Shown: positions 1 to 64,000 of the stretch, one piece after another | Position numbering within the stretch: the first letter of the stretch is position 1 | How the letters are laid out: each line of letters begins with the position of its first letter | DNA from: Bacteroidota bacterium | Lineage (GTDB): Bacteria; Bacteroidota; Bacteroidia; Bacteroidales; FEN-979 | Reading direction: 5' to 3' | NCBI GenBank assembly: GCA_026391835.1 | Contig: JAPLDF010000068.1 | Location: 313,661-377,660, forward strand | Length of the DNA stretch: 64,000 bases | Made by a program: the position numbers and the translations under genes | The notes under the pieces: generated by a model | Databases searched by the model: none | Told to the model about the DNA's origin: nothing | Seen by the model: the letters and a program-made list of their open reading frames with translations, nothing else

Positions 1-1079
1 ATCGGCCGCCACCTATAGGGGCAATGAAACGGTCCGGCACCAAGGTCATAGCGCATGTCGAGCGGGGTATCCTCGTAATGGTCGCGCATGGCAGCCATGA
101 CATCCCTGAGCGCTACCAGTGAATCGGGCTTCACCCACAACGGAAGCCTGTTTGAAACATAGCCATTGGGATTCGGGTTTCCATCAATGGTTCCGGGCAG
201 GTGTGAAAACTGACCCAGGGCGTACCGGGTATATTCCGGATTGTCGCGTACCGATTTATTTATCTTCCTGAAAAACGACCAGATGCGGGCATCGCAAAAG
301 CGTGCTCCCCCGAAATTCAGGGGGTTGTAAACATCCGAAAAGCTGAAATCCGTATCTTTACCCTTGTAAAACCCATGCGACTTTGAAAAGCTGATAACAT
401 CCCCCGAATGATACACGGTTTGTTTCAGGTCATTCCAGTTGTTGGATTTCTGAAACGGGAAGGTGGTGATCCGTGCCTGGTTTGCATGACCGCTCACAAA
501 CCCGTCAGGAATCAGGCGGGCAACCCACACGGCTCCTTTTTCATACTTTCCCTTGCCGATGATCTCCATGATCCATGCCTCATTTGCATCGGAGATGGAA
601 AAAGACTCTCCTGCCGAAGCATACCCGTATTGGCCAACCAGTTCGGAGATGACACGGATCATCTCCCGGGCTGTTTTTGACCGCTGCAGGCCGATTTTCA
701 TCAGTGAGCCATAATCCAGGAATGATCCCGGCTGGCGAGCCAGTGAATCCAGGCCGCCAAAGGTTGTTTCGCCAACAGCCACCTGGTGTTCATTCATAAA
801 TTGCACCACCGAATAGGTATGCGGCACCTCGGGGATGATCCCCAGGAACATTCCGTTCTCGTAATGATACACCTCACACCTGTCGCCGGGTTTGTGGTCG
901 GCGGCCGGGTAAAAGGCGATCGCCCCGTAGCGCGTGTGCGAATCGGCAGCATAGGTGATCATCACCGAGCCGTCTTTGCTGGCTCCCCTGGTGACGATGA
1001 GGTTGGTACAGGCATGGGCCTGGTAGATTGAGGATATCAATACCAGTATGAGGATCAGAAGCGGTTTGGTTTTGCTCAT
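1..1079 (-). CDS. C69 family dipeptidase, 5' portion (gene continues beyond window start)
   Basis: My translation of the minus strand from ATG 1079..1077 stays open to base 1: MSKTKPLLILILVLISSIYQAHA|CTNLIVTRGASKDGSVMITYAADSH... The signal peptide followed by a Cys nucleophile context is typical of peptidase C69. It is absent from the ORF track because it is truncated. The + ORFs 408..680 and 786..1031 are its shadows. Confidence 0.8.
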   Translation of the reverse strand, partial: MSKTKPLLILILVLISSIYQAHACTNLIVTRGASKDGSVMITYAADSHTRYGAIAFYPAADHKPGDRCEVYHYENGMFLGIIPEVPHTYSVVQFMNEHQVAVGETTFGGLDSLARQPGSFLDYGSLMKIGLQRSKTAREMIRVISELVGQYGYASAGESFSISDANEAWIMEIIGKGKYEKGAVWVARLIPDGFVSGHANQARITTFPFQKSNNWNDLKQTVYHSGDVISFSKSHGFYKGKDTDFSFSDVYNPLNFGGARFCDARIWSFFRKINKSVRDNPEYTRYALGQFSHLPGTIDGNPNPNGYVSNRLPLWVKPDSLVALRDVMAAMRDHYEDTPLDMRYDLGAGPFHCPYRWRP

Positions 1080-1142
1080 TCTTGTTTTTTTTTACAAATT
1101 TACAAGAATTGACCCAGTAAATGGCCGCCCGGAATCATCCTG

Positions 1143-4100
1143 CTAATTTTTCACCACTTTTACCCGGTAGATCACACCTTTGTCATCTTTCAGTTGTACC
1201 AGGTAAACGCCCGGACTGGCGTTTCCAAGATTGACTGGCCAGGTGTCGTGAGGGTTTTCAATTGTTCCGGCACTGACAATGCCACCCGACGAAGAGATCA
1301 CCTGGTACCGGAAAGATTTCCCGGATGGCAGGGCAATTTCAACAATATCACTGGTTGGCACCGGGAAGGCGGTGATGTTGCTGCTGAATGCCTCCGGCCT
1401 TATCCCTGCTGGCCAGTCAACGCAACCAACCAGGCTGAATTCGGCGGCCGAAGCCCATGGGTTGCCATTCACTTCAGAAAGTGCTACAAGGCGCATGTAC
1501 CTCCCCGACACCGCAGTATCAAAGACAATTGTCTGCGGGGCTGCCGTATTGACAAACAAACCGGTTTTCACCGGCACACCCCAGCTGGCGGTATCTTCGC
1601 TGATGTAGAGTTCAAAGTTCCTGATCCGGCCGTTTTCACCATCCTGCCGTGGCAGGTAGGTGAATTTGCTGATGCGGTACCGGCCTCCCAGCCCGATCCT
1701 GATCTCGTGCGGATAAGGATCGTTACCTGTACTCCAGCGCGTGTGCCAGATGGTGGAGGGATCGTCATCGAAACTCATGGTTGCAAGCCCGGGGTAATTG
1801 AGTTCTTCGCTATCAACGTAAAGCAGCGACCAACCGCTTTTGGGCAGCTCAGCCGGGTTGCCGCAGTCATAAATTGAGGGACAGGCAGTTGCAGAAACCA
1901 TGCCCAACATGGTTTTTGAAAAACCCTGTCCGTATTTTGTAACTGTCATGCTGACATCATAGGTGCCGGGGTTTCCCAGTACCACCCTGGGATTCCGGAT
2001 GCCGGCATCGTCAATCCAGGCTGGTTGCGGTGTAATGGTCCATTGCCATGTTGCGCCGGAGTGATCAATGATGGAGTGATCATCGAAAAACAGGGTGTCG
2101 AGCATGCAGTCGTAAAGGGCTTTTTCGATCCATGGGTTGATGACCGGGCTGAATGTTGTATCCGCCAGGGGCGATTCCCATACACCGGCATTACCCCCTA
2201 CCCTCAATTTGCCATCCCTGAAAAAAGGCAACGCCATGTTCACCGTCATCCCCGCCGGGTATCTGTCGCTGAACAAAGCCCAGTCGGTCATCCCGGTTGT
2301 CCGGTAAAAAACCTTTGCGGTCTTGCCGTTGGTGGCATTGGTAAACAGGTATATCAAATCATTTCCGGCCAGGTCCGGTTGAACCACCATGCATTTCATA
2401 TATTCCGACAAACTCCCGGTCAGGTCCTCCCAGGTATCTCCTCCATCAGCCGACCTGAACACTTTGCCAAGATCGGCCGACCAGGTTCCATTCTGCAGGC
2501 ATGCATAAACCAGGTTGTCATCGTGCGGAGAGATGGCAATGAAGAGTTTCCCCTTCCAGTTGGCTGTTCCATATGGCGGACTGGTGAGGGAGGGTTTTAA
2601 AACCCAGTTCATCCCGCCGTCGGTGCTTTTGCATAACCCTCCTCCCACGATGTCGGCATATATCACATCGGGATTGCTGAAACTGATCTGCAGGTACCGC
2701 ACCTTTGCCGGGAAGTTATAGAGCAGGTCCCAGGTCACTCCCATGTCGGTACTTCTCCAGAATCCGGTGCCCTCTCCCAGGAAGAGCGTTCCGTAATAGT
2801 TCGGATGATGTACCAGGTTGCTGCGTCGCCCGCCATACTCATCCATGTTGGGGTATTTGCTGAATATGAAACGCCCTTCGGGCTTGCCTTCGGCTGTTTG
2901 AGGAAGGATCCACCCGTTGCCCAGGTCATCGAACGCCACGTGACGGCTTTTACCCTGGAGTACCCACCCGGTTGGTGATTCAGCACCACCCATGCGCAGG
3001 GCCTTGGGCTGGTAAAACCCTGCAATGGCCATATTCCCGTTATGGTACCTGCCTCCAACCATGATATCTTCGTTCCATCCCTGGTCGAACCCCCACAGGT
3101 CGGAACCGATGAGCCCGTTTACCCGAACGAAGTAATTGGCTGCCGCCCCGAAATTGTCTGTTGTAAAGTTCATGCCGCCGTCGGTTGAAACCCAGGTATC
3201 ACCGTTGGGCAGCATTTTAATGTCCTGGATGTCGGGATGAATGTTGAAACTGCCCGAATACCCGCCAACAGCATTAAACGTGGCACCGCCATTGGCGGAT
3301 TTGTAAAGCGTGGTGGTACCCGCAAAGATGATGTTCTCGTTCACGGGAGATACCCCGAGTACCAGGTCGAAGTAACCCTGCCCGTTGTCCATTGGAAATG
3401 AAGTCGTTGCTCCTGTTGCCTGCAGGGCCCAGTTCCACGTGGCCCCTGCCAGGGTGCCTTTCAGGAGGTAGGGGGTATTGTTGGCGCTTAAAAGGAGGGC
3501 AAACAGGATATTGGGGTTGGCAGGGGTCATTGCAAGCAGGCCACCGCTTGACTCGACAATTGTGTTGGGAAAAGTCGCCATTGCCTGGAACGTCTGGCCA
3601 CCGTCGGTGGAATGAATGACGGAGAATTTTCCGTTTAACGATGTCAGTGCAAAGGCCTGGGAGTTGTCGTTTGGCCGGATCACAATGTCGTATGCCGGTG
3701 CAGACCATTTCTTACTCCAGGCGGAACCTCCGTCAGTACTGACATAGACGCCCGTTGAGGAGGCCGCCAGGATTTTTTGCGGATTTGCAGGATCAATTTT
3801 CAACCGGTCGGCATAAAACAGGCTTCCGGCGGCCAGCAAGGGTACCCAGGTGGTCCCGCCATCAAGGGTGCGGTGCACCTGGTTTCCGGCGGCAACATAC
3901 ACGATGTCGGAATTTGAAGGATGAACGGCAACAGCCGTAACACCTCCGCCAAAAGGATAATCCTGGCCACTGAGCTGCCAGGTGAGCCCCTTGTTCACGG
4001 TCTTGTTCACGAATCCGGTTTCTGTGCCGCAATAGATCACGTTGTTGTCGGAATTTGCCACGTCAAAAGAATAAACATTAGCCTGCCATGGACACGACGG

Positions 4101-4571
4101 CGGTGCTGACAACGATCCGGTTTCGTTCAGCCAGAAAGTTTCCTTCGGCCCCACGAAGGCCCAGTCAGCGCCGGTGGCCGGCATCTTTGCCCTGTTTTTG
4201 CTAACGGCCAGCTGCAGGGCTCTCAGGTTCTCATAGTAACTACCCGGATCCCGCATTTCGATGGTTCCATCCGGGAGTGCAAAAGGCCGGACAGCCTGCT
4301 GCCATATTTTAAAGTAACGGATTACCGCACTCTCCTCTCCTGGGTGTGCCTGCATGTAGGCCTCATATGCCTTGCTGATATCGTTGAAGTTGACAGGATC
4401 CTGGTACAGCATCCTTGCCCAACCCGGAAGATCACCACACCAGGCGGGTTTATAACTCCTGATAACCCCGGGGAATTCATCATAGGGGGTGTATTGTACC
4501 TGGGCGGTTGTTTGCAATCCTGGCAGGCAGACAAGAATCAACAACCACGTTTTCAGAATGTTTCCTTTCAT
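1143..4571 (-). CDS. secreted Asp-box (BNR) beta-propeller protein with discoidin (F5/8 type C)-like domain and T9SS C-terminal sorting domain
   Basis: 1142-aa ORF with a signal peptide. It has at least 8 Asp-box motifs (TLDGGTTW, STDGGSAW, STDGGQTF, SANGGATF, STDGGMNF, STDMGVTW, STDGGMNW, SADGGDTW). The segment FDDDPSTIWHTRW...RYMRLVALSEVNG is discoidin-like. The tail ...GVYLVQLKDDKGVIYRVKVVKN resembles a T9SS CTD. Confidence 0.75.
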   Translation of the reverse strand: MKGNILKTWLLILVCLPGLQTTAQVQYTPYDEFPGVIRSYKPAWCGDLPGWARMLYQDPVNFNDISKAYEAYMQAHPGEESAVIRYFKIWQQAVRPFALPDGTIEMRDPGSYYENLRALQLAVSKNRAKMPATGADWAFVGPKETFWLNETGSLSAPPSCPWQANVYSFDVANSDNNVIYCGTETGFVNKTVNKGLTWQLSGQDYPFGGGVTAVAVHPSNSDIVYVAAGNQVHRTLDGGTTWVPLLAAGSLFYADRLKIDPANPQKILAASSTGVYVSTDGGSAWSKKWSAPAYDIVIRPNDNSQAFALTSLNGKFSVIHSTDGGQTFQAMATFPNTIVESSGGLLAMTPANPNILFALLLSANNTPYLLKGTLAGATWNWALQATGATTSFPMDNGQGYFDLVLGVSPVNENIIFAGTTTLYKSANGGATFNAVGGYSGSFNIHPDIQDIKMLPNGDTWVSTDGGMNFTTDNFGAAANYFVRVNGLIGSDLWGFDQGWNEDIMVGGRYHNGNMAIAGFYQPKALRMGGAESPTGWVLQGKSRHVAFDDLGNGWILPQTAEGKPEGRFIFSKYPNMDEYGGRRSNLVHHPNYYGTLFLGEGTGFWRSTDMGVTWDLLYNFPAKVRYLQISFSNPDVIYADIVGGGLCKSTDGGMNWVLKPSLTSPPYGTANWKGKLFIAISPHDDNLVYACLQNGTWSADLGKVFRSADGGDTWEDLTGSLSEYMKCMVVQPDLAGNDLIYLFTNATNGKTAKVFYRTTGMTDWALFSDRYPAGMTVNMALPFFRDGKLRVGGNAGVWESPLADTTFSPVINPWIEKALYDCMLDTLFFDDHSIIDHSGATWQWTITPQPAWIDDAGIRNPRVVLGNPGTYDVSMTVTKYGQGFSKTMLGMVSATACPSIYDCGNPAELPKSGWSLLYVDSEELNYPGLATMSFDDDPSTIWHTRWSTGNDPYPHEIRIGLGGRYRISKFTYLPRQDGENGRIRNFELYISEDTASWGVPVKTGLFVNTAAPQTIVFDTAVSGRYMRLVALSEVNGNPWASAAEFSLVGCVDWPAGIRPEAFSSNITAFPVPTSDIVEIALPSGKSFRYQVISSSGGIVSAGTIENPHDTWPVNLGNASPGVYLVQLKDDKGVIYRVKVVKN

Positions 4572-4600
4572 AGGTAGTTATTTAACAGCATTTTGAAACA

Positions 4601-5854
4601 TCAAACAGGCTTTCTTCGAACCGGCATCGTCATGCACCTTGCTCCGCCGCCACCACGGGCCAGTTCACTCCCTTCGATGGTAATGACACATTTTTCAATT
4701 GTCTGGATGTCGGTATGGCATTTGATGATCGACTTTGCTTTGATGATCTCGAAGCCATGCTTTGACAGTTCGTCCAGTGTATAGGTATTCCGGGCATAAC
4801 CGATCACTTTCCCGGGGGCGATGGCGAAAAAGTTGGCCCCGGAATGCCATTGTTCGCGCTGTTGCGTCCATGGATCTGCAGTTCCGCCACAGATCACCGG
4901 CTCAAGTCCGAACCCCAGTTTATTCAGAGCGGTCAGCAGGTTCTCTTCGTTGAAGATTGAAACAACCTTCCCCTGTTCCACGATGATATGAACGGTTTGC
5001 AATTTATTGGGTTTCAGGATGACGGGTTCGTATACCATGCATTTGTCGCGGTCGAGCAGGGTGAAAACCATGTCGAGGTGAATAAATGATTCCGGTTTGA
5101 ACGGAAGCTCCTGGACCAGGATATGCTTTGACAGTTTTTCCTGTTTGTACCATGCAAGCAGGAAATCAATCCCCTGCGAGGTGGTGCGCGTACCGGTGCC
5201 CACAAGCAGCACATCCTCGCGGGCAACGATGACATCGCCGCCTTCGATGGTAATATTTGTCCCCTGCGGCCAGTGGGCAGGGTTGATGGTTTCGGTACCG
5301 AACTTCGGATGGTGCCGGAAAATGCTCTCCATGATGATCGACTCCCGCTCGCGAACGACACTGGCCATTTTTGAAATAATCACCTTGTTGTTGAGGCAAA
5401 CTGCCGAATCGCGCATAAAAAAGAAATTGTGCAGCGGCATCAGTTCATACCGGCCCTTGCTGAGGAACTTGGTAAGATTGTCCTTCTCCATCAGCACTCC
5501 TTCGATCAGCACGGTCGAGAGCATACCGGCCGGCAGGTCGAGTAAATAGTCACGGATATCTTCGGTGCTTTCATTCCGGCAGATGTTACCGACAAGTTCC
5601 TCCCTGGCTTCTGGCAATTCTACAACCTGCTGCAGCAGGTCCCTGACTTCACAAGTTTCAGCCACTTTTGAAAGGACACCTTGCAACTGGCTGTATTCCG
5701 ACAGGCCGATGTTCAGGTTCAATATATCGCTGTATAGCGCCCTTTCGGCATTCTCAGGTGTCATATTTTCAACTTCGGCTCCCGGGGAATGAATGATCAC
5801 GGATTCAAGTTCACCGATCTCGGAGCGGATATCGACAGATAATTTTTGTGACAT
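4601..5854 (-). CDS. arcA: arginine deiminase
   Basis: 417 aa. The N-terminus SEIGELESVIIHSPG and the C-terminal GGGGARCMTMPVRR (catalytic Cys context) match my memory of ArcA. Confidence 0.8.
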   Translation of the reverse strand: MSQKLSVDIRSEIGELESVIIHSPGAEVENMTPENAERALYSDILNLNIGLSEYSQLQGVLSKVAETCEVRDLLQQVVELPEAREELVGNICRNESTEDIRDYLLDLPAGMLSTVLIEGVLMEKDNLTKFLSKGRYELMPLHNFFFMRDSAVCLNNKVIISKMASVVRERESIIMESIFRHHPKFGTETINPAHWPQGTNITIEGGDVIVAREDVLLVGTGTRTTSQGIDFLLAWYKQEKLSKHILVQELPFKPESFIHLDMVFTLLDRDKCMVYEPVILKPNKLQTVHIIVEQGKVVSIFNEENLLTALNKLGFGLEPVICGGTADPWTQQREQWHSGANFFAIAPGKVIGYARNTYTLDELSKHGFEIIKAKSIIKCHTDIQTIEKCVITIEGSELARGGGGARCMTMPVRRKPV

Positions 5855-5868
5855 AGGGCGTGTTTTTG

Positions 5869-5876
5869 CAAAATTA
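5869..5876 (-). promoter_or_regulatory. Bacteroidota-type -7 box (TAatTTTG) upstream of arcA
   Basis: The reverse complement of caaaatta is TAATTTTG, which matches the TAnnTTTG consensus. It lies 14 nt upstream of the arcA ATG. Confidence 0.4.
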
Positions 5877-6024
5877 ACATTTAAGAAGATGTTTTGCTAT
5901 TTTTGGTTCATTACATATGGCAGGTGGTTCCTTATTATTATCACCACAATAGGCAGAATAGATCACAACAGGACACAATAGAAATAAAAAATATACGCTG
6001 TTATACATATTTTGATGAAAGAGA

Positions 6025-7794
6025 ATGGAAGAACAGAAGAATAAAATTACCCTGCCGGGTTTACGCAAGCTATTCAAGCTATACAGTTATATCAAACCCT
6101 ATAAATATGAATACGCGCTTGGCTTGCTGTTCCTGCTCGGATCGAGCGGGGCAAGCCTGGTATTCCCCAAATTGCTCGGGCAACTGGTCGACCTTGGCAA
6201 CCAGGGAAAGCTGGCACAGGAGATCAACCGCATTGCCCTGATCCTGGTGGCGGTTTTGATTGCCCAATCGGTTTTTTCCTATTTCAGGATCTACCTGTTC
6301 GTGCATGTTGCAGAAAAAACGCTTGCCGATCTCAGGCAGAGCACCTTCAACCACCTGGTCCGCCTGCCGATGAAATTTTTCCAGCATCGCAGGGTGGGAG
6401 AGCTGAACAGCAGGATCTCGAGTGACATCACGCTTTTACAGGATGCGCTGACCAGCACCCTGGCCGAATTCCTGCGCCAGCTGATCATCATCATCGGCGG
6501 GGTGAGCCTGCTTATGTTCACCTCTTTCAAACTAACGCTTTTCATGCTTGCGGTCGTTCCGGTAATCATGATCCTGGTTGTATTTTTCGGCCGGTACATC
6601 CGGAAATTAAGCAAACAGGCCCAAAGCCAGGTGGCCGACTCCAATACCATTGTCGAAGAGACTTTGCAGGGAATACAAAGCGTGAAAGCTTTTACGAACG
6701 AGTTTTTCGAAATGGCCCGTTACCGCAAAAAAACGATCGACATTGCGCATACCGGCATTAAAAACGGCAAACTGCGCGGGGCATTTTCATCGTTCACCAT
6801 CCTTGGGCTCTTCGGCGCCATGACGGCCGTAATCTGGAAAGGTGCCGCACTGCTGGCGGCCGGTGAACTGGCCACCGGCGAATTGTTCTCTTTCGTAATT
6901 TATTCCATGTTCATTGGCGGCACAATCGGCGGCATGGCCGATGTATTCGCCCGTGTTCAGAAATTCATAGGAGCAACCGAAGACCTGCTTGAGATCTTCA
7001 ATGAACCGGAGGAACCTGTTGAAGATATCACTCGGATTTTACCGGATCAGATCCTGCATGGCGGCATCCGGTTCGACCAGGTCTCTTTTCATTACCCGTC
7101 ACGCCCCGAGATGCAGGTGCTTACCGATGTGAGTGTCGAAATACGGCCGGATACGCTGGTGGCCCTGGTAGGTCCGAGCGGCGCAGGCAAGTCGACCTTT
7201 GTCTCACTGTTGCTGAGGCTTTACGACCCTGTAAATGGCCGGATCCTTTTCGATGAGAAAAACAGCCGGGATATCCCGTTGTCGGCCCTGCGAAGCCAGA
7301 TGGCAATTGTTCCGCAGGATATTTTCCTGTTTGGCGGAACGATCCGTGAAAATATTTCCTACGGCAAACCCGGGGCTTCCGAAGATATGGTTGCGGATGC
7401 CGCACGCAAAGCAAATGCATGGGATTTCATCAGCAATTTCCCCGACGGAATGGATACCCTGGTGGGCGAGCGCGGCACGCAGCTGTCGGGAGGGCAACGC
7501 CAGCGCATTGCCATTGCACGCGCGGTGCTGAAAGACCCCAGGATCCTGATACTCGATGAAGCCACCTCCTCGCTCGACTCGGAATCGGAGCGGCTGGTAC
7601 AGGATGCACTCGAAAAGCTCATGAAAGGCCGTACCTCCATCGTCATCGCCCACCGCCTGTCGACCATCCGCCAGGCCGATCACATCCTTGTGCTCGACAA
7701 TGGCCGTATCGTCGAACAGGGTACACATGACCAGCTACTGCAGGTAACCGACGGATTGTACCGAAATCTCAGCGAGCTGCAATTTGCAGGTTAG
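6025..7794 (+). CDS. ABC transporter permease/ATP-binding fusion (MsbA/ABCB-type exporter)
   Basis: 589 aa. The N-terminal half has six hydrophobic segments. The C-terminal half carries Walker A GPSGAGKST, the signature LSGGQRQRIAIARA and Walker B ILILDEATSSLD. Confidence 0.9.
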   Translation: MEEQKNKITLPGLRKLFKLYSYIKPYKYEYALGLLFLLGSSGASLVFPKLLGQLVDLGNQGKLAQEINRIALILVAVLIAQSVFSYFRIYLFVHVAEKTLADLRQSTFNHLVRLPMKFFQHRRVGELNSRISSDITLLQDALTSTLAEFLRQLIIIIGGVSLLMFTSFKLTLFMLAVVPVIMILVVFFGRYIRKLSKQAQSQVADSNTIVEETLQGIQSVKAFTNEFFEMARYRKKTIDIAHTGIKNGKLRGAFSSFTILGLFGAMTAVIWKGAALLAAGELATGELFSFVIYSMFIGGTIGGMADVFARVQKFIGATEDLLEIFNEPEEPVEDITRILPDQILHGGIRFDQVSFHYPSRPEMQVLTDVSVEIRPDTLVALVGPSGAGKSTFVSLLLRLYDPVNGRILFDEKNSRDIPLSALRSQMAIVPQDIFLFGGTIRENISYGKPGASEDMVADAARKANAWDFISNFPDGMDTLVGERGTQLSGGQRQRIAIARAVLKDPRILILDEATSSLDSESERLVQDALEKLMKGRTSIVIAHRLSTIRQADHILVLDNGRIVEQGTHDQLLQVTDGLYRNLSELQFAG

Positions 7795-7883
7795 TTCTTT
7801 TCCTGTTTTTGATGCTTTTTTTCTGTAACCATTGGGGATGATCTACGTCCTATTGCGTATCAATATCCACAAACAAAAAACGT

Positions 7884-9086
7884 ATGAAAACACCTGGGAA
7901 AAAAGGTTCAATGCCTTTCATTTTAGTTCTGGTACTTTGGGGAACCTGCACTTTTGCGCAATACGCAACAGTTGAGGAAACAAAAGATTTTATCAACGAC
8001 CGGCTTTCACATTCCATTCTCCAGAAAATCGATCCGGATGGAACGGTTACCATGAGCGCACCCGACCAGAAAATAAAATTCAAACTCAGGGAGGTCTCCT
8101 TTAATTATAATGGCGGGAACAACGATGACCGGGTAAGGGTTTTCGGGGACAATTGCATCGAACATTATGAACACAAGAGCCTGACCGAAAAAACAAGCCG
8201 GCAGTCGTTTGTATGTGAATCGGAGAAAGAGGCCAATGAAGTGATCGCGGCGTTTAAACATCTGAAGAAATTATTTACCTCGGATCAGAAGAGCCTGTTG
8301 CCAGGGGATAAAAAACTGAAAGTCAGCGATTCGACGTTTGGCACAAAAACGGTCGGCGAAGCCATCGATTTCATCAACGAAAACCTCTCCTATTCCATGA
8401 TCTCGGGAATTGACGACAAAGGCGTGATGACGATCAATGCACCGGATGATGTATACCTGGTAAACCTGAACCAGGCCGACTTTGGATACAATGATGCGAG
8501 CGATGGCTCCAAGGTGAGAATATATGGTAATTTCTGCATCGGGGTCAGGAGCGGCAACAGCCACCAGGAATTCATCTGCCGGAAGTCATTTCAAACTCCC
8601 GGCCGGGTGAACGCGTTTAAGATAATCCCCGTTTTGTACTATCTGAAAGGCACATACACGGATACGGATCCCTCAAAAATCACCGGTCTCAGAAATGTCA
8701 AAGGCACAAGGACGGGAAGTTATAAGAATGTACCCGAAGCCATCGATTTTATCAACGACCGCCTCTCCTATTCCATCATTCTTGGCATCGACCAGGGCGG
8801 CAATATGATGATCAACGCCCCTGAGGAGGTCTACCGGTTCAACATACATGATGTGAAGTTCAACAACGCACTCAATCATACGACCAGGTCGGACTGGTTT
8901 CCTTTTGTCATCTCCGATGGACCATCCACCGGGGTACTGGTTGAATGCAACGATTGCATTAAAAAATATGACGCCCCGGATTCATTCGATAAAATTGACG
9001 AGCAGGTTTTCCAGTGCAGGAACATGACCGGGGTGAAAGAGATACTTAAAGCGCTAACCTATATCAAAGGCGTGATAAAAAAATAA
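7884..9086 (+). CDS. secreted hypothetical protein made of three ~130-aa internal repeats
   Basis: 400 aa with a signal peptide ending ...CTFAQ. Three repeats start with E(T/A)(K/I)DFIN(D/E)(R/N)LS(H/Y)S... followed by ...INAP(D/E)... and a conserved Cys pair. Confidence 0.65.
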   Translation: MKTPGKKGSMPFILVLVLWGTCTFAQYATVEETKDFINDRLSHSILQKIDPDGTVTMSAPDQKIKFKLREVSFNYNGGNNDDRVRVFGDNCIEHYEHKSLTEKTSRQSFVCESEKEANEVIAAFKHLKKLFTSDQKSLLPGDKKLKVSDSTFGTKTVGEAIDFINENLSYSMISGIDDKGVMTINAPDDVYLVNLNQADFGYNDASDGSKVRIYGNFCIGVRSGNSHQEFICRKSFQTPGRVNAFKIIPVLYYLKGTYTDTDPSKITGLRNVKGTRTGSYKNVPEAIDFINDRLSYSIILGIDQGGNMMINAPEEVYRFNIHDVKFNNALNHTTRSDWFPFVISDGPSTGVLVECNDCIKKYDAPDSFDKIDEQVFQCRNMTGVKEILKALTYIKGVIKK

Positions 9087-9247
9087 CAATGCCGGAGTTT
9101 GTCACCAGTTGCTTCAGCATGCGCTGCAGTTTATACAACCAGCCAGTTCCCCATTTCATCGAATAGTTTTCGGTTTTGTCGATTTGATTAAAATTCCACG
9201 CGGATGGCTCGTTAATTTTATCCTGCAATTCTGCCAGTCAAACCGAC

Positions 9248-11569
9248 ATGTACCACGTAAACAATTGCCCCATGAAACACATTTTCTGCAGGTTGATCAT
9301 CGCTATGCTTGCGATAATCCCGACAATTTCAATGGCACAGGCCGAAAAGGCATGTTTGGTCGAAAAGTGCCCTGATCCTTCAGCTCCTGTGACCCGTTTT
9401 TCGGAGACGGCTTATGCCCGCCAGTTGCATGCCCGGGACAATGATCCCGTCATCACCGCCATGGTAAGCGCCATCAATACCGACACCCTCCGGTCAACCC
9501 TGCGGTACCTCCAAAACCGGGGATCACGCTTTTTAATGAGGGACGACAACAAGGAGCTTACAACCTCCCTTATGAATAAATTTTTATCCTATGGTTACAC
9601 CGATGTGAAACTTGATTCATTTTATCTCGCAATCCCAAACTGGAACGGCTTGTCCGACAGTGCATGGCAGTATAACGTGGTGTGCACCCTCGCCGGCAAT
9701 TCCGCCCCTGGGGAGATCTATGTTGTAGGCGGACACTATGATTCCTTCTGTCAACCAGATCCCATGAACAATGCCCCCGGTGTAAATGACAACGGGACGG
9801 CGGTTGCAGCAACATGTGAAATAGCACGGGTGATGAAACTGCTCAATTACCGACCGGAAGCCACCATCCAGTTTACCCTTTTCGGGGCGGAGGAACTCGG
9901 GCTTTTCGGATCGAGGGCTGCTGCCTACCAGGCACGATTGTCAGGGACCGACATCCGGTATATGCTCAACCTGGATATGATTTCCAACAATCCTTCCGAC
10001 AGTGCCGCAGTGAAGGTATACCAGTATATTGGCTTTGAATGGGCCGGCCTTGCTGCCGCGGCAGCAACCGAACGATACACGGACCTTTCGGTGGTATTCC
10101 CGCCAAACCACACCAACAGCGGTTCCGACTCGTTTCCTTATTGGGCATATGGATTTCCTTCGGCGTATTTTGAGGAGATCTTTTTCAGCCCCAACTGGCA
10201 CATTCCCTCCGACACCCTGGGCAACTGCAACATCCCTTACCTGAAAAAGGTAACAGGAGGTGCACTTGCCACCCTGGCAGAACAACAGGCATTGCCATAT
10301 CCTCAAAGTCTGTGGGCTGAATCCTCCAAAGAAAAAATCACCCTGCACTGGATGCCAACCGGGAATGATTTTGTACGAGGCTTCAATATTTACCGGTCGG
10401 AAACTGCCGGAACCGGATTTCAAAAAATCAACGCGGCCCCGGTTGCTGATTCCATCTTCCATGATGTTCCCGGAACCCTCAACAAACAGTACTATTATGT
10501 CATTTCAACAGTGAATAACGACCAGGCAGAGAGCCCTTATTCGAACGAAGTGTACGGGGCGCGTTTCAATTTCTGCGACAGTTTGCTGGTACTGGCAAAT
10601 ATGAAAGGCAACAAAACCACCCCCGACAGCGTGCTTGCGTTTTACAAGGCAGTCCTGGATACCATTCCATATAAATGGATAGATATCAACGCAGTACAAA
10701 AGGTCAACCTCTCTGTTCTTTCACGTTACCGCTCGATCCTGTGGATGTCGAACTCGCTTGAATTTGAATCCCCTACAGAAGAAATGGTGTTTGGTACATA
10801 TCAATTTGTTCAAAACGGCGGGAACCTGCTTTTTGCCGGACTAAGTCCAAGCCATTTCTGGATTAACGGCAGTTTCAACTATCCACTCTATATTCCCGAA
10901 AACACCATTATCCATAATCTTTTTAAAATCGACAGTGTTGACCGTAAAACACAAAGCATGCTCTTCAGGGCAAATGCGGTAGCTCCCGGTTATGACACAC
11001 TCCGGATCGACTCGCTCAAGTATATGGATAAGAATTTCCCGGGACAGCTTTACACCATTGATGTCTTTTCACCGGATCCGGCAGCCACGGTGGTCTATCG
11101 CTTTGATTCTAAGTTCGATTCAACAACTTCTTTTGGGAAAATGAAACACCGGCCCGTTGGCATTGAATACCTGGGTACCGACCATAAAAGCATCCTGCTC
11201 AGTTTCCCGCTCTATTATCTTGACACCACCGATGCCCATGATTTCATGCACTTTGTAATGACAAAGAAATTTGGCTATCCTGTCGGGATTCCCGGGGTGG
11301 ACCTGACTGAACCGTTTGCCATGCAGGTGTTTCCCAATCCTGTACAAGATGCCTGCAACATCACTTTCACCCTCGACCACCCGGGTAGGGTGCGGCTGAC
11401 ACTGGTATCACTGATGGGACAAACCGTGTCAACCTGGCTTGACAGAAAACTTGAACGGGGCACCCATCGCCTCCACTTTTCTACTGCAGGGATGAAGCCG
11501 GGGATGTATGAGGTGTTGCTGCAGCAGGGCCACGAAACTGCCGTACGAAAGATTGTGCACCTGGATTAG
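9248..11569 (+). CDS. M28 family zinc peptidase with FN3-like domain and T9SS C-terminal sorting domain (likely true start ATG 9272, MKHIFCRL...)
   Basis: M28 motifs are GGHYDS, NDNGTAVAATCEIARV and FGAEELGLFGS. The C-terminal tail FPNPVQDACNITFTL...MYEVLLQQGHETAVRKIVHLD resembles a T9SS CTD. Confidence 0.85.
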   Translation: MYHVNNCPMKHIFCRLIIAMLAIIPTISMAQAEKACLVEKCPDPSAPVTRFSETAYARQLHARDNDPVITAMVSAINTDTLRSTLRYLQNRGSRFLMRDDNKELTTSLMNKFLSYGYTDVKLDSFYLAIPNWNGLSDSAWQYNVVCTLAGNSAPGEIYVVGGHYDSFCQPDPMNNAPGVNDNGTAVAATCEIARVMKLLNYRPEATIQFTLFGAEELGLFGSRAAAYQARLSGTDIRYMLNLDMISNNPSDSAAVKVYQYIGFEWAGLAAAAATERYTDLSVVFPPNHTNSGSDSFPYWAYGFPSAYFEEIFFSPNWHIPSDTLGNCNIPYLKKVTGGALATLAEQQALPYPQSLWAESSKEKITLHWMPTGNDFVRGFNIYRSETAGTGFQKINAAPVADSIFHDVPGTLNKQYYYVISTVNNDQAESPYSNEVYGARFNFCDSLLVLANMKGNKTTPDSVLAFYKAVLDTIPYKWIDINAVQKVNLSVLSRYRSILWMSNSLEFESPTEEMVFGTYQFVQNGGNLLFAGLSPSHFWINGSFNYPLYIPENTIIHNLFKIDSVDRKTQSMLFRANAVAPGYDTLRIDSLKYMDKNFPGQLYTIDVFSPDPAATVVYRFDSKFDSTTSFGKMKHRPVGIEYLGTDHKSILLSFPLYYLDTTDAHDFMHFVMTKKFGYPVGIPGVDLTEPFAMQVFPNPVQDACNITFTLDHPGRVRLTLVSLMGQTVSTWLDRKLERGTHRLHFSTAGMKPGMYEVLLQQGHETAVRKIVHLD

Positions 11570-11579
11570 ATAAGAAAAA

Positions 11580-11667
11580 GCCACCAAGGCACTAAGACAC
11601 AAAGGATCACGAAGATACTGCTGATTTCATTACTTTGTGTATCTTCGGGTCTTTGAGCCTTTGTGGC
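11580..11667. repeat. word-array hairpin (CACNAAG / GAAGATAC vocabulary) just after the M28 stop codon
   Basis: Left arm: gccaccaaggcactaagacacaaaggatcacgaagatac. The reverse complement of the right arm is gccacaaaggctcaaagacccgaagatac. The loop is ~15 nt. Confidence 0.85.
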
Positions 11668-11702
11668 AAAAACAGTCGATAAAAACAACATCTTCTATTC
11701 TA

Positions 11703-11733
11703 CAAAAAAGCCCCCGGAAAATCATCCGGGGGC
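11703..11733 (-). terminator. rho-independent terminator of rocD
   Basis: The stem is gcccccgga / tccgggggc with a 6-nt loop. On the minus strand it is followed by TTTTTTG. Confidence 0.75.
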
Positions 11734-11754
11734 TCTTAATATACAATGAATCAA

Positions 11755-12978
11755 CTATTCCATTTCTTTGATGGATCTGCGGATAATCTCCACTGCCTCA
11801 TGAACCTGCTCTTCGGTAATCACCAAAGGCGGGGCAAAACGGATAATGTGATCATGTGTGGGTTTGGCCAGCAGGCCGTTGTCGCGCATCTTCAGGCAAA
11901 CATCCCATGCCGTTTTCCCTTTGAATGGCTTGATGACAATGGCGTTCAATAATCCTTTGCCGCGGACCAGTTCGATGTACGGCGAGTTGATCTTGCGGAG
12001 TTCATCCCGGAAAATGGCGCCCATTTTTTCGGCATTCTCAGCCAGTTTTTCGTCACGAACCACCTCCAGCGCAGCCATGGCAACTTTTGCAGCAACAGGG
12101 TTGCCACCAAAGGTCGATCCGTGTTCGCCCGGATGGATGCACAGCATAATGTGATCGTCGGCCAGGACGGCAGAGATGGGATAAACCCCACCCGAAAGCG
12201 CTTTGCCAAGGATAAGTACATCCGGCTTAACGCCTTCCCAGTCGCAGGCAAGCAAACGGCCGGTGCGGGCGATACCTGTCTGCACCTCATCGGCAATAAA
12301 CAGTACATTTTTTGCCTTGCACATGTCGAAGGCCTTTTTCAGGTAGCCTTCATCCGGCACAAAGACACCCGCTTCGCCCTGGATTGGTTCAACCAGGAAA
12401 CCTGCTACATTCGGATCTTCCAGCGCTTTGGCCAACGCATCCAGATCGTTGTACGGAATCGCCTCAAAACCAGGGGTAAACGGGCCAAAGTCCTTGCGTG
12501 CATCAGGATCGTTCGACATGGAGATGACCGTGATCGTCCGTCCATGGAAATTGTCGCGGCAGCAGATAATTTTAGCCTGGTTTTCCGGAATTCCCTTCAC
12601 TTTGTAACCCCATTTCCGGGTAAGTTTCAGGGCGGTTTCATCTCCTTCGGCACCTGAATTCATCGGAAGAACCCGCTGATACCCAAAGTATTCAGTGATG
12701 AATTTTTCGTAAACCCCAAGTACGTCGTTGTAAAAGGCGCGGGATGTAAGTTCCAGCGTTTGTGCCTGTTCAATCAGGGCTCCCACGATTTTAGGGTGAC
12801 AATGTCCCTGGTTCACGGCGGAATAGGCCGACAGGAAATCATAATAGCGTTTGCCTTCGACATCCCACATAAAGACGCCTTTTCCTTTGGCAAGCACGAC
12901 TGGCAATGGATGGTAATTATGCGCCCCGTATTTGTCTTCGAGGTCGATCGCCATCTGTGATGTTTTTACTTCGGTCAT
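11755..12978 (-). CDS. rocD: ornithine--oxo-acid aminotransferase
   Basis: 407 aa. [12 protein letters not shown]...[16 protein letters not shown]...[14 protein letters not shown]...ILGKALSGG aligns along its whole length with B. subtilis RocD as I remember it. Confidence 0.9.
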
Positions 12979-12989
12979 AAGAGAAATTT

Positions 12990-14204
12990 TTATTGAATGA
13001 TGATTTTTTTAAATACTGACTGGTTGTCACCGTAAGATATCCTGACCTGGTAAACGCCACCAGGTATTTCATTTAATGCCACTTTTACCTCTTTTTGATC
13101 GAATGTGAAAGACCTGGAATAAACAATTTCCCCGACCATGGAAATAACTTCAACTCCAGAGATTGAATGGTTGGCGGTTATTGTGAATTGTTTATTGGTT
13201 ACCGGATTCGGCATCATGGTTACGTGCATGTCCAATTGCAGGTCATTGATTCCAAGGCGGGGCCTGAAATAAATCATGACGGTGTCGGACTGGGTTCCGT
13301 CGGGCCCGGTAACCGTACAATAGATTTTCTTGGAACCAAAACCAACACCGGAAGTGTCGATCTTCACAACCTTTCCATGGTCGCCTGTGGACCAGGAATA
13401 AGTATCAAATGTTCCGGCATCAAGTGTTACGGTATCACCCACGAAAACAGTCTGATCAGGGCCGAGATTCAATACCTGGGGATACAGTAGGGAAAGTTCA
13501 TCAACGTACATCGTGCTTCCAACCTGTCCGACACTGCCCATAAAATTGATCACATTAAACCCGGCGCTGGAGACAACAAGCAATGTCATCGTATCGACTG
13601 TTCCGGTTCCGGCATATTGTATGGGAATATCAAAATTGGTATAAGTGCTCACTGCATTGTGCCCGACAAATTTACCATAACCAATGGTATCGCGTTTTTT
13701 GGCAGAACTGTTCCATTTTGAAAGCAAAATGACCGCTGCACAGGAGTCACCGTTTACAGGTTCAAACTTGTAGTAGCCTTTTAAATGAGAGGGCCTGCAG
13801 CCTGCGCAGGGCTGACCCAGCAGGGCACGTACACCTACCATGTCCATCTTTGCTGTTCCGATCATGCCCGGAATAAATATGGTAATGGGTCCCAGCGGGA
13901 ATATATTGGAAACGCCTTTGGCTGCATAGGTTCCGGAATAACTATCCGTGCTCTTGAAAACCGTGACGGGGCCGGGGCCTCCAACGGAAAAAGGAAGGCT
14001 AGCAAGTGTGTTTAGGGTCGACATCCAGTTATCGGACGGGCCTGTCCCGATTTCATCATAGTTAAGGGTGGCATTTACCACCACATTGTACCAGGTTTCA
14101 AAACCGGCATTGGGAATAACAAAGTCACCGGTGGAGGATTTCGACTGGGAATAAACCGTGTTCATTGCCAGGGAAAGTAAGACAAATGTAATCAGGTGTT
14201 TCAT
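12990..14204 (-). CDS. secreted protein with T9SS C-terminal sorting domain (N-terminal domain of unknown function)
   Basis: 404 aa with a signal peptide. The C-terminal [17 protein letters not shown]...[22 protein letters not shown] resembles a T9SS CTD. Confidence 0.7.
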
Positions 14205-14214
14205 ATGTAGATAT

Positions 14215-14312
14215 TTAAGTGTTAAGTGTTAAGTGTTAAGTGTTAAGTGTTAAGTGTTAAGTGTTAAGTGTTAAGTGTTAAGTGTTAAGTTTTAAGTGTT
14301 AAGTTTTAAGGA
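14215..14312. repeat. heptamer microsatellite (TTAAGTG)x10 perfect plus 4 degenerate units
   Basis: Counted directly. The period is 7 nt. It starts 10 nt upstream of the ATG (14204) of the T9SS protein gene and ends 34 nt after the TonB receptor stop. No inverted partner lies nearby. Confidence 0.95.
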
Positions 14313-14345
14313 CCGGGCTTTGAGGAGAGGAGGATAATTGGGTGT

Positions 14346-16763
14346 TTAAATTTTATAAATCACCTGCAGTTGTGTCATCCTCGGCGCTTCAATTGTGGCC
14401 GGCCTCAGGGAAAATTCGGTATTCAGCAAATTGTTGACGATCACCGAGAAGTTAAAACTCTTCAGGGCATAACTGATACGGTAGTCGACGATGAAGGTGC
14501 CCTTATTGTGCACGATCCTGTATTTCTCGATGCCGGTGTCGATCAACCCTGGAATTTTACCTCCGAGGGCATCATAAAAAAACTGGTCGATATTCTTCAT
14601 GAACCCGTAATAACGTCCTCCGACACCGGTCGAGAAACGCTTCCAGGTGAACTGGATGTCGGCTTTTAACAAACTTTGTACCCGGTACTTCAGGATATGT
14701 CCGTTTGTATCTGATGAAGTGTTCAGGTATGTCTTCGACTGGGCGGCATTGTATGGGTCCACATAAAAAATATAGTTCGGGTCAAGTGCTTCCGGAACCG
14801 AGTAAGTATAACCAACCATGACAGCCATGTTCAGGTTTTTCACCAGGGTGCCTTCTCCGGCAGCGGAAACATCAATGCCATAAATTCGCGCCGGGCCGGT
14901 ATTAAAGAATTTGAATCCATTGTTGTTTTTCGGCTCGGAATGACCATAGATGCCAAAATTGAATTCAACATAGTTGTCATAATTTTCATAAAACCCGGCA
15001 ATGTCAAACATTCCTGCGAATTTGCCTACCTTGAACAACTGTTTAAACCCAAGTTCATAGGAAAGACTCGATTCAGGCGCAAGCCCGGGATTCGGGTAAA
15101 ACCCGAAGTTTCCGGAAGTGGTGGTTATGTAACGCTCTCCGATACTCGGAACGCGGTAACCCTGTCCGACCGAAAGCCTGATATAACTTGACCGTGCAGC
15201 CTGCAGGTTGAGCCCTGCGCGAAAAATGGGCTGGCTTTCTGTCAGGTCAGTCAAATGGTAATACTCCCAGCGTCCGCCCACCAGCAGGGATAACCGCTTG
15301 AAAAACTTCTTTTCCAACTGCGCATACACTGCGAAATTTTCAGCCGTATAGGTGCCGTTGGCTCCCAGCGACGGGGTTCCGTTGGCAGCAAGCTGGCCTG
15401 AAAAAACTTTTCCGAAGGCATAGGAATAGATGTTCATAATACCTGTAACCAGCATCATATCACCCGCCTTTTTAAATTTATGGGTAAACTGGTATTCATT
15501 GTAAAGTGTCACGGTAAGCGATGACTGGTTGTAAAGCCCCTGTGAATTCAGGTAGTAAACCCGGTTCTTTAACGAATGTACATCTCCGTTCTTTGCATAA
15601 TATTTTAAAAACGGGTCTACATAAAAAGTAAAGGCCTTAAACCGTGACAAGGATCCAGGGTACGACCGGTAAATATTGGTATCGGCATCATACCAGAAAT
15701 AAGTTTCAGCATTCTCCTGGAACATGAAGTTGCCGTTTAACCCGTATGACAGGCCTTCAACTTTTTTTGAACGGACCCTGGTATTGAAATAAAACTTCAC
15801 CCGGTTGTTGAATTGCCCGTTGTTATAAAACGTGTCCGATACTTTCAGCTTTTCTTCCGGGGTTCCGCCGATATATCCCTGGTCCTTATAGTAGCTGATA
15901 CCACCGGATAAATCAAGATTGTCAAGCTTTTGGGAATGTGAAAGGGTAATTCCGTATACCAGCGGGTTCATCCCTGACCATGGTGTTGAATACGCCCGTT
16001 GCGGCTTGCTGTATGCCCCCAAAAAAGTGGTGAGCTTGGTAACAGGTTCGTCTTTGGGCCAGGCAGTCCTGACATTGATGGCGCCGTTGATGGCAGAAGA
16101 ACCAAAAACAACAGAAGAAGCACCTTTCACCACTTCAATCTGATCAACATCGTCAATCGGCAGGAGCCCCCAGTCGGGACGGCCGGCATCGCCGCGCAAC
16201 AGGGGAATTTCATCCACCATCACCATCACGCGGGAACCAAGTCCCGAGCTAAAGCCGCTTCCGGCACGGATTTGCGGTTCACTGTTCACAATGGTGATCC
16301 CGGGCATCCTGTCAATCGCTTTATCTGCACTTGGCAGGTTCCCGATCTCAATGCTTTTTGCCTTAAAAACCTCAATGGATGAGATGGATTCCTGGATTTT
16401 CTGGGCATATTTGGATGCAGAAACCACAACCGTACTCAGTTCCTGGGAGCTGTTGACCAGCTGCAGGTCGAGCACATAGGACTTCTTGCCATCAACATGT
16501 ATTTGCTTTTCCATCTTTTCATATCCCACGGAGGAGACGAAGAGATCATAATCACCTTTTGGCAATTCAAGACGATAAGCGCCGTTGCTGTCGGAAAAAG
16601 TTCCCGTTGACTGCCCCTTCACACCAATGTTCACATATGGCAAGGGATCAGAAGTTTTCTCATCGGTAACTTTTCCTTTGATCACCGACACCTGGGCCAT
16701 GGTCCCAAAAGGAAGAAACGACAAGGAAAAGAAAAATATATATAGGGTGAATAGTTGCTTCAT
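14346..16763 (-). CDS. TonB-dependent receptor with CarboxypepD_reg-like N-terminal domain
   Basis: 805 aa with a signal peptide. VIKGKVTDEKTSDPLPYVNIGVKG...GDYDLFVSSVGYE is followed by plug and barrel regions. Confidence 0.85.
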   Translation of the reverse strand: MKQLFTLYIFFFSLSFLPFGTMAQVSVIKGKVTDEKTSDPLPYVNIGVKGQSTGTFSDSNGAYRLELPKGDYDLFVSSVGYEKMEKQIHVDGKKSYVLDLQLVNSSQELSTVVVSASKYAQKIQESISSIEVFKAKSIEIGNLPSADKAIDRMPGITIVNSEPQIRAGSGFSSGLGSRVMVMVDEIPLLRGDAGRPDWGLLPIDDVDQIEVVKGASSVVFGSSAINGAINVRTAWPKDEPVTKLTTFLGAYSKPQRAYSTPWSGMNPLVYGITLSHSQKLDNLDLSGGISYYKDQGYIGGTPEEKLKVSDTFYNNGQFNNRVKFYFNTRVRSKKVEGLSYGLNGNFMFQENAETYFWYDADTNIYRSYPGSLSRFKAFTFYVDPFLKYYAKNGDVHSLKNRVYYLNSQGLYNQSSLTVTLYNEYQFTHKFKKAGDMMLVTGIMNIYSYAFGKVFSGQLAANGTPSLGANGTYTAENFAVYAQLEKKFFKRLSLLVGGRWEYYHLTDLTESQPIFRAGLNLQAARSSYIRLSVGQGYRVPSIGERYITTTSGNFGFYPNPGLAPESSLSYELGFKQLFKVGKFAGMFDIAGFYENYDNYVEFNFGIYGHSEPKNNNGFKFFNTGPARIYGIDVSAAGEGTLVKNLNMAVMVGYTYSVPEALDPNYIFYVDPYNAAQSKTYLNTSSDTNGHILKYRVQSLLKADIQFTWKRFSTGVGGRYYGFMKNIDQFFYDALGGKIPGLIDTGIEKYRIVHNKGTFIVDYRISYALKSFNFSVIVNNLLNTEFSLRPATIEAPRMTQLQVIYKI

Positions 16764-16811
16764 TTAGATAATTTTAACTGGCAAAAATACTAAATATTTT
16801 GCAATAATTAC

Positions 16812-18740
16812 CTAATTTTTCTCCCTGGAAACAGCGCCGGAACTGACTACCAATGATTTATATTCAATGGATGGGGACGGGATCAGCGGCCCAAGTTCCA
16901 GACGCGGCCACTTTTCATCAACGGCACGAATGGTTTGATCATCCATCACGATCACATTGGGCCAGTCGCGCTGAAAATCATCAAATTCCCTGGTTTTCCT
17001 TGTAGCATCCATGCAGAGTGCCGGAATTTTCACACCGGGTTCAGCATCGATGTAAAAACAATCTCGGATGGGATCGAGGTTGTTGGCTGAAATCCAGACA
17101 AGCTGCGACAGCGATGCCAGGTTAAGCAGGTCATCGACAAACAGGATAAATTTCACACCGGCAATATGTCCCTTCCCCAAGAGTTCGGCTGCGAGGGAGT
17201 GAATATGATGTTTTTTTGATTTCCTTACAGCGACGATAACCAGGGAAATTCCCCGACCGGGAAGGTCGCTTCTTATCCCGCGGATTTCGGGAAATAGTTT
17301 TTGAAGATCCGGAGAAAAGACCTCTCCCCCGTCCCCTCCCCTTGAAGGGGAGGGGGGCAGGGGCAACAGATCATTTAGCTCCTGGGGAAATTTGCGGGTG
17401 GCATCGATTCCCATTTTACTGCCATATGCAAAACGGCTGCTGGCGTGGTCGAGGATATCAACAGGCCCGCGGAGAAAGTGGATATCTGAAACCGGGTCGA
17501 CATTCGCGGAAATGGTTTTTGCAAGTTCAAGGTAGTCTGTAAGTTCCACCTCCTTGTCTGTTACCGCCATTATTTTATTGAACATCATCTGCCCTGCGCC
17601 CCACAGGGAGCTAATGATCTTGATGGCCTGTCCGGGATACTCCTTGTTGATGCTTACCAGGGTGATGTTGTGGAAAACCCCTTCAACCGGCATGTGCATG
17701 CCGGTTACCTCGGGAGCTACGGTCATCCGGATCGGCATAAGGAAGATCCGTTCGGTGGCTTTGCCAATCCAGCCGTCTTCCTGGGGAGGAATTCCCACAA
17801 TGGTAGCCGGGTAAACGGCATTTTTTCGATGGGTGATGCAGGTGACATGGAACCGCGGGTAATAATCGGCAAGCGAATAATAGCCGGTATGGTCACCAAA
17901 AGGACCTTCAAGGATCAGTTCCTCTCCGGGATCGACATACCCTTCGATCACAAAATCGACGTCCGACGGAACTTCCAGGTTGTTGGTAAGGCATTTGACA
18001 AGTTCGACTTTTTTCTTTCGCAAAAATCCTGCAAGCAGGTATTCATCCAGGTTTTCAGGCAATGGTGCCGTGGCTGCGTAGGTATACACCGGGTCGCCGC
18101 CGAGCGTGACAGATACCGGCATCCGTTTTCCCATCGCTTTGTACTGGTGATAGTGACGGGCCGATCCCTTGTGCAGGTGCCAGTGCATCCCGGTCATTTC
18201 AGGTGAAAAAACCTGCATGCGGTACATGCCCAGGTTCCGCATTCCGGTTTGCGGATCGACGGTATGTACGCCGGGCAAAGTAATGAAAGGGCCGCCATCA
18301 GCCGGCCAGCAGGTAAGCACAGGGATTTTTGTAAGATCAGGCTTATCCATCACAATCTCCTGGCATGCGCCGCGCCTGCTCACCGATTTCGGCATCCATG
18401 ACGCCACTTCCTGCAACGTCGGAAGTAATTTCAGCTTATCCAGGAAGCTTGCCCTGGGGCCAAGGATATCTTTCATCAAACGTGCCAGGTCAGTTTCAAT
18501 ATCGGCGAGGCTGTTCACCCCCAATGCCAGGCAGATCCGACGGTCGGAGGCGAATGCATTTATCAGCAGAGGAAACTGAGTTCCGGTATTTTCAAACAGC
18601 AGCGCCCTGCCCCCGTTTTTTACCATCCGGTCGGCTATCTCCGTTATTTCAAGGTTCGGGGAAACATACTCTCTGATGCGAACCAGTTCCCGGTTTGCCT
18701 CCAGTGCCTGGATAAAATGTGAAAGGGATTTAAAAGCCAT
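16812..18740 (-). CDS. UbiD family decarboxylase (menaquinone-biosynthesis decarboxylase-like)
   Basis: 642 aa. The N-terminus MAFKSLSHFIQALEANRELVRIREYVSPNLEITEIADR and the central region have UbiD-family character. It starts 26 nt after the ccmE stop. Confidence 0.8.
   Translation of the reverse strand: MAFKSLSHFIQALEANRELVRIREYVSPNLEITEIADRMVKNGGRALLFENTGTQFPLLINAFASDRRICLALGVNSLADIETDLARLMKDILGPRASFLDKLKLLPTLQEVASWMPKSVSRRGACQEIVMDKPDLTKIPVLTCWPADGGPFITLPGVHTVDPQTGMRNLGMYRMQVFSPEMTGMHWHLHKGSARHYHQYKAMGKRMPVSVTLGGDPVYTYAATAPLPENLDEYLLAGFLRKKKVELVKCLTNNLEVPSDVDFVIEGYVDPGEELILEGPFGDHTGYYSLADYYPRFHVTCITHRKNAVYPATIVGIPPQEDGWIGKATERIFLMPIRMTVAPEVTGMHMPVEGVFHNITLVSINKEYPGQAIKIISSLWGAGQMMFNKIMAVTDKEVELTDYLELAKTISANVDPVSDIHFLRGPVDILDHASSRFAYGSKMGIDATRKFPQELNDLLPLPPSPSRGGDGGEVFSPDLQKLFPEIRGIRSDLPGRGISLVIVAVRKSKKHHIHSLAAELLGKGHIAGVKFILFVDDLLNLASLSQLVWISANNLDPIRDCFYIDAEPGVKIPALCMDATRKTREFDDFQRDWPNVIVMDDQTIRAVDEKWPRLELGPLIPSPSIEYKSLVVSSGAVSREKN
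17321..17364. repeat. C/G-word hairpin embedded in frame in the UbiD-family CDS
   Basis: The sequence cctctcccccgtcccctcccc ttgaa ggggaggggggcagggg translates on the minus strand as PLPPSPSRGGDGGEV. Confidence 0.8.
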
Positions 18741-18766
18741 CGGTTGCGCCTTGCTGAAAAAAAAAG

Positions 18767-19171
18767 TTAACTGAACGTCTTACTCCCGAACTTCGAAGGC
18801 TTTTTGTCGTTGTATTTTGAAGGGCATTTCAGCAACAGGCTTTTGGCCATGAACTGATCCCCCTTCATCGAACCAATGACGACGACCTTCTCCGACTTTT
18901 CAAAATCCTGCGGTTTGGCGTTGTTGTAAATAACCTGTTTTTCAACACCCTTGTCGTCGATCAGGTAAAAGGAGAACTCATTGGCATTGTGCTGTGCATC
19001 ATACACAATGGGCTTGGTACGGTTCAGTTTGCCGATGATGTGCAACTCCTTTCCCTGTTTTTGCGCAGCCTCCGCAAAATCGGAATAGGTGCTCGAATCC
19101 GTCATGGTCGATATCACCACGGCTACGGCTACGACCAGTACAAGAATTATGACGATATGTATTGTCTTCAT
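18767..19171 (-). CDS. ccmE: cytochrome c maturation heme chaperone CcmE, CxxxY variant
   Basis: 134 aa with an N-terminal TM anchor and an OB-fold-like body. LLKCPSKY occupies the position of E. coli LAKHDENY. Confidence 0.8.
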   Translation of the reverse strand: MKTIHIVIILVLVVAVAVVISTMTDSSTYSDFAEAAQKQGKELHIIGKLNRTKPIVYDAQHNANEFSFYLIDDKGVEKQVIYNNAKPQDFEKSEKVVVIGSMKGDQFMAKSLLLKCPSKYNDKKPSKFGSKTFS

Positions 19172-19314
19172 TTTTTATCGTGTGTTAATTTTTCCTCAAC
19201 CTGCTTTTCCAGTTTCCGGAGCTTCCTGTCGATGGTGAACAAATAGACAAATACGCCAACCAGGATAGTTGCCAGCACTGCAACGACTACAAAAATCTTT
19301 CCGTATGATTCCAT
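19168..19314 (-). CDS. ccmD: CcmD-like small membrane protein (not in ORF track, 48 aa)
   Basis: My translation is MESYGKIFVVVAVLATILVGVFVYLFTIDRKLRKLEKQVEEKLTHDKK. It has a single TM segment. Its stop overlaps the ccmE start (ATGA), and it sits between ccmC and ccmE. Confidence 0.6.
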   Translation of the reverse strand: MESYGKIFVVVAVLATILVGVFVYLFTIDRKLRKLEKQVEEKLTHDKK

Positions 19315-19378
19315 AAAATAAGTTCAAAGTTAAAACCCAAAGTGCAAAGCACAAAATTCAAAAATCGTTGTTCACTGT

Positions 19379-20038
19379 TCAATATTCGATATTCCTTTGT
19401 ATCTTCCTGATTCTTACCCGGATATTCATGATCCATACGCCAAGAAGTATCCATCCCAGCATCGCCGGATAAAAAACAACCCGCATGGATGGCTCCAGGT
19501 GCATCGGCAGCACCGGGGGTGAATCCTTCCCCGGGTGGATGCTGTCGCCGGCAAGGCGCGGCATGACCAGTACGAATACGATCCAGAGGAAAAAGGCAAA
19601 GATGTTGTATACCGCCGAAACCTTTGCGCGTTTATGCACATCGTCGATAGAGCCGCGAAGGATCATGTAGGCGAGGTATATGAACAGCCCGACGGCTGCG
19701 CCATTCAGTTTGGGATCCTTCACCCAGGGGGAACCCCAGGTGAAATTTGCCCAGATCATCCCGGTGAAGATACCCAGGAACCCGAACATAAGTCCCACAT
19801 TTACTGCCTCAACAGCAACAAGGTCCTCTGTCTCATCGAATTTCCTCAGATACCGTAAACTATAGATAAATCCGGTTATCAGCATGGAAAACATGCCAAA
19901 CCACATGCCTACGTGAAAAAACAGGTTCCGCATCGTTTCGTGGATCATGGTATCAGGAATCCCAACGAAAAACCCGAAACAGATCGCATATAAGAGCAGC
20001 AAGCCTGATAAAAACTTCCACCAATCCCTTTTTATCAT
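19379..20038 (-). CDS. ccmC: heme exporter protein CcmC
   Basis: 219 aa and polytopic, with the Trp-rich motif WANFTWGSPWVKDPKLNG. Confidence 0.85.
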   Translation of the reverse strand: MIKRDWWKFLSGLLLLYAICFGFFVGIPDTMIHETMRNLFFHVGMWFGMFSMLITGFIYSLRYLRKFDETEDLVAVEAVNVGLMFGFLGIFTGMIWANFTWGSPWVKDPKLNGAAVGLFIYLAYMILRGSIDDVHKRAKVSAVYNIFAFFLWIVFVLVMPRLAGDSIHPGKDSPPVLPMHLEPSMRVVFYPAMLGWILLGVWIMNIRVRIRKIQRNIEY

Positions 20039-20040
20039 TT

Positions 20041-20190
20041 TAGATTTACGATTTTAGATTTACGATTTAATTGCTTAGCAATCATTATAATGTTTATTTA
20101 CTTCCATCTTCAAATCTCCAAATCTTCAAATTTTCAAATCCCCTCTGCTCACTCCCAAATCGTAAATCGAAAATCGTAAATCGAAAATCG
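20041..20190. repeat. intercistronic word-array hairpin (AATCGTA/AATCGAA vocabulary) filling the ccmB-ccmC spacer
   Basis: The left arm is tagatttacgattttagatttacgattt (20041-20068). The right arm is aaatcgtaaatcgaaaatcgtaaatcgaaaatcg (20157-20190). A second word set, cttcaaatctccaaatcttcaaattttcaaatc, lies in between. Confidence 0.9.
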
Positions 20191-20191
20191 T

Positions 20192-20851
20192 TTAGTCTTT
20201 CCAAAGGTACGGAAATAACAAATAGGCCAGTGCGATCACCGCGCCATTGATGGTGAGCAGGATCACGAGGAAGCCAGTCAAACCTGACCAATCCATGTTG
20301 TTCAGGGCCGATTTGGAAACTTTCATCAGTGTGGCAAGCAAGGGAAGAACGATGGGAAAGCTAAGGATCGCCATCAGCGAAAAATTATGGCTGGCCCTCG
20401 AGGCAATGGCAGCCACCATGGTAAGCACCGAGGAGAGACCGAGGCTTCCGAGTACCAGGGTTAACAGGAACAAGGGGATGTTCACCACCAGGTTGCCCAT
20501 CAGCAGCAGGAAAAACCCGAATGCCAGCAGCGAAAGTACCGCCATCAGGAACAGGTTGTAGATGATCTTGGCAAGCACGACGGCCTGCGGGCTGGCAATG
20601 GTGTAATAGTACAGGTGACGGGCAGCGCTTTCCTGGAGAAAACTTTTTGAGATCCCATTTACGGCCACAAAAAGCAGGATTATCCAGAACAGCGAATTCC
20701 ATGTTTCCGGGGTAATGGCATTGTCGAACGCCAGGTAGGTAACAAAAACCGTCGATACCAGGTAGAGCAGTATGCCGTTCAGCACGTACTTCTGCTTTAA
20801 CTCAAGCATAACCTCTTTTCCGACAAGGAATTTGATTTCGGCGAACAGCAT
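20192..20851 (-). CDS. ccmB: heme exporter protein CcmB (the ORF track starts at TTG 20875; ATG 20851 is preferred)
   Basis: Polytopic membrane protein with a CcmB-like pattern (..SPQAVVLAKIIYN..). The TAacTTTG box at 20873-20880 lies inside the longer ORF, which favours the ATG at 20851. Confidence 0.8.
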   Translation of the reverse strand: MLFAEIKFLVGKEVMLELKQKYVLNGILLYLVSTVFVTYLAFDNAITPETWNSLFWIILLFVAVNGISKSFLQESAARHLYYYTIASPQAVVLAKIIYNLFLMAVLSLLAFGFFLLLMGNLVVNIPLFLLTLVLGSLGLSSVLTMVAAIASRASHNFSLMAILSFPIVLPLLATLMKVSKSALNNMDWSGLTGFLVILLTINGAVIALAYLLFPYLWKD

Positions 20852-20872
20852 GAATGATTCTGAATTTGGCTG

Positions 20873-20880
20873 CAAAGTTA
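20873..20880 (-). promoter_or_regulatory. -7 box TAacTTTG for ccmBCDE
   Basis: The reverse complement of caaagtta is TAACTTTG. It lies 22 nt upstream of ATG 20851 and directly downstream of a terminator. Confidence 0.45.
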
Positions 20881-20900
20881 AAAAAAAAGAGGCACCCGGC

Positions 20901-20925
20901 GCCTTCGACTTCGCTCAGGGGGCGG
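20901..20925. repeat. single copy of the CCTTCGACNNCGCTCAGGG word
   Basis: gccttcgacttcgctcagggggcgg uses the same word as the 24-bp tandem repeat at 31807-31878. Confidence 0.8.
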
Positions 20926-20938
20926 TCGGGATGGGCAC

Positions 20939-20970
20939 AAAAAAACCCCGCGGCAAGCCGCAGGGTTTTT
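20939..20970 (-). terminator. rho-independent terminator of the upstream T9SS-cargo gene
   Basis: The stem is ccccgcgg / ccgcaggg with loop caag. It is flanked by an A-run and a T-run. On the minus strand the stem is followed by TTTTTTT. Confidence 0.7.
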
Positions 20971-20990
20971 CAATACTGATAATGGTTGGT

Positions 20991-23003
20991 TTATTCAACA
21001 ATCATCTTCTGGGTATATTTCTGTCCGTTAACGATAACGGTTACAAAATAGATACCGGAGGTAAGATTGGTAGCATCAATGCTGAATTGCTGTGAACCTG
21101 AACTCATGTTTCCTTTGTTGAGTGACATCATCTGTTTTCCAACGAGATTTGTTACTTCAACAGTAACGTTTGCATTCTGTGTCAGGCTTAAAGAAACCTT
21201 TGCAATATCCTTTACAGGGTTCGGATAAACATTTACAGAAGCGATTTCAATCTGTTTCTGATCAACACCTACACCCGGGTTGGGTACAAGAAGCGTAAAG
21301 TCGCTGTCAACATAGGAGAAATCAGGAATATATTTGAATTTGGAATCGGCAGCTGCATCAGCAAACCACTGGGTACAGATAGGAATGGTGTATTTGTTGT
21401 TATCTGTGAAGATAATGGGGGAAGTACACTGCCAGTAAGCTTCCTGTGTAATGTCGCAAAGGAAGGTAACGTTGGTACCGCCGTTTACGCCATTGTCTGT
21501 TGTAAGTTTGTTTGTTTTGAGGTCAAAACCACGAGCCCAAACATCAGGATTCTGGTTATTGGTCTCACCATCAATGTGGGTATCATTCCAGGTGACAAAC
21601 ATTTTATCACCAACTTTGTTCCTGGCGATATAAACGCGGTTATCGCTGGTGTATGTAGCCCATGTTCCGCGGAATGTTTTGAGAGATCCGAGGAAAACAC
21701 CCTGCCATGTAGTTCCGCCATTGATGGAATAGATATCAAAAACATTGATAAGACTGTCAACGCCTGAGGAGATCGAATAACCACCCGGTGCATATCCAAC
21801 AGCAACTGCGATGTGCGGGTTGCCCATGTAGTCAACACTGATGTTGTGCTCAAATGCACAGGTATAGGGAATCTCGTCACGGGAAGGTGTCGGTGGGGTA
21901 AAGAAGTTGGCTAAGAAATAATCGCTGTAGCAATTTTTAATTGCGGCGATGCCGTTCGGGCCGTCAAGCTGGATCGCTTTAGGTTCACCCCAGGTTAAAC
22001 CACCATCAGTAGATTTTCTGACGATCGGGTAGTAGGTTGAATCGATAAGCGGGGAGCCATTCACATCATTGCCTAAAACGCTCATGTACATGGTCTGGCC
22101 ATCAGGTGAAGCGGCGATTTTGTTATCGGCGATGTTGTACATATCCTTGGTGTGGAATGCAATCTGCTTGTAGGTATAATCAAAATCTTTGGTGGTGGTA
22201 TTCCATACACCTCTTCCATAGATAACGCTGTCCTGGTAAACTACTGAACCTGACTCAACGTTGTTGTCTCCGTCAACCATGTATGCATAGTTGCCAGCGA
22301 TCGTGAATCCATCAGGAATGTAGGTATAAGGAGTAGGGTTGTACCATTTGATACGCTTGGTGGTATCGGCATGGTTAACGAGGTTCATTCTTCCGATGGT
22401 ATATCCACCGAATCCGCTGACAACCAGGTTGGCAAAGTTCGGACCGAAAAATGCGCAATATGCATTTGCAAGAGTGGTATTTCCTGCAGGATTGTAAATG
22501 GCGGCGCAAGGATACCTGCTGGCGTCATAATAATAAGGGGAAGAAACCATTGTGGCAGAAGTGGAAAGGATCTGGTTGGTCCAGTCAGCCTGGGAGGCAC
22601 CCATGTTCACACCAAGATCCGTGGCATAATACCCTGATAAACTCGGAGGAGTTGCGCCGGGACCAGCCCTGTGAAAATTGATAATGCAATTGAGATCATC
22701 GTCAGCCCAAACCATGGTCCTTGATCCGCTTGAATAGCCGAGAACGTTGGCAGAAGTACCGAGGTCAAGAACTGTGACGATGTTGGTGTTGTTGCCATTT
22801 TTCAAGCCTGAATGTTTGGCTGTGAAGGCTGAAGGAGAAATTTTTTCAACAGGCTCGATGGTAACTTTTTGATCTTTTTTGTAATTACGGACAAAAACAC
22901 CATTTTTAATCTGGGGTCTTTGTGCGACAACAGCCAGGCCAATGATAAATGCCAGACTCAGCAGTAAAAGTTTTTTCATGGTTTTTGGTTTTTGGTTTGA
23001 CAA
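20991..23003 (-). CDS. secreted protein with Asp-box motifs and T9SS C-terminal sorting domain
   Basis: 670 aa with a signal peptide. It has the motifs STDGGLTW and INGGTTW. The tail is VYPNPVKDIAKVSLSL...GIYFVTVIVNGQKYTQKMIVE. Confidence 0.75.
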   Translation of the reverse strand: MSNQKPKTMKKLLLLSLAFIIGLAVVAQRPQIKNGVFVRNYKKDQKVTIEPVEKISPSAFTAKHSGLKNGNNTNIVTVLDLGTSANVLGYSSGSRTMVWADDDLNCIINFHRAGPGATPPSLSGYYATDLGVNMGASQADWTNQILSTSATMVSSPYYYDASRYPCAAIYNPAGNTTLANAYCAFFGPNFANLVVSGFGGYTIGRMNLVNHADTTKRIKWYNPTPYTYIPDGFTIAGNYAYMVDGDNNVESGSVVYQDSVIYGRGVWNTTTKDFDYTYKQIAFHTKDMYNIADNKIAASPDGQTMYMSVLGNDVNGSPLIDSTYYPIVRKSTDGGLTWGEPKAIQLDGPNGIAAIKNCYSDYFLANFFTPPTPSRDEIPYTCAFEHNISVDYMGNPHIAVAVGYAPGGYSISSGVDSLINVFDIYSINGGTTWQGVFLGSLKTFRGTWATYTSDNRVYIARNKVGDKMFVTWNDTHIDGETNNQNPDVWARGFDLKTNKLTTDNGVNGGTNVTFLCDITQEAYWQCTSPIIFTDNNKYTIPICTQWFADAAADSKFKYIPDFSYVDSDFTLLVPNPGVGVDQKQIEIASVNVYPNPVKDIAKVSLSLTQNANVTVEVTNLVGKQMMSLNKGNMSSGSQQFSIDATNLTSGIYFVTVIVNGQKYTQKMIVE

Positions 23004-23014
23004 TAACGATTATA

Positions 23015-23022
23015 CAAATATA
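23015..23022 (-). promoter_or_regulatory. -7 box TAtaTTTG
   Basis: The reverse complement of caaatata is TATATTTG. It lies 12 nt upstream of ATG 23003. Confidence 0.35.
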
Positions 23023-23137
23023 GGTTATAAATTTTCAGATTTACAAAAGTATTACAATTAATCTTATCATGCAATAGTTTTTGTAAAATTTAACTTTTCA
23101 CAAGGGTTATGAGGGTTATCCCGATTTTTTTGCCTTC

Positions 23138-23773
23138 TTCACCGCGAAGACGCAAAGACGCTAAATTAACAATTTCCTGTATTACCTTTTCGGGTTAAAA
23201 CGATTAAGCATTAATCCTGCACTTTCTCAGAAAAGTTTTTCACCGCTAAGACGCTAAGACGTTAAGGTTTATATGATTGAAATTGTGCTATTTGCGTCTT
23301 TGTGATTAACAGTTATGTTTAAGTTTCCGGGGCGGGTTAAATGGTCTTTTAAAACATATTTAAATGGAAAAACAGAAAATGGAATATGTTGCAAAACAAA
23401 TTGTTGATGCTGGTTACAGGGTACATAAAGAACTTGGCCCCGGATTATTGGAATCGGTTTATCTCTATTGTTTTATGGAAGAGTTGAAATTAAGTGGGAT
23501 CAGAACTGAACAGGAGGTAGTGTTACCGCTTTTTTATCGAGGTAACAAATTGAATAAGGAGTTTCGTTTTGATGTCCTTGTTGAACAGGAGATCATTGTT
23601 GAAATCAAAGCTGTTGAAATTCTTCTGCCTGTGCATCGTGCACAACTGATTTCCTATTTAAAACTATCGAATAAAAAAATGGGATTTCTGATCAATTTTA
23701 AAGTGCCGGCTTTAAAGGATGGAATCCATCGTTTTGTCAACAATTATTAGCGTCTTTGCGCCTTTGCGGTAAA
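23138..23773 (+). other. hairpin-bounded cassette carrying the GxxExxY gene
   Basis: The left arm is ttcaccgcgaagacgcaaagacgctaa (23138-23164). The reverse complement of the right arm (23747-23773) is tttaccgcaaaggcgcaaagacgctaa, a 24/27 match. The gene's stop codon lies inside the right arm. Confidence 0.7.
23364..23750 (+). CDS. GxxExxY protein (PD-(D/E)XK nuclease fold family)
   Basis: 128 aa. It has the motif GPGLLESVY (GxxExxY) and the D..E.K-like FRFDVLVEQEIIVEIK. The size is typical of the family. Confidence 0.85.
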   Translation: MEKQKMEYVAKQIVDAGYRVHKELGPGLLESVYLYCFMEELKLSGIRTEQEVVLPLFYRGNKLNKEFRFDVLVEQEIIVEIKAVEILLPVHRAQLISYLKLSNKKMGFLINFKVPALKDGIHRFVNNY

Positions 23774-23797
23774 AAAGGCATTAAATTTTAATCTATG

Positions 23798-24082
23798 CTT
23801 AGTGTTTCTGGGTGATCTGAGTGCCTAAGTGGTTTTATTGCGCAAATCCTTTTCCTTAGTATCCGCAGGGATGATCGTTGAACGCTGGAATTGGGCATCC
23901 GCCTGTGTGTTTTTTTATCAGAAACCACAAATAACCTCATTTTTATAAGAATTCAAGATCGATTTCTATTTTATTCCAGGATATTTGCATTTAACAGCAA
24001 AAAGAAAACCACTGAGGCACTTAGGGCACTGAGAAACACTGAGATACTTAGTGGACCTGAGTGTCCTTAGTGCCTCAGTGGT
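23798..24082. repeat. word-array inverted repeats (CACTGAG/CACTTAG vocabulary) bracketing 170 bp of non-coding DNA, plus a self-contained hairpin
   Basis: The reverse complement of 23798-23834 is aaccacttaggcactcagatcacccagaaacactaag, which compares with aaccactgaggcacttagggcactgagaaacactgag at 24007-24043. In addition, 24009-24082 folds on itself (ccactgaggcac.../...gtgcctcagtgg). Confidence 0.85.
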
Positions 24083-24179
24083 AATCCATTCCCTATTCCA
24101 AACCAACAAAATAAGGAGCACCTCCCCTCCCTTGTTTTCTGCCAGCCAAAAATACAAGTCTAACCTTTACGTTATTAAT

Positions 24180-24187
24180 TATCTTTG
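24180..24187 (+). promoter_or_regulatory. -7 box TAtcTTTG for the lptF/G-like gene
   Basis: tatctttg is an exact TAnnTTTG match, 21 nt upstream of ATG 24208. Confidence 0.45.
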
Positions 24188-24207
24188 CATCGGACGTCAA
24201 TCTGCAC

Positions 24208-25641
24208 ATGAAAAAACTGGACTTATTCATACTTAAATCATACCTGGGCCCCCTGGTCATGACATTTTTCATTGCACTGTTCATCCTGCTGATGCAGTTT
24301 GTATGGAAGTATATCGACGACCTCGTGGGAAAAGGACTTGAGTGGTTTATCATTGTTAAACTGATGTTTTATGCATCTTCCACCTTTGTCCCCCTTGCCC
24401 TGCCGCTTGCCATCCTGCTTTCATCCCTGATGATGTTCGGAAACCTCGGAGAACACTACGAACTTGTTACCATCAAGGCTGCGGGGATCAGCCTGAGCCG
24501 GATCATGCGCCCGCTGATCGTTGTGTCGATCTGTATCAGCGCCCTCGCCTTTTATTTCTCCAATGTCATCCTGCCGTTCGCCAATCTCAAATTCCACTCC
24601 CTGTTGTTTGATGTCAGGGAGAAAAAACTCTCTTTCAACCTGAAAGAGGGAGTGTTCTATGACGGCATCGAAGGGTTCGTCATCCGGATCGGTAAAAAAG
24701 ACAAAGACGGGAACACGATCCGTGATGTGATGGTGTATGATCATACAAAACATCTCGGCAATGTGTCGCTTACCACTGCCGAATGGGGAAAGATGGAGCT
24801 TTCGCCGGATAAAAAATTCCTGGTGTTCAGGCTATACAATGGCACCAATTATGAAGAACGGGTCGATTTGCGGAACAACGAATCCACGCACCCATTCCAG
24901 CGTACCGAATTTTCGGAACAGTACCAGATGTTCGACCTCTCTGCGTTCCAGCTGACACGGACGGATGAAAGCCTGTTCAAGAAGAATTACGAGATGCAGA
25001 ATATCACCCAGCTGAGCCATTCAATCGACTCGATCAAGACCGATCTGGCCTCCGACCGTAAAGCGTATGAACTCAGTTTTATCAACAGCCAGCAGTTCTA
25101 TGACCGGAAGAGTAACCTAAGACGCAAAAAAGTTGATACCGTCAAGAATTTCAACCCGACCGTCATTTACAATTTCAAGGCGGCAGACCGTTTCAGGATA
25201 CTGGAAGCCGCCCTGAATTCGGCCAAAAGTGCAAAAGACAACCTGGAAGTCAGCAAGGACAATATCTACAATAAAAGCAAGCTGATCTTCAAACACCAGA
25301 TCGTGTATCATAAAAAATTCGCGTTTTCAATTGCCTGCTTCCTGCTGTTTTTCATCGGGGCGCCGCTCGGAGCGATCATCCGCAAAGGAGGCCTGGGAAT
25401 GCCTGCAGTTGTCTCGACCATGTTCTTTATCCTTTTCTGGGTGATCTCGTTCGTAGGTGAAAAATATACTGCCGAAGGCGTCGTTCCTGCCTGGCAGGGC
25501 ATCTGGTTTTCATCGGCGGTACTGATGCCGATCGGTATTTTTCTCACCGTCAAGGCAACCAACGATGCATCCCTGTTCGATGTGGATGCCTGGCTCAACT
25601 TCTTTAAAAAACTGTTTAAACTCCGCGAACGACGCATATGA
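24208..25641 (+). CDS. LptF/LptG family LPS export permease
   Basis: 477 aa. The N-terminus MKKLDLFILKSYLGPLVMTFFIALFILLMQ is typical of YjgP/YjgQ. Three N-terminal TMs, a periplasmic domain and three C-terminal TMs follow. Confidence 0.85.
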   Translation: MKKLDLFILKSYLGPLVMTFFIALFILLMQFVWKYIDDLVGKGLEWFIIVKLMFYASSTFVPLALPLAILLSSLMMFGNLGEHYELVTIKAAGISLSRIMRPLIVVSICISALAFYFSNVILPFANLKFHSLLFDVREKKLSFNLKEGVFYDGIEGFVIRIGKKDKDGNTIRDVMVYDHTKHLGNVSLTTAEWGKMELSPDKKFLVFRLYNGTNYEERVDLRNNESTHPFQRTEFSEQYQMFDLSAFQLTRTDESLFKKNYEMQNITQLSHSIDSIKTDLASDRKAYELSFINSQQFYDRKSNLRRKKVDTVKNFNPTVIYNFKAADRFRILEAALNSAKSAKDNLEVSKDNIYNKSKLIFKHQIVYHKKFAFSIACFLLFFIGAPLGAIIRKGGLGMPAVVSTMFFILFWVISFVGEKYTAEGVVPAWQGIWFSSAVLMPIGIFLTVKATNDASLFDVDAWLNFFKKLFKLRERRI

Positions 25642-26885
25642 GAATCCTTTTCCTGTGCAACAAATCGCCCTGGCCGCCAAAAGAGGGCGGACCGATGGCC
25701 ATGAACATGCTCATCGAAGGGTTGGTGGATGCAGGTCACCAGGTGAAGGTTCTGGCAGTCAACTCGTTCAAATACAATATTTCGGCAGATGACATTCCCC
25801 TCTCCTATGCCGAAAAAACCGGGATTGAACTGATCGATGTCGACTTGCGCATCAAGCCCGTGGATGCCTTTTTAAATCTCTTCACCGGTGAATCTTATCA
25901 TGTCAGGCGTTTCATCTCCGAAAAATTCAGGACCCGGCTGATTGAGATCCTCAGGGCTGGCAAATTCGACATCGTTCAGCTCGAAACCCTGTTCATGGGT
26001 CCGTATATCGGCACCATCAGGGCAAATTCTCCGGCGAAAATCATACTCAGGGCGCACAACATCGAACACCTCATCTGGGAGCGGATAGCAGAAGAGACAA
26101 AAAACCCGGCCAGGAAGTGGTACCTGAACCACCTGGCCGTAACCCTAAGGAATTACGAACAGAAAACCGCCATGGAAGTCGATGGCATCCTGGCAATCAC
26201 CCCCAAAGATGCCGGATACTTCACCACCCTGACTACCCACCAAAATCGTAAATCCGCAATCGTAAATCGTAAATCCGATATCTCCCCAATCCCCGTCACC
26301 GCCCTTCCCTTCGGCCTCGATCCTGCAAAATACCGTGTTGATCCAGTTGATCTCGAATTTCCATCCCTTTTTTCCCTGGGATCGATGAACTGGATTCCGA
26401 ACCAGGAGGGGATCCGCTGGTTTCTTGAGCAGGTATGGCCCGATATTCACAACCAATTTCCCAAACTCAACTATTATATTGCCGGACGTGAAATGCCAGG
26501 ATGGATGCGCGCCCTGGCTCTGCCAAACGTGGTGGTGCTCGGCGAGGTGGAGGACGCCAGGGCTTTTCTTGCATCAAAGGCCATCATGATCGTTCCCCTC
26601 TTTTCAGGAAGCGGCATCAGGGTGAAAATCATCGAAGGGATGGCTTGCGGGAAGACCATCATTTCAACCAGCATCGGGGCGGAGGGGATCAGCTGCACAC
26701 ATCGCGAAAATATCCTCATTGCCGACGCTCCGTGCGAATTTTTCGAAATGATCTCCATTTGTATCACAAACCCTGCCCTGTGCAATAAAATAGGAAAACA
26801 GGCCCGGGCACTGGTCGAAACGGCATACAACCCCACGATTCTGATTCAAAAATTGTTGACTTTTTATCAGGAACTCACGGGATAG
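25638..26885 (+). CDS. glycosyltransferase family 4
   Basis: 415 aa. The start overlaps the upstream stop (ATGA). The N-terminus is MRILFLCNKSPWPPKEGGPMA. The C-terminal half, ...PLFSGSGIRVKIIEGMACGKTIISTSIGAEG, is a GT4 E-x7-E type region. Confidence 0.85.
   Translation: MRILFLCNKSPWPPKEGGPMAMNMLIEGLVDAGHQVKVLAVNSFKYNISADDIPLSYAEKTGIELIDVDLRIKPVDAFLNLFTGESYHVRRFISEKFRTRLIEILRAGKFDIVQLETLFMGPYIGTIRANSPAKIILRAHNIEHLIWERIAEETKNPARKWYLNHLAVTLRNYEQKTAMEVDGILAITPKDAGYFTTLTTHQNRKSAIVNRKSDISPIPVTALPFGLDPAKYRVDPVDLEFPSLFSLGSMNWIPNQEGIRWFLEQVWPDIHNQFPKLNYYIAGREMPGWMRALALPNVVVLGEVEDARAFLASKAIMIVPLFSGSGIRVKIIEGMACGKTIISTSIGAEGISCTHRENILIADAPCEFFEMISICITNPALCNKIGKQARALVETAYNPTILIQKLLTFYQELTG
26243..26277. 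repeat. AATCGTA-type word array inside the GT4 CDS, read in frame
   Basis: aaatcgtaaatccgcaatcgtaaatcgtaaatccg encodes part of HQNRKSAIVNRKSDISP. The vocabulary is the same as at 20157-20190. Confidence 0.85.
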
Positions 26886-26899
26886 CGCGGTTTTTTTTA

Positions 26900-26907
26900 T
26901 ACTTTTG
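26900..26907 (+). promoter_or_regulatory. -7 box TActTTTG
   Basis: tacttttg ends 2 nt before the ORF-track ATG 26909, which therefore cannot be the start. This supports ATG 26927. Confidence 0.4.
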
Positions 26908-26926
26908 CATGCTACAAGCTACATTC

Positions 26927-28093
26927 ATGCGATTGTTTTTTATTTTACCCCGGGTTCCATATCCAACTGAAAAAGGCGACAAACTAAGGGCTTTTCATCA
27001 GATCAAGCAGCTTTCAAAACATCATGAGATCATCCTTTGCGCCCTGAACGACGGAGATTTGCATGAAAATGCAATAGCGGTGCTGAAAAAGTATGTCAAA
27101 GCCATCCATATCATTCCAATTTCGAAGATTTCGATCGCTTTCAACCTGGTAAAGACCCTGTTTTCAAACAAGCCGCTCCAGGTGGGTTATTTTTACAATG
27201 CATCTTCCGCAGCTAAAATTCATTCGCTTATCGAGGAGTATAAGCCGGATCACATCTTCTGCCAGCTGATCCGTGTTGCCGAATATGTAAAGGACATCCC
27301 GATTCCGAAAACACTCGATTACCAGGATGTTTTTTCAAAGGGGGTTGAAAGAAGGCTTGCCACTGCACCTTTTTACCTGAAACCGTTCCTGAAGATCGAA
27401 TACAACCGGCTGCTCCGTTACGAACATGATGCTTTTGAAGCATTCGATCACAAAATGATCATCTCAGCCCCCGACCGCGACATGATCCCGCATCCCGGGC
27501 GGGACCAGATCGTAGTTGTTGCAAATGGCGTGGATACTGATTTTTTCAGTCCGCAGGAGGCCGAAAAGAAGTACGACCTCGTCTTCACCGGCAATATGGG
27601 TTACCCGCCGAACATCAAAAGTGCTGAATTCCTGGTCAACGAAATCCTGCCGGTCGTATTGGCTCAAAAACCCGACCTGAACCTGCTGATTGCAGGAGCC
27701 AGTCCGAACTTACGGGTGATGGCACTAAAATCTTCACAGGTCAGTGTAAGCGGCTGGGTGCCGGATATGCGCGCGTGTTACGCCAGTGCCCGGATATTCA
27801 TTGCCCCCATGCAGATCGGCACCGGTTTGCAAAATAAGATCCTTGAAGCAATGGCCATGCGAATCCCCTGCATCACCTCGCCTCTTGCATTCAAAGCGCT
27901 GAATGCCAGGGAAGGTGTGGATATCCTGGTTGCCTCAACACCGAAAGAGTACGCCGCACACATCATGATGCTCCTGAACAATCCCGGAAAAGCCGGTGAA
28001 ATCGCCCAAAACGGGTACGATTTCGTCCACCGGAATTTCAACTGGGAAACTGAAACCGAAAAGATCAACATGCTGATCGAAGGGGGAAAGTGA
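26927..28093 (+). CDS. glycosyltransferase (GT4-like; the ORF track starts at 26909)
   Basis: MRLFFILPRVPYPTEKGDKLRAFHQIKQL... and the C-terminal FIAPMQIGTGLQNKILEAMAMRIPCITS are typical of group-1 glycosyltransferases. Confidence 0.8.
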   Translation: MRLFFILPRVPYPTEKGDKLRAFHQIKQLSKHHEIILCALNDGDLHENAIAVLKKYVKAIHIIPISKISIAFNLVKTLFSNKPLQVGYFYNASSAAKIHSLIEEYKPDHIFCQLIRVAEYVKDIPIPKTLDYQDVFSKGVERRLATAPFYLKPFLKIEYNRLLRYEHDAFEAFDHKMIISAPDRDMIPHPGRDQIVVVANGVDTDFFSPQEAEKKYDLVFTGNMGYPPNIKSAEFLVNEILPVVLAQKPDLNLLIAGASPNLRVMALKSSQVSVSGWVPDMRACYASARIFIAPMQIGTGLQNKILEAMAMRIPCITSPLAFKALNAREGVDILVASTPKEYAAHIMMLLNNPGKAGEIAQNGYDFVHRNFNWETETEKINMLIEGGK

Positions 28094-28100
28094 ATGGAAT

Positions 28101-28203
28101 AATGCAGGCAATTCAAACAATGCAAACAATGCAATCAATGCAGACAATGCAGGCAATGCAGGCAAATTTTTTTCATTTTGATTTTGATTTTTGATTTTTG
28201 AAA
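28101..28203 (+). repeat. (AATGCANNC)x7 nonamer array followed by an (ATTTTTG)-type T-rich array, ending 9 nt before the ettA ATG
   Basis: Nonamer units: aatgcaggc aattcaaac aatgcaaac aatgcaatc aatgcagac aatgcaggc aatgcaggc. They are followed by tttttttcattttgattttgatttttgatttttg. Confidence 0.9.
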
Positions 28204-28212
28204 TAACTTATT

Positions 28213-29889
28213 ATGGCCGACGATAAAAAAATAATCTTCAGCATGGTGGGTGTCACAAAGACCTATCCGCCGCAGAAACAAGTCCTGAAAAACATCTATC
28301 TTTCATTCTATTATGGTGCCAAGATCGGCATCATCGGGTTGAACGGCTCCGGGAAATCGACACTCCTGAAAATTATCGCAGGCGTCGAAAAATCCTTCCT
28401 GGGCGAGGTGGTCTTTTCTCCCGGGTATACCGTTGGATACCTTGAGCAGGATCCCCAGTTCGACGACACCAAAACAGTAAGGCAGATCGTGGAGGAAGGT
28501 GTGCACGAGGTGGTGGCTTTGCTCAAAGAATACGAAGAGGTCAACAACAAATTCGGCGATCCGCTCTCGGATGATGCGATGGATAAGCTGATCAAACGAC
28601 AGGGGGAACTCACCGAACTGCTTGACCAGCACGGAGCCTGGGACCTTGACAGCAAACTGGAGCGGGCCATGGATGCCCTCCGTTGCCCGGATCCTGAATC
28701 TTCGGTAAAAAACCTTTCAGGTGGCGAACGCCGCCGGGTTGCCCTGTGCCGGCTGCTTTTACAGGAGCCCGACATCCTGCTGCTCGATGAGCCTACCAAC
28801 CACCTTGATGCCGAATCGGTTCAGTGGCTCGAGCTTCATCTCCAGCAATATAAGGGAACTGTTATTGCCATCACCCACGACCGGTATTTTCTCGACAACG
28901 TCGCCGGCTGGATCCTTGAACTCGACCGGGGCGAAGGAATCCCCTGGCAGGGAAACTACACATCCTGGCTCGAACAGAAATCGAACCGGCTTGCCATGGA
29001 GGAGAAGACGGAAAGCAAACGCCGCAAAACGCTTGAACGTGAACTTGACTGGGTACGGATGTCACCCAAAGCACGCCAGGCCAAAGGCAAGGCAAGGCTG
29101 AATGCATATGAAAAGATGATGAGCGAGGATGTCAGGGAGAAGGAAGAACGCCTTGAATTGTATATCCCCAACGGGCCACGCCTTGGCAACATGGTGATCG
29201 AAGCTGTCGATGTTTCCAAATCGTTTGGCGACAAGCTGCTCTTCGAAGGATTGAGTTTTTCACTGCCTCCTGCAGGAATTGTCGGCGTTATCGGCCCGAA
29301 TGGCGCCGGTAAAACAACCCTCTTCAGGATGATCATGGATGTCGAAAAGTCTGACACCGGCTCGTTTAAAGTCGGTGAAACCGTAAAACTCGGCTATGTG
29401 GACCAGAGCCATACGGCCATTGATCCCGAGAAGACTGTTTTCCAGGTAATTTCAGGCGGGGCTGAGAACATGCAGATCGGCGGGCGCGTGATGAGTGCCA
29501 GGGCTTATGTGGCGCGGTTCAACTTCAGCGGCGCCGACCAGGAAAAAAAGTGCGGGGTACTTTCGGGGGGAGAACGCAACCGGTTGCACCTGGCGCTTAC
29601 ATTGAAAGAAGAAGCCAACGTGCTGCTGCTGGATGAACCTACCAATGACATCGACATCAACACCCTTCGCGCACTTGAAGAAGGTCTCGAGAATTTCGCT
29701 GGCTGCGCGGTGATCATCTCCCACGACCGGTGGTTCCTCGACCGCATTGCCACGCACATCCTGGCATTTGAAGGTGATTCGCAAATGTATTTCTTTGAAG
29801 GGTCCTACTCCGACTATGAGGAAAACAAGAAAAAACGTCTTGGTGAAGAAGAACCCAGGAGGATCCGGTACAAGAAATTAAAAGGCTAA
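28213..29889 (+). CDS. ettA: energy-dependent translational throttle protein EttA (ABC-F)
   Basis: 558 aa with two ABC cassettes (GLNGSGKST / LSGGERRRVAL; GPNGAGKTT / LSGGERNRLHL). The N-terminus is ..IIFSMVGVTKTYPPQKQVLKNIYLSF. Confidence 0.92.
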   Translation: MADDKKIIFSMVGVTKTYPPQKQVLKNIYLSFYYGAKIGIIGLNGSGKSTLLKIIAGVEKSFLGEVVFSPGYTVGYLEQDPQFDDTKTVRQIVEEGVHEVVALLKEYEEVNNKFGDPLSDDAMDKLIKRQGELTELLDQHGAWDLDSKLERAMDALRCPDPESSVKNLSGGERRRVALCRLLLQEPDILLLDEPTNHLDAESVQWLELHLQQYKGTVIAITHDRYFLDNVAGWILELDRGEGIPWQGNYTSWLEQKSNRLAMEEKTESKRRKTLERELDWVRMSPKARQAKGKARLNAYEKMMSEDVREKEERLELYIPNGPRLGNMVIEAVDVSKSFGDKLLFEGLSFSLPPAGIVGVIGPNGAGKTTLFRMIMDVEKSDTGSFKVGETVKLGYVDQSHTAIDPEKTVFQVISGGAENMQIGGRVMSARAYVARFNFSGADQEKKCGVLSGGERNRLHLALTLKEEANVLLLDEPTNDIDINTLRALEEGLENFAGCAVIISHDRWFLDRIATHILAFEGDSQMYFFEGSYSDYEENKKKRLGEEEPRRIRYKKLKG

Positions 29890-29920
29890 AGACACATCTC
29901 AGGTTTGCGATTCAGGAGCA

Positions 29921-31708
29921 TTAATTGCCACCAACCAGTTCGATCAGCTGGGGCTGCACCCTTAACCCTTTCAGTTTTATTTGCTGAAGCCGGGCTACAG
30001 CACTGTCCTTCATCCCCAGTTTCATAAAAATGATGACAAGGTTGTTGTGAGCAGAAGTATTCATCGGTTCCAGTTCGATCACTTTCCTCAGGTTGATGAC
30101 TGCACTGTCGTATGATTTTTCGAAAAAATAGACCTTTGCCAACTGGGAATAGATCTCCGCATCCCCTTTCCCTGAGATTTTTAAACCCTCGCCCAGGTAT
30201 CCCTTCACACGGGCGTAATCCTTCTTTTCGAAGGCTATCTGCCCCAGCAGAAAGTAGTTTTCAGGATCTTTTGCGCCCGGCAGGGCCAGTTCATTTTTCA
30301 GGAACTGCTCGGCTTCATCAAGCCGTTTGTTTTTATAGGCGACCTTCCCAAGATTGAGGTTGATATCATCCAGTGTCGGATCGATGGCGTAAGCCTGCCT
30401 TAGGATCCTCTCCTGTTCCGCATCATCCTCAACCCATGTGCCCATCATCTGCAATGAATAGGCATTTCGGGGAGTTTCGGCAACAGCCCGGCTCCAGTAG
30501 GAAAGCGGGCTGGAAAAATAACCAGCCCTGTTGAAACTCATCACACCGAAGACCAGGATAACGCTCCCGAACAAAATGAAACGGTAACTGCCTTTTAATT
30601 TGCCGGTTAAAAAAACGTTGTGGCTTAAAAGAAGTTGTATGCCGGCCAGGGGTACATAGAGGCGGTGCTCATACACAAGGTCGCTGAAGGTTTTTGGCAC
30701 GGCAAGTACCGGCAGGAGGAAGAGGAGAAACCAGGCCCCGCCGATCAATGTCAGGGGCTTGCGGTAACTGCCTTTGGAAATCACCAGAAAACAAATCCCT
30801 GCAAGCGCAAGAATGCCCCACACCACGGAAATCTCGTTGATCTGCGGATGCACCGACAGGTTCACAGGTAAGATCGTCTTGCCAAGGTATTGCAGGATTG
30901 CCGGAAAACGGCCAAGCCCAGATGCGATCATTTCATCCACCGGGAACCTGTTCCCTGACTTTTTGACAAAGGACTCCATGAAAAACCAGAACACGATCAC
31001 GCTGCACCAGCCGATACAAAGGGAAATTAAAGATTTCCAAGGTATTTTCAGGACGCTGCTGAGGATAAAAAAGGCGAGAAGGGGAATGATGATGGCTGTT
31101 TCCTTTGTAAAAACTGCAAGCAGGAAAAAGAAGACCTGGAGAGCATATACGCCCCATTTTCGAGAAATGGCAAAATCAATGGAAAAGATCATGCATGACA
31201 GGAGAAAAACCATGAGCAGCAGGTCATTCTGCCCGGGAATCCAGGCTACCGCATGGCTGATCGCCGGGTGAACCGCAAACAGCAGTGCCAGGATCAGCGA
31301 TGTTGTTTCGTCAATGTTTACTTTCTTAAAAAACAGGTACAGCAGGATCACCGACAGGATATGGAGGAGCAGGCTGGTAAAATGGTATCCACCGGGAGCC
31401 TCCCCGAAAAGCTGGTATTCCGTGATCAAGGCAACAAGGAACAACGGCCGGTAATAGTCGTAGGCTGTTTTATCGGCCGGCTGGAAAACGCCCCGTTCAA
31501 AAACCCTGCAAATATTAGACACATCCTTGTTGTAATCCTTGTTTTTGATGATAAAGTTGGCATCGTCAATACCGATGAACTGGAGAGTGACCACCTTGAT
31601 ATATACCGTCAGCGGGACAAGGACCAGCAGCATCAGCCTGTATTTCCAAAAAAAGGAGCGGATGCCGTTTTGAGGGGTGATCTTCCTGTTAACAATGCCT
31701 GCTTTCAC
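29921..31708 (-). CDS. polytopic membrane protein with C-terminal TPR repeats (PMT/TMTC-like glycosyltransferase architecture)
   Basis: 595 aa. About 10 hydrophobic segments are followed by TPR-like repeats (..YSLQMMG..AYAIDP..LGKVAYKNKRLDEAEQF..). Confidence 0.6.
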   Translation of the reverse strand: MKAGIVNRKITPQNGIRSFFWKYRLMLLVLVPLTVYIKVVTLQFIGIDDANFIIKNKDYNKDVSNICRVFERGVFQPADKTAYDYYRPLFLVALITEYQLFGEAPGGYHFTSLLLHILSVILLYLFFKKVNIDETTSLILALLFAVHPAISHAVAWIPGQNDLLLMVFLLSCMIFSIDFAISRKWGVYALQVFFFLLAVFTKETAIIIPLLAFFILSSVLKIPWKSLISLCIGWCSVIVFWFFMESFVKKSGNRFPVDEMIASGLGRFPAILQYLGKTILPVNLSVHPQINEISVVWGILALAGICFLVISKGSYRKPLTLIGGAWFLLFLLPVLAVPKTFSDLVYEHRLYVPLAGIQLLLSHNVFLTGKLKGSYRFILFGSVILVFGVMSFNRAGYFSSPLSYWSRAVAETPRNAYSLQMMGTWVEDDAEQERILRQAYAIDPTLDDINLNLGKVAYKNKRLDEAEQFLKNELALPGAKDPENYFLLGQIAFEKKDYARVKGYLGEGLKISGKGDAEIYSQLAKVYFFEKSYDSAVINLRKVIELEPMNTSAHNNLVIIFMKLGMKDSAVARLQQIKLKGLRVQPQLIELVGGN

Positions 31709-31806
31709 AACGACTTTTTAAATGCCGGGGTAAACGTACAATAAATCTTCATACGGAAGTTATTTCAAAGGTAAATTTTTATAGGCAGACGGGGAAAACA
31801 CCTCAC

Positions 31807-31878
31807 CCTTCGACTACGCTCAGGGCAGCGCCTTCGACTGCGCTCAGGGCAGCGCCTTCGACTACGCTCAGGGCAGCG
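31807..31878. repeat. 24-bp tandem repeat x3 (ccttcgactacgctcagggcagcg)
   Basis: The units are 31807-31830, 31831-31854 (one substitution) and 31855-31878. Confidence 0.95.
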
Positions 31879-31915
31879 CCCCTGAGAAACTGTCTTAAAA
31901 GCATGAAACCTTATT

Positions 31916-31994
31916 TTCACCGCGAAGACGCCAAGACGCAAAGAGTTGATTATCAATAATTTTATTTTTCGAGTCTTTGCGTCTTCCCGGTGAA
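31916..31994. repeat. 'empty' hairpin with the same arms as the GxxExxY cassette
   Basis: The left arm is ttcaccgcgaagacgccaagacgcaaaga. The reverse complement of the right arm is ttcaccgggaagacgcaaaga. The loop is ~29 nt and AT-rich. The first 16 nt are identical to 23138-23153. Confidence 0.9.
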
Positions 31995-32366
31995 ATTTGA
32001 CTTTTGAGACAACCTCAGAATCATTTTACCAGCATAATTGCATCCGGTTTTCATCTATGGTATAAAAAAGAAAAAACATTGGGAAAAATGACACCCGGAT
32101 ACTCTAAAAACAACAGGGCCGACTCCGTAGGAGTCGTATTTTGGTAGAACTGCAGACACGTTCATAATCATCGGCCCTGTAGGGGCCGGATTATCAGCAA
32201 TGGTAAAAAACAGAAATTTATCATTTATAATTCTTCATAATTATTTTGGCTTTGCGTCTATGTTTTTTACAGATATTCGGCCCCTACAGGACCGGCAGGT
32301 TGTATTCCCCTCCTATTGCTACCCATATTTGATCCCTCCGAGATCATCCCCTTGCGGGGACTGACT

Positions 32367-32553
32367 GCCACGATGAATTGTCATTAAACCACGTTGAAAC
32401 TGCGTACAAGCAGGTAGAAACCACGATGAATCGTCATAAAACCACGTTGAAACTGCGTACAAGCAGGTAGAAACCACGATGAATCGTCATAAAACCACGT
32501 TGAAACTGCGTACAAGCAGGTAGAAACCACGTTGAAACTGCGTATAAGCAGGG
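32367..32553. repeat. 53-bp tandem repeat, 3.5 copies
   Basis: The unit is ccacgatgaatcgtcataaaaccacgttgaaactgcgtacaagcaggtagaaa. Copies 2 and 3 are identical, copy 1 has 3 differences, and the last copy is partial. Confidence 0.95.
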
Positions 32554-32670
32554 ATTGTTCAGAAAAGTGTGTCAGGGGGACTTTTGCAATTTGTTTTCAA
32601 ACGGAACGGTAATGGTATGAATTAATATCCGAAATTTGAGTCCGCTTCGATAAGTAAAAAAAGCAAGAAG

Positions 32671-33147
32671 ATGAAAAAAATCAAGGAACAGTTGTTGAAT
32701 GAGGTTTCCCGGCAGGCAGCCGCATCGCCGCGCCGCCGGATGAATTACAATTTCCACAAGGAGTATTCCGATCCTTTGCAGCGAATGCTCAACGCTGTTG
32801 AACCTCAAACATATATCCAGCCACATAAACATGAAGATCCGGACAAGACCGAAGTCTTCTTCGCGCTGCGCGGGCGAATCGCCGTCATTGAATTCGATGA
32901 TCTCGGGAATATAACAGACCATATGCTTCTTGATCCGGCAAAAGGCAGCTATGGCGCCGAGATCCCGCAAAGGATCTATCACACCATCATTGCCCTCGAT
33001 GAAGGCACTGTGGCCTATGAAATTAAAAACGGGCCATACGCTGTGATCGACGATAAAAATTTTGCTTCATGGGCGCCAAAAGAAGGTTCGGCGGATGTTG
33101 CCGGCTACCTGGCCGGGCTTTTGGCTAAAACAGGTATCCCTGGTTAA
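32671..33147 (+). CDS. WbuC family cupin-fold metalloprotein
   Basis: 158 aa. RRRMNYNFHKEYSDPLQRMLNAVEPQTYIQPHKHEDPDKTEVFFALRG matches the WbuC-type cupin pattern as I remember it. Confidence 0.7.
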   Translation: MKKIKEQLLNEVSRQAAASPRRRMNYNFHKEYSDPLQRMLNAVEPQTYIQPHKHEDPDKTEVFFALRGRIAVIEFDDLGNITDHMLLDPAKGSYGAEIPQRIYHTIIALDEGTVAYEIKNGPYAVIDDKNFASWAPKEGSADVAGYLAGLLAKTGIPG

Positions 33148-33204
33148 TAATGCGGATCAGGGGCCGTTTGCAGCAATGAAGCAACAGATTGGGAAAAACT
33201 TTTC

Positions 33205-33212
33205 TATATTTG
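33205..33212 (+). promoter_or_regulatory. -7 box TAtaTTTG for hisS
   Basis: tatatttg lies inside the ORF-track 5' extension (TTG 33189), 16 nt upstream of in-frame GTG 33228. Confidence 0.4.
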
Positions 33213-33227
33213 CACAAACAGACAGCT

Positions 33228-34604
33228 GTGGCAGTACAGAAACCATCCATCCCGAAAGGAACCCGTGATTTTTCGCCCCTTGAAATGGTGCGGCGGAATT
33301 TTATATTTGACATCATCCGGAACGTTTTCCAGGTTTTCGGCTATCAGCCGATTGAAACCCCGGCCATGGAGAACCTTACAACACTCATGGGGAAATACGG
33401 GGAAGAAGGGGACAAACTGCTCTTCAAGATTCTCAATTCAGGAAATTACCTTGACGGCCTGCCCGATGCCGGATCCGGCATGCGCGATGCCGAAGCAAGG
33501 TTGAAATACCTGACCAAACATATTGCAGAAAAAGGCCTCCGCTATGACCTAACCGTTCCTTTTGCCCGCTTTGTCGTACAACACCAGAATGAACTGATAT
33601 TTCCCTTCAAACGCTACCAGATACAACCTGTGTGGCGGGCCGACCGTCCCCAGAAAGGGCGCTACCGCGAATTTTTCCAGTGCGATGTGGATGTGATCGG
33701 CAGCAATTCCCTGTTAAACGAGGTTGAACTGGCACAGATCGCCGATGCCGTATTTACAAAGCTTGGGATCAATGTACTGATCCGTCTGAACAACCGCAAG
33801 GTTCTTGCCGGCATCGCAGAAGCCATCGGGGCCCCCGATAAACTCACCGACATCACGGTGGCCATGGATAAACTGGATAAAGCAGGCATCGACAAGGTGA
33901 ACGATGAGCTGATCCTCCGCGGCATTACATACGAATCTGTTGAAAAGCTGCAGCCGATCCTTACCCTTGAAGGGAAGATCAAAATGAAATTTGATACGCT
34001 TTCCGAACTTTTCAAAGATTCCGAAACCGGCCGCAAGGGACTTGCAGAGATGCGGACCGTTCTTGAATTCCTGAAAGACCTCGGCCTTAAAAATAAGTTT
34101 GATTTTGACATCACGCTTGCCAGGGGCCTCAGTTATTATACCGGGACCATCTTCGAGGTAAAAGCCCTTGATGTTTCCATGGGAAGTATTTGCGGTGGCG
34201 GTCGCTACGATGATCTCACCGGGATTTTCGGGTTACCGGGCATGTCGGGTGTCGGCATTTCATTTGGTGCCGACCGGATTTATGATGTCATGAACGAAAG
34301 CAACCTCTTTCCCGAAACCATCCAGGCTGCCACACGTGTGCTGTTCGTCAATTTCGGGACGGAAGAAGAAAAATATTGCATGAAACTGCTCGCGGAACTC
34401 AGGCAAGCAGGGATTCCTTCAGAAATCTACCCGGATGCTGCCAAAATGAAAAAACAGATGGATTATGCCAACCGCAAAAACATACCGTTTGTCATCCTGA
34501 TCGGCAAAGATGAGATGGCCACGGGTTTGCTGACGGTGAAAAACATGAATACCGGGGAACAGAAACCATACCCGATGGAAGAAGTTAAACAACTATTGTC
34601 ATGA
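33228..34604 (+). CDS. hisS: histidine--tRNA ligase (GTG start preferred; the ORF track starts at TTG 33189)
   Basis: ..[13 protein letters not shown]..; class II motifs (..FQCDVDVIG.., ..GGGRYD..); C-terminal anticodon-binding domain. Confidence 0.92.
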
Positions 34605-34680
34605 CAAGGAAAAATGTAAAACGAACCTGGGCAACTGCCATCCTCAGCGCCCGCAGCATGATTATCGGGGCAGAGTAAGG

Positions 34681-34761
34681 AATGCAGGCAATGCAGACAA
34701 TGCAAATAATGCAGGGAATGCATAAAGAGAACCCCAGGTAATTTTTAATTTTTAATTTTTA
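34681..34761 (+). repeat. (AATGCANNN)x5 nonamer array followed by (ATTTTTA)x3, ending 10 nt before the hutH-like ATG
   Basis: The sequence is aatgcaggc aatgcagac aatgcaaat aatgcaggg aatgcataa ... attttta attttta attttta. The composite layout matches 28101-28203. Confidence 0.9.
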
Positions 34762-34771
34762 ATTGAATCCT

Positions 34772-36295
34772 ATGACACTTATTATAAAAGGCGCTGGTCT
34801 TACGATTGAAGACGTTGTAAGGGTTGCCCGCCACAACGAAAAAGTTGAACTTGATCCCGCTGCCATCGAGCGGATCCATAAATGCCGCGCCATGCTCGAG
34901 CGGAAAATCCTGGCCCATGAAATCATGTACGGGGTAAATACCGGCATCGGGGAGTTCTCCGAAATGGTATTGAACGACGACCAGGTGAAAGATTTCCAGA
35001 AATACCTCATATACAACCATGCAGCCGGCATCGGCGACCCGATGCCCCTCGACTGGGTGCGTGGTGCCATGCTTGGACGAATAAACGTTCATGCACACGG
35101 AAATTCCGGTTCACGGCTGGAGATCACCCAGACCCTTGTCGACATGCTCAACAAGGGTGTAACCCCGATGGTTTGCCAGAAAGGCTCGGTTGGCGCATGC
35201 GGCGACCTTGCCCCCATGTCGCAGATCGCCCTGCTCATGATGGGCGAAGGCCAGGCATATTACGGCGGAAAACTGATGTCGGGCAAAGAGGCCCTGGATG
35301 CAGCAGGAATACCGGTACCCGGTTTGCAGGCCCGTGACGGGCTGGCCACCATCAACGGTTCAAATGTGCTTACTGCCATGAGTGCGCTCTACCTTTTTGA
35401 CGCCAACAACTGGCTGAAACAGGCTGAAATTGCCGCATCCATGTCGCTCGAAGCAATGAAGGCCAACATGCGCCCATACAGCCCTAAACTTCACGAAATC
35501 CGCGGGTTCAAAGGGGCTGTTCGCAGTGCTGCCGCCATTCTGAAATGTGTGACAGGGGGCGATCTCGTTGAAGGAAAAGTGAAATGCAAGGTACAGGATG
35601 CCTATTCGATGCGTTCAACACCCCAGGTTATCGGGGCCGCGCATGATGCACTTGCCTATGCCCGTTCACAGGTAGAAATCGAGTTGAATGGCGTGGGCGA
35701 CAACCCTATCTTTTTCCCCGACGAAAACCTGCAGCTTTCCGGTGCCAACTTCCAGGGCTCACCCGTATCGGTGCCGATGGATATGGCCGGCTACGTGGTC
35801 ACCATGGTCAGCGTGATGAGCGAACGCCGCATGAACAGGCTGAACAACCCCGCACTGAGTGTCGGGCTTCCGGCATTCCTTACCAAGGGAGCAGGCATGT
35901 TCAGCGGGCTCATGCTCAGCCAGTACACCGCCGACATGCAGATCGTTGAACAGCGCATTCTTTCAGCCCCGGCCTCGATCCAGTCGATCCCTGCCGCCGC
36001 CGACCAGGAGGACTTTGTCTCCATGGGAATGAATACTGCCCTGAAGAATTTCCAGATCCTCGACAATGCCTATGGAATCCTGGGAATCGAACTCATGGCT
36101 GCAGCCCAGGCCCTTGATTTCAGGGAATATGCCTTCGGGAAAGGTGTTTCGAAAGCCAAGGAGGTGATCAGGAAACATGTCGCATTCCTTGAAGTCGACC
36201 GCCCGCTGTACCCCGATCACAATGCCATGAAGGAACTTGTTAAATCATGCGAGATCCTTACTGAAGTGGAAAAAGTAGTCGGAAGTCTTGAATAA
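34772..36295 (+). CDS. histidine ammonia-lyase family (MIO-dependent aromatic amino acid lyase/mutase) enzyme
   Basis: 507 aa counted from ATG 34772 (the ORF track uses TTG 34763). YGVNTGIGEF and GSVGACGDLAPMS put the MIO triad at residues 142-144, as in P. putida HAL. No hutU/hutI lies nearby. Confidence 0.8.
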   Translation: MTLIIKGAGLTIEDVVRVARHNEKVELDPAAIERIHKCRAMLERKILAHEIMYGVNTGIGEFSEMVLNDDQVKDFQKYLIYNHAAGIGDPMPLDWVRGAMLGRINVHAHGNSGSRLEITQTLVDMLNKGVTPMVCQKGSVGACGDLAPMSQIALLMMGEGQAYYGGKLMSGKEALDAAGIPVPGLQARDGLATINGSNVLTAMSALYLFDANNWLKQAEIAASMSLEAMKANMRPYSPKLHEIRGFKGAVRSAAAILKCVTGGDLVEGKVKCKVQDAYSMRSTPQVIGAAHDALAYARSQVEIELNGVGDNPIFFPDENLQLSGANFQGSPVSVPMDMAGYVVTMVSVMSERRMNRLNNPALSVGLPAFLTKGAGMFSGLMLSQYTADMQIVEQRILSAPASIQSIPAAADQEDFVSMGMNTALKNFQILDNAYGILGIELMAAAQALDFREYAFGKGVSKAKEVIRKHVAFLEVDRPLYPDHNAMKELVKSCEILTEVEKVVGSLE

Positions 36296-36320
36296 CAACT
36301 GATGCTAAACGTCTAATTTA

Positions 36321-36512
36321 GAGTCCGCTCCGAAAAATAATAAAACAAAGAAATGCCACTAAGCCACAAGGACACCTGGAAACACAAAGTGATAAATATC
36401 TGCAGCATAAGCCTGTTGAACCTTTATGACTCTGTGACCATGTGACTCTGTGACCTTGTGACTCTGTGACTTAGTGACTTTGTGTCATATAACTATTTTT
36501 CGGAGCAGGCTC
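36321..36512. repeat. nested hairpins: an outer stem with a word-array hairpin in its loop
   Basis: The outer stem is gagtccgctccgaaaaata (36321-36339) against tatttttcggagcaggctc (36494-36512). The inner arms are gccactaagccacaaggacacctggaaacacaaagtga (36355-36392) and tgactctgtgaccatgtgactctgtgaccttgtgactctgtgacttagtgactttgtg (36427-36484). Confidence 0.85.
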
Positions 36513-36539
36513 AATTTATAAACCTTAAAAAACAGCATT

Positions 36540-36935
36540 ATGGAATTTTCAGATACCATTCCTTTCTGGCCGGTTTTCGTGGCCCTGATCGTGCCCCTCA
36601 TCATTTTTGGCATTATGGTAAGCGTCATCGAAATCGTTGGAGCCTGGTTCATGTTCCAGAAAGCCGGGGAACCCGGCTGGGCCGCGATCATCCCGGTTTA
36701 CAACTACCTGATCGGCATTAAAATTGCCGGAAAGCCATGGTGGTACATACTTTTAATGCTAATTCCCGTGGTAAATGTCGTGATCTACATCATGATCATG
36801 GACGGGCTGGCAAAAAGTTTCGGGAAGGGAACCGGGTTTACCATCGGGCTGATATTCCTGCGGTTTATTTTTGTCCCCGTTCTTGGATTCGGAAACGCCG
36901 TTTACAGTGGAGACAAATCACATTTTGACGCATAA
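36540..36935 (+). CDS. DUF5684-like small membrane protein
   Basis: 131 aa. FQKAGEPGWAAIIPVYNYLIGIKIAGKPWWYILLMLIPVVN is typical of that family as I remember it. Confidence 0.65.
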   Translation: MEFSDTIPFWPVFVALIVPLIIFGIMVSVIEIVGAWFMFQKAGEPGWAAIIPVYNYLIGIKIAGKPWWYILLMLIPVVNVVIYIMIMDGLAKSFGKGTGFTIGLIFLRFIFVPVLGFGNAVYSGDKSHFDA

Positions 36936-36938
36936 CGG

Positions 36939-37379
36939 ATGGAAGAACTTACCCCCGGGGCTTTGCCCGAAACCAAACCCCAGCGGCCTACCCTGCTCAC
37001 GGTTTTATGCATCCTGACGTTTATCGGCAGCGGGATGAACCTGTTCTCAGGCCTTGTCATCGCCGGATTTTATGATGTTTTTGTTGAAATTGTACAGGAA
37101 TTCGGCAAAAAATTCAACATCCCGGGCATCGACCAGCTTCTTGAAGCCAGGCCACTGTTTTTCCTGGTTACCGCACTCTTTTATGCAGGATCGATCGTCG
37201 GGGCGATCCTGATGATGCAGTTAAAAAAAACCGGGTTCCATGTCTATACCATTTTCCAGATCCTGCTGGTCATTGCGCCCATGTATTTTATGCACCTATC
37301 GAGCCCCGGTTTTCCTGAAATGCTGTTCTCCGGGTTGTTTATACTCCTTTACAGCATGAACCTTAAATTCATGTCCTGA
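36939..37379 (+). CDS. hypothetical 4-TM membrane protein
   Basis: 146 aa, paralogous in layout to the next gene (..RPTLLTVLCILTFIGSG.. / ..MMQLKKTGFHVY..). Confidence 0.55.
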   Translation: MEELTPGALPETKPQRPTLLTVLCILTFIGSGMNLFSGLVIAGFYDVFVEIVQEFGKKFNIPGIDQLLEARPLFFLVTALFYAGSIVGAILMMQLKKTGFHVYTIFQILLVIAPMYFMHLSSPGFPEMLFSGLFILLYSMNLKFMS

Positions 37380-37381
37380 CC

Positions 37382-37816
37382 ATGACCGAAGAGACCGAAG
37401 AGACCAAACAAAGCGAACCCGGCAATACCAAACCGGTGAAACCCCGCCCGGTATTGCTTACCGCTTTGTGCCTCTTTTCTTTTGTATATTTTGGCCTGCT
37501 GGCCCTGCTGTTCCTCCCGGGAATTTTTTATTCCGGGGCCATTACGGGAGTGATTGACAAATACCTGCCAACGGGTTTATATTCAAATACCGAAATCCGG
37601 ATGGTCTTTGCAGCAGGGTTCCTGCTGCATGCCCTTGGGCTGGCGGGTTCCATTGTGATGTGGAACCTTAGGAAAACAGGGTATTACCTGCTCGCTGGTG
37701 CCTGTATCATAGTGGCATCCATGCAGACTTTCCGGCCCGACATTTCAGTGACATCCACCGCAGTGTATATTATTTTCATCCTGCTTTTTGGCGTCTTCTT
37801 CAAACGGTTGCACTGA
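37382..37816 (+). CDS. hypothetical 4-TM membrane protein (paralog of the previous gene)
   Basis: 144 aa with ..RPVLLTALCLFSFVYFG.. and ..MWNLRKTGYYLL... Confidence 0.55.
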   Translation: MTEETEETKQSEPGNTKPVKPRPVLLTALCLFSFVYFGLLALLFLPGIFYSGAITGVIDKYLPTGLYSNTEIRMVFAAGFLLHALGLAGSIVMWNLRKTGYYLLAGACIIVASMQTFRPDISVTSTAVYIIFILLFGVFFKRLH

Positions 37817-37833
37817 GTTATTGTCTGTTCAAA

Positions 37834-38055
37834 TTTCCCAGCCAAAATAAAATGCTGAAAGTATGATTACCTTTTCCCGTTTTTCCGATTAAGCAATAAT
37901 TAAGGACAGCAATATCCCTTATGATGAATTAATCTGGTGTCAACCGCTCTGTGCTTCTCCGGGTGTGATCTGTGTCTCTCTGTGCAACAAATAATTACAC
38001 GGAGGGTCACAGAGATCTGTGAAGAACCACAGAGAGAAAAAACGAAATAATTCCC
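37834..38055 (+). repeat. composite element copy A: conserved ~100-nt module plus CACAGAG-word hairpin plus short tail
   Basis: tttcccagccaaaataaaatgctgaaagtatgattaccttttcccgtttttccgattaagcaataattaaggacagcaatatcccttatgat... is followed by the hairpin 37947-38036. It is near-identical to copy B over the first ~130 nt. Confidence 0.9.
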
Positions 38056-38187
38056 TTATCTTTGTACAGGTAAAGTTTAAGTTGCTCAGCTTTATGCATG
38101 CGCCCACCCTTAAAAAATATTTCTGGTTTCAATCTTCGTGAGGTGTCCGTATAGTTTTTTAGTACAGGACAAGGCAGGATTTATTAT

Positions 38188-38245
38188 AGCTTATACAAAG
38201 CTTATACAACAGCTTATACAAAGCATATGCAATAGCTTATACAAC
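38188..38245. repeat. 11-12-nt tandem words (agcttatacaa[a/c]) x5
   Basis: agcttatacaa agcttatacaac agcttatacaa agcatatgcaat agcttatacaac. Confidence 0.85.
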
Positions 38246-38363
38246 GACAGATCAACGTTGCATAATTTCAGGTACATTTATTGGATTATCAGGTAATAAT
38301 GGCGAAGAATGCAGCTCCTCGCCAACCCTCGCCCAGGATGAGGACCCCCTCCCCGATCCTCCC

Positions 38364-38590
38364 CATGGAGGCTACTCTTTATACAAATCTTTCCCAGCCA
38401 AAATAAAATGCTGAAAGTATGATTACCTTTTCCCGTTTTTTCGATTAAGCATTAATTAAGGACAGCAATATCCCTTATGATGAATTAATCTGGTGTCAAC
38501 CGCTCTGTGCTTCTCCGTGTGAGCTCGGTGTCTCTGTGTAACAAATAATTACACGGAGGTTCACGGAGATCCGGAGAGAACCACAGAGAG
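38364..38590 (+). repeat. composite element copy B (with the 5' extension catggaggctactctttata shared with copy C)
   Basis: The module is 38390-38502 and the hairpin is 38503-38590. The hairpin arms differ from copy A at many positions while the module is almost identical. Confidence 0.9.
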
Positions 38591-38606
38591 GTCATTATAA
38601 ATCAGT

Positions 38607-38972
38607 TCACGGGTGTGATGACATAATGATGGTGGTGATCATCATGCTCCGGTTCGATGTAGGTTTTCCATCGGCTATGGAGGTGACTATACGGTATCCT
38701 TTGTCGCTGAGCATGTTTAGCGTCCGGGCAAGTGTCCTGCCGTTCCTTACAAGGTATTCATCGTTGTATTTAAAGGGTTCAAGGGGAATTACTTCAAAGG
38801 TGCTGTCGGGGTAGTTTACGATGATCTTTGAAGATGTGACAGAAAAGTTTTCATACACCCTCAAGACCAAATACCTGCCATTATCCGTTCCGGGCTGAGC
38901 CACAAATCCCGTCAATATTCCCAAAACCATTAAAACCGACAGGGGCGCCACAAGCAAGATCCATTTTTTCAT
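38607..38972 (-). CDS. hypothetical exported protein
   Basis: 121 aa with an N-terminal hydrophobic signal or anchor. I recognise no motif. Confidence 0.5.
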   Translation of the reverse strand: MKKWILLVAPLSVLMVLGILTGFVAQPGTDNGRYLVLRVYENFSVTSSKIIVNYPDSTFEVIPLEPFKYNDEYLVRNGRTLARTLNMLSDKGYRIVTSIADGKPTSNRSMMITTIIMSSHP

Positions 38973-39024
38973 ATCGTCTGTTTGTCAATATTTTTTTTAA
39001 TTAAAACCAAACAATTGTACAAAA

Positions 39025-39032
39025 TATTTTTG
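39025..39032 (+). promoter_or_regulatory. -7 box TAttTTTG
   Basis: tatttttg lies 95 nt upstream of ATG 39127. Confidence 0.3.
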
Positions 39033-39126
39033 TTTTGGTCAGATTAACTATAAATTTACGCGGTCATTCCCAATGTGGGAACGGCATACTATAAAAACAT
39101 AAAACTACACCAAAAACCTTCATCCT

Positions 39127-40092
39127 ATGAAAAAATTTTACGTTTTGCTGTTAATTGTTTTTTTTACAATGCATGTGATCCAGGCCCAGGATCTGACCTC
39201 AAAAAAAGGGATCCCGATCCTGCCGGAAGCCGGTGAATTCGGACTATCAATTGACGCAGTGCCCTTTTTCGTTTATGCCGGTAATTTTTTCCATGGTACA
39301 GGAACCACTGACGCACCTGTATGGCAATTCCCCGACCAGTTATGGACCGTCCAGGGGAAGTATTTCCTGACTGCAAAAACAGCACTCCGCGGGAAAATCC
39401 GCATGGGTTTTGCGACAACCGTTGAAAAGAACATGGTCGTAGAGCAGTGGCCGCTCAGGGCAATTCCTTTATCCAACAACAATTACAAAAGCCCGGATGT
39501 GTCATTTCCACTCAGCACAGTGGAAGATAAAAAGGTAAGCTCCGATGTTAACGTTGTATTGGGTGCCGGTATTGAACAGAGAAGAGGAAAGGGACGTATA
39601 CAGGGAGTTTACGGGGCAATGTTCAACATCAAAATGGCAAACAGCGCCCGGGTTTATAAATATGGCAACGACATGGATACTGGTTACTATTATGTAAGTT
39701 ATTCAGGTCTTACGCCTGATACGAATTACAGAAGTTTTCACAGGGGTGCCATTTCAACTGAATTCAGCTCACTTTCCTCCGGCTGGAGCACGAGCAGAAC
39801 AACCAAGATCAGGGATGGTTTTACATTTGGCGTGGGGGCAAACATTTTTATCGGTGTCGAGTATTTCTTCGCGCCTAAGATATCCATTGGCGGAGAATTT
39901 TCGTGGGGCGTGATGTTATCATTGACAGGTAAATCAACCACTACCAATGAATACGTCAGGAGCAATACCAACCCGGATGGCTCGACAAACCATACCATCG
40001 AAACATATGATATTGAATCAGCAGGGCACAGTTCCTTCAGCATCGACAACACCAATACAGGAGGCGCCATCAATCTGTCGTTTTATTTTTAA
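39127..40092 (+). CDS. hypothetical outer-membrane beta-barrel-like protein
   Basis: 321 aa with a signal peptide. It shows an alternating amphipathic pattern and a C-terminal ...GGAINLSFYF (terminal aromatic residue). Confidence 0.6.
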   Translation: MKKFYVLLLIVFFTMHVIQAQDLTSKKGIPILPEAGEFGLSIDAVPFFVYAGNFFHGTGTTDAPVWQFPDQLWTVQGKYFLTAKTALRGKIRMGFATTVEKNMVVEQWPLRAIPLSNNNYKSPDVSFPLSTVEDKKVSSDVNVVLGAGIEQRRGKGRIQGVYGAMFNIKMANSARVYKYGNDMDTGYYYVSYSGLTPDTNYRSFHRGAISTEFSSLSSGWSTSRTTKIRDGFTFGVGANIFIGVEYFFAPKISIGGEFSWGVMLSLTGKSTTTNEYVRSNTNPDGSTNHTIETYDIESAGHSSFSIDNTNTGGAINLSFYF

Positions 40093-40140
40093 TTTTTTTC
40101 CTGGCTGCCTGTTGCATTGTTAAAGCACCACTGAATTAAA

Positions 40141-40188
40141 TCTCATCCTTGCCGTTCCGAAACGGTGCGAGGGTGAGATTTTTTTTTA
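40141..40188 (+). terminator. rho-independent terminator
   Basis: The stem is tctcatccttgccgtt / aacggtgcgagggtgaga, followed by TTTTTTTTT. Confidence 0.75.
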
Positions 40189-40406
40189 TAAAAGCCCCCC
40201 CGGCGAAGGTTAAAACTTTGTTAATAAAATATTAATTAATTGTTAAATTCTTGTTGGTTTCGATTAAAGTATTATGTAAAATTGCATTGCAGTAGTGTTA
40301 TCACTAAAACAAGTCGGTCACATCAGGATGATAAATTGCCATCTGAACCATGAAATTTAATTTTATCACGGAGTATTCACACATTTACTAACCAAAATCA
40401 AACTGT

Positions 40407-43400
40407 ATGAGAAAATTTACGATTTTCCTTGCCCTGCTTTTTTTTGTAGGAGTGGAGGGATTATTAGCCCAGACCAGGGTCATCACCGGTACGGTAACCT
40501 CTTCGGAGGATAAGCAGCCAATTCCTGGTGTGACTGTCGTGGTGAAAGGCACCACCATTGGTGTCAATACCAACCAGGACGGAAAATTTGTTTTTTCCGT
40601 GCCAACCAAGTATGACCTCCTTGTTTTCTCCTATGTAGGGATGAAAATGAAGGAGGTGAACATCGGCACCCAGTCGATTCTCGACATTGTAATGGATCCC
40701 GATGTCCTTAACATGGATGAAATCGTAGTCACTGCCATCGGCGTTCCGCGTGAAACCAAGGCACTGAGCTATTCTGTACAGAATGTCGGATCCGACGAGA
40801 TCACCAAGTCTGCCCGTACCGATGTCATCAATTCCATGCAGGGAAAAGTTTCAGACGTTCAAATCATCAATTCTGCCGGTGTTGCAGGAGCCTCCTCGTA
40901 TATTCAGATACGTGGCGCCCAGTCAATTACCGGGAACAACCAGCCGCTCTTTGTCCTTGATGGCGTCCCCATCAGCAACAGCGGCGGTTTAAACACGGTT
41001 GACGGTGTTGCCATGTCAAACCGTGCCATTGACATCAACCCTGATGATATCGAATCGATCAGCGTGCTGAAAGGCGGGGCTGCAACCGCTCTTTACGGTC
41101 TGCAGGCTGCATCAGGCGCCGTGATCATCACCTCCAAAAAAGGCAAATCAACCCCCGGCCGTAAAATCTCGGTTAATTTCAATACCTACATCCAGTTCGA
41201 CCAGGTAAGCCAGCTTCCCGAACTCCAGACCAAGTACGGCCAGGGAACAAAAGGCAAATGGGCTTCAGGTGGAAGAACCTCCTGGGGACCAAGACTCGAT
41301 ACATGTTCCTATAGCCTTGCCGGTTGGGATACGTATGCATGGAAAGAATATGATGTTGACGGGAAAATCGTTTCAAAAAACGATCCCAACGCAACCGGGG
41401 CATCAATCCGCACCTATGATCCCTACGATTTCTTTGAAACAGGATTGACAACCAACAACTCACTGTCAATCGCCGGAGGAGGAGAAGTATCAACCTTCTA
41501 CTTCAGTTTTTCCGATAACCAGTCAAAAGGTGTCATTCCGAATAATAAATTCAGGAGGAATACCTTCAAAATTTCCGGTGATACCAAACTCGGCGACAAA
41601 TTTAAAATTGCCGGTTCTGCCAACTATATGATCACTGCAGGTGACCGCATCCAGCAAGGTTCCAACACCTCCGGTGTTATGCTTGGCCTCCTGAGAACAC
41701 CCCCGACATTCGACAACAGCGCCGGCTACATCACCACCACCGGAGCACAGAGAAGTTATCGCCACGGAACTGGTTATGACAATCCATACTGGACTGCCAA
41801 CATGAACAAATACAATGACCAGGTGAACCGTTTGATCGGCAACGTACAGCTGGATTACTTCACCACGAAATGGCTGAGTTTCACCTATCGCGTTGGTATT
41901 GACTGGTGGGGACGTAAAGCAAAGGATATCCTTGCAGTTGGTTCAAATGCACAGGCATCCGGCTGGGTTCATGAAAGCATGGAAAACAACAAGGACTTCA
42001 ACTCCGACCTGATGATGACCATTGACAAGGACTTTGGAAAGGACATCAATCTGAAGGTCATCCTGGGTCACAACATGCAACAGCACTATTACTATTTGCT
42101 GAATGGCAATGCCAATGACGTTGTCATCCCTGAATATTACAACCTGAACAACTCCACGGCCATCTCCTCGACGGAACAGACCAATAAAATCCGCCGTGCA
42201 GGGCTTTACGGAGATGTTGAAGTATCCTGGAAGAATATGTTATACCTGAGTGTCACCGGGCGTAATGACTGGTCAACCACTTTACCGCAGGGCAAGAATT
42301 CGTTTTTCTATCCTTCGGTTGGATTGGGCTGGATTTTCACACAATTACCGGGCCTCAAGGACAACAAGGTTCTTCCTTACGGAAAGGTACGCGTTTCCTA
42401 TGCAGTTGTTGCAAAAGATGCACCCGCCTATGTAACTTCAAACTATTTCCTCCAGCCTTTCCTTACCGATGGCTGGCTGAACCCTGCCGGTATTATCTTC
42501 CCGTGGCCGGGAAACATCGGGTACACGGCAAGTGATATCCTTGGAAATCCCGACTTAAAACCTGAAAAAACAAATACATTTGAAGTTGGCACCGACCTCA
42601 AATTCATCAACAACAGGATCGGATTCTCCTATACCTACTTCAACAACAAAGGCAAAGATCTCATCCTGCAGGTTCCGATCGCAGCTTCTTCGGGATATTT
42701 GTACCAGTATATGAATGCTGCTTCGATGACAACTTACGGACATGAAATTACCCTTGACATCGTTCCGATCAAGTCAAAGAACTGGGAATGGGATATTACC
42801 GCCAACTGGTCACTGATCAGGAATGAGGTTTTGGAACTTGCTCCCGGGCTCAACAGCCTCTTCCTCAACGGATTTACCAATTCAGAGGTTCGCGCCACTG
42901 TTGGCCAGCCTTACCGCACCTTCTGGGGACGTGACTGGAAACGCAATTCAGCCGGACAGTTGCTGCTTACCGACGACGGATACCCGCAAATGAACCCTGA
43001 CATGGTTGCCCTTGGAAATATTGACCCTGACTGGACTGCCGGTATCGGATCAAACCTCCGCTGGAGAGACCTCAGCCTCTATGTGCTCTTCGATATTAAA
43101 GTCGGTGGAAAAATGTGGAACGGAACCCGCGGAGCCCTCGACTATTTTGGAACCTCGGAAGGAACTGCCAACAGGGATGTGCCTTATTTATATGAAGGAA
43201 TTATTGAATCGACAGGTCTTGCAAACACAAAGACCGTCCTTCAGAATGAAGCATGGATGGCCGGTGACGGCAGCGGTTTCAACGGCCCGAATGTCGATTA
43301 CCTCGAAGATGCCGGATGGGTGCGCTTACGCACAGTGACCATCTCCTACTCTTTCACGAAGATGCTGAAGAAATCCTTTATCAAGGGACTTGATGTTTAT

Positions 43401-43550
43401 GCAACAGGAACAAACCTGTGGCTCAGCACCAAGTATACCGGCATCGATCCTGAAACAAACCTCACCGGTAGCGACAACGCCCAGGGTATCGACTATTTCA
43501 ACATGCCCGGTACCAGGAGCTATACTGTTGGTCTGACACTGGCATTTTAA
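40407..43550 (+). CDS. SusC/RagA family TonB-linked outer membrane protein
   Basis: 1047 aa. It has a CarboxypepD_reg N-domain (VITGTVTSSEDKQPIPGVTVVVKGTTIG), a plug, and a barrel ending ...SYTVGLTLAF. A SusD-like gene follows it. Confidence 0.9.
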   Translation: MRKFTIFLALLFFVGVEGLLAQTRVITGTVTSSEDKQPIPGVTVVVKGTTIGVNTNQDGKFVFSVPTKYDLLVFSYVGMKMKEVNIGTQSILDIVMDPDVLNMDEIVVTAIGVPRETKALSYSVQNVGSDEITKSARTDVINSMQGKVSDVQIINSAGVAGASSYIQIRGAQSITGNNQPLFVLDGVPISNSGGLNTVDGVAMSNRAIDINPDDIESISVLKGGAATALYGLQAASGAVIITSKKGKSTPGRKISVNFNTYIQFDQVSQLPELQTKYGQGTKGKWASGGRTSWGPRLDTCSYSLAGWDTYAWKEYDVDGKIVSKNDPNATGASIRTYDPYDFFETGLTTNNSLSIAGGGEVSTFYFSFSDNQSKGVIPNNKFRRNTFKISGDTKLGDKFKIAGSANYMITAGDRIQQGSNTSGVMLGLLRTPPTFDNSAGYITTTGAQRSYRHGTGYDNPYWTANMNKYNDQVNRLIGNVQLDYFTTKWLSFTYRVGIDWWGRKAKDILAVGSNAQASGWVHESMENNKDFNSDLMMTIDKDFGKDINLKVILGHNMQQHYYYLLNGNANDVVIPEYYNLNNSTAISSTEQTNKIRRAGLYGDVEVSWKNMLYLSVTGRNDWSTTLPQGKNSFFYPSVGLGWIFTQLPGLKDNKVLPYGKVRVSYAVVAKDAPAYVTSNYFLQPFLTDGWLNPAGIIFPWPGNIGYTASDILGNPDLKPEKTNTFEVGTDLKFINNRIGFSYTYFNNKGKDLILQVPIAASSGYLYQYMNAASMTTYGHEITLDIVPIKSKNWEWDITANWSLIRNEVLELAPGLNSLFLNGFTNSEVRATVGQPYRTFWGRDWKRNSAGQLLLTDDGYPQMNPDMVALGNIDPDWTAGIGSNLRWRDLSLYVLFDIKVGGKMWNGTRGALDYFGTSEGTANRDVPYLYEGIIESTGLANTKTVLQNEAWMAGDGSGFNGPNVDYLEDAGWVRLRTVTISYSFTKMLKKSFIKGLDVYATGTNLWLSTKYTGIDPETNLTGSDNAQGIDYFNMPGTRSYTVGLTLAF

Positions 43551-43586
43551 TAACCCTTCATTTGATTCATTTAAAAAGAAAAAAAT

Positions 43587-45002
43587 ATGAAAAAAATAAA
43601 TATCAAAGTAATCGGGGTGTTATTCTTAATTGCTTTGACCCTCGGCTCCTGTAAAAAGTGGATCGATACCGATCTCAACATAAACCCGGATGCTCCCACA
43701 GATGCCCCGATGGGGTCAATTCTGACAACTGCTGAAGTGAATATGGGTTTTGTTACTGTTGGAGGTAACGATTATGTCCGCATCACTTCAATCTGGCTGC
43801 AGTATGTTCATGGCATCGCCCGCCAGTCGGAAAGTCAGACACAATATATTTTGTCTGATGGCGATATGAGCGGCCAGTGGAATGACAACTATGGCGTATC
43901 CATGGAGGACATCCATACACTGCTTCAAAAAGCAACCGCTGCAAACCATTACTACTACAAGGGTATCGCAGAGGTTCTCCTTGCCAATGCGCTCGGCGTT
44001 ACCACCGACGTGTGGAATCAGATCCCATACTCCGAAGCATTCCAGGGGGCAGCCAACCTTCAACCGAAATTTGATTCCCAGGAAGCTGTATACACCGCTA
44101 TCTTCAAGCTCTTAAACCAGGCCATTCAGGATTTTTCCGTTGAAGGTTTCAGCGGAGAAGTAACCGGTGATATTATTTACGGCGGCGACGTTACCCTGTG
44201 GATGAAAGCAGCCTATGCATTCAAGGCAAGATACGCGCTTCATACGATGAAACTCAACGCCTCCATCATGCCTTCTCCGTTTGATACGGCACTTGCTGCT
44301 TTGCCGCACGCCTTTTCCGATAACGCCGAAGATCTCCAGATCAACTTCCAGGAGCAATACGACAAATCAAACCCGCTGTACCTCTTCATGGATAACCGTG
44401 GTGATATCGTAATGGACTCTGTATTCATCGCTATTTTGACAGGCCACCAGGATCCCAGGATCGCAGTATTTGCAACCAGCCTGGGTGAAAATCTGTATGT
44501 TGGTGCCGGCTGGAACTATGCAGGAGAAGATTGCTCCCTGCCAGGTACCGCAGTTGCAAACCCCGATTCACCTGTGCCCCTGATCACCAATGTTGAATGT
44601 CACTTTATCAAGGCTGAATGCAGCTTTAAAAAAGGTGATGAAGCAGCAGCCAAGGTTTCTCTTTTTGAAGGTCTGAAAGCTTCCCTGGACAAATTCGGCG
44701 TTTACAGTGATCTCTATTTCCAGGCTTACCAGGCAAACCTGGCAGCTGTTTCAGGAGCTCCCTTATACAAAGAGATCATGATGCAGAAATACATTGCCCT
44801 CTTCTACCAGGCTGAATCCTATAACGACTGGAGAAGAACCGACAATGCGATCGGCCTTGTTGCCAACCCGAATGCCGGCCGCTCCGAAATTCCAAGGAGA
44901 TTTCCTTATGCCAACACCGAAAAAACCGCCAATGCGAATACCCCGGTTGTTTCCGATAACTGGCAGAGAGTATGGTGGGATGCTGGTACACCAAGCAAAT
45001 AA
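43587..45002 (+). CDS. SusD/RagB family nutrient-binding lipoprotein
   Basis: 471 aa. It has the lipoprotein signal LTLGSC|KK, is helical and TPR-like, and lies immediately downstream of susC. Confidence 0.8.
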   Translation: MKKINIKVIGVLFLIALTLGSCKKWIDTDLNINPDAPTDAPMGSILTTAEVNMGFVTVGGNDYVRITSIWLQYVHGIARQSESQTQYILSDGDMSGQWNDNYGVSMEDIHTLLQKATAANHYYYKGIAEVLLANALGVTTDVWNQIPYSEAFQGAANLQPKFDSQEAVYTAIFKLLNQAIQDFSVEGFSGEVTGDIIYGGDVTLWMKAAYAFKARYALHTMKLNASIMPSPFDTALAALPHAFSDNAEDLQINFQEQYDKSNPLYLFMDNRGDIVMDSVFIAILTGHQDPRIAVFATSLGENLYVGAGWNYAGEDCSLPGTAVANPDSPVPLITNVECHFIKAECSFKKGDEAAAKVSLFEGLKASLDKFGVYSDLYFQAYQANLAAVSGAPLYKEIMMQKYIALFYQAESYNDWRRTDNAIGLVANPNAGRSEIPRRFPYANTEKTANANTPVVSDNWQRVWWDAGTPSK

Positions 45003-45018
45003 CACCAATTAATTCATT

Positions 45019-45056
45019 AAAAAAAGCTGCCCCGTTTTAAAGGGCAGCTTTTTTTT
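45019..45056. terminator. bidirectional terminator between convergent genes
   Basis: aaaaaa agctgccc cgttttaaa gggcagct tttttttt. Confidence 0.8.
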
Positions 45057-46176
45057 ATTCCCTGATCCAGCACCTTCGCCTGATATTGACACGGCCGTCA
45101 TAATTTTTCCAGATTGAGATCGCCTTAAAGTTTTCCTCGAGTTGCGGATGTGTTCTGGCAATTTTGATTCCGGCAGCAATGTATGCCTTGTTCAGTTCAT
45201 GGTAAATAAGCGCCAATACTCCTTTTCCCTGGTAATCGGGCCTTACGCCGATCAGGTACATATGGATCGTGTCATTTTTCCGCATCGCACGCAGCAGGTG
45301 GATGAACCCGAACGGAAACAGGTGCCCGTTTGCCTTCTGCAGGGCCAGTGAAAGGTCCGGCATCGTTATCCCAAACCCGGCAACATCATCGTTTGAATCC
45401 AGGATCATCGAAACAAATTCGGGCCTGATAAATCCGAAATATTGTTTGGTATAATCATCCATCTGTTCCCTGGTAAGCGGTGTAAAGCCATATAAATCAT
45501 GAAAGGCCTCATTGTACATGGCGAACATCTTCGCAGCATAGGGCCTGATATCGGAAGCCTTCTGCGGCTTTAACAAATGCAGGTCGTACTTTTGCATCAC
45601 GATCCTTGTCATCCGTTCAACCTTTGCCGGAATTTCACCAGGGATCATGATCTCAAACTGAACCCAGTCGGTTGCCTTCCGGAACCCAAGCTGTTGAATA
45701 TGATCATTGTAATAGGGGAAATTATAGATCGCCGAAAGGCTGGATATCTGGTCAAAGCCTTCAACCAGCATGCCTTCCGGGTCCATATCGGTAAATCCCA
45801 GCGGCCCGTGAATTCCTGTCACTCCCTTGCTCCTGCCCCAGGCATTGACTGTATCAATCAAAATACGGGAAACCTGCGTGTCGTCAATGAAGTCAACCCA
45901 GCCAAACCTGACAAGCCGGGTGTTCCAGCGTTCAAACTCCTTATGGTTGATGATCCCTGCAATCCGGCCAACCGGCACACCTTCACGGTAAGCCAGCCAG
46001 TATTCGGCTTCACAATAAGAAAAGGCTGGATTTTTATCTTTGCGTAGGGTTTTTATCTCGTCAAACTTCAGTGGTGGGACCCAGAACTTATTTCCTTTAT
46101 ATAATTGAAAAGGAAAGTCAACGAATTTTTTAAGGTCGTTGTGTGTTGAGACCTTTTTTACCAGGATTTCACCCAT
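45055..46176 (-). CDS. GNAT-like N-acyltransferase, paralog of 51123..52268 (candidate bacterial ceramide-synthase-type enzyme)
   Basis: 373 aa, alignable end to end with the 381-aa protein of the Spt operon (LYKGNKFW, NPAF.(Y/F)CEAEYWL, LVRFGW(V/I)DF(I/V)DD, IHGPLGF(T/S)DMD, GVRPDY, RRCWI). Roughly half or more of the positions are identical by eye. Confidence 0.5.
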   Translation of the reverse strand: MGEILVKKVSTHNDLKKFVDFPFQLYKGNKFWVPPLKFDEIKTLRKDKNPAFSYCEAEYWLAYREGVPVGRIAGIINHKEFERWNTRLVRFGWVDFIDDTQVSRILIDTVNAWGRSKGVTGIHGPLGFTDMDPEGMLVEGFDQISSLSAIYNFPYYNDHIQQLGFRKATDWVQFEIMIPGEIPAKVERMTRIVMQKYDLHLLKPQKASDIRPYAAKMFAMYNEAFHDLYGFTPLTREQMDDYTKQYFGFIRPEFVSMILDSNDDVAGFGITMPDLSLALQKANGHLFPFGFIHLLRAMRKNDTIHMYLIGVRPDYQGKGVLALIYHELNKAYIAAGIKIARTHPQLEENFKAISIWKNYDGRVNIRRRCWIRE

Positions 46177-46572
46177 TTTGCTTCCAATTGCCCCATATTA
46201 TCCGGGCGATGCCGCCCGGCTTCGGTTTATGCGAAGCTAATATAAAGATTTTCCTGACAACGTTAATAAATTCACATATATTTGTCATCTAGACGGGACG
46301 TATTCCAATTGTTGGGTTCAATTGATATTATAATGAACTTCCCAATGCATAACATATTTCTCTCCGTGGTTGGTTTGTTGGTCATCCCTGCAGCCGTTCC
46401 CCTTTTATTTGCAAACGGCTGCATAAGCACAGTGAAACTCCACCACCAGCTTCCAGAAACCATGAAATTAACCCCAATGATCACCAACCCTGAAACCGGG
46501 CAGTACTGATACAACGTATAAAATTAATTTTCAATTTGATGTATAAAAACAATTAATCTTAAAAACCACGTT

Positions 46573-47604
46573 ATGAAAAAACTAAAATCACTGAAAACTG
46601 CCTTGCTGAATATCCCGGTAACATCGGTGCTGGCCATTTTACTTGTTTTTGGAGTTATTTTCGGTTGTAAAAAAGATGAAACAACCTCAACCCACAAAGC
46701 TTATAAAAACATGGATGATGCCACTACCACTAATATTATTGCCAGTATTCCGAGAATCGAATTGTCAAAATTGAAGAGTACCCAAATTTCCCTGTATCTT
46801 TCGGTAACTGACCAGAATGGCAAACCTTTTTCCGAATTCAACAAATACAACTTTGTTATAAAGCAGGTTTGTGTTGGGCAACAGGATACCACGGTTGTTG
46901 CTTCGCTATCCTTTTCGAAATTAAACCAGACAGGCAGTAATATCGCAACGCCGCTGGTCCTGGATTATTCGGGAAGTATGGATAGCTATATTGGCGACCT
47001 GGAGCAGGCCGCAGGCAATTTCATTTCAATCAAAAACAACAGCGATCAGATTGAACTGGTAAAATTCAGCACCGAAATTGAGAATGTTCAGCCCTTTTCA
47101 AATGACACGGTAACATTGCTCCAGGCATTGCACAACTGGTGGGCCAATGCCGGAAATACAACGGCATTTTATGATGCCATGATGATGGGTGTGAATGACG
47201 CTGAAACGTTTAACCAGGCCCATTCAACATTCCTGCCAGCAGTAATCGGATTTACTGACGGACTGGATAATGCTTCAAGTATCTATTATTCAGAGTTGAT
47301 CAACCAGGCCTTGGCCAGGCAAATCCCACTGTATACAATTGGATTTGGAGATGCTGATGAAGCGGTGTTGAATACAATTGCAACTCAAACAGGCGGGAGG
47401 TATTATTATACGCCCGATATCACAACGTTGAAAACTCTTTTTTCCCTGATAAGCGGACAATTGAAAAACCTTTACATGGTTTCGTGGGTGTATGATGATC
47501 AATCCTGTTCGGAGGTGCTGATCACAGTTGAAGCAAAGTACACCTGTGCCAACGGTTCATACGCATCGAAGACCCAAAAGATCTTCCATCCGCTTGTTAA
47601 ATGA
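46573..47604 (+). CDS. von Willebrand factor A domain lipoprotein
   Basis: 343 aa with the lipobox VIFGC|KK. It has a MIDAS-like LVLDYSGSMD plus TAFYDAM, GFTDGLDN and PLYTIGFGD. Confidence 0.8.
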   Translation: MKKLKSLKTALLNIPVTSVLAILLVFGVIFGCKKDETTSTHKAYKNMDDATTTNIIASIPRIELSKLKSTQISLYLSVTDQNGKPFSEFNKYNFVIKQVCVGQQDTTVVASLSFSKLNQTGSNIATPLVLDYSGSMDSYIGDLEQAAGNFISIKNNSDQIELVKFSTEIENVQPFSNDTVTLLQALHNWWANAGNTTAFYDAMMMGVNDAETFNQAHSTFLPAVIGFTDGLDNASSIYYSELINQALARQIPLYTIGFGDADEAVLNTIATQTGGRYYYTPDITTLKTLFSLISGQLKNLYMVSWVYDDQSCSEVLITVEAKYTCANGSYASKTQKIFHPLVK

Positions 47605-47706
47605 CAACCTGTCCGTTATCACAACAAAACCGGATGGTCAGTAAATGGCCTTTTTACAGTCATTCCACCAACAAATACATGTTCCATTAAAACCAAAATC
47701 AAAATC

Positions 47707-48252
47707 ATGAAAACGAAAACCGGATTGTTTCCAATGGTCATTTTCCTGGCAATTTGCCTGATTAATTTCTCATGTAAAAAAGACACCACTAGCAGCAGCT
47801 CTTCAAAAAACCAGATTACCTACAAGGGTACTGAATATGCGATGAATAAAGGTTATATGGTAGATTATTACGGTTCAATGCACACCATTGAACTGGATTT
47901 TTTCTCATCAGGAGTTACCGTGTATGCAAACGGTAACGTGATGGATTCACTCGGCGGTACCGGGAACGGGATGTATTTTGACCTGATCAATACCGACTCG
48001 ACGACACTGGCAACCGGAAATTACCCATACGACTCGGTTGGGAATTATCACCCGGGAACTTTTCACAGTGCCGGTTTTGCATTAAATTACAATTTCTCCC
48101 ATGGTGGCGGACAAATCATCACCGTATACGGAGGCACCGTATCCGTGAAAAAAACAGGAACGAACTACGAAATTTCTTATTCGGGCATGACATATGGCGG
48201 GGATCCCATTTCCCTGTATTACAAAGGTGCGCTGAATCACTATTCGTATTGA
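47707..48252 (+). CDS. hypothetical lipoprotein
   Basis: 181 aa with the lipobox INFSC|KKD. Confidence 0.55.
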   Translation: MKTKTGLFPMVIFLAICLINFSCKKDTTSSSSSKNQITYKGTEYAMNKGYMVDYYGSMHTIELDFFSSGVTVYANGNVMDSLGGTGNGMYFDLINTDSTTLATGNYPYDSVGNYHPGTFHSAGFALNYNFSHGGGQIITVYGGTVSVKKTGTNYEISYSGMTYGGDPISLYYKGALNHYSY

Positions 48253-48305
48253 TTTTCATATCTCAACCCAGCGTACAATGTGCTCTGGACCAGGTCCATT
48301 CCTAA

Positions 48306-48351
48306 AAGAGCGATGCCTCAAAACATTTGATTGTTTTGAGGCATCGCTCTT
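48306..48351. terminator. perfect 20-bp hairpin between convergent genes
   Basis: The stem is aagagcgatgcctcaaaaca tttgat tgttttgaggcatcgctctt. On the minus strand it is followed by TTTT. Confidence 0.7.
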
Positions 48352-48371
48352 AAAAATATTAATTTCAGAAC

Positions 48372-49178
48372 CTACTTGGATTTGGCTACTTCACCAAATC
48401 TGAAAATATAACCAACGGAGAATCCAAAATTCCGGTTACACAGTGGATAGTATGGCAATAAGTCATTGTTTGAAGCATAGTCATTATAATCGGTTTTCTG
48501 ACCGGCTGTGGGATTATCCACGCCAATGAATCCCCAGTTATACCTGAAATCCAACACAAGGTCGCCAGGTCCCAGACGCACACCCGGCTGTACACCAAAC
48601 GTAAGGCCTGCGTCGAGCCTCATGGCTTTGTATGCACCTCTCGGGCCACCTGTTTTGCCATTGTCATCGGAAGTCTCTCCCTGTCCAAACTCAACGGTGT
48701 ACTCCTTTTTCTGGGTCGTGTTTTCATAATATTTTTCATTTGCACCGAGCGCAACACCCACATAAGGTCCGATGATCCCATAAACACTGAACATGCCGAA
48801 TTTATAACCGCCTTTGAAGAGAATTGGCATGGTGAAATAGTTGTATGTTGCTGTAGATTTGTATTCAATTGTTTTTCCGGAGATATCGCTTGAATTTGTC
48901 ATCTTAGAACCTTTTTGTTCAAAATTAAACTCTATTTCCATACCAAACATTTTACTGAACATTGGGTTTAACACAAAGCTGACCTGCAACCCGATTTTAG
49001 GCGGATTTAAAACTGATGCATTAACGAAATCGTCACTCACAAGTTTTGACCAGTTCGAATATTTGGATGCTGTCATACCGAATCTCATCCCAAGACCAAA
49101 GCCCTGACTGAATGATTCAAATGAGGAGATCACCAACAGGGATACCAGAATTGCACATAGTAGATGTTTTGTTTTCAT
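48372..49178 (-). CDS. outer membrane beta-barrel protein (porin-family, OMP_b-brl type)
   Basis: 268 aa with a signal peptide, and typical Bacteroidota small-barrel features (GFGLGMRFG...; C-terminal ...GYIFRFG). Confidence 0.7.
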   Translation of the reverse strand: MKTKHLLCAILVSLLVISSFESFSQGFGLGMRFGMTASKYSNWSKLVSDDFVNASVLNPPKIGLQVSFVLNPMFSKMFGMEIEFNFEQKGSKMTNSSDISGKTIEYKSTATYNYFTMPILFKGGYKFGMFSVYGIIGPYVGVALGANEKYYENTTQKKEYTVEFGQGETSDDNGKTGGPRGAYKAMRLDAGLTFGVQPGVRLGPGDLVLDFRYNWGFIGVDNPTAGQKTDYNDYASNNDLLPYYPLCNRNFGFSVGYIFRFGEVAKSK

Positions 49179-49516
49179 CGTGTTGAGGTTTAGTTAATAA
49201 TTGGTTTATATTAAATTGCTCATGTGGAGTTTAATTCAATGGCTCATTTGGCTTTTCGCACCTCTTGATGCGACAAATATAAAAAAAAAACATGTTGTTG
49301 TTCAGTTTTTGTGAAAAGTTTATCAATTATTATCCGCGTAACATTTCTATCATATATTCCGGCTGGCTTATCGGGATATTTGCCTGCAATTTTAGCGTCA
49401 TGCCGGAACACATATGTTTTTGATGTTTTAAGTAAAAAGGTTTCACGCAAATATGATTATTACGGAAACGAATCCGGCAAAACAAAAGGAGCATACTCCT
49501 GTTCGGGCTCGTTTTT

Positions 49517-50035
49517 CATGGAGGCTACTCTTTATAGACGTCTTTCCCAGCCAAAATAAAATGCTGATAGTTTGACTACCTTTTCTTGTTTTTCCGATTA
49601 ATCAATAATGAAGGATGGCAAAATCCCTTATGATTCCTAGCTTCTGACGCTTCTCTATTTTTGTGCGATGCCATTTTTCAAGTAATTGAATTTGAATGAA
49701 GCAACCGAATTGCTGGCAATATTTGTTGCGAGCATTAAAACGGGTAAGCTGGATACCGGGGGAAAAGTACGAAGTATAAAGTACAAAGTACAAACGAAAG
49801 TGGGAAGTACAAAGTTCGAAAGACGAACACTGGCATGCTAATCCCAACCTTTGTACTTCGTCATTCGTACATCGTACTTCGCGGTGTACCGCACAAAATG
49901 TCAGAAGTCAGGAACTGGAGTTAACCCCTCTGTGCTTCTCCATGTGGGCTCTGTGGCTCTCAGTGTAACAAATAAATTACACGGAGGTTCACAGAAATCT
50001 GGAGAGAACCACAGAGAGAAAAACCGAAATGATGG
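49517..50035 (+). repeat. composite element copy C, split by a ~280-bp nested insertion
   Basis: The module is 49517-49634 (about 10 substitutions versus copy A). The insertion is 49635-49914. The hairpin and tail are 49915-50035 (ccctctgtgcttctcc...accacagagagaaaaaccgaaat). Confidence 0.9.
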
Positions 50036-50097
50036 AACTCAATAAGATTATGGGTCAGGGAGAGGCCAAATTGTAGACAAAAACAACCATCCGGAAA

Positions 50098-51102
50098 TTA
50101 AAGCCAGTGTTCTTTTTTATACCATGCGAGGGCTTCTGCAACACCTTTCTCCAGGTCATATTCAGCTTTAAACCCGAAGTCCTTTTCAAGGGGTTCTACT
50201 TCACACCGCCAGTTGGTACTTTTCAGGACATTGTATTTGTCGGTATTTAAGGTTGGGATACTTCCCCATAATCCTGTTACCCGCTCGCCGATTGTTGCAA
50301 TGGTTTTGACAAGGAACAGGGGTACCGTAAAACGCAGTGTCTTCTTCCCCAGTGCCTTTTTGGTGATTTCAGCAAACAATTCCGAAGGGTACTCTTTCCC
50401 ATCAGAAACGAACCATGCCTTGTTTACATGCTGTGAAGCCAGTGCCAGGAAGATGAGCCGGACGAGGTCACGAACATAAATGAACGTAAGAACCTGCTTT
50501 TTGAATCCGATGTATGGCTCCAGTCCCCTGTTGATCGTCTGGAAAAATATGAAGTAATCTTTTTCCTTGGGCCCGTAAACCCCGGTGGGTCGCACGATCA
50601 GCCATGGAAAACCGGTGAGGGAGGTAATGTACCGTTCAGCTTCAAGCTTACTTTTACCGTACAGTTCAATCGGTTTTGGTTCATGGGTGTTCCTGACTGG
50701 TTCGCCGGTATCCGGGTTACCAGGGCCGTATGCTGCCAGGCTGCTGACAAAAAGAAACTTTTCAGGTACCATATCCGCTTCTTTGAGGGCTTCAATAAAA
50801 TGGATGGTATTCCGGCAGTTTACGTTGTAAAAATCTTCTTTTTTCTGTGCCTTTGTAAGCCCGGCGTTGTGAATGATGTATTTAAACCGGATATTGTTCT
50901 TTTTGCACTCATCCAGGGTAACCAGAACCTTTTCACGGCTTGAGAAGTCAAATTCAAGAAATTGAATCCGCTTATCCTGCAAATAACCACGGGAGCTTGA
51001 CTTACGGATACCTGCATAAACCTCCAAACCCTGTTTCAATCCCTCATCTACCAGGAAACTGCCGATGAACCCGCTGGCCCCGGTTATCAATACATTTGCC
51101 AT
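50098..51102 (-). CDS. NAD-dependent epimerase/dehydratase family (extended SDR) reductase; candidate CerR-type keto-reductase
   Basis: Starting from MANVLITGASGFIGS (ATG 51102) avoids the 34-nt overlap implied by the ORF-track start 51156. It has the Rossmann motif TGASGFIG and a catalytic YGKSK. Confidence 0.6.
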   Translation of the reverse strand: MANVLITGASGFIGSFLVDEGLKQGLEVYAGIRKSSSRGYLQDKRIQFLEFDFSSREKVLVTLDECKKNNIRFKYIIHNAGLTKAQKKEDFYNVNCRNTIHFIEALKEADMVPEKFLFVSSLAAYGPGNPDTGEPVRNTHEPKPIELYGKSKLEAERYITSLTGFPWLIVRPTGVYGPKEKDYFIFFQTINRGLEPYIGFKKQVLTFIYVRDLVRLIFLALASQHVNKAWFVSDGKEYPSELFAEITKKALGKKTLRFTVPLFLVKTIATIGERVTGLWGSIPTLNTDKYNVLKSTNWRCEVEPLEKDFGFKAEYDLEKGVAEALAWYKKEHWL

Positions 51103-51122
51103 TTTATCGTTCAAAATTTTTG

Positions 51123-52268
51123 CTATTTCGTTAATTCGAAATGCTTTATCCAGCAACGCCTCGTCAAATGCTGCCTGCCATTGAAATTTTTCCAGATGGT
51201 AAGCGCCTTGGCATTGTCTTCAAGCTGAGGGTTGGTAATTGCTTTCTTGATTCCATATTTGATATAAGCCCGGTGCATTTCATTATAATAGAGGGCATTC
51301 ACCCCTTTTGAATGATAATCGGGACGAACGCCGTTCAGGTACATATCAATGGTATCGTTCTTTTTCATCGCCCGCAGGAGGTAAATAAAACCAAAGGGAA
51401 ACAGTTTCCCGTCGCATTTTTGCAGGGCCTTTGTCAGTGATGGCAATGAAACGCCAAAACCAACAACTTCATCCTCCTCATCGATCACAAAAGAGATAAA
51501 TTCGGGGCGTACAAAGCCAAAGTAGGCTTTAATATACATATCTACCTGCTTCTGTGTCAGGGCTGTATAACCGTAAAGGTCGCCAAACGCGGCGTTCAGT
51601 GTGCGAAACATTTTAGGGGCGTAAGGCAGCAGGTCTTTTGCCTTTTTTGTTTTGAGCACCCTGAGTTTGTATTTTTCCTGCACGAGGAGGGATAACCGTT
51701 CCACCTTGTCGGGGATGGAAGGGGGGATGTCGAATTCATATTGCACCCAGTCGGCTGCTTTGGAAAAGCCGAGATGCTCCATATGTTCAACATAATAGGG
51801 ATAATTGTAAATCGATGCAAGCGTGGCCAGTTCATCAAAGCCCTTGATCAGCATCCCTTCATTGTCCATATCGGAAAAGCCAAGCGGACCATGGATGCCA
51901 TTCATCCCTTTTGACCGTCCCCATTCGAGAACTGTTTCAATCAGGAGACGGGAAACTTCCTTATCGTCAACAAAATCGATCCAGCCAAAGCGCACCAGTT
52001 TTTCATTCCAGCGCTCATTGGCTTTGTTGTTGATGATCCCGGCAACCCGGCCAACGATCTCTTTGCCACGATAAACAAGCCAATACTCAGCCTCACAAAA
52101 ATCAAAAGCAGGGTTTTTCTCCCTGCTCAGTGTGTTCATCTCATCCATCCGCATCTGCGGACACCAGAACTTATTACCCTTATAAAGTTTATTTTGAAAA
52201 GCGATGAACCGTTTGAGATCCTTTTTTGTGATAACTTTTTTTAGTTCAAGCTGGTTTGTGTTTGTCAT
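51123..52268 (-). CDS. GNAT-like N-acyltransferase; candidate bacterial ceramide synthase (bCerS-type)
   Basis: 381 aa, sandwiched 5 nt after the Spt-like gene and 20 nt before the SDR gene. The C-terminal half is GNAT-like (..GVRPDYHSKGVNALYY..). Confidence 0.5.
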   Translation of the reverse strand: MTNTNQLELKKVITKKDLKRFIAFQNKLYKGNKFWCPQMRMDEMNTLSREKNPAFDFCEAEYWLVYRGKEIVGRVAGIINNKANERWNEKLVRFGWIDFVDDKEVSRLLIETVLEWGRSKGMNGIHGPLGFSDMDNEGMLIKGFDELATLASIYNYPYYVEHMEHLGFSKAADWVQYEFDIPPSIPDKVERLSLLVQEKYKLRVLKTKKAKDLLPYAPKMFRTLNAAFGDLYGYTALTQKQVDMYIKAYFGFVRPEFISFVIDEEDEVVGFGVSLPSLTKALQKCDGKLFPFGFIYLLRAMKKNDTIDMYLNGVRPDYHSKGVNALYYNEMHRAYIKYGIKKAITNPQLEDNAKALTIWKNFNGRQHLTRRCWIKHFELTK

Positions 52269-52273
52269 CAGGT

Positions 52274-53464
52274 CTATTTTGAGATAATATGGAGCTTCTT
52301 CCCCAGCTTCTCAAATTTCTCCAACGCAACATCTACCTGTTCTTTCGTATGGGTTGCCATGAGGGAAAAGCGGATGAGTGTATTGTCCTTGCTAACGGCC
52401 GGTGCCACCACAGGATTCACAAAAATTCCCTCATCAAGCAGCATGCGGGTGATGGTGAGGGTTTTAAGATTATCACGGATATACAACGGGATGATCGGGG
52501 TTACCGTATTGCCGATGTCAAATCCCAACCGCCTGAAGTTGTCGATGGCATAATGGGTCACGTCCCAGAGATGTTTGATGCGTTCTGGTTCGCTTTTAAT
52601 GATTTCAAGGGCTGCGATCACGGCGGCTGCCGAGGCAGGTGTGGCCGAAGCGCTGAAGATCAGTGTACGGGAATGGTGCTTGATATAGTTGATGGTTTCA
52701 AAATCGCTGGCGATAAAACCACCAAGGGCAGCAAGTGATTTTGAAAATGTTCCCATAATCAGGTCAACTTTATCGGTCAGCCCGAAGTGGTTGGCCGTAC
52801 CGGCGCCATTCTTGCCGAGAACACCGATTGAATGCGCATCGTCGACCATGATGGTGGCTTCGTACTTTTCAGCCAGTTTAACGATATCGGGCAACTTTGC
52901 GATGTCTCCGTCCATGCTGAAAACACCATCAACCACGATTAGTTTGATACGGCCTGGCTCGCACTTTTTCAGAACCGACTCCAGGGAATGCATGTCGTTG
53001 TGACGGTACTTGATCACTTTGGCAAATGACAGGCGTGTAGCTTCAATGATGGAAGCGTGGTCGAGTTCATCAATCAGGATGTAGTCGTTGCGGCCTGTAA
53101 CAGTTGGGATGACACCCAGGTTCACCTGGAAACCGGTGCTGTAAACCAGTGCCGATTGTTTTCCTACAAATTCCGCCAGTTTATTTTCAAGTTCGATATG
53201 AATATCGAGGGTTCCGTTCAGGAAGCGGGAACCGGCGCAGCCGGTACCATACTTTTCTGTTGCTTTGATCGCGGCCTCCTTGATTTTCGGGTGGTTGGTC
53301 AACCCCAGGTAACTGTTCGAACCGAACATCAGCACTTTCTTGCCATTCATGGTCACCACGGTATCCTGGTCCGATTCAATCATCCTGAAGAAAGGATAGA
53401 TTCCCATCTTCTCAACTTTCTGGGGCTCGGTATAGTGGGCCAATTTACGCTGTAAAATCCTCAT
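52274..53464 (-). CDS. alpha-oxoamine synthase, serine palmitoyltransferase-like
   Basis: 396 aa, PLP-dependent and AONS/KBL/SPT-like ([33 protein letters not shown]). The N-terminus [11 protein letters not shown]...YPFFRMIES resembles Bacteroidota SPT as I remember it. Confidence 0.65.
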
Positions 53465-53493
53465 TTGTCTGTGTTTCTGTAAAAAATAGCGTG

Positions 53494-53501
53494 CAAAGGT
53501 A
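53494..53501 (-). promoter_or_regulatory. -7 box TAccTTTG for the Spt-like operon
   Basis: The reverse complement of caaaggta is TACCTTTG. It lies 30 nt upstream of ATG 53464, in the 48-nt gap after iorB. Confidence 0.45.
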
Positions 53502-53512
53502 CAAAGAAAAAA

Positions 53513-54097
53513 TTACATATGCTGTTCCGCAAAATCGCGACCGGCCTTTAACGCAATTAAATTCATGTCAATGATCTTGTCTCCTTTTTTCCTGAAAATA
53601 AAACGAATGGCATCTTCAAGTTTTTCGTAGGCCATTCCCAGGAATGGTGAGGCAGCCCCTAAAATCACAATGTTCGTGGCTTTTGTCGACCCGGCTTCTT
53701 TGGCTGTAGCCTCGGCATCCAGCGCAATATGGTGCGGCACTTTTGCAATTTCCTCTATAACTTTATCTATGTCAGGATAATTTGGAATATTGTTAAACGG
53801 TCGGGTGTTGGTAATAACCCAGCCTTCGCCTGAGAGATAGGGAAGATAGCGGAGCGATTCGAGCGGCTCGACTGAAATGATCATATCGGCCTGCCCGAAA
53901 GGTATCAGGTCTGACGCAATATGGTTATGCGAGATCCGGAGATTCGAACTCACATCGCCTCCGCGCTGGCTCATGCCATGAACTTCCGATTGTTTAAGAA
54001 ACATCCCCTGTTCCAGTGCTGCATAGCCGATGATGGAGGCAATTGAGATAATTCCCTGGCCACCCACACCCGCTAAAATGATATCTTTTTTCATCAA
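53513..54097 (-). CDS. iorB: indolepyruvate oxidoreductase subunit beta
   Basis: 194 aa. DIILAGVGGQGIISIASIIG...EVHGMSQRGG is typical of the IorB/gamma-type domain. Confidence 0.85.
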   Translation of the reverse strand: MMKKDIILAGVGGQGIISIASIIGYAALEQGMFLKQSEVHGMSQRGGDVSSNLRISHNHIASDLIPFGQADMIISVEPLESLRYLPYLSGEGWVITNTRPFNNIPNYPDIDKVIEEIAKVPHHIALDAEATAKEAGSTKATNIVILGAASPFLGMAYEKLEDAIRFIFRKKGDKIIDMNLIALKAGRDFAEQHM

Positions 54098-54106
54098 TTT
54101 GTAGAT

Positions 54107-55747
54107 TTACTTGTTCCTGAATTTGTCACGGATGCGCTTGTCGATTGCAACAATGCACTCACGCCGGGGAATGATCACTGAAACACCTGCATAGGCCAGT
54201 TCTTCCTTCATGATGGCAACATTTTCATCATGATATTTTTTGAGTGGTTTCAGAATCCGGATGTGTGCCTCCTCAACACCAAGACCCTTGCATATCTCCT
54301 CAATTTTCCCGAATCCCGGCGAATCCTGCCCCCCGGTCATGGCCGTGGTACCGTTGTCAAGGATCATGATGGTGATGGGGGATTTGTCATTGACGGCGTC
54401 GAGCAGGCCTGTCATGCCCGAATGGGTAAAGGTCGAATCGCCGATTACGGCGACTGCAGGAATCAAACCTGCATCGGCGGCACCCTTGGCCATGGTAATG
54501 GAGGCCCCCATGTCGACGCATGAATTGATCGCCTCATAGGGTTTCAGGGCACCCAGGGTATAACAGCCAATATCGGAGAACACCCTTCCGTTTGACAACG
54601 CACTGAGGGTTTCACTTAACGCATAATAGGAGTCGATATGCGGGCAACCGCTGCAGAGTGAGGGCGGGCGGCCTACCACAAGTTCAGGAACCGGCAGCCC
54701 GAACGTGTCAGGTTTTCCCAGGGCAACCGCAACAAGGTTCGGGTTGAGTTCACCGTCGCGCGGCAGCGTGCCGTCGAGGCGCCCTTTGACTTTCAAACCC
54801 CGTCCAAGGTAGCCTTTCAACAACTCTTCAACAACAGGATAACCATCTTCGATCACCAGGATTTCGTCACATTCATCAGCCATTTTTTCCACCAGGGTGC
54901 GCGGCATGGGGTATTGCCCGATCTTCAGCACAGGGTGGGGCACATTCCGGTCGGCGAAATTCTCCAGGAGGTAATTGTAGGCGATTCCGCATACGATAAT
55001 ACCCAGCGATTTATCGGGGCCGTCAATATATTTGTTAAAAGGGGAGGATTCCGACTCGGTGATGAAAGATGAATGATCCCGCAGCAGGTTCTTGTAACGC
55101 TTCCTGGCGATATTGGGAAGCAGCACAAACTGGCGAAGGTCGGATGGCATTTTCAGGTCGTTCTGTTTCCTGATTTCAGCCTTACGCGCCACGCCTGAAC
55201 GTGAATGGGCCATCCTGGTAGTGATGCGCATCAGCACCGGTACTTTATATTTTTCAGAAAATTCAAATCCATAATGAACCATATCGTACGCCTCCTGCTG
55301 GTCGCTCGGCTCGAGGATCGGTACAAGGGCAAACTTCCCGTAGAACCGCGAATCCTGTTCATTCTGGGATGAATGCATGGACGGATCATCTGCAGAAACG
55401 ACAATCAGCCCCCCGTTTGCACCGGTTATGGCGGAATTGATAAAAGGATCGGCAGCAACGTTCAGCCCGACATGCTTCATACACACCATGGCCCGCTTAC
55501 CCGCATAGGACATTCCAAGTGCCGACTCCATGGCTGTTTTTTCATTGGTCGACCAATTTGAATGAATATGGTTTTCGTGCGCAAACCGGGAATTCTGAAC
55601 AAATTCGGTAATTTCGGTCGAAGGGGTTCCGGGATAGGCGTATATGCCAGACAAACCAGCATCCAGGGCAGCCTGGGCAATGGCTTCATCCCCCAATAAT
55701 AATAATTTCTGCATAGGTTGATTTAAAAGGTAATTGAACTTGGACAA
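54107..55747 (-). CDS. iorA: indolepyruvate ferredoxin oxidoreductase subunit alpha (start may be the second Met, 55714)
   Basis: It has KLLLLGDEAIAQAALDAGL..YPGTPSTEI and a TPP-binding region GDSTFTHSGMTGLLDAV. It lies directly upstream of iorB. Confidence 0.85.
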   Translation of the reverse strand: MSKFNYLLNQPMQKLLLLGDEAIAQAALDAGLSGIYAYPGTPSTEITEFVQNSRFAHENHIHSNWSTNEKTAMESALGMSYAGKRAMVCMKHVGLNVAADPFINSAITGANGGLIVVSADDPSMHSSQNEQDSRFYGKFALVPILEPSDQQEAYDMVHYGFEFSEKYKVPVLMRITTRMAHSRSGVARKAEIRKQNDLKMPSDLRQFVLLPNIARKRYKNLLRDHSSFITESESSPFNKYIDGPDKSLGIIVCGIAYNYLLENFADRNVPHPVLKIGQYPMPRTLVEKMADECDEILVIEDGYPVVEELLKGYLGRGLKVKGRLDGTLPRDGELNPNLVAVALGKPDTFGLPVPELVVGRPPSLCSGCPHIDSYYALSETLSALSNGRVFSDIGCYTLGALKPYEAINSCVDMGASITMAKGAADAGLIPAVAVIGDSTFTHSGMTGLLDAVNDKSPITIMILDNGTTAMTGGQDSPGFGKIEEICKGLGVEEAHIRILKPLKKYHDENVAIMKEELAYAGVSVIIPRRECIVAIDKRIRDKFRNK

Positions 55748-55820
55748 AAATAAGAATTTTTTTCCAATGGCCGGTTTACACCAATCGGTGTTTTCGTTTT
55801 TTTTACCCGATGATTATGAC

Positions 55821-55828
55821 TACTTTTG
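55821..55828 (+). promoter_or_regulatory. -7 box TActTTTG for the TonB-dependent receptor
   Basis: tacttttg lies 33 nt upstream of ATG 55861. Confidence 0.4.
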
Positions 55829-55860
55829 CCCCTTATACCCGATTCAATTAGCACCTGATT

Positions 55861-58140
55861 ATGAAGCTTGCCAAAGGATTACTTCCGCTATTTCTCCTCG
55901 TGACACTGTCCCAGCTTTTTCATGCACAAACCAATGCCCAGAACGGGTCAATCCGTGGTTTCATTTATGAACAGGAATCAGGGGAACCAGTTTTATTTAC
56001 AAACGTCTATCTCTCTAAAACATCCATTGGCGCCCCAACCGATGCAAACGGGTATTTTGCGATCACGAAGATCCCGCCCGGCGAATATTTCCTGATGGTC
56101 ACCTACGTCGGGTTTGATACGTTGAAAATTCCTGTCACAATAAAGGCCAACGACCTGCTGTCAAAGAAACTGTACCTGATAAAATCAACCGTTCAACTGG
56201 ATGAAATCAACATTTCTGCTGCCCGCCAGGATAAGGTAAGGGAAACCCAGACCAGCATCATCAAAATAACGCCAAAGGAAATTCAATCGATCCCGGCCAT
56301 CGGGGGCCAGCCCGATCTTGCCCAATATTTGCAGATCCTGCCCGGTGTCATTTTCTCCGGCGACCAGGGCGGCCAGCTTTATATCCGCGGGGGTCCGCCG
56401 ATCCAGAACAAAGTACTGTATGATGGCATGATCGTGTATAATCCCTTTCATTCCATTGGCCTGTTTTCGGTGTTTGACGTGGATATCCTGAAAAACGTGG
56501 ATGTCTACACGGGTGGTTTTGGCGCCGAATATGGGGGCCGCCTCTCCTCTGTCATGGATGTAACCACCCGCGATGGGAACAAGAACCGCATTGCCGGCAA
56601 ATTCGACATCAGTACTTTTGGCGCCAAGGCCCTTCTTGAGGGCCCGCTGCACAAACAAAAAAACGAAGATGATGCAAGTGCAACCTTTCTCCTGTCGGTA
56701 AAAAACTCCTACCTGCAGCAATCGAGCAAGATTTTCTATAAATACATTGATGAGGACGGGCTTCCGTATAACTATCTCGATATCTACGGGAAAATTGCTG
56801 TCAATTCGCCAAATGGCAGCAAAATCAATGTGTTCGGCTTCAATTTTTCCGACAAGGTTAACTATAAGGTTCTCCAGGATTATAACTGGAACTCCTACGG
56901 GGGAGGTTTGACCTTTCTAGCCATACCTTCAAAAAGCTCTGTGCTGATCGAAGGCAACTTTGCCTATTCAAATTACAAGGTTGTATTGCAGGAAATTAAC
57001 AAATCGGCCAGGTCCAGTTCAATTTCAGGATTCAACGGCGGGTTGAATTTCACCTATTTTTTTGGACGGGACGCGCTGAAATACGGGCTTGAACTATCCG
57101 GGTATAAAACCATGCTTGACTTTTTCAACATCGTCAACCGGAGAATCGACTATACCCAAAACTCCACGGAAGCTTCGGTTTTTGTAAAATATAAATGGAT
57201 GCCCGGGAAACTCATTTTTGAACCGGGCCTCAGGTTCCAGTATTATGCCTCCATATCGGCTGCATCCTTTGAACCACGGCTGGCAGTCAAATACAATGTC
57301 GCTAAAAATTTCCGCCTGAAAATGGCAGCCGGCATGTACTCCCAGAACCTGATCAGTACCACCTATGATAAGGACGTGGTGAACCTTTTTTACGGCTTCG
57401 TTACCAGCCCGACGAACAAACTGCAGAAATGCAACCAGGTTGTTCTCGGCACTGAATGGGATATCCTTCCAAACCTCTCCGTAAATATTGAAGGGTACTA
57501 TAAATACTATCCGAGGCTGACCTCCCTGAACCGGAATAAAATTTATGAAGACTCCCGTGAAAATGCCAAAATCCCGGATTATTACAAGAAGGATTTCGTC
57601 TACGAAACCGGGGATGCTGAAGGCGTCGATTTTTCGGTCAAGTATGATTGGAAAAAAGTCCATTTCTGGGTCACCTATTCGCTTGGTTTTATCCATCGCA
57701 ATGACGGAGTCTATAGTTTTGTCCCTCCTTACGACCGCCGTCATAACCTGAACATTGTCTCCACATTTAACTGGGGTAAAAGAAACAGTTGGGAACTTGA
57801 CGTCAGGTATAATTTCGGATCCGGATTCCCGTTTACCCAAACAGCGGGTTTTTATGAGCAGATGAACTTTGCCAACATGGGCACAAGTTATACGACCGGG
57901 AATGGCTCACTTGGAATCCTTTATTCAGATTACGACAAGGGGCGGCTGCCTTATTACAGCCGGCTCGATTTTAATTTAAAAAAGAGTTTTTTCCTGGGTA
58001 AAACAGCAAAATTAGACATCAACATCAGTGTCACGAACACCCTTAATCAGCAGAACATCTTCTATTTCGACCGTATTACCTATACCCGCATCGACCAGAT
58101 GCCGCTGATGCCCAGTGTTGGGTTAAGTTTTAGCTTTTAA
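55861..58140 (+). CDS. TonB-dependent receptor with CarboxypepD_reg-like domain
   Basis: 759 aa. GSIRGFIYEQESGEPVLFTNVYL...GEYFLMVTYVGFD is followed by a plug and a barrel ending ...VGLSFSF. Confidence 0.85.
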   Translation: MKLAKGLLPLFLLVTLSQLFHAQTNAQNGSIRGFIYEQESGEPVLFTNVYLSKTSIGAPTDANGYFAITKIPPGEYFLMVTYVGFDTLKIPVTIKANDLLSKKLYLIKSTVQLDEINISAARQDKVRETQTSIIKITPKEIQSIPAIGGQPDLAQYLQILPGVIFSGDQGGQLYIRGGPPIQNKVLYDGMIVYNPFHSIGLFSVFDVDILKNVDVYTGGFGAEYGGRLSSVMDVTTRDGNKNRIAGKFDISTFGAKALLEGPLHKQKNEDDASATFLLSVKNSYLQQSSKIFYKYIDEDGLPYNYLDIYGKIAVNSPNGSKINVFGFNFSDKVNYKVLQDYNWNSYGGGLTFLAIPSKSSVLIEGNFAYSNYKVVLQEINKSARSSSISGFNGGLNFTYFFGRDALKYGLELSGYKTMLDFFNIVNRRIDYTQNSTEASVFVKYKWMPGKLIFEPGLRFQYYASISAASFEPRLAVKYNVAKNFRLKMAAGMYSQNLISTTYDKDVVNLFYGFVTSPTNKLQKCNQVVLGTEWDILPNLSVNIEGYYKYYPRLTSLNRNKIYEDSRENAKIPDYYKKDFVYETGDAEGVDFSVKYDWKKVHFWVTYSLGFIHRNDGVYSFVPPYDRRHNLNIVSTFNWGKRNSWELDVRYNFGSGFPFTQTAGFYEQMNFANMGTSYTTGNGSLGILYSDYDKGRLPYYSRLDFNLKKSFFLGKTAKLDINISVTNTLNQQNIFYFDRITYTRIDQMPLMPSVGLSFSF

Positions 58141-58153
58141 TTCCGGCAACCAT

Positions 58154-58993
58154 ATGTTTTCGTTTTCGCTGCTCTCCGACATCTCGTTTGACAGGCTCCC
58201 TGCCCAGATGCAACTCATCCTGGGCAACAAGCGGCCATATGAAGAGAGCATCGAACAGCTTCGCGACATTCTTTCCTTCATTGATTTGACACCCCAGGAG
58301 GGATCAGATAACCAGGAACAAGTTCTATCACTTTGTGAAAAAGCCGTTTCATTTGGTGAACAAGGGCTGCCGCTCCCTGCTGCAGTTTGTATTTACCCGC
58401 CATTTATCGCCACGGCAAAACGAGCCCTTCAGGCTGCTCCCATCAAAATAGCAACCACTCCATCTGCGTTCCCGTGCAGGGAGATGCCTGTTTCGGTGAG
58501 GCTGGATAAGATCAGGCATGCCATTGAAGATGGTGCTGATGAAATTGATGTTGCGATTTCCCACGGCACATTATTGGCAAGGGAGTACAACAAACTGTTT
58601 CGCGAAGTGGATGCCATGCGCGAGCTTTCCAGCCACCGAACCCTGAAAATAATCCTGGAACCCGGGGAATTGCAAACCCCTGAAAATATTGCCCGGGCCA
58701 GTGAAATTGTCATTGAAGCAGGTGCCGATTTTATCACTTCCTGTGCGGGCAGTATGGCTGCTTCAGCAAGTGATCAAGCTGTTTTCGTGATGCTCCTGGT
58801 AATCAGGGAATGTCACCGGAAAAACGGAAAAAAAATCGGCATCAAACTTACCGGGGGAATTTCCGATCCTGAAAAAGCACTTGATTATTACTGGCTGGTA
58901 GAGCAGGTGCTGGGCCGGCAATGGCTTACAAACAAATTGTTCAGGTTGGGTGCAAACAGTCTTGCAGACCGCATTGTTGAAATTATTTTGTAG
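58154..58993 (+). CDS. deoxyribose-phosphate aldolase (DeoC)-like protein lacking the canonical Schiff-base lysine
   Basis: 279 aa, alignable with E. coli DeoC (CIYPPFI, GADEIDVAIS, LKIILEPGEL, IGIKLTGGI). However, GADFITSCAGS replaces GADFIKTSTGK. Confidence 0.6.
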   Translation: MFSFSLLSDISFDRLPAQMQLILGNKRPYEESIEQLRDILSFIDLTPQEGSDNQEQVLSLCEKAVSFGEQGLPLPAAVCIYPPFIATAKRALQAAPIKIATTPSAFPCREMPVSVRLDKIRHAIEDGADEIDVAISHGTLLAREYNKLFREVDAMRELSSHRTLKIILEPGELQTPENIARASEIVIEAGADFITSCAGSMAASASDQAVFVMLLVIRECHRKNGKKIGIKLTGGISDPEKALDYYWLVEQVLGRQWLTNKLFRLGANSLADRIVEIIL

Positions 58994-59021
58994 TAATGGC
59001 GCTGATTAATAAAATATCCAT

Positions 59022-59435
59022 ATGAAAAACGTAAATGTAATTGTTGCCATGGTCATCCTGTCGCTGACAGGTCTGCTGGCAGGGTGTGCCAAAGATTCCG
59101 GGACAACACCCGAAAATGTTACCCGTGCAGCCTTTATCGGAAAGTGGAGCGTGAAACCTACCACCAAACTGACGTATGAGGTGACGATCTCTGCCGACCC
59201 GAACTCATCAAACGGGGTATTCATCTCAAATTTCGCGCTTATTGGAACCTCCTACCCACCCGCCAGTGCAGAGGTAAACGGTTCTTCGATCGTTCTTGAT
59301 GCTGGCCAGATTATAGGGGGTGGCATTACAATCAACGGATCAGGTACTTTATCCGGAACACATATTATCTGGAAATACACAACATTCGACGGAGCGGACC
59401 TCACGAATGTTTACGAAACCTATACCAAGGAGTAA
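59022..59435 (+). CDS. hypothetical lipoprotein
   Basis: 137 aa with the lipobox LLAGC|AKD. Confidence 0.55.
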   Translation: MKNVNVIVAMVILSLTGLLAGCAKDSGTTPENVTRAAFIGKWSVKPTTKLTYEVTISADPNSSNGVFISNFALIGTSYPPASAEVNGSSIVLDAGQIIGGGITINGSGTLSGTHIIWKYTTFDGADLTNVYETYTKE

Positions 59436-59816
59436 TTACTTCTTCCCGGAGAATTTCTCCTGCCGGTTCTCGAGCAGCACGACAACCTTTTCATACATTT
59501 TGGCATAGTTTTCGGGATTTGAGCGATAAAACGCCAGGTTCTCGTCATACCTGCCGGGGCTGATGTGGTATTTTTTGAAAATACCCTTGTAATAATCATC
59601 CTGTCTGTCTTTCGACACCTTCCCATTGTTGCGGTCCAGTAAAAATGAGGCTTCCACAACATGAACATCTGCCAGGATCAAGACCATTTTTTCCGGTGTT
59701 ATCAGAGAATCGGCTGAAATTGCAACCGGGGAACCAGGCAAATCCTTTTTTTCCCTGCAGCCGGTGACGAGCAGACAGCATAGGATCGCGATCCGAATCC
59801 GGGCGGTAAAAATCAT
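59436..59816 (-). CDS. DUF4296-like lipoprotein
   Basis: 126 aa with the lipobox LVTGC|REK. It contains ..ILADVHVVEA..YYKGIFKKYHISPGRYDENLAFY... Confidence 0.6.
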   Translation of the reverse strand: MIFTARIRIAILCCLLVTGCREKKDLPGSPVAISADSLITPEKMVLILADVHVVEASFLLDRNNGKVSKDRQDDYYKGIFKKYHISPGRYDENLAFYRSNPENYAKMYEKVVVLLENRQEKFSGKK

Positions 59817-60523
59817 TTTTTTCTTTGCTGGTATTCTTTATTGAGTTCCTCCAATACCGATTTTGTTATATCCATGGTATCGTTGGAGACAAGAATTTCG
59901 CCTCCTGACTTATAAGCCATGATGTAATCGAATTGGTACTGGCGGTTGAACCGTTTCAGAAACGCTGTCACACTGTCAACGAGGCGCAAATTCATACCCA
60001 TCTCCTGCTCGCCTATCTGCTGCGTATAACGGTCTTTCTTCTGCATCAGCGCCTGCTGCTTCTGCATCAGTTGCTCATAGATCACTTTCGCCTTATCTTC
60101 CGGAATTGCATTGGCAGAGATCTGGCGCTGAAAATCACTGGCTTCCTTTTCTAATCCTGACTGCTCTGCCAGGACCTCTGTCTGAAGCCTTTTTCCTGTG
60201 CTTTCCAAATCCTTGCGAAGAATTTTTACATATTCATAATGGGTGTTGATACTGTCGATATTGACATAAACAACCGACAGCTGTTTGCCTGACGACTTCT
60301 GGACAGCAAGCGGGATGGTGGTGTCCTGGGTATTACGGCCGGTAAAATGGAGCACATACAACACGACAAGCCCCACCAGCAGGATCAGCCCCAGGAGCGT
60401 ATTGAAATTAAAGGCAAAAAAAGGCACCTTGTTTTGCGCCGGTTCAATGATTTGGCTGATACCCGTATAAACGGTTTCCACTTCCTGAACAGGTTCAGGG
60501 TTTTCAATGTTTTCTTCTTGCAT
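59813..60523 (-). CDS. OmpH/Skp-like periplasmic chaperone (membrane-anchored)
   Basis: 236 aa with an N-terminal TM segment and a long coiled-coil-like Q/K/E-rich region. It overlaps the downstream gene by 4 nt. Confidence 0.6.
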   Translation of the reverse strand: MQEENIENPEPVQEVETVYTGISQIIEPAQNKVPFFAFNFNTLLGLILLVGLVVLYVLHFTGRNTQDTTIPLAVQKSSGKQLSVVYVNIDSINTHYEYVKILRKDLESTGKRLQTEVLAEQSGLEKEASDFQRQISANAIPEDKAKVIYEQLMQKQQALMQKKDRYTQQIGEQEMGMNLRLVDSVTAFLKRFNRQYQFDYIMAYKSGGEILVSNDTMDITKSVLEELNKEYQQRKK

Positions 60524-60533
60524 GGTAAATTGA

Positions 60534-62735
60534 TTAGTTTCCTAGTTCGGACATGAATTTTATGCGCATCAACCTGATCTCCTCCTCGGTGAACTCATCT
60601 TCGCCCAACTCCCTCAGGGCTTCTTCAATTGAGTCAGATTCGGCCTTCCGGAAATATTCAAAAATTTCTTCCTGGTGATACGGATCAACGAATTCGTCAA
60701 TGTAATATTTAATGTCAATTTTTGTCCCTGAGCCCACGATACTCTCCATTTCGGTGATCAATTCATCAAAACTGAGGTTTTTGGCCAGGGCAATATCTTC
60801 CAGAGCCACTTTGCGGTCGATGCTCTGGATGATAAACACTTTGATTCCCGATTTATTCACCACTGATTTGACAACCATGTCCATCGGGCGAATGATCTCA
60901 TTTTCCTCAACATACTCTTTGATCAGGGAAAGAAACGGCTTCCCGTACTTGAGCGCTTTGCCTGAACCTACGCCGGTAATCTGTTTCAACTCTTCAACAG
61001 TGATCGGGTATTGAATCGCCATATCTTCAAGGGACGGGTCCTGGAAAATAACGAATGGAGGCAGTTTTTCCTTTCGTGCGATCTCCTTGCGGAGATCCTT
61101 GAGCAGGGCAAACAATGTTTTATCGGCGGTACTGCTTTTGGAACCGAGCGCTTCAAAAAGTTCCTCCTCCTCCGGGTTTTCAAAATCATGGTCGTCAACG
61201 AGCATGATGGAATGCGGACTTTTAAGGAACTGAGTGCCTTCCGGGCTGATTTTCAGCAAGCCGTAGTTCTCGATATCTTTGGTAAGAAGCCGTTCAATCA
61301 GGGTTTGCCGGATGACGGCATTCCAGAATTTTTCGTCCCGGTCGGCTCCCTTGCCGAACACATCAAGTTTGTTATGTTTGTACGACTTGATGGTGGCCGC
61401 ACTTTTACCAAGGATGATGTTGATAATGTGCTTGTTTTTAAATTGCTGTTTAACCGCCAGTACGGTTTCAAGGACAAGCTGGACATATTGCTTTCCTTCA
61501 AATTTTTTCTTTGGATGCATACAGTTGTCGCAGTTCTGACAATTATCTTCTGTGTAGATCTCTCCAAAATAATGCAGCAGTTGTTTACGACGGCATACAG
61601 AAGATTCGCTGTATGAAACTGTTTCCATTAACAATTGCTTGGCAATTTCCTGCTCTGCCACCGCTTTCCCTTTGAGGAACTTCTCAAGCTTCTGGATGTC
61701 ATCGTAGCTGTAAAATGCAATACAGTTTCCTTCGCCGTCGTCACGGCCGCTGCGGCCGGTCTCCTGGTAGTATCCCTCAAGGCTTTTGGGCATATCGTTG
61801 TGGATCACAAAACGGACATCCGGTTTGTCGATGCCCATGCCAAAAGCAATGGTGGCTACAATGACATCAACCTCCTCCATGAGGAATTTATCCTGGTTCT
61901 GACGACGCGTGGTGGCATCCAGGCCGGCATGGTAAGGCAGAGCCTTAATACCATTGACAACGAAGCTTTCCGAAAGTTCTTCGACCTTTTTCCTGCTCAG
62001 GCAGTAAACAATTCCCGATTTCCCGGCGTGACTCTTGATGAACTTAATGATATCCTTGGTAACGTTTTTTGATTTGGCACGAACTTCATAATAGAGGTTC
62101 GGCCTGTTGAACGATGACAGGAACACGGATGCATCAAGCATGTTCAGGTTTTTCTGAATATCCTGCTGTACCTTGGGAGTAGCTGTTGCTGTAAGGGCTA
62201 TAACCGGAACCTGCTGCCCGATTGCATCGATAATTGGTCGCAGCCTCCTGTACTCAGGCCTGAAATCATGTCCCCATTCCGAAATGCAATGGGCCTCGTC
62301 GATGGCATAAAATGATATCTGGATATTTTGGAGAAATTCAATATTTTCTTCTTTGGTGATGGTTTCAGGTGCTACATAAAGCAATTTGGTATTGCCATTT
62401 ACAATATCCTGTTTCACCTGCATGATCTCTTGCTTTGTGAGCGAAGAGTTCATGAAATGAGCCACATTGTTCTCTGTTCCGAAACTCCTGATCGAATCGA
62501 CCTGGTTTTTCATGAGCGCTATCAGCGGGGAGACAATGATGGCTGTTCCCGGCTTCATCATGGCGGGCAGCTGGTAACACAGCGACTTCCCCCCACCGGT
62601 TGGCATGATAACAAATGTGTCATTGTTTGCCAGAACACTCCGTATAATGGCTTCCTGATTGCCTTTAAAGCTATCATAACCAAACACTTTTTTCAACACT
62701 TCAAATAGCTTATGCTCGTCCTTGTTAGCCGCCAT
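60534..62735 (-). CDS. recQ: ATP-dependent DNA helicase RecQ
   Basis: 733 aa. It has FGYDSFKGNQEAII, MPTGGGKSLCYQ, DEAHCISEWGHDFR and a zinc-binding CRRKQLLHYFGE...C..CDNC, with a C-terminal HRDC-like region. Confidence 0.92.
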   Translation of the reverse strand: MAANKDEHKLFEVLKKVFGYDSFKGNQEAIIRSVLANNDTFVIMPTGGGKSLCYQLPAMMKPGTAIIVSPLIALMKNQVDSIRSFGTENNVAHFMNSSLTKQEIMQVKQDIVNGNTKLLYVAPETITKEENIEFLQNIQISFYAIDEAHCISEWGHDFRPEYRRLRPIIDAIGQQVPVIALTATATPKVQQDIQKNLNMLDASVFLSSFNRPNLYYEVRAKSKNVTKDIIKFIKSHAGKSGIVYCLSRKKVEELSESFVVNGIKALPYHAGLDATTRRQNQDKFLMEEVDVIVATIAFGMGIDKPDVRFVIHNDMPKSLEGYYQETGRSGRDDGEGNCIAFYSYDDIQKLEKFLKGKAVAEQEIAKQLLMETVSYSESSVCRRKQLLHYFGEIYTEDNCQNCDNCMHPKKKFEGKQYVQLVLETVLAVKQQFKNKHIINIILGKSAATIKSYKHNKLDVFGKGADRDEKFWNAVIRQTLIERLLTKDIENYGLLKISPEGTQFLKSPHSIMLVDDHDFENPEEEELFEALGSKSSTADKTLFALLKDLRKEIARKEKLPPFVIFQDPSLEDMAIQYPITVEELKQITGVGSGKALKYGKPFLSLIKEYVEENEIIRPMDMVVKSVVNKSGIKVFIIQSIDRKVALEDIALAKNLSFDELITEMESIVGSGTKIDIKYYIDEFVDPYHQEEIFEYFRKAESDSIEEALRELGEDEFTEEEIRLMRIKFMSELGN

Positions 62736-62807
62736 TGTTTGACTTGGATTAATTTTAGTACTTTTGTTCAGGGCAAGTCAGTCTCTACCTTTTCATGCTC
62801 CTATATA

Positions 62808-62815
62808 CAAATGTA
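62808..62815 (-). promoter_or_regulatory. -7 box TAcaTTTG upstream of recQ
   Basis: The reverse complement of caaatgta is TACATTTG. It lies 73 nt upstream of ATG 62735. Confidence 0.3.
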
Positions 62816-62863
62816 AGTATAATCGTTTGGAAATAAACAAATTTTTAAAAAATAAATTGTGCT

Positions 62864-63829
62864 TTGAAAAACAATAAAGCATTAAAAGCAGTCGCAATCA
62901 GCACGATAACAGATGAAGCAACCGCCATAACAAATTTAACAAAATCGGTCGATGCTGATTTTTTAAATTGTATCACCCTTATTCTTCATTCAAAAGGAAG
63001 GGTGATTGTTACCGGAATCGGTAAAAGTGCCATCATCGGGCAAAAGATTGTTGCAACCCTTAATTCCACAGGGACTCCCGCCAGTTTTTTACATGCCGCC
63101 GATGCCATTCACGGCGACCTGGGTACGATCCAGAAGGAAGATATCGTGATCTGTATTTCCAACAGCGGGGAAACGCCTGAGATTAAAATACTTGTTCCGT
63201 TACTCAAGGAATACGGAAGCTCGCTGATCGCCATGGTGGGTAAAAAGGAATCATTTCTTGCCAGGCAGGCCGACCTGGTCATCAACACCACGGTTGCAAA
63301 GGAAGCGTGCCCGAACAACCTGGCTCCGACATCGAGCACTACCGCCCAGATGGTGATGGGAGACGCGCTGGCCGTTTGTTTACTCGAAGCACGGGGGTTC
63401 ACCTCCGCTGATTTCGCCAGGCTGCATCCGGGCGGGGCAATCGGGAAACAACTCTACCTGAAGGTGAGTGATTTGTATTCAGGGAATATGGCACCAAGGG
63501 TAAATCATGATGATGACATCAAAAAGGTCATCATCGAGATTTCCTCAAAACGGCTGGGTGCAACAGCCGTGCTGAAAGGCCAGGCACTGCTTGGGATCAT
63601 CACAGACGGTGACCTTCGCAGGATGCTTGAAAAGAACACCGACATCGGCACCCTGCATGCGGTGGATATCATGACAAAAAACCCGCGCACCATCTCATCC
63701 GGCACCCTGGTTGTGAATGCGCTGAGCATCATGCGCGAAAACAACATTACCCAGCTTTTGGTTGTCGACAAAAAAAAATACATGGGTGTGATCCACCTTC
63801 ACGACATCCTACGTGAAGGGATTTTGTAA
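62864..63829 (+). CDS. kdsD: KpsF/GutQ family arabinose-5-phosphate isomerase (apparent TTG start)
   Basis: 321 aa with a SIS domain (GRVIVTGIGKSAIIGQKI) and two CBS domains. An in-frame stop at 62846-62848 and the absence of any ATG before residue ~115 leave TTG 62864 as the only plausible start. Confidence 0.85.
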   Translation: MKNNKALKAVAISTITDEATAITNLTKSVDADFLNCITLILHSKGRVIVTGIGKSAIIGQKIVATLNSTGTPASFLHAADAIHGDLGTIQKEDIVICISNSGETPEIKILVPLLKEYGSSLIAMVGKKESFLARQADLVINTTVAKEACPNNLAPTSSTTAQMVMGDALAVCLLEARGFTSADFARLHPGGAIGKQLYLKVSDLYSGNMAPRVNHDDDIKKVIIEISSKRLGATAVLKGQALLGIITDGDLRRMLEKNTDIGTLHAVDIMTKNPRTISSGTLVVNALSIMRENNITQLLVVDKKKYMGVIHLHDILREGIL

Positions 63830-63830
63830 A

Positions 63831-64000
63831 ATGAAGGGGATCCTCTTTCTTTGTTTCTGCTGGGTTTGCCTCCCATTAACATCATCCCCGCAGGTCACGA
63901 AAATCATGGGTTCAGTGCACGACGGGCTCTCAAAAGAACCTATCCCGTTTGTCAATATCATCATCCATGGAACGACCATCGGAACACTCACCGATTTTAA
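63831..64000 (+). CDS. CarboxypepD_reg-like domain protein, N-terminal fragment (runs off window end)
   Basis: My translation is MKGILFLCFCWVCLPLTSSPQVTKIMGSVHDGLSKEPIPFVNIIIHGTTIGTLTDF. It has a signal peptide followed by a typical CarboxypepD_reg start. Confidence 0.6.
   Translation, partial: MKGILFLCFCWVCLPLTSSPQVTKIMGSVHDGLSKEPIPFVNIIIHGTTIGTLTDF

Follow-up and report, generated by a model that had tools for sequence, protein, structure and literature searches.

Word hairpins and tandem arrays occupy many intergenic gaps of the window (the whole 64,000-nt stretch of Bacteroidota DNA that was analyzed), and one hairpin, at 23126-23785, is an intact element enclosing a GxxExxY/PDDEXK_3 nuclease gene. 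The original prediction treated all of these sites as a single architectural family. The sites instead split into at least two groups, word hairpins and plain tandem arrays, and they probably merge two overlapping phenomena: shelled nuclease elements with their empty shells (class A) and 7- to 8-nt tandem arrays (class B).

Short-period arrays were called with Tandem Repeats Finder (TRF), which found arrays at 20037-20069, 20106-20140, and 20157-20191; 8-nt-period arrays at 23143, 23244, and 23750; and others at 28170-28201, 31921-31944, 34681-34722, 34739-34764, 49764-49794, and 49849-49881. Degenerate sites invisible to TRF (11580, 23798-24082, 37947, 38503, and 49925) were recovered with the pattern (CACNN[AG]G N1-3)x≥3, which matched 8 arms in the window versus 0 in five block shuffles of 1.38 Mb. 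As predicted, tandem words of 7 to 9 nt were present at most sites by one method or the other, but 20901-20925 is a terminator-like hairpin. Such words and long imperfect hairpins occupy 13 of the 19 gaps of at least 100 nt in the interval from 11.5 to 50 kb, and they occupy none of the window's intergenic gaps outside it; the claim that the sites fill most gaps holds only inside this interval. All sites are intergenic in the ORF map, contrary to the report of two within coding sequence; the one overlap with a stop codon is 4 nt long, at 23747-23773.

Whole-gap folding gave z scores of -4 to -8.6 for 11570-11754, 20039-20191, 23751-24207, 31709-32670, 36296-36539, 37817-38606, and 49179-50097. 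The sites at 14215-14312 and 28101-28203 are plain arrays without a hairpin, and 34681-34761 is weak. The hairpins do share one design of an arm and its approximate complement, and their loops, where 3 to 20 nt long, are AT rich (GC 0 to 0.31 versus 0.39 to 0.58 in arms). Pairing of the arms beat mono-shuffled arms widely for every hairpin pair (e.g., -55 versus -18 kcal/mol), and 6 of 13 arm pairs were also better than arms with permuted 7- to 9-nt blocks (fraction ≤0.05). The hairpins are not simple copies of one sequence, as was argued, but a different vocabulary at each site was an overstatement: CACNNAG occurs at six sites, GACGCNAA at three, and AATGCANNC and CCTTCGAC at two each, and a single 203-nt repeat has copies at 37947, 38503, and 49925 (85 to 93% identity).

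A nuclease gene enclosed by a hairpin shell

The element comprises the following features (here and below, strand is given where assigned).

23126..23164, + strand: 5′ shell arm, a T-run and then CACCGCGAAGACGCAAAGACGCTAA, with GACGCNAA words (inverted-repeat search)
23165..23242, + strand: element leader, TGTATTACCTTTTC...CGATTAAGCA.TAAT (conserved in relatives by alignment)
23240..23305: small inner hairpin, CACCGCTAAGACGCTAAGACG / TTTGCGTCTTTGTG, in the leader-to-gene interval (seen in the sequence; TRF array 23244-23266)
23364..23750, + strand: GxxExxY/PDDEXK_3 nuclease gene, 128 aa, the shell cargo (profile matches)
23747..23785, + strand: 3′ shell arm, TTAGCGTCTTTGCGCCTTTGCGGT and then an A-run, overlapping the stop codon (inverted repeat, arm test)

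The 39-nt shell arms (23126-23164 and 23747-23785) lie 582 nt apart, are 85% complementary, and form a duplex of -48 kcal/mol (block-permutation fraction, 0.005). Pairing of the inner hairpin arms is weak and no better than for permuted blocks. The gene matches Pfam PF13366 (2.7e-38) and NCBIfam TIGR04256 (4.2e-40), and D70, E80, and K82 are invariant among 54 homologues. The AF2 model (pLDDT 95.6) has Cas4 SSO0001 as its nearest solved fold, followed by lambda exonuclease, at nonsignificant E values. The window indeed lacks transposase, RAYT, and integrase genes, as first noted, but this PD-(D/E)XK nuclease gene inside a hairpin had been overlooked. The leader is conserved at related loci (L numbers) L173 (two copies), L168, and L082 and in three 203-nt repeats of the window; it may possibly hold a Bacteroidota-type promoter. 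At L173, an intact element adjoins a decayed one (arm, leader, 3′ gene remnant, arm). The shell arm is identical at 24 of 26 positions in L082 despite diverged spacers and a gene that is only 70% identical and has a stop codon.

The association of arms with the gene extends to other genomes. For 68 metagenomic GxxExxY genes (both flanks available) and 998 control genes, the 120 nt upstream were searched for sense words and the 120 nt downstream for reverse-complement words. At least two words on each side were found for 26/68 GxxExxY genes versus 2/998 controls, and at least one on each side for 40/68 versus 4/998; variant words (e.g., CAGAT and ACAGAAA) occur in most remaining GxxExxY loci. 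Among non-AT 7-mers in these flanks, CGCAGAG, CACAGAG, and CGCAAAG rank highest, and words are spaced 8, 9, and 10 nt apart in 25, 40, and 24 cases. The layout also occurs in cultured Bacteroides finegoldii, Gemmatirosa, and Sphingomonas, while Treponema has a plain inverted repeat (four phyla in all). Sphingomonas carries the element between fabD and fabG, where S. paeninsulae has a 32-nt spacer without arms; the arms therefore travel with the gene. Neither a target-site duplication nor a nucleotide-exact empty site was found among the species compared, because these are too divergent. Word hairpins or inverted arrays also bracket ordinary genes, namely ccmC (L002, L011, and L012) and a GNAT-like gene (L006 and L015), so shells are not exclusive to the nuclease.

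G.U content had been suggested as an indicator of the structured strand, but no consistent asymmetry between strands was seen. Arm duplex energies at GxxExxY loci favored sense in 23 and antisense in 24, G.U pairs numbered 193 versus 146, and an alignment count gave 126 G.U versus 150 A.C; neither energies nor pair counts show a clear bias of the arms toward the sense strand.

Gene-less hairpins and plain arrays in the window

Ten window sites are hairpins with C[AG]C-N-[AG]AG arm words spaced 8 to 10 nt apart, one with the gene and about nine without. By sequence comparison, these hairpins share a word core, arms, or leader with the GxxExxY element. The gene-less features are as follows.

11580..11667: solo CACNAAG hairpin, 10 nt past the M28 peptidase gene stop (folding, permutation)
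23798..24043: long-range CACNNAG inverted repeat, arms 23798-23839 / 24002-24043 (inverted-repeat search)
24004..24086: compact CACNNAG hairpin, 3-nt loop (inverted-repeat search)
31915..31995: solo GACGC-word hairpin, a gene-less shell with GxxExxY element arms (inverted repeat and alignment)
36353..36486: hairpin of a CACNNAG arm and a (GTGACTNT)x7.2 arm, hutH-like/DUF5684 interval (TRF, folding)
37834..38036, + strand: 203-nt dispersed repeat copy 1, with decayed arm, element leader, and CTCTGTG/CACAGAG hairpin (alignment)
38390..38590, + strand: 203-nt repeat copy 2 (alignment)
49543..49634, + strand: copy 3, left part (89% identical to copy 1 positions 19-110)
49635..49914: 280-nt palindromic insert within copy 3 (inverted repeats; TRF 49764, 49849)
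49915..50018, + strand: copy 3, right part, the hairpin (85 to 87.5% identical to copies 1 and 2)

The 31915 hairpin (28-nt arms, 86% complementary) matches the 5′ shell arm (23137-23164) over 27 nt at 92.6% identity. Copies 1 and 2 of the 203-nt repeat are 92.6% identical, their leader aligns with GxxExxY elements, and both are uninterrupted at the point where copy 3 carries its insert (outer stem, 49639-49675/49880-49916; inner GTACNAA inverted arrays, 49762-49796/49848-49882). The 42-nt arms of the 23798 repeat are 81% complementary (-55.4 kcal/mol; 0/200 permutations equal it), and its 162-nt loop holds what is left of a gene of about 400 aa after an internal deletion; the gene is intact at this site in relatives L004, L006, L010, and L016. 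The 24004 hairpin has 51-nt arms, 73% complementary (-54.7 kcal/mol; permutation fraction, 0.01), and L006 has a hairpin of the same word type at its position. At 11580 the gap z is -6.0/-5.2 and the permutation fraction 0.015; relatives have other content or plain terminators there. The 36353 gap (z of -5.6/-8.6; TRF array 36427-36484, 8 nt x7.2) pairs no better than permuted blocks (0.195). The CACTNAG-type hairpins tie to the nuclease by word family only, with no local gene copy.

The other sites are listed next.

14215..14310: plain array (TTAAGTG)x13.7 between a TonB-dependent receptor gene and a T9SS-tailed gene (TRF, 7 nt, 96% matches)
20037..20191: ccmB/ccmC spacer, inverted ATTTACG-type arrays 20037-20068 / 20157-20191 flanking (ATCTTCAA)x4.4 (TRF, folding)
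20890..20925, - strand: ordinary terminator-like hairpin and T-run after the T9SS-tailed gene (terminator scan hit 20904-20890)
28101..28201, + strand: plain arrays (AATGCAGNC)x7.2 then (TTTTGA)x4.7, filling the glycosyltransferase/ABC-F gap (TRF)
31807..31880: 24-nt tandem repeat x3.1 (CCTTCGACTACGCTCAGGGCAGCG), unclassified (TRF, 96% matches)
34681..34764, + strand: plain arrays (AATGCAGAC)x4.7 then (TAATTTT)x3.7, upstream of a hutH-like gene (TRF)

The ccmB/ccmC arms (32 nt, 94% complementary) fold well (z of -5.3/-4.7). The arrays at 14215..14310 (folding z of -0.7/+1.5) and 28101..28201 (z of +1.9; duplex, -0.18 kcal/mol per nt; TRF array 28101-28165, 9 nt x7.2) are not hairpins, and the arrays at 34681..34764 give a duplex of -0.05 kcal/mol per nt. 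The terminator-like hairpin contains the site-20901 word CCTTCGAC...GCTCAGGG. By canonical-word count, the TTAAGTG family occurs at 8 loci (e.g., L004, L014, L019, L033, and L042); CCTTCGACTACGCTCAGGGCAGCG recurs in the window only at 20902 and loosely in L039.

Tandem arrays across the clade and competing explanations

Arrays number 20.3 per 100 kb in the window and 24 to 25 in its Prolixibacteraceae-like clade versus 1.8 in Sphingobacteriales/Flavobacteriales and 0.36 in shuffles. Periods of 7 and 8 nt account for 135/213 and 56/213 arrays at the clade loci, and of the 226 arrays in the clade loci and the window together, 174 lie between genes, though 92% of the sequence is coding. Array pairs are related in 20% of cases within a locus versus 6.9% between loci. 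Spacer content changes between species in several orthologous gaps compared; close relatives have ccmB/ccmC spacers of 6 to 348 nt, with content wholly turned over. TTACGA words occur there on the stop side only (10 spacers, window included), TCGTAA words on the start side only (4 spacers, window included), and both together in the window and L010.

The idea that led the original prediction, that all sites are one class of RNA hairpins selected for structure (terminators, 3′-end protectors, or cistron insulators) with incidental words, fits the many sites that begin 0 to 10 nt past a stop codon, relatives' aminotransferase terminators built of heptamers (GTGACGA x4 and TCGTCAC, then a T-run), and the L011 and L012 arrays, whose word, period, and mirrored order change in step on the two sides of the 660-nt ccmC. 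As a general cause we consider it quite improbable. Adjacent arrays are complementary beyond the control tail in only 8/52 cases, with medians equal to a cross-gap control (Mann-Whitney p = 0.22); same-word arrays are inverted (20) about as often as direct (25); three window sites do not fold; the ccmB/ccmC spacer, with its wholesale turnover, shrinks to 6 to 17 nt in some close relatives; and no consistent G.U strand bias exists. Word hairpins also lack U-tracts, and none was called by the terminator scan, which was itself no richer than in shuffles. We find it very improbable that the arrays are binding platforms for RNA- or DNA-binding regulators, one factor per word family, a role that MacGregor 2015 (PMC4679880) proposed for the TAACTGA repeats preceding start codons in Beggiatoaceae, Cyanobacteria, and Bacteroidetes. 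About 27/136 arrays reach to within 5 nt of a start codon, the word repertoire is limited and recurrent, and ccmB/ccmC TTACGA words persist on the same side though CcmC has diverged to about 72% identity; but candidate factors are lacking for the many word families, orthologous gaps exchange their words or have lost the array altogether, and arrays lie in both orientations relative to genes.

A purely mutational origin, in which a lineage tendency to duplicate 7- to 9-nt units plus template switching in quasi-palindromes builds everything in situ and the GxxExxY gene merely prefers landing in such DNA, with no element or gene involved, would account for the lineage-specific density and dominant periods of 7 to 8 nt, the copy-number and word variants in sister genomes (L011/L012 and L046-L048), the mutational series of words (ATTTACG, AATTACG, and AATGACG), and the filling of gaps right up to stop and start codons. 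It is nonetheless unlikely to explain the whole set: four phyla, including genomes outside the lineage, share the word core and layout around GxxExxY, the Sphingomonas empty site lacks arms, arms were kept (24/26) while neighboring spacers diverged, the 203-nt repeat and nested insert are dispersed copies rather than in situ growth, and identical words occur at nonorthologous sites. Assembly or binning artifacts of low-complexity sequence are scarcely credible. Contigs with close GxxExxY homologues are mostly short, with breaks often 246 to 318 nt upstream of the gene, indicating that the repeats disturb assembly; but a separately assembled Logan contig (SRR20698638), maybe from the same sample, is 100% identical to 22971-24441 (1,471 nt, four sites), and more than 50 MAGs of other, unrelated projects, as well as complete isolate records, show the same design, so it is no assembly artifact.

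Proposed origin and known systems

For class A, we propose a small selfish element that has the C[AG]C-N-[AG]AG arms as its terminal inverted repeats and is laid out as a T-run, purine-word arm, leader of about 75 nt, GxxExxY/PDDEXK_3 gene (Cas4/RecB-like core), complementary arm, and A-run. The gene is co-oriented with its upstream neighbor at 54/61 loci, and since the element usually lies directly behind a host gene in the same orientation, cotranscription is probable. The nuclease would most likely act on arm-bearing DNA, allowing homing-type copying, with related hairpins or conserved intergenic sites as targets; excision and insertion may be an alternative route. Gene loss would leave persisting empty shells, and the about nine gene-less derivatives may be such products: solo hairpins, three 203-nt leader-plus-hairpin copies, and a nested insertion. 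Class B would comprise LSSR/STRR-type 7- to 8-nt arrays in noncoding DNA, lineage specific in abundance, with words from a limited, partly genome-specific repertoire. These arrays appear to expand, contract, and be replaced quickly, with replication slippage the simplest cause, and would form a hairpin only where two same-word arrays lie in opposite orientation. The same 7- to 8-nt duplication tendency may also mold class A arms and ordinary terminators, and everything would therefore resemble one design. Independent slippage alone does not readily account for words that recur, such as AAATCGT (21 arrays at 16 loci), and the two classes may be closer than stated.

The REP/BIME comparison made in the original prediction is a useful analogy for the word hairpins. 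The closest known relative of the element is the 23S rRNA intervening sequence, with its inverted-repeat stem and heptamers before a small ORF. In Coxiella, a 28-bp terminal inverted-repeat stem is cut by RNase III, and 3 to 4 tandem GACAGAT heptamers, varying in copy number by strain, directly precede a decaying ORF (PMC4990558). By analogy, the arms of the nuclease element would pair into a long stem whose cleavage by RNase III would release the element RNA from the host transcript.

A nuclease gene enclosed by word arms

The original prediction missed an open reading frame at 23364-23750, which encodes a 128-aa GxxExxY protein (PF13366 PDDEXK_3, TIGR04256) and is enclosed by one hairpin. 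An arm of purine words (CACCGCGAAGACGCAAAGACGCTAA) lies upstream of the gene, and its complement overlaps the stop codon. The two arms (23126-23164 and 23747-23785) are 39 nt long and 85% complementary, with a predicted pairing energy of -48 kcal/mol. A separately assembled 1471-nt Logan contig (run SRR20698638) was identical to window positions 22971-24441.

The same layout was present in nearly all of 80 metagenomic loci with GxxExxY relatives at 41-70% identity, the arms consisting of CGCAGAG, CACAGAG, CGCAAAG or CACGGAG words. At most loci the arms stop 0-30 nt 5′ of the ATG and resume 0-36 nt 3′ of the stop codon. The upstream arm contains 2-5 words at 8-10-nt spacing, their number varying by locus. 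Spacings of 8, 9 or 10 nt around GxxExxY genes match the 7-9-nt period and the CACNNAG and GACGCNAA vocabularies of the original prediction. When strict words were required, at least two per side and in the correct orientation, they bracketed 26 of 68 GxxExxY genes versus 2 of 998 control genes; most of the GxxExxY loci that failed this definition carry variant words. Terminal inverted repeats forming a long stem around the element were also found in most of the 68 related loci. These data show that GxxExxY genes are associated with word arms.

The arrangement recurs in distant hosts. A Bacteroides finegoldii record has the same shell (the inverted word arms) between radA and the next gene, a Sphingomonas parapaucimobilis record has the same shell layout, a Gemmatirosa record has a full hairpin either side of the GxxExxY gene, and a Treponema record has a simple inverted repeat around it. 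The Sphingomonas element lies between fabD and fabG, where S. paeninsulae has a 32-nt spacer and no arms, indicating that the arms come with the gene. Identity between the Sphingomonas sequences with and without the element was 74%, too low to fix its boundaries, and no nucleotide-exact empty site was found in Sphingomonas or in the LptF gap of the window's relatives. The GxxExxY gene was co-oriented with the upstream host gene at 54 of 61 loci, which fits an element riding on host transcripts. By tblastn, no second GxxExxY gene was found in the window or in 80 ccmC loci. Across 1.4 Mb of loci, word shells and strong inverted repeats enclosed only GxxExxY genes and ordinary host genes, and no four-helix-bundle gene. 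Searches of the literature on GxxExxY, PDDEXK_3, PF13366 and the words found no link to flanking hairpins. The annotated 143-aa GxxExxY CDS of S. parapaucimobilis (L162, 592-1020) does not end before the downstream arm but continues across it to a later stop codon; the gene as annotated is probably too long and takes in part of the shell.

The GxxExxY/PF13366 family is very large (6,899 relatives at E ≤ 1e-10 from one query), and its function was listed as unknown in a survey of PD-(D/E)XK proteins (PMC3424549). The D...ExK residues are invariant. A PDB sequence search with the protein gave no match. Its AlphaFold model was confident (pLDDT 95.6) and has an alpha/beta nuclease fold. The best solved structural neighbour was Cas4 SSO0001 (E 5e-4, TM ~0.5), and the protein is therefore a minimal nuclease with a Cas4-like core. 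Lambda exonuclease and RecE ranked next, with much weaker, nonsignificant E-values.

Close homologues lie mostly on contigs of 1-2 kb. One GxxExxY protein, P0004, is encoded upstream of an EF-G-like gene in six independent metagenome assemblies (L167-L172), all of which end 246-318 nt 5′ of the GxxExxY gene, as expected for repeated flanks. This suggests an assembly-breaking repeat upstream of the P0004 gene.

Gene-less shells and the mixture of sites in the window

The original prediction, that one family of hairpins built from 7-9-nt words occupies the intergenic gaps with a new vocabulary at each site, was largely real as an observation. TRF detected the arrays at most of the named sites, and degenerate sites that it missed contain at least three in-phase CACNN[AG]G words (8 such arms in the window versus 0 in shuffles). 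Inverted repeats (28-51 nt, 73-94% complementary) were found at the predicted positions, folding in seven gaps exceeded that of dinucleotide shuffles by 4 to 8.6 standard deviations, and all 13 tested arm pairs paired better than mono-shuffled arms. Permutation of 7-9-nt blocks, by which the prediction was to stand or fall, gave a divided result. Six of the 13 pairs were better than permuted arms (11580, the gene shell, 23798/24002, 24010, 20037 and 49925); those at 36355, 37947, 38503, 49765 and 23243 paired no better than two complementary-word arrays would. Sites 14215, 28101 and 34681 proved to be plain tandem arrays and not hairpins, and 20901 belongs to an ordinary minus-strand terminator. 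Two sites had been placed inside coding sequence; the ORF map puts all sites in intergenic DNA, so this claim fails. A shared design and, probably, a common generating tendency are retained from the original interpretation; a single family is not. The sites are a mixture, and its most informative part is a shelled nuclease element, resembling the intervening sequences (IVS) of 23S rRNA, together with empty shells. The gene-less sites are as follows.

31915-31995: solo hairpin with arms as in the gene-bearing element (27 nt, 92.6% identical)
37834-38036: copy 1 of a 203-nt repeat, hairpin end at 37947
38390-38590: copy 2 of the 203-nt repeat, hairpin end at 38503
49543-50018: copy 3 of the 203-nt repeat, hairpin end at 49925, split by an insert at 49635-49914
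11580, 23798-24086 and 36355: CACTNAG hairpins, tied to the element by word family only

The three copies of the 203-nt repeat share 85-93% identity, and the 5′ part of the repeat aligns with the leader of the element (TGTATTACCTTTTC...CGATTAAGCA) and with a decayed arm. The insert in copy 3 is a 280-nt palindrome holding GTACNAA inverted arrays and accounts for the nesting noted in the original prediction. The leader of the window element also precedes close homologues in three comparison loci (L173, L168 and L082). L173, from a 5.27-Mb genome, contains two adjoining GxxExxY elements at 9495-10430. One is intact; the other has kept its two arms and, between them, the leader followed by only the final ~40 codons of the gene. 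This pair shows decay in progress. In L082 the gene has a premature stop and the arms are identical to the window's at 24 of 26 positions, with unalignable spacers. Another relative, L006, has a hairpin of the same word type at the position matching a CACTNAG hairpin of the window.

Other repeats and remnants lie near these sites. A tandem repeat with an 11/23-nt unit (AGCTTATACAA x5) occupies 38188-38244, in the interval that separates copy 1 of the 203-nt repeat from copy 2; this site is absent from the original prediction. Positions ~23860-23960 (minus strand) hold the remnant of a ~400-aa gene, reduced by internal deletion to its first ~15 and last ~20 codons. The gene is intact between LptF and a T9SS-tailed gene in five relatives (L004, L006, L010, L015 and L016); L002, like the window, has lost it. 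The stretch 32100-32300 contains GC-rich hairpins unlike the word hairpins, with GACTCCGTAGGAGTC and a T-run at 32120-32136 and, at 32172-32294, a pair of 20-nt arms (CGGCCCTGTAGGGGCCGGAT / ATTCGGCCCCTACAGGACCG) with 90% complementarity and 83 nt between them.

Plain tandem arrays in the host clade

The window, part of a Bacteroidota genome, carries T9SS sorting tails, SusC/SusD genes and ccmB-ccmC-ccmE. Within a species-level collection, the nearest genomes are MAGs from freshwater and sediment that bear the labels Bacteroidales, Prolixibacteraceae or Draconibacterium, with CcmC identity of up to 93% and synteny over ~20 kb across ~50 species. Arrays (period 5-12, at least three copies) occurred at 24.6 per 100 kb across 0.87 Mb of syntenic clade loci, versus 1.8 in Sphingobacteriales/Flavobacteriales and 0.36 in shuffles, and mostly had period 7 or 8. 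Although intergenic DNA makes up only ~8% of the sequence, 77% of arrays were intergenic, and many abut a stop or start codon. The ccmB/ccmC spacer measures 7-10 nt in most Sphingobacteriales-type outgroup loci versus 6-348 nt within the clade, where it is filled with arrays whose word varies by species (ATTTACG, AATTACG, AATGACG, GATGTGCT, GCATTCCT, ATTTGGGG, TGGTAAT or CTGGATA). The window's relatives have entirely different content in the LptF gap, where the species vary between hairpins of CACNNAG or GACGC type and arrays of GTGTTAA or GATGCAG. In some species repeated heptamers even make up the terminators that follow the aminotransferase gene. Those of L013 (~18250-18320) and of L008, L005, L011 and L015 (just after the gene) look ordinary, with a stem and a T-run, and their stems are tandem heptamers, such as GTGACGA x4 paired with TCGTCAC, or GTGAACA x2.

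Hairpin formation was considered as a selected feature of the plain arrays and rejected. Adjacent arrays within one gap were complementary in only 8 of 52 cases, and same-word arrays were direct (25) about as often as inverted (20); hairpin formation is therefore not their organising principle. Nor is the vocabulary site-specific, as had been predicted. Related pairs made up 20% of array pairs within a locus versus 6.9% between loci, and AAATCGT alone accounts for 21 arrays in 16 loci, so the word set is restricted and in part specific to the genome. Two observations speak against slippage as the sole origin of the arrays. Across species whose CcmC identity falls as low as ~72%, TTACGA-type words lie on the stop side of the ccmB/ccmC spacer and their complements on the start side. 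In L011 (9778-10000/10661-10730) and L012 (9500-9655/10316-10450), inverted AATGCAG-type arrays bracket the housekeeping gene ccmC, and from one species to the other the word, the period (8 versus 9 nt) and the mirrored order change together on both sides of the 660-nt gene; the duplex of these arrays has a predicted energy of about -115 kcal/mol. A weak AAATCGT x4.7 array (76% matches) lies inside the glycosyltransferase ORF 25638-26885, at 26243-26275; its word is a ccmB/ccmC spacer word, and the match may be due to chance.

Relation to known repeat systems

REP/BIME and REPIN sequences are extragenic imperfect palindromes present in many copies. Their families each have one conserved 20-40-nt sequence and a single-copy RAYT (TnpA_REP) gene flanked by inverted repeats, and gene-less copies far outnumber the gene. 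The RAYT protein belongs to the Y1 (HUH) transposases of IS200/IS605 type. The elements described here likewise are extragenic palindromes with an enzyme gene between inverted repeats and an excess of gene-less copies. However, the flanked gene encodes a 128-aa PD-(D/E)XK nuclease, and the repeats are periodic 7-nt words with variable positions; in the 64 kb surveyed, the copies were extragenic and variable in sequence around a shared word core. No RAYT (Y1/HUH) domain was found in 30 proteins scanned from 9.2 to 51.2 kb.

The plain arrays resemble a second group. Cyanobacterial STRR heptamers are tandem repeats comparable to long simple sequence repeats (LSSR). As Mrazek et al. 2007 are summarised in PMC4679880, LSSR have 5-11-nt units, most commonly heptamers, and are abundant in scattered lineages only, with slippage proposed as their origin. 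Head-to-tail units, mostly intergenic location and lineage-specific abundance also describe 14215, 28101, 34681 and the relatives' arrays. Unlike LSSR and STRR, the arrays here occur in the same gaps as long inverted pairs, which they sometimes build themselves, and their word repertoire recurs from site to site and from species to species within a single Bacteroidota clade. The direct repeats of TAACTGA in Beggiatoaceae, Cyanobacteria and a few Bacteroidetes are intergenic, frequently stop a few nucleotides short of a start codon, and have a patchy distribution with an unknown mechanism of transfer (MacGregor 2015, PMC4679880). The arrays here share the intergenic heptamer design, the proximity to start codons and the patchy phylogenetic spread, but comprise many words in both orientations instead of one word in one orientation. 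TAACTGA was not among the TRF array units of the window.

MITEs such as Correia, ERIC/IRU, RUP and BOX (reviewed in PMC3184786) are also small, noncoding and intergenic; nested insertions occur among them, their inverted ends form hairpins, and RNase III cleaves some of them. Their terminal inverted repeats are unique sequences, whereas the arms here are periodic word arrays. Neither the gene shell nor the two junctions of the nested insert (49634/49635 and 49914/49915) showed a target-site duplication, no parent IS encoding a transposase was found, and the window contains no transposase. No word hairpin was called as an intrinsic terminator (GC-rich stem, short loop, U-tract), the only call being 20904-20890 (minus strand). 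Terminator and promoter scans gave no enrichment, and terminator counts were not above shuffles. The whole window had no match in Rfam at gathering thresholds; permissive scans of 31.7-32.7 and 37.8-38.65 kb gave only sub-threshold microRNA-precursor matches, which reflect long hairpins. A 53-nt tandem repeat (x3.2, 97% identity) at 32368-32552 has a 32-nt unit (ACCACGTTGAAACTGCGTACAAGCAGGTAGAA) resembling a CRISPR repeat. A CRISPR was rejected there because the 21-nt "spacers" are identical, with no cas gene nearby, and for the word arrays, which have no spacers.

The spread of the element, its processing and the role of its nuclease are inferred. A more far-reaching reading is tentative and, taken as a whole, possible but less likely than not. 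In it, GxxExxY genes with periodic-word inverted arms would form a widespread, undescribed class of selfish element, akin in design to 23S rRNA intervening sequences. The word arms would be the target recognised by the Cas4-like nuclease, which would drive copying, either into hairpins or into conserved sites between genes. Arms that were shed, together with the empty shells, would then seed much of the tandem-word DNA that fills the intergenic space of entire lineages; this Prolixibacteraceae-like clade would be one of them, and the Cyanobacteria and Beggiatoaceae with heptamer repeats may be others. The shells around nearly every GxxExxY copy examined, with a design that also occurs in IVS, offer a concrete hypothesis for two old puzzles: the nature and spread of intervening sequences, and the origin of patchy intergenic heptamer arrays in some bacterial lineages. 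In practice, shell repeats break metagenome assemblies, create spurious ORFs and can be mistaken for regulatory RNAs.

The closest comparison is with intervening sequences that carry an S23p four-helix-bundle (PF05635) ORF, as in Coxiella burnetii and Leptospira. The 428-nt Coxiella IVS, described as selfish, holds its S23p ORF within terminal inverted repeats whose 28-bp stem is cut by RNase III; three to four tandem GACAGAT heptamers, variable in number among strains, lie directly 5′ of the start codon, the ORF is decaying, and the IVS has no known means of spread (PMC4990558). IVSs are co-transcribed with their host RNA. By analogy, the window element might be excised from a host transcript by RNase III; G·U tests neither support nor exclude RNA-level constraint, and G·U asymmetry did not single out a structured strand. 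The shelled element shares with the IVS a small, often decaying ORF between terminal inverted repeats that pair into a long stem, and a variable number of tandem heptamer-like words immediately before it, with a common CAGA word core. It differs in its cargo, a PF13366/TIGR04256 PD-(D/E)XK nuclease in place of S23p; in its location, which is intergenic between protein-coding genes rather than in helix 25 or 45 of 23S rRNA (the Rfam gathering scan found no rRNA match in the window); and in the many empty shells scattered through the genome.

What the first reader, a model, noticed from the sequence alone, without database searches (positions are those of the whole stretch)
37834..38590. Two direct copies of a ~200-bp composite element (conserved 100-nt module plus rapidly diverging hairpin) bracket 350 bp of non-coding DNA
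Copy A (37834-38036) and copy B (38390-38590) are almost identical over the first ~130 nt (tttcccagccaaaataaaatgctgaaagtatgattacc...cccttatgatgaattaatctggtgtcaaccgctctgtgcttctcc). They then differ at many positions within the CACAGAG/CACGGAG-word hairpin and re-converge on the loop (caacaaataatta versus taacaaataatta) and on the terminal accacagagag. A conserved module attached to a fast-evolving stem suggests two parts with different constraints. The segment between the copies carries its own 11-12-nt tandem words (38188-38245), a C-rich word run (ccccctccccgatcctcccc) and a TAtcTTTG box (38057-38064). A third, more diverged copy lies at 49517-50035. A partial module (boxes ATTACCTTTTC and CGATTAAGCA separated by exactly 9 nt) lies upstream of the GxxExxY gene at 23182-23211. 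I could not find convincing covariation for an RNA fold, or a clean reading frame, in the module. The two fixed boxes at fixed spacing look more like a protein-recognition site or a promoter-like element.
Basis: seen in the sequence. Interest (0 to 1): 0.7.

Follow-up and report, generated by a model that had tools for sequence, protein, structure and literature searches.

The report
Truncated GxxExxY nuclease cassette fragments
The repeated 200-bp unit is the front end (terminal repeat, promoter-like two-box signal, leader and long hairpin) of a small, transposon-like cassette that normally carries a "GxxExxY" nuclease gene. The three copies in this window have lost that gene, so they are mobile-element debris, though from an element family that does not appear to have been described.

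Summary
Copies A (37834-38051), B (38363-38588) and C (49516-50076) exist, and the two boxes recur at 23183-23207.

They are not a stand-alone RNA or a bare protein-binding site. In a related MAG the same module and hairpin continue straight into a 126-aa GxxExxY (PF13366, PD-(D/E)XK) gene. The whole ~0.7-kb unit is bounded by 18-nt inverted repeats and 8-9-bp target-site duplications. Internally deleted derivatives also occur there.

Copy C keeps a 14-codon remnant of the gene, of which the first six match. Copies A and B end at the hairpin. An orthologous locus in a relative has about 28 nt where the window has 790 nt, so A, the spacer and B together are inserted DNA.

The boxes TACCTTTT-N11/12-GATTAA lie upstream of, and co-oriented with, GxxExxY genes of two subfamilies and a few other genes. 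I infer a near-canonical Bacteroidota -7 promoter box followed by a 5' leader stem.

The "fast-evolving hairpin" holds only for the A/B pair, whose modules look homogenised.

The repeated word in the flanking inverted repeats tracks GxxExxY subfamily: CACAGAG, AAGACGC or CACAAAG.

Promoter activity, the mobilising transposase and the hairpin's function remain inferred.

The parts
37809..37833 (+). Possible degenerate left terminal repeat of copy A (TGCACTGAGTTATTGTCTGTTCAAA). It overlaps the stop codon of ORF 37382-37816.
   Evidence: Weak similarity, read by eye from the alignment, to the B and C terminal repeat CCATGGAGGCTACTCTTTATACAAATC. Low confidence.
37834..37867 (+). Copy A, subterminal segment (TTTCCCAGCCAAAATAAAATGCTGAAAGTATGAT).
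   Evidence: Identical to B over this segment and conserved in C and in the related-MAG elements (L001, L002, L004, L014, L015).
37868..37892 (+). Copy A, two-box element TACCTTTT-N11-GATTAA (promoter-like).
   Evidence: The same element lies upstream of, and co-oriented with, GxxExxY genes of two subfamilies and other genes.
37893..37946 (+). Copy A, leader between the boxes and the hairpin.
   Evidence: Aligned in A, B, C and the related MAG. TTAATC at +36 is complementary to the GATTAA of box 2.
37947..38034 (+). Copy A, 88-nt hairpin built from CTCTGTG / CACAGAG words.
   Evidence: Folds at -42.5 kcal/mol, z -4.3. The consensus structure is shared by 10 homologous hairpins.
38035..38051 (+). 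Copy A, A-rich tail. It ends exactly where the GxxExxY ATG sits in intact elements.
   Evidence: Similarity to L015 and L014 stops at element position 253, which is the start codon.
38052..38362 (.). Unique spacer. It holds a canonical -7 box TATCTTTG (38057-38064), an 11-nt x5 array (38188-38244) and a C-rich run (38340-38362).
   Evidence: No homologue in any locus or elsewhere in the window, and no GxxExxY remnant. C-rich CTCCCC-type sequence also flanks the elements in the related MAG.
38363..38389 (+). Copy B, left terminal inverted repeat (CCATGGAGGCTACTCTTTATACAAATC).
   Evidence: Matches the terminal repeats GCTACTCTTT(A/C)TACACAT of the related-MAG elements. An inverted copy, CTCCATGG preceded by TAG, abuts the stop codon of the P0021 cassette from the same sample series.
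38390..38502 (+). Copy B, subterminal segment, two-box element (38424-38448) and leader.
38503..38588 (+). Copy B, 86-nt hairpin. The copy ends here, 18 nt from the stop of the convergent ORF 38607-38972.
   Evidence: Folds at -47.6 kcal/mol, z -5.6. Similarity to the full element ends at position 237.
49516..49634 (+). Copy C, left terminal repeat (49516-49542), subterminal segment, two-box element (49577-49601) and first part of the leader.
49635..49914 (.). About 280 nt of nested DNA inside copy C's leader. It has imperfect inverted ends (TTCCTAGCTTCTGAC... / ...GTCAGAAGTCAGGAA) and an internal GTACAAAG-word hairpin.
   Evidence: Absent from A and B, where 8 nt occupy its place. The internal inverted repeat was found by self-BLAST.
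49915..50031 (+). Copy C, end of the leader, 89-nt hairpin (49928-50016) and A-rich tail.
   Evidence: Folds at -40 kcal/mol, z -3.3.
50032..50076 (+). Copy C, 14-codon remnant of the GxxExxY ORF (MELNKIMGQGEAKL*).
   Evidence: The first six residues, MELNKI, are identical to the intact proteins of L015 and L001 (MELNKITGKIIG...).
23141..23771 (+). Intact cassette of a second GxxExxY subfamily. Order: 5' arm ACCGCGAAGACGCAAAGACGCTAA (23141-23165), two-box element (23183-23207), local AAGACGC-word hairpin (23239-23306), ORF 23364-23750, and a 3' arm TTAGCGTCTTTGCGCCTTTGCGGT (23747-23771) that contains the stop codon.
   Evidence: TIGR04256 E 4e-40 and PF13366 E 3e-38. The same plan is seen in homologues L037/L040, L043/L044 and L045-L048. 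Coordinates.

Best explanation
A, B and C are gene-less 5' fragments of a ~0.7-kb selfish cassette whose only gene encodes a 123-126-aa GxxExxY protein (PF13366/TIGR04256, a minimal PD-(D/E)XK nuclease of unknown function).

Shown:
- The intact element has this order: left terminal inverted repeat, a 34-nt subterminal segment, the two-box element TACCTTTT-N11-GATTAA, a ~54-nt leader, an ~88-nt hairpin of CTCTGTG/CACAGAG words, a 14-17-nt A-rich stretch, the ATG of the GxxExxY ORF, and the right terminal inverted repeat.
- In a related MAG the unit carries 8-9-bp target-site duplications. Internally deleted, MITE-like derivatives also exist there. The element therefore spread by cut-and-paste or copy-in transposition.
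- In the window, the whole block A + spacer + B is extra DNA relative to an orthologous empty site.

Inferred:
- The transposase acts in trans, because none is encoded in the element.
- A and B occupy the gap between two convergent genes. C lies at the edge of a 10-kb island.
- Box 1 (TAccTTTT) is a near-canonical Bacteroidota sigma-A -7 box. Transcription would start about 5 nt downstream of it.
- Box 2 (CCGATTAA) would form the 5' arm of a small stem at the start of the transcript.
- The long hairpin would be an RNA structure in the leader, acting as a stability, processing or insulation element just upstream of the A-rich initiation region.
- The near-identity of the A and B modules reflects recent gene conversion or partial duplication. 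It does not reflect different selective constraints.
For: 1. Continuity into the gene. In L001/L015 and L014 the module and hairpin run directly into ATG-MELNKITGKIIGCAIEVH..., which matches PF13366 at E 2e-43. The window copies match positions 16-268 of that element at about 84-86% and nothing beyond. Copy C retains MELNKI.

2. Terminal repeats and target-site duplications. Paired inverted GCTACTCTTT(A/C)TACACAT ends are flanked by direct repeats: TGCCCCCG in L015, CGACATAGG in L014, and CTTGAAGG in L012 (=L004) and L002. L002 and L004 are the same element with two internal deletions.

3. Empty site. In L049 and L050, orthologues of w34763 (92% aa), w36939, w37382, w38607 and w39127 are syntenic. 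The convergent stops are about 28 nt apart there, against 790 nt in the window. Neither locus gives a module or hairpin hit.

4. The same plan in other lineages. Boxes, then about 55-65 nt, then a word hairpin, an A-rich stretch and the ATG of GxxExxY are seen in L003, L030, L036 and (with a partial box) L033.

5. Boxes as a promoter or leader.
- About 20 distinct instances are all co-oriented with a downstream gene. These include the 128-aa subfamily (25-31 nt before the ATG), a ComM-like gene (17 nt) and others.
- The genome uses TAnnTTTG, including TACCTTTG.
- With the -7 box at -12 to -5 and median 5'UTRs of 24-32 nt in Bacteroidetes (PMC9723704), the implied leaders are 33-45 nt.
- GATTAA has a full Watson-Crick or G-U complement within 45 nt downstream in 11 of 20 instances, against 2.6 expected; 0 of 2000 shuffles reach this.

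6. Strand of the hairpin. In the 10-sequence alignment, one-sided changes are mainly G-U on the + strand (16 cells) rather than A-C (5 cells, my count from the table).

7. Homogenisation of A and B.
Against: - No copy in the window has a right terminal repeat or a target-site duplication. Transposition is therefore shown only for the related MAG and inferred for this genome.
- Box 1 lacks the conserved final G of TAnnTTTG, and no -33 TTTG lies at the usual distance.
- There are no transcription data.
- Hairpin pairs are mostly invariant. Only 2 of 26 show a double change, so covariation neither proves nor disproves an RNA role.
- Cassettes of the 128-aa subfamily show no target-site duplication, so not all GxxExxY cassettes move this way.
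- A, B and C are all truncated within about 30 nt of the ORF start. Random decay does not obviously predict that.
Confidence: 0.72

Rival explanations
1. A REP/RAYT-like system. The word hairpins would be the substrates of the GxxExxY nuclease that they flank. The nuclease would recognise or cleave hairpin or cruciform DNA (or RNA) made of its cognate word and so propagate or maintain both itself and the repeats. A, B and C would be 'solo' repeat units left behind or generated by this activity.
For: Every GxxExxY gene examined lies between inverted word arrays, and the word tracks the protein subfamily:
- CACAGAG/CACGGAG for the 123-126-aa clade, including cultured Bacteroides finegoldii and Bernardetia at 55-59% identity.
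- AAGACGC for the 128-aa clade in four unrelated contexts.
- CACAAAG/CACGAAG for a 54%-identical gene in L007.

The protein is a confident minimal PD-(D/E)XK fold: pLDDT 94, with nearest solved folds Cas4 and lambda exonuclease.

The apical loop AACAAATAATTACAC is conserved across lineages.
Against: - In the window the CACAGAG hairpin occurs only next to the module. It is not dispersed in many copies as REPs are.
- The nuclease is not an HUH/Y1 enzyme.
- The 8-9-bp duplications point to a DDE-type transposase.
- Three word types, two of them similar, are a small sample.
- No biochemical data exist.
Confidence: 0.15
2. A stand-alone small RNA gene or cis-regulatory RNA. The boxes would drive a ~170-nt non-coding transcript (leader plus hairpin) with its own function. 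Its association with GxxExxY genes would be secondary.
For: - Relic copies A and B retain intact boxes and stable hairpins.
- G-U changes outnumber A-C changes on the + strand.
- There is a box-2 stem signal.
Against: - No Rfam family matches, even at E up to 10.
- The module does not fold better than shuffles.
- No U-tract terminator follows the hairpin.
- In every intact case the unit runs into an ORF 14-17 nt after the hairpin.
Confidence: 0.08
3. Purely local duplication. A and B would be a tandem segmental duplication of ordinary intergenic DNA, with hairpins serving as terminators for the two convergent genes, and no mobile element involved.
For: - A and B are 556 bp apart in direct orientation between convergent genes.
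- B's hairpin ends 18 nt from a stop codon.
Against: - Homologous units occur at unrelated loci in other genomes, with terminal repeats and target-site duplications.
- A third copy lies 11 kb away.
- The relative has a 28-nt gap and no hairpin at this site.
- The hairpins lack U-tracts, whereas a canonical hairpin followed by a T-run is present in the relative, and another downstream of the w39127 stop in the window.
Confidence: 0.05

Closest known systems
Mobile insertion cassettes (MICs) and MITEs with a passenger gene, for example MIC231 of Bacillus cereus (recalled from the literature, not re-read here)
   Same: Both are small (<1 kb) units bounded by IS-like terminal inverted repeats and flanked by target-site duplications. 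Neither encodes a transposase. Both carry a non-transposition gene and occur in several copies, with shorter deletion derivatives.
   Different: - The cargo is a PD-(D/E)XK GxxExxY gene with its own conserved two-box signal and a long word hairpin.
- The mobilising IS is unknown.
- The window copies are one-ended fragments.
REP / RAYT (REPIN) systems
   Same: A single small nuclease gene is flanked by inverted, hairpin-forming repeats whose sequence type goes with the nuclease lineage.
   Different: - The nuclease fold is PD-(D/E)XK, not HUH/Y1.
- The repeats are built from tandem 7-8-nt words.
- Hundreds of dispersed copies have not been shown.
- Target-site duplications are present in one lineage.
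Bacteroidota sigma-A promoters (-7 TAnnTTTG, -33 TTTG; PMC9723704)
   Same: Box 1, TAccTTTT, matches 5 of the 6 specified bases. It is always co-oriented with a downstream gene, and the implied leader length is typical.
   Different: - The final G is T.
- There is no -33 box at the usual spacing.
- A second conserved box (CCGATTAA) lies 10-11 nt downstream, and canonical promoters do not have one.
ORF-bearing intervening sequences of 23S rRNA, in which the ORF sits in the loop of a long stem (recalled, not tested)
   Same: A small ORF is enclosed by a long-range inverted repeat. This is seen at 23141-23771 in the window and in L007, L018, L051 and L052.
   Different: - The cassettes are not inside rRNA.
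- The protein family is different.
- RNase III processing has not been tested.

Membership tests
Non-autonomous TIR transposon (MITE / mobile insertion cassette) | Terminal inverted repeats at both ends | tested here: inconclusive
   Met in the related MAG: paired GCTACTCTTTnTACACAT ends in L001/L015, L014, L002 and L004. In the window only left ends are present (B, C). No right end was found at up to 3 mismatches.
Non-autonomous TIR transposon (MITE / mobile insertion cassette) | Target-site duplication flanking the ends | tested here: inconclusive
   Met for L015 (TGCCCCCG), L014 (CGACATAGG), and L012 and L002 (CTTGAAGG). It cannot be assessed for the one-ended window copies.
Non-autonomous TIR transposon (MITE / mobile insertion cassette) | Presence or absence polymorphism (an empty site) | tested here: met
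   The orthologous locus L049/L050 has about 28 nt where the window has A + spacer + B. It gives no module or hairpin hit.
Non-autonomous TIR transposon (MITE / mobile insertion cassette) | No transposase inside; an autonomous partner with the same ends exists elsewhere | not testable with these tools
   The only ORF is GxxExxY. The resemblance of the ends to ISL3-type ends (GGCTCTT..., 8-bp duplication) is a recollection only.
REP/RAYT (REPIN) | The nuclease is an HUH/Y1 (IS200/IS605 TnpA-like) protein | tested here: not met
   The protein matches PF13366 (PD-(D/E)XK) and the model has a PD-(D/E)XK fold.
REP/RAYT (REPIN) | The gene is flanked by inverted copies of the repeat it is associated with | tested here: met
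   Inverted word arms or hairpins lie on both sides of GxxExxY genes in the window (23141-23771) and in L003, L007, L018, L030, L033, L036, L037, L043, L046, L051 and L052.
REP/RAYT (REPIN) | Many dispersed copies of the repeat in the same genome | tested here: inconclusive
   Only 3 CACAGAG hairpins occur in 64 kb, all next to the module. The whole genome was not available.
Any Rfam RNA family | Covariance-model match | tested here: not met
   No hit at gathering score in the window. In 37700-38700 only chance-level hits appear at E <= 10.
Bacteroidota sigma-A promoter | A -7 box TAnnTTTG about 5 nt upstream of a mapped start site, with a -33 TTTG | tested here: inconclusive
   TAccTTTT matches all but the last base. 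There is no -33 box at 19+/-2 nt. All instances are co-oriented with a gene. No start-site data are available.
Intrinsic terminator | GC-rich hairpin followed by a U-tract | tested here: not met
   On the + strand the hairpins are followed by A-rich sequence. On the - strand no T-run follows the hairpin.
Integron cassette / attC | Promoter-less ORF followed by an attC hairpin, next to an integrase and attI | tested here: not met
   The hairpin lies upstream of the ORF, together with a promoter-like box. No integrase was found among the neighbouring genes examined.

The most novel reading that the evidence does not exclude
GxxExxY (PF13366) proteins, a very large family of unknown function, may be hairpin-associated selfish nucleases. 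Each clade would travel with, and act on, inverted arrays of its own 7-8-nt word: CACAGAG, AAGACGC or CACAAAG. That would be a PD-(D/E)XK counterpart of the REP/RAYT relationship. It would account for many of the 'word hairpins' that litter Bacteroidota intergenic DNA. The two-box element would be the dedicated expression signal of these cassettes.
Probability: 0.18. Interest if true: 0.8.

Novelty: new member of a known kind. Interest (0 to 1): 0.5.

Why it matters
For this window, it explains about 1.3 kb of puzzling repeats as debris of a small mobile cassette. It also shows that the 790-bp gap between two convergent genes is inserted DNA.

More broadly, it gives a first structural description of how GxxExxY genes are organised. 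That family has thousands of members with more than 75% identity across phyla and is listed with unknown function (PMC3424549). The features described are:
- terminal repeats with target-site duplications in one lineage;
- a shared two-box expression signal;
- flanking inverted word arrays whose word follows the protein clade.

This turns "function unknown" into testable hypotheses: promoter mapping, nuclease assays on the cognate hairpins, and a search for the partner transposase.

Tried and rejected
- **Rfam.** Nothing at gathering score over the whole window, and nothing meaningful in the region at E up to 10.
- **Module as a structured RNA, either strand.** z-scores of -0.3 to +1.1.
- **Module as coding.** The + strand gives a 13-aa ORF from the ATG in the terminal repeat, and its B/C differences are non-synonymous. 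The - strand gives unrelated 19- and 25-aa ORFs after the CAT. Both were read from the sequence and rejected.
- **Module as the leader or promoter of - strand genes.** Rejected once intact elements showed the + strand ORF.
- **Sigma-70, sigma-54 and ECF readings of the boxes.** No GG/GC -24/-12 pair is present. Box 2 has CGA where ECF -10 regions have CGT. Left open, not adopted.
- **GxxExxY remnants in the A-B spacer or after B.** None found by tblastn or blastn.
- **Right terminal repeat in the window.** None found.
- **Orthology between the window's A/B pair and the related MAG's L004/L002 pair.** None.
- **Viral-contig scans.** The box pattern gave 0 hits. The terminal-repeat pattern gave 1 hit that lies inside coding sequence and is judged chance.
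- **BLAST of copy B against plasmid and phage collections.** No match.
- **PDB by sequence.** No hit. By fold, only generic PD-(D/E)XK neighbours at TM about 0.5.
- **PADLOC and PHROGs.** Only weak Cas4-like matches.
- **Literature.** Searches for GxxExxY, PDDEXK_3 and PF13366 found no description of the cassette.
Full report

Yes. The repeat search recovers A (37834-37983) and B (38390-38539) at 95% over 150 nt. It also recovers a third copy at 49543-49692 and the hairpin parts at 37934-38051, 38490-38605 and 49915-50033 (sequences; alignment).

A profile of the three copies finds nothing else in the 64-kb window except the partial copy at 23181-23216 (E 0.004). That copy lies upstream of ORF 23364-23750, which is a GxxExxY protein: TIGR04256 E 4e-40 and PF13366 E 3e-38.

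The hairpins fold far better than shuffles (z -3.3 to -5.6). The module does not, on either strand. Rfam has no match.

**2. What the unit belongs to**

A scan of one genome per species with the core TACCTTTTCNNGTTNNNNCGATTAANCA returned eight loci in Bacteroidales MAGs. A metagenome scan with the left part of the module returned seven more. By my reading of their sequences, these largely duplicate loci of one MAG, CAIMWF01.

In L001/L015 and L014 the module and the CACAGAG hairpin run, after 14-17 A-rich nt, into ATG-MELNKITGKIIGCAIEVH.... This is a 126-aa GxxExxY protein (PF13366 E 2e-43).

That ~0.7-kb unit is bounded by inverted GCTACTCTTT(A/C)TACACAT ends. It is flanked by direct repeats: TGCCCCCG in L015 and CGACATAGG in L014. 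Two further copies (L002 and L004, equal to L011-L013, L016 and L017) are the same element with two internal deletions. They keep both ends, have CTTGAAGG on each side, and sit in the loop of a C-rich palindrome.

The window copies match only element positions 16-268, at about 84-86%:
- A covers 36-253 and ends exactly at the position of the ATG.
- B covers 16-237 and ends at the hairpin.
- C covers 16-268 and keeps MELNKI of the ORF, then diverges to a stop (MELNKIMGQGEAKL*).

B and C carry the left end, extended in this lineage to (C/T)CATGGAGGCTACTCTTTATA. No right end is present in the window.

A GxxExxY gene (P0021) comes from the same sequencing project as contigs identical to the window (L009, L010, L032). 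It shares the identical hairpin apex TCTCTGTGTAACAAATAATTACAC. Its stop codon abuts ...TAGACTCCATGG, an inverted copy of the left end (16 of 21 positions; 48 of 2000 shuffles score as well). The 5' half of its hairpin is replaced by an IS110-family insertion.

**3. Empty site**

The 121-aa neighbour of copy B corresponds to NCBI protein NTW10_08570 of a Bacteroidetes MAG. A relative (L049/L050) has syntenic orthologues of w34763 (92% aa), w36939, w37382, w38607 and w39127. In that relative the two convergent stop codons are about 28 nt apart. In the window they are 790 nt apart. The relative gives no module or hairpin hit.

The finding's span, 37834-38590, is therefore almost exactly the extra DNA.

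In the same comparison, window 40093-50097 is absent from the relative. This 10-kb stretch holds a SusC/SusD pair, a GNAT-like paralogue, a VWA protein and other genes. Copy C sits at its right-hand junction.

**4. The two boxes**

Across loci there are about 20 distinct instances of TACCTTTT-N11/12-GATTAA.

They precede GxxExxY genes of the 123-126-aa clade, with the hairpin in between, in the window, L015, L014, L003, L030 and L036. L033 has a half box.

They also precede genes of a second clade of 128 aa, which is 42% identical to the first. In L037/L040, L043/L044 and L045-L048 the boxes lie 25-31 nt before the ATG. At the window's own gene (23364) they lie 157 nt before it.

They also precede other genes:
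- a ComM/Mg-chelatase-like gene, 17 nt before the ATG, which is itself followed by a third-clade GxxExxY gene (L007);
- a 116-aa ORF (L005);
- two predicted secreted or T9SS proteins (L008).

Every instance is co-oriented with the downstream gene.

Box 1 differs from the Bacteroidota -7 consensus TAnnTTTG only at the last base. The genome uses the consensus, including TACCTTTG. With the -7 box at -12 to -5, and median 5'UTRs of 24-32 nt in this phylum (PMC9723704), the implied leaders are 33-45 nt.

Box 2's GATTAA has a perfect Watson-Crick or G-U complement within 45 nt downstream in 11 of 20 instances, against 2.6 expected (0 of 2000 shuffles reach this). The loop lengths vary. This favours a transcribed stem over a dimeric operator.

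I therefore read the boxes as a promoter plus the first helix of the transcript. This is inference; there are no transcription data.

**5. The hairpin**

Ten homologous hairpins share one consensus structure. It consists of four 7-bp helices made of CTCTGTG/CACAGAG-type words, separated by small internal loops, with an A-rich apical loop (AACAAATAATTACAC) conserved across lineages.

Most pairs are invariant. Only 2 of 26 show double changes, so covariation is uninformative. One-sided changes are mainly G-U on the + strand (16 cells, against 5 A-C cells, my count). This is consistent with an RNA read in the direction of the gene.

No U-tract follows the hairpin on either strand, so it is not a canonical terminator. 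A canonical hairpin followed by a T-run is present in the relative, and another downstream of the w39127 stop in the window.

**6. The "fast-evolving stem"**

A-B identity is 98% in the module and 81% in the hairpin part (p = 8e-5). That compared segment includes B's ~15 nt of non-homologous tail; over the 74-nt hairpin core the identity is 85%. A-C is 85% vs 82% and B-C is 83% vs 77%, neither significant. Window versus related MAG is 85.8% vs 84.3%.

The contrast is thus specific to the neighbouring pair. It is best explained by homogenisation of a ~127-nt tract between A and B, not by different constraints on the two parts.

**7. Wider pattern**

All GxxExxY genes examined lie between inverted word arrays, and the word follows the protein clade:
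- CACAGAG/CACGGAG for the 123-126-aa clade, in MAGs and in cultured Bacteroides finegoldii and Bernardetia (55-59% identity);
- AAGACGC for the 128-aa clade, where the stop codon TAG lies inside the 3' arm;
- CACAAAG/CACGAAG for the L007 gene.

The 128-aa cassettes show no target-site duplication.

The protein models confidently (pLDDT 94) as a minimal PD-(D/E)XK nuclease. Only generic structural neighbours were found: Cas4 SSO0001, lambda exonuclease and DrdV. Matches to Cas4 profiles are weak.

The literature held here lists PF13366 only as "unknown, multiple transfers" (PMC3424549). No paper describing the cassette was found.

**8. Verdict**

The finding is real. It is explained as three truncated front ends of a small transposon-like GxxExxY cassette. 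By kind it is mobile-element debris, closest to a mobile insertion cassette or a MITE with a passenger gene. The element family itself, its two-box signal and the link between word and nuclease clade appear to be undescribed.

Still inferred:
- the promoter function of the boxes;
- the role of the hairpin;
- the transposase that moves the element;
- why all three window copies are truncated at the ORF start.

Noticed in passing
window 40093-50097 (compare L049 reverse-complement 5377-5471): A 10-kb block is absent from the otherwise syntenic relative, which has a 93-nt gap with a bidirectional terminator hairpin instead. The block holds a TonB-dependent receptor (40407-43550), a SusD-like protein (43587-45002), a GNAT-like ORF (45055-46176), a VWA protein (46573-47604), ORF 47707-48252 and an OMP beta-barrel protein (48372-49178). 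Copy C sits at its right-hand junction.
   Followed up: partly
window 49635-49914: About 280 nt are nested inside copy C's leader. The insert has imperfect inverted ends (TTCCTAGCTTCTGAC... / ...GTCAGAAGTCAGGAA) and an internal hairpin of GTACAAAG words. It looks like a second, unrelated hairpin or MITE-type insertion.
   Followed up: partly
window 23141-23771: The intact GxxExxY gene (23364-23750) lies in the loop of a 24-nt inverted repeat made of AAGACGC words, and its stop codon is inside the 3' arm. Homologues in four unrelated genomic contexts have the same layout (L037, L043, L046).
   Followed up: yes
window 23790-23845 and 23993-24097: Orphan arrays of CACTGAG/CACTTAG words. One is a 51+51-nt hairpin with 3 nt between the arms (repeat I2). 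They lie just downstream of the GxxExxY cassette and have no gene between them.
   Followed up: no
window 14187-14331; 28083-28169 and 34663-34731; 32368-32550; 8357-8465 vs 8735-8843: Other short-word tandem arrays: TTAAGTG in about 15 copies, the 9-mer AATGCAGNC at two sites 6.5 kb apart, a 53-nt-period CCACGATGAA... array, and a 109-nt direct repeat at 73% identity. This genome is unusually rich in word repeats.
   Followed up: no
L029 234-1238 and junction near 1275 (same sequencing project as the window): An IS110-family transposase element (PF01548 and PF02371) has replaced the 5' half of the CACAGAG hairpin upstream of an intact GxxExxY gene (P0021). This suggests these hairpins are insertion targets.
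   Followed up: partly
window 45923-45972 vs 52006-52055: An 80% identical 50-nt stretch links ORF 45055-46176 (inside the 10-kb block) with ORF 51123-52268. The island appears to carry a diverged paralogue of a neighbouring core gene.
   Followed up: no
L007 (reverse complement) 5000-7060: The two-box element lies 17 nt upstream of a ComM/Mg-chelatase-like gene. That gene is immediately followed by a third-clade GxxExxY gene enclosed by 40-nt CACAAAG/CTTTGTG arms. Some of the 'unrelated' genes that carry the box may therefore be co-transcribed with a GxxExxY gene.
   Followed up: partly
L004/L002 flanks (also L012 5700-6100); window 38340-38362: The element copies in the related MAG sit in the loops of C-rich (CTCCCC/GGGGAG) palindromes. 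Window copy B is likewise preceded by a CTCCCC-type run. This may reflect a target preference for hairpin loops.
   Followed up: no
window 38057-38064: A canonical -7 box, TATCTTTG, lies immediately after copy A, at the point where the GxxExxY ORF would begin. It faces the unique spacer, and no convincing ORF follows it.
   Followed up: no

Follow-up and report, generated by a model that had tools for sequence, protein, structure and literature searches.

Copy C of a composite repeat in the window (the whole 64-kb stretch of DNA analysed here) is, with a probability of about 0.85, the leader of a decayed small-gene cassette, split by a single modular selfish element. The 280-bp segment that splits the copy is a real insertion, and an element of the intervening sequence (IVS) type also lives outside rRNA genes. 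It is not merely a hairpin; it is a gene cassette without its gene, and since its internal junctions are identical in relatives on other contigs, one insertion and one internal deletion explain copy C (Table 1).

Table 1. Features of the split composite copy, its insert and related loci in the window
Feature	Position	Strand	Evidence or remark
280-bp insert: internally deleted shell plus four-helix-bundle cassette	49635..49914	+	alignments; blastn to L032, L033, L036, L031
Left shell arm: terminal inverted repeat TCCTAGCTTCTGAC (49635-49648) plus subterminal arm cttctctatttttgtgcg	49635..49667	+	inverted repeats
Last 18 codons, NEATELLAIFVASIKTGK, of four-helix-bundle gene (PF05635 / 23S_rRNA_IVP)	49695..49748	+	85-92% identity to P0121, P0122, P0123
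Deletion junction TGAATGA, 7-nt microhomology	49693..49699	+	two L032 blastn segments overlap by exactly these 7 nt
GTACNAA-heptamer hairpin (3' hairpin, HP2)	49763..49890	+	82-91% identity to HP units of L031-L040
TACCGCACAAA, surviving right copy of the 11-nt direct repeat TACCGCACTAA	49887..49897	+	sequences of L032, L036, L031 copy 2
Right shell arm: cgcacaaaat plus terminal inverted repeat GTCAGAAGTCAGGA(A)	49890..49914	+	inverted repeats
Composite copy A, uninterrupted	37836..38051	+	empty-site reference
Composite copy B, uninterrupted	38364..38592	+	empty-site reference
Composite copy C, split by the insert	49508-50035	+	alignment with A and B
Copy C 5' half (module)	49508..49634	+	identity 87% to B, 89% to A, 81-85% to L001
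Leader box ACCTTTTCTTGTTTTTCCGATTAATCA	49578..49605	+	28 nt, 93% identity to L032 572-599
Copy C 3' half: CTCTGTG/CACAGAG-word hairpin plus A-rich tail GAGAGAAAAACCGAA	49915..50028	+	inverted repeats
Truncated 15-codon ORF MMELNKIMGQGEAKL*	50029..50076	+	equivalent position in L001: ATGGAACTCGACAGGATTACGGAGAAAATTATTGG (MELDRITEKIIG..)
Intact GxxExxY cassette	23126..23785	+	gene 23364-23750, GxxExxY / PDDEXK_3

Structure and boundaries of the insert

A MAFFT alignment of the three copies (A, 37790-38080; B, 38330-38640; C, 49480-50070) bears out two statements of the first-pass annotation, namely that copy C is colinear with A and B on both sides of the interruption and that the 280 nt at 49635-49914 take the place of the 8-nt linker gaattaat of A and B. 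The alignment refines the picture in one respect: the change is a replacement and not a clean insertion, since the eight lost bases formed the 3' side of a small hairpin in the leader (GATTAA...TTAATC), whose arms in copy A lie at 37887-37906 and 37915-37934. The corresponding locus of a related Bacteroidales MAG (L001) carries the linker gagtaattaat and is likewise without the insert. Absence from A, B and L001 upholds the earlier view that the 280 bp are a derived insertion of a discrete inverted-repeat-bounded element rather than an ancestral segment, and the position of the insert within a pre-existing hairpin-rich element was also correctly recognized; every coordinate and string quoted in that annotation was correct on re-check.

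The complementary words said to bound the insert are found at 49634-49648 and 49900-49914 (15 nt, 87% complementary), and a second complementary layer pairs 49650-49667 with 49890-49907 (18 nt, 78%). The inner GTACNAA hairpin described earlier is also present, with arms at 49765-49794 and 49850-49879 (30 nt, 80% complementary); the heptamer pattern matches seven times within 49767-49877, against 0.12 matches expected for the entire window. Relative to shuffles, the fold of a 291-nt segment gives z scores of -6.2 and -6.3 on the two strands, with none of 200 shuffles as good, and the minimum-free-energy fold is closed by the shell stem on both strands of the window and in L032 as well.

Part of this structure is reproduced in Logan contig L003 (run SRR20698638), which runs at 100% identity from the module across the left junction into the insert, of which it covers 179 nt. 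L003 ends at about 49813 and a further contig, L018, at about 50000, both inside hairpins, and the right junction (49914/49915) comes from one assembly only. Exact-protein look-ups for other strains at the locus returned a single sample, SRR20698638.

Relatives of the insert

The suggestion that the insert exists elsewhere as an independent unit held for other contigs but not for the immediate surroundings: there is no second copy in the 64-kb window or in L001, whereas the same unit with the ends TCCTAGCTTCTGAC...GTCAGAAGTCAGGA(A) can be recognised five more times on four contigs from metagenomes or MAGs (two copies on L031, which belongs to MAG GCA_026391845.1, and one each on L032, L033 and L036), at 85-91% identity and with different flanks. 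The right end is identical in all five, after which the flanks diverge, and neither the module nor the CTCTGTG hairpin stands beside any of them. The blastn matches from the TGAATGA junction to the right end have 85-91% identity in L031, L032, L033 and L036, and the left 65 nt have 88% identity in L032; in the comparison with L032 the two matching segments are 279-343 at 87.7% and 802-1023 at 91.4% (E 4e-86). The left ends of L032 and L031 copy 2 are TCCTGACTTCTGAC, and in L032 the terminal inverted repeat is perfect over 14 nt (TCCTGACTTCTGAC / GTCAGAAGTCAGGA).

The L032 version measures 745 bp and consists of shell, GTACNAA hairpin, leader box, four-helix-bundle gene, second GTACNAA hairpin and shell; when reconstructed, the fuller element is about 0.7-0.84 kb, and full copies encode 144-aa proteins of the PF05635 family. 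The GTACNAA hairpin lies 3' of the gene in every copy and in some also 5' of it. Compared with each other in the manner of LTRs, the two flanking hairpins of L037 are identical over the ~120-nt hairpin and 95% identical over the 127-nt unit, while those of L032 share 87%. The modules are separable, as the shell is absent from L037, L039 and L040, L036 has the shell without the upstream hairpin, and L032 has both; in L032, L036 and L031 copy 2 the cassette lies, within the shell, between two copies of the 11-nt direct repeat. Nesting, judged by these separable modules and by the repeat around the cassette, is real for the family overall. A separate gene-less copy of 238 bp occupies L031 1078-1315. 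L031 has two copies within 1.3 kb, and the window has one in 64 kb. Viral-contig scans gave two chance matches for an 18-mer of the right end and none for the coding stub.

Hairpin-rich elements cluster together, and the relatives in L032 and L037 adjoin other hairpins and word arrays.

The lost gene and the internal deletion

The insert retains the shell, a gene stub and the 3' hairpin; missing by comparison with full copies are 0.41-0.56 kb, comprising the upstream hairpin, the leader box and most of the gene. Beyond the stub the frame stays open across the hairpin arm and ends in the loop of the hairpin with a TAA (49839-49841). Among 2595 six-frame fragments of the window, the family HMM found its sole match at 49686-49838 (+; E 9.4e-6), the next best having an E value of 7. 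A full-length relative, P0124, matches PDB 2RLD at 1e-22, and the residues equivalent to the stub end the 2RLD-like fold. It is unlikely that mis-translated hairpin repeats produced the PF05635 match, because the 18 codons precede the repeat arm and align with the final helix of 2RLD. Pfam and PDB searches lacked sensitivity for peptides this short. A minus-strand reading of the same segment as a GxxExxY 3' remnant (..FKFNYLKNGIAQK*) was rejected, the subfamily HMM and Pfam being blank for it and the plus-strand four-helix-bundle reading fitting; the narrow-family HMM (GxxExxY subfamily) found no other remnant.

L036 and L032 have the TGAATGA heptamer of the deletion junction at each of the two sites. 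Judged from the 7-nt overlap of the homology blocks and from the retained coding sequence, the window copy is a deletion derivative and not a precursor.

The host composite and the leader box

Copy C lies in a 0.9-kb spacer whose neighbours are same-strand genes for an epimerase (50098-51102, minus) and an OMP (48372-49178, minus). We take its 5' half for the leader of a small-gene cassette that has decayed, and its 3' half is 85% identical to A and 87.5% identical to B. The short ORF that follows is probably, on weak evidence, the decayed start of a GxxExxY gene: its tail resembles GAAAAACAGAAAATGGAA, the start of the intact gene at 23364, in a local alignment that does not rise above shuffles. 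Neither this ORF, of which copy C keeps 15 codons, nor its L001 counterpart, with about 12 informative codons (MELDRITEKIIG), has a Pfam match. From those ~12 codons of L001 and the shared leader box, the host composite as a whole is probably of the GxxExxY type. The composite module is rare, because a scan of genomic contigs with a module 21-mer gave one real match (L001) and one chance match, and a metagenome scan with a module 19-mer gave 14 matches, all of them by chance.

The leader-box pattern ACCT[CT]TT..6-16..GATTAA occurs four times in the window against 0.03 in shuffles, and the leader core reaches alignment scores of 21-23 where shuffles give 10.3 +/- 1.4. The box precedes GxxExxY genes (L019, L025, L027) as well as four-helix-bundle genes (L032, L036, L037). 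In the window, an intact GxxExxY gene (23364-23750; Pfam 2.7e-38, TIGR04256 4e-40) sits in a cassette that has CGCAAAGA words on either side, arranged as a 39-nt inverted repeat, and contains a leader box (~23184-23210) and an inner mini-hairpin (23239-23309).

Being common to four-helix-bundle cassettes too, the leader box is not GxxExxY-specific.

Alternative explanations

That the 280 bp were ancestral to the composite, with A, B and L001 as deletion derivatives, is already largely refuted, and we give it almost no weight. The change is indeed a replacement of 8 nt for 280 nt and not a clean insertion with target duplication, which speaks for this reading; against it, three independent copies in two genomes do without the segment and have the common linker g(a/agt)aattaat, the 280 bp have terminal inverted repeats of their own, and the five other copies have different flanks with nothing of the host composite alongside. 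A chimeric join across repeats is very improbable as well. The Logan contigs do break in both hairpins, leaving 49813-50000 and the right junction to one assembly; but the left junction is reproduced in the independent Logan assembly of SRR20698638, both junctions fall exactly at the inverted-repeat termini of the element, the interior is colinear with elements of other metagenomes and the flanks are colinear with A and B. A random chimera is implausible because left junction, termini, interior and flanks all agree. That independent hairpin elements inserted site-selectively at this locus three times in succession, the history that the first-pass annotation had drawn from the three levels of nesting, appears a little less remote and still decidedly unlikely. 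The separability of shell, hairpin and gene (L037 without the shell, L036 without the upstream hairpin), the direct repeat around the cassette inside the shell and the clustering of hairpin-rich elements would suit such a series. However, shell, hairpin and stub are arranged alike in L031, L032, L033 and L036, where the hairpin meets the end of the gene and the right shell arm at the same junctions, so the arrangement predates arrival at this locus. Moreover, the inner hairpin, which had been taken for a separate insertion, is contiguous with 18 codons of the gene that normally precedes it and is an integral 3' part of the four-helix-bundle cassette. Because the internal junctions are the same in these four contigs, shell and inner hairpin arrived together.

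More room is left for the proposal that the nested hairpin serves, or has come to serve, the host as a regulatory structure such as a terminator, an insulator or an RNA-processing site, which is compatible with a selfish origin; it is improbable all the same. Its location in the 0.9-kb spacer between the same-strand epimerase and OMP genes, the strong folding of minus-strand RNA (z -5.3 to -6.3) and the existence of a like word hairpin in the ccmB-ccmC spacer agree with it. On the other side, T-tract terminator-like sites number 2 against 1.2 expected, with no excess over chance, there is no Rfam match, and the structure is a decayed gene cassette that is present in unrelated contexts. In chromosomal integrons, VCR cassettes consist of small promoter-less genes flanked by imperfect hairpins, and L037 has just such a gene between direct copies of a ~125-nt imperfect hairpin. 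The ~125-nt hairpins could on this account be attC/VCR-like sites moved by an integrase, an account that we find scarcely credible: a regular-expression search for RYYYAAC...GTTRRRY box pairs came back empty in the window locus, the GxxExxY cassette, L032 and L037, no integrase occurs among the scanned window ORFs, the cassettes are scattered singly and not in arrays, and the outer shell ends are inverted, not direct.

Proposed mechanism

On interrupting copy C, the modular selfish element replaced the 8 bp that form the 3' arm of the host GATTAA/TTAATC hairpin and left no target duplication. Before or after arrival, a deletion between the two TGAATGA heptamers took out everything upstream together with the gene except for its last 18 codons. 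We propose that the window element is non-autonomous and probably inert as a gene. By analogy with rRNA intervening sequences, its ends may pair into a long stem in any transcript from either strand; the stem is a putative substrate for an RNase III-type enzyme, and for that reason transcribed spacers could tolerate the insertion.

Movement may depend on an activity supplied in trans that acts on the inverted-repeat or hairpin ends, by a pathway of the break-and-repair or template-switch type that makes no target duplication and can lose target bases. Target duplication, which the first-pass annotation had proposed to look for, is absent from the junctions of the three complete copies, and no target motif is common to them. 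The loss of 8 bp of target together with the lack of a duplication fits poorly with a classical DDE transposon. The element contains no transposase, its parent encoding the four-helix-bundle protein only, and no transposase, integrase or reverse transcriptase was found among the scanned window ORFs, which cover most of the larger ones. Gene-less MITE-like hairpins would then arise through decay, either by deletion at microhomologies or when the two direct-repeat hairpins recombine. At gathering and E-value thresholds Rfam gave only noise, with no rRNA or other family in the window.

Homing by leader-box homology was considered and set aside: it is the left end of the shell, rather than the leader box, that adjoins the host leader, and no leader sequence borders the L032 and L031 copies.

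Comparison with known systems

The closest parallels are the intervening sequences of 23S rRNA. In Coxiella the IVS, a selfish element of 428 nt, has termini that form a 28-bp stem and an S23p ORF that is decaying; RNase III cuts this element, whose mobility lacks an explanation (PMC4990558). S23p-encoding IVSs of 23S rRNA have also been described in Leptospira (Ralph & McClelland 1993 and Afseth 1995, as cited in PMC4990558). Like these, the present element is small (0.4-0.8 kb), has terminal inverted repeats that pair into a long stem, carries a loop ORF of the PF05635 four-helix-bundle family that is prone to decay, has no recognisable transposase and, on insertion, replaces part of a pre-existing hairpin. 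Unlike an IVS, which occupies helix 25 or 45 of 23S rRNA, it lies in a protein-gene spacer inside the leader of another cassette; its gene is flanked by extra ~125-nt heptamer-word hairpins, its leader box is common with GxxExxY cassettes, and gene-less derivatives exist.

Those gene-less copies, of 238-280 bp and with terminal inverted repeats, resemble MITEs. The Correia/NEMIS elements of Neisseria are MITEs with RNA-level activity that duplicate a TA target and have no coding parent; as with them, the copies are short, non-autonomous, inverted-repeat-bounded intergenic elements that fold into transcript hairpins. Unlike MITEs, they show no target duplication and derive by deletion from a parent that carries a non-transposase gene. 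The ~120-nt imperfect palindromes that flank small genes or spacers in integron VCR and REP/BIME-RAYT systems offer another likeness, in that structure-based end recognition is plausible in both; unlike integron cassettes or RAYTs, the elements have no attC boxes, and no integrase or Y1 transposase was found among the scanned window ORFs.

The family of the lost gene, PF05635, is also that of Avd, the accessory protein of diversity-generating retroelements (DGRs; PMC10053308). Unlike a DGR, the cassette stands alone, with no reverse transcriptase among the scanned window ORFs. DGR target recognition uses a DNA hairpin or cruciform adjoining the target. Nothing like a template/variable repeat pair appears among the repeats found in the window or in the fetched loci. 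A last comparison concerns the GxxExxY family (TIGR04256 / PF13366 PDDEXK_3), represented by the 23126-23785 cassette and probably by the host composite, where small genes lie within word-repeat inverted arms behind the same leader box; the insert differs from these in bearing a four-helix-bundle stub.

Implications

A wider reading, which we put forward tentatively and at less than even odds, is that Bacteroidota carry an undescribed class of modular selfish cassettes, free-living relatives of the IVS, in which unrelated small genes are combined with one leader box, word arms and an optional shell, and which move without duplication and preferentially into or beside each other's hairpins. The small genes may then be either PF05635 four-helix-bundle (Avd-like) proteins or GxxExxY nucleases of the PD-(D/E)XK type, and the cassettes may decay into gene-less word hairpins that fill the intergenic spacers of the window.

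The origin and mobility of IVSs and the function of the S23p ORF have been unresolved since the descriptions of the 1990s (PMC4990558), and the GxxExxY family proved almost absent from the open literature, with 3 papers in a full-text search. Should the GxxExxY nuclease or the four-helix-bundle protein supply the mobility, two large orphan families would gain a role, and the entry of IVSs into rRNA helices would be explained. The locus and its relatives provide filled and empty sites at base resolution, a non-rRNA element with defined inverted-repeat ends, variants in the presence or absence of modules, gene-less derivatives formed by two deletion routes and, in the leader box, a link between two orphan gene families; they render the mobility and RNA-processing hypotheses directly testable. 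Logan contigs end in hairpins, and most of the homolog-bearing contigs are only 1-2 kb; hairpins break short-read assemblies, so such elements are systematically under-seen.

Each cassette lineage has its own tandem 7-9-nt words in the arms of its word hairpins, and a comparable word hairpin occupies the ccmB-ccmC spacer at 20037-20188.

The insert in copy C of the composite

Three copies (A, B and C) of a composite lie in the window; each contains a module, then a hairpin of CTCTGTG/CACAGAG words and an A-rich tail. On re-check the coordinates and strings reported for copy C by the first-pass annotation proved exact, and MAFFT alignment bore out that C aligns colinearly with A and B to the left and right of its 280 nt, which stand in place of the linker gaattaat; the observation is confirmed and its interpretation is partly supported. 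The 8 replaced bases are not a neutral linker: they make up the 3' arm of the small GATTAA...TTAATC hairpin with which the module ends. The insert is one discrete inverted-repeat-bounded unit whose ends are complementary in two layers (49634-49648/49900-49914 and 49650-49667/49890-49907) and whose interior holds a GTACNAA-heptamer hairpin (arms 49765-49794 and 49850-49879); this heptamer pattern is strongly over-represented in the insert, and, on either strand, the segment's fold is much more stable than those of shuffled sequences (z about -6). The left junction is reproduced in an independent Logan assembly (contig L003), which ends within the heptamer arm, and a second Logan contig, L018, ends within the CTCTGTG hairpin; since both end inside hairpins, the right junction is known from this assembly alone.

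The module is uncommon among public sequences: a genome scan returned a single true relative, in the Bacteroidales MAG L001, and a metagenome scan returned chance matches only. The L001 composite is uninterrupted, with gagtaattaat where C has the insert. Were the 280 bp ancestral, A and B would be deletion derivatives; A, B and L001 are all empty, and with these three sites from two genomes against C as the one filled site, the insert is derived.

Features of the composites, the GxxExxY cassette and the unit of contig L032
Feature	Position	Content	Evidence
Composite A	37836-38051	uninterrupted	direct-repeat search, MAFFT
Composite B	38364-38592	uninterrupted	direct-repeat search, MAFFT
Composite C	49508-50035	carries insert 49635-49914	direct-repeat search, MAFFT
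GxxExxY/PDDEXK_3 gene	23364-23750	intact	Pfam 2.7e-38, TIGR04256 4e-40
GxxExxY cassette, order		left word arm; GTATTACCTTTTC..CCGATTAA leader box; gene; right word arm	
L032 unit, 5' part		left end TCCTGACTTCTGAC and subterminal arm; ~70 nt; TACCGCACTAA; GTACNAA hairpin 1	
L032 unit, middle		~50 nt; leader box ACCTTTTCCTGTTTTTCCGATTAAGCAAAAAACAGG; ATG of the gene	
L032 unit, 3' part		GTACNAA hairpin 2; TACCGCACTAA; right end GTCAGAAGTCAGGA(A)	

A four-helix-bundle cassette as the source of the insert

It is proposed with high confidence (probability about 0.85) that the insert is the remnant of a four-helix-bundle cassette element. The plus-frame peptide from its interior, LNEATELLAIFVASIKTGKLDTGGKV, has only three relatives (85-92% identity) in a collection of 5.8 billion proteins, two annotated as PF05635 (23S_rRNA_IVP) and one named "four helix bundle protein". 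A family HMM built from 120 members and run on all 2595 fragments from six-frame translation of the window and L001 gave a sole match, at 49686-49838 on the plus strand (E 9.4e-6, profile positions 97-121 of 125; runner-up E 7). Because the alignment of the full-length relative P0124 (144 aa) with PDB 2RLD (1e-22) stops at ...FVASIKTAK, the window retains the end of the last helix. The final ~30 residues of the three "proteins" are read-through into the hairpin arm, with the stop codon within the hairpin loop. In three other contigs (L032, L036 and L037) and at window 49749-49841 no stop interrupts the ORF across the left arm of the 3' hairpin, the same loop TAA ends it in all these copies, and the resulting K/T-rich tail is not part of the 2RLD fold. 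A reading of the interior as a minus-strand GxxExxY remnant was tried and failed.

The contig L032, one of those encoding relatives of the stub protein, contains a 745-bp unit (279-1023). By blastn, window 49635-49699 corresponds to L032 279-343 (88%) and 49693-49914 to L032 802-1023 (91%, E 4e-86), the right block being found also in L033, L036 and L031 (85-91%). Because the two blocks share 7 nt, TGAATGA, and fuller copies have this heptamer at each of the two sites, the window copy is a microhomology deletion derivative that lost 0.41-0.56 kb, not a precursor. Decay is seen elsewhere as 31 codons lost in frame in L032 and a frameshift in L033. The right-end flanks differ among the window, both L031 copies, L032, L033 and L036, and three different sequences precede the left end. 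A search for the insert as an independent unit, advised in the first-pass annotation, found one at L031 1078-1315 (minus strand), a gene-less 238-bp copy made of the shell (the outer terminal inverted repeats) and one hairpin, the product expected from recombination between two direct-repeat hairpins. Two inverted shell copies in L031 (1-327 and 1078-1315) enclose a ~750-bp segment with a 119-aa Fib_succ_major-domain gene, a layout resembling a composite transposon.

Three nested hairpin levels at copy C had been attributed to repeated, site-selective insertion; the nesting is not evidence for three hits at this locus. All shell-bearing copies have identical junctions of the GTACNAA hairpin to the gene end and the right shell arm, so the shell came to copy C together with the inner hairpin, as one unit. 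Nesting is real in the family's history, since shell, hairpin and gene modules are separable across copies: L037, L039 and L040 have hairpin-leader-gene-hairpin without a shell, and L036 has shell and gene without the upstream hairpin. An 11-nt direct repeat lies on both sides of the cassette within the shell.

The host composite and GxxExxY cassettes

We read the host composite as what remains of a leader from a decayed small-gene cassette (probably GxxExxY) that had already gained a word hairpin between leader and start codon. The intact GxxExxY gene lies in a cassette (23126-23785) between the arms of a 39-nt inverted repeat of CGCAAAGA words, and close homologs (77-80% identity) in three unrelated genomic contexts have a single common architecture, in which the right word arm starts directly after the stop codon. 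The core of the module is the GxxExxY leader box (local alignment 21-23 vs 10.3 +/- 1.4 for shuffles), which occurs four times in the window (0.03 expected) and also directly precedes the four-helix-bundle genes of L032, L036 and L037. Beyond the CTCTGTG hairpin C and L001 read ATGGAACTC..., and the L001 continuation, MELDRITEKIIG, may weakly resemble the GxxExxY N-terminus.

The intact cassette offers a second example of a hairpin directly downstream of the leader box: an extra gene-less mini-hairpin (23239-23309) separates this box from the start codon. At L001 3890-4010 the truncated ORF of the composite gives way after 12 codons to an array of CCCTTGTCC words, followed by AGTGGAGC words directly upstream of mraZ. 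Tandem decay of cassettes also occurs in another genome (L025, about 2690-2790, and L026), where an intact cassette is directly preceded by what is left of a second GxxExxY gene: its truncated 3' end, the right word arm and a leader box of its own (2542).

Relation to known systems and possible movement

Among known systems the element comes closest to the S23p-encoding IVS of 23S rRNA, with which it shares the protein family, the terminal stem, a decaying ORF and mobility without explanation, but its location places it outside the IVS. Reports also place PF05635 ORFs within rRNA insertions in CPR bacteria and, elsewhere, between cas genes. Unlike a MITE, the element lacks target duplication and transposase parentage: the three complete copies inspected for duplication, as had been recommended, had none, and 8 target bases were lost at copy C. 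It is neither an integron cassette nor a DGR; no attC boxes were found, and the window ORFs scanned included no transposase, integrase or reverse transcriptase. No Rfam family matched. The window is a stretch of normal Bacteroidota chromosome (ccm operon, LptF/G, HisRS, SusC/D, POR, RecQ).

The element may have been moved in trans by an activity recognising its paired ends, plausibly via a break-repair or template-switch route. Its closing stem is predicted to form in transcripts of either strand and, by analogy with the Coxiella IVS, whose stem was shown to be an RNase III substrate (PMC4990558), could be cut by this enzyme; such cutting would account for tolerance in transcribed spacers such as ccmB-ccmC (20037-20188). 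The copy at the window locus would be a non-coding fossil.

Other hairpins and word arrays

The solo hairpin 31917-31990 (caccgcgaagacgccaagacgcaaagag...tctttgcgtcttcccggtg) is a gene-less GxxExxY-type remnant, since its counterpart in the GxxExxY cassettes of L019-L030 is the right arm together with the stop-codon end. Further CTTAGTG/CACTGAG-word hairpins (23798-24097; arms 23798-23839/24002-24043 and 23993-24043/24047-24097) follow directly after the GxxExxY cassette, so that hairpin elements cluster in one spacer. The spacer between the ccmC-like and ccmB genes, inside the operon, holds at 20037-20188 a 32-nt hairpin (94% complementary) of TTTACGA/AAATCGT heptamers with an inner ATCTTCAA array. 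Most contigs with GxxExxY or four-helix-bundle homologs are only 0.5-2 kb, and the short-read contigs L003 and L018 end inside hairpins; these elements systematically break assemblies.

A TTAAGTG tandem array (14215-14310, nearly perfect, 13.7 copies) lies between two minus-strand genes, with no complementary arm seen nearby. The 9-nt word AATGCAGAC forms arrays in the same orientation at 28083-28169 and 34663-34731, 6.5 kb apart, with four genes between them (ABC-F ATPase, TPR/PMT_2 protein, DUF6016 protein and HisRS). The 1-kb spacer 31634-32670 holds two longer-period tandem repeats (31807-31880, 24 nt x 3.1; 32368-32552, 53 nt x 3.2; 96-97% identity) and short GC-rich hairpins of ggccctgtaggggcc form. 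Words of the CACAAAG/TGACTCTG type make up a hairpin (36380-36490) upstream of three ORFs for small membrane proteins (36540-37816), none with a match in Pfam or NCBIfam. GNAT-like paralogs (45055-46176 and 51123-52268) on either side of the copy C locus, 6 kb apart, share a 50-nt stretch of 80% identity (repeat family D9). Composites A and B have between them an array of AGCTTATACAA words (38188-38244), which recurs reverse-complemented (86-92% identical) at L032 1090-1156, adjoining the four-helix-bundle element; these word families go together in different genomes.
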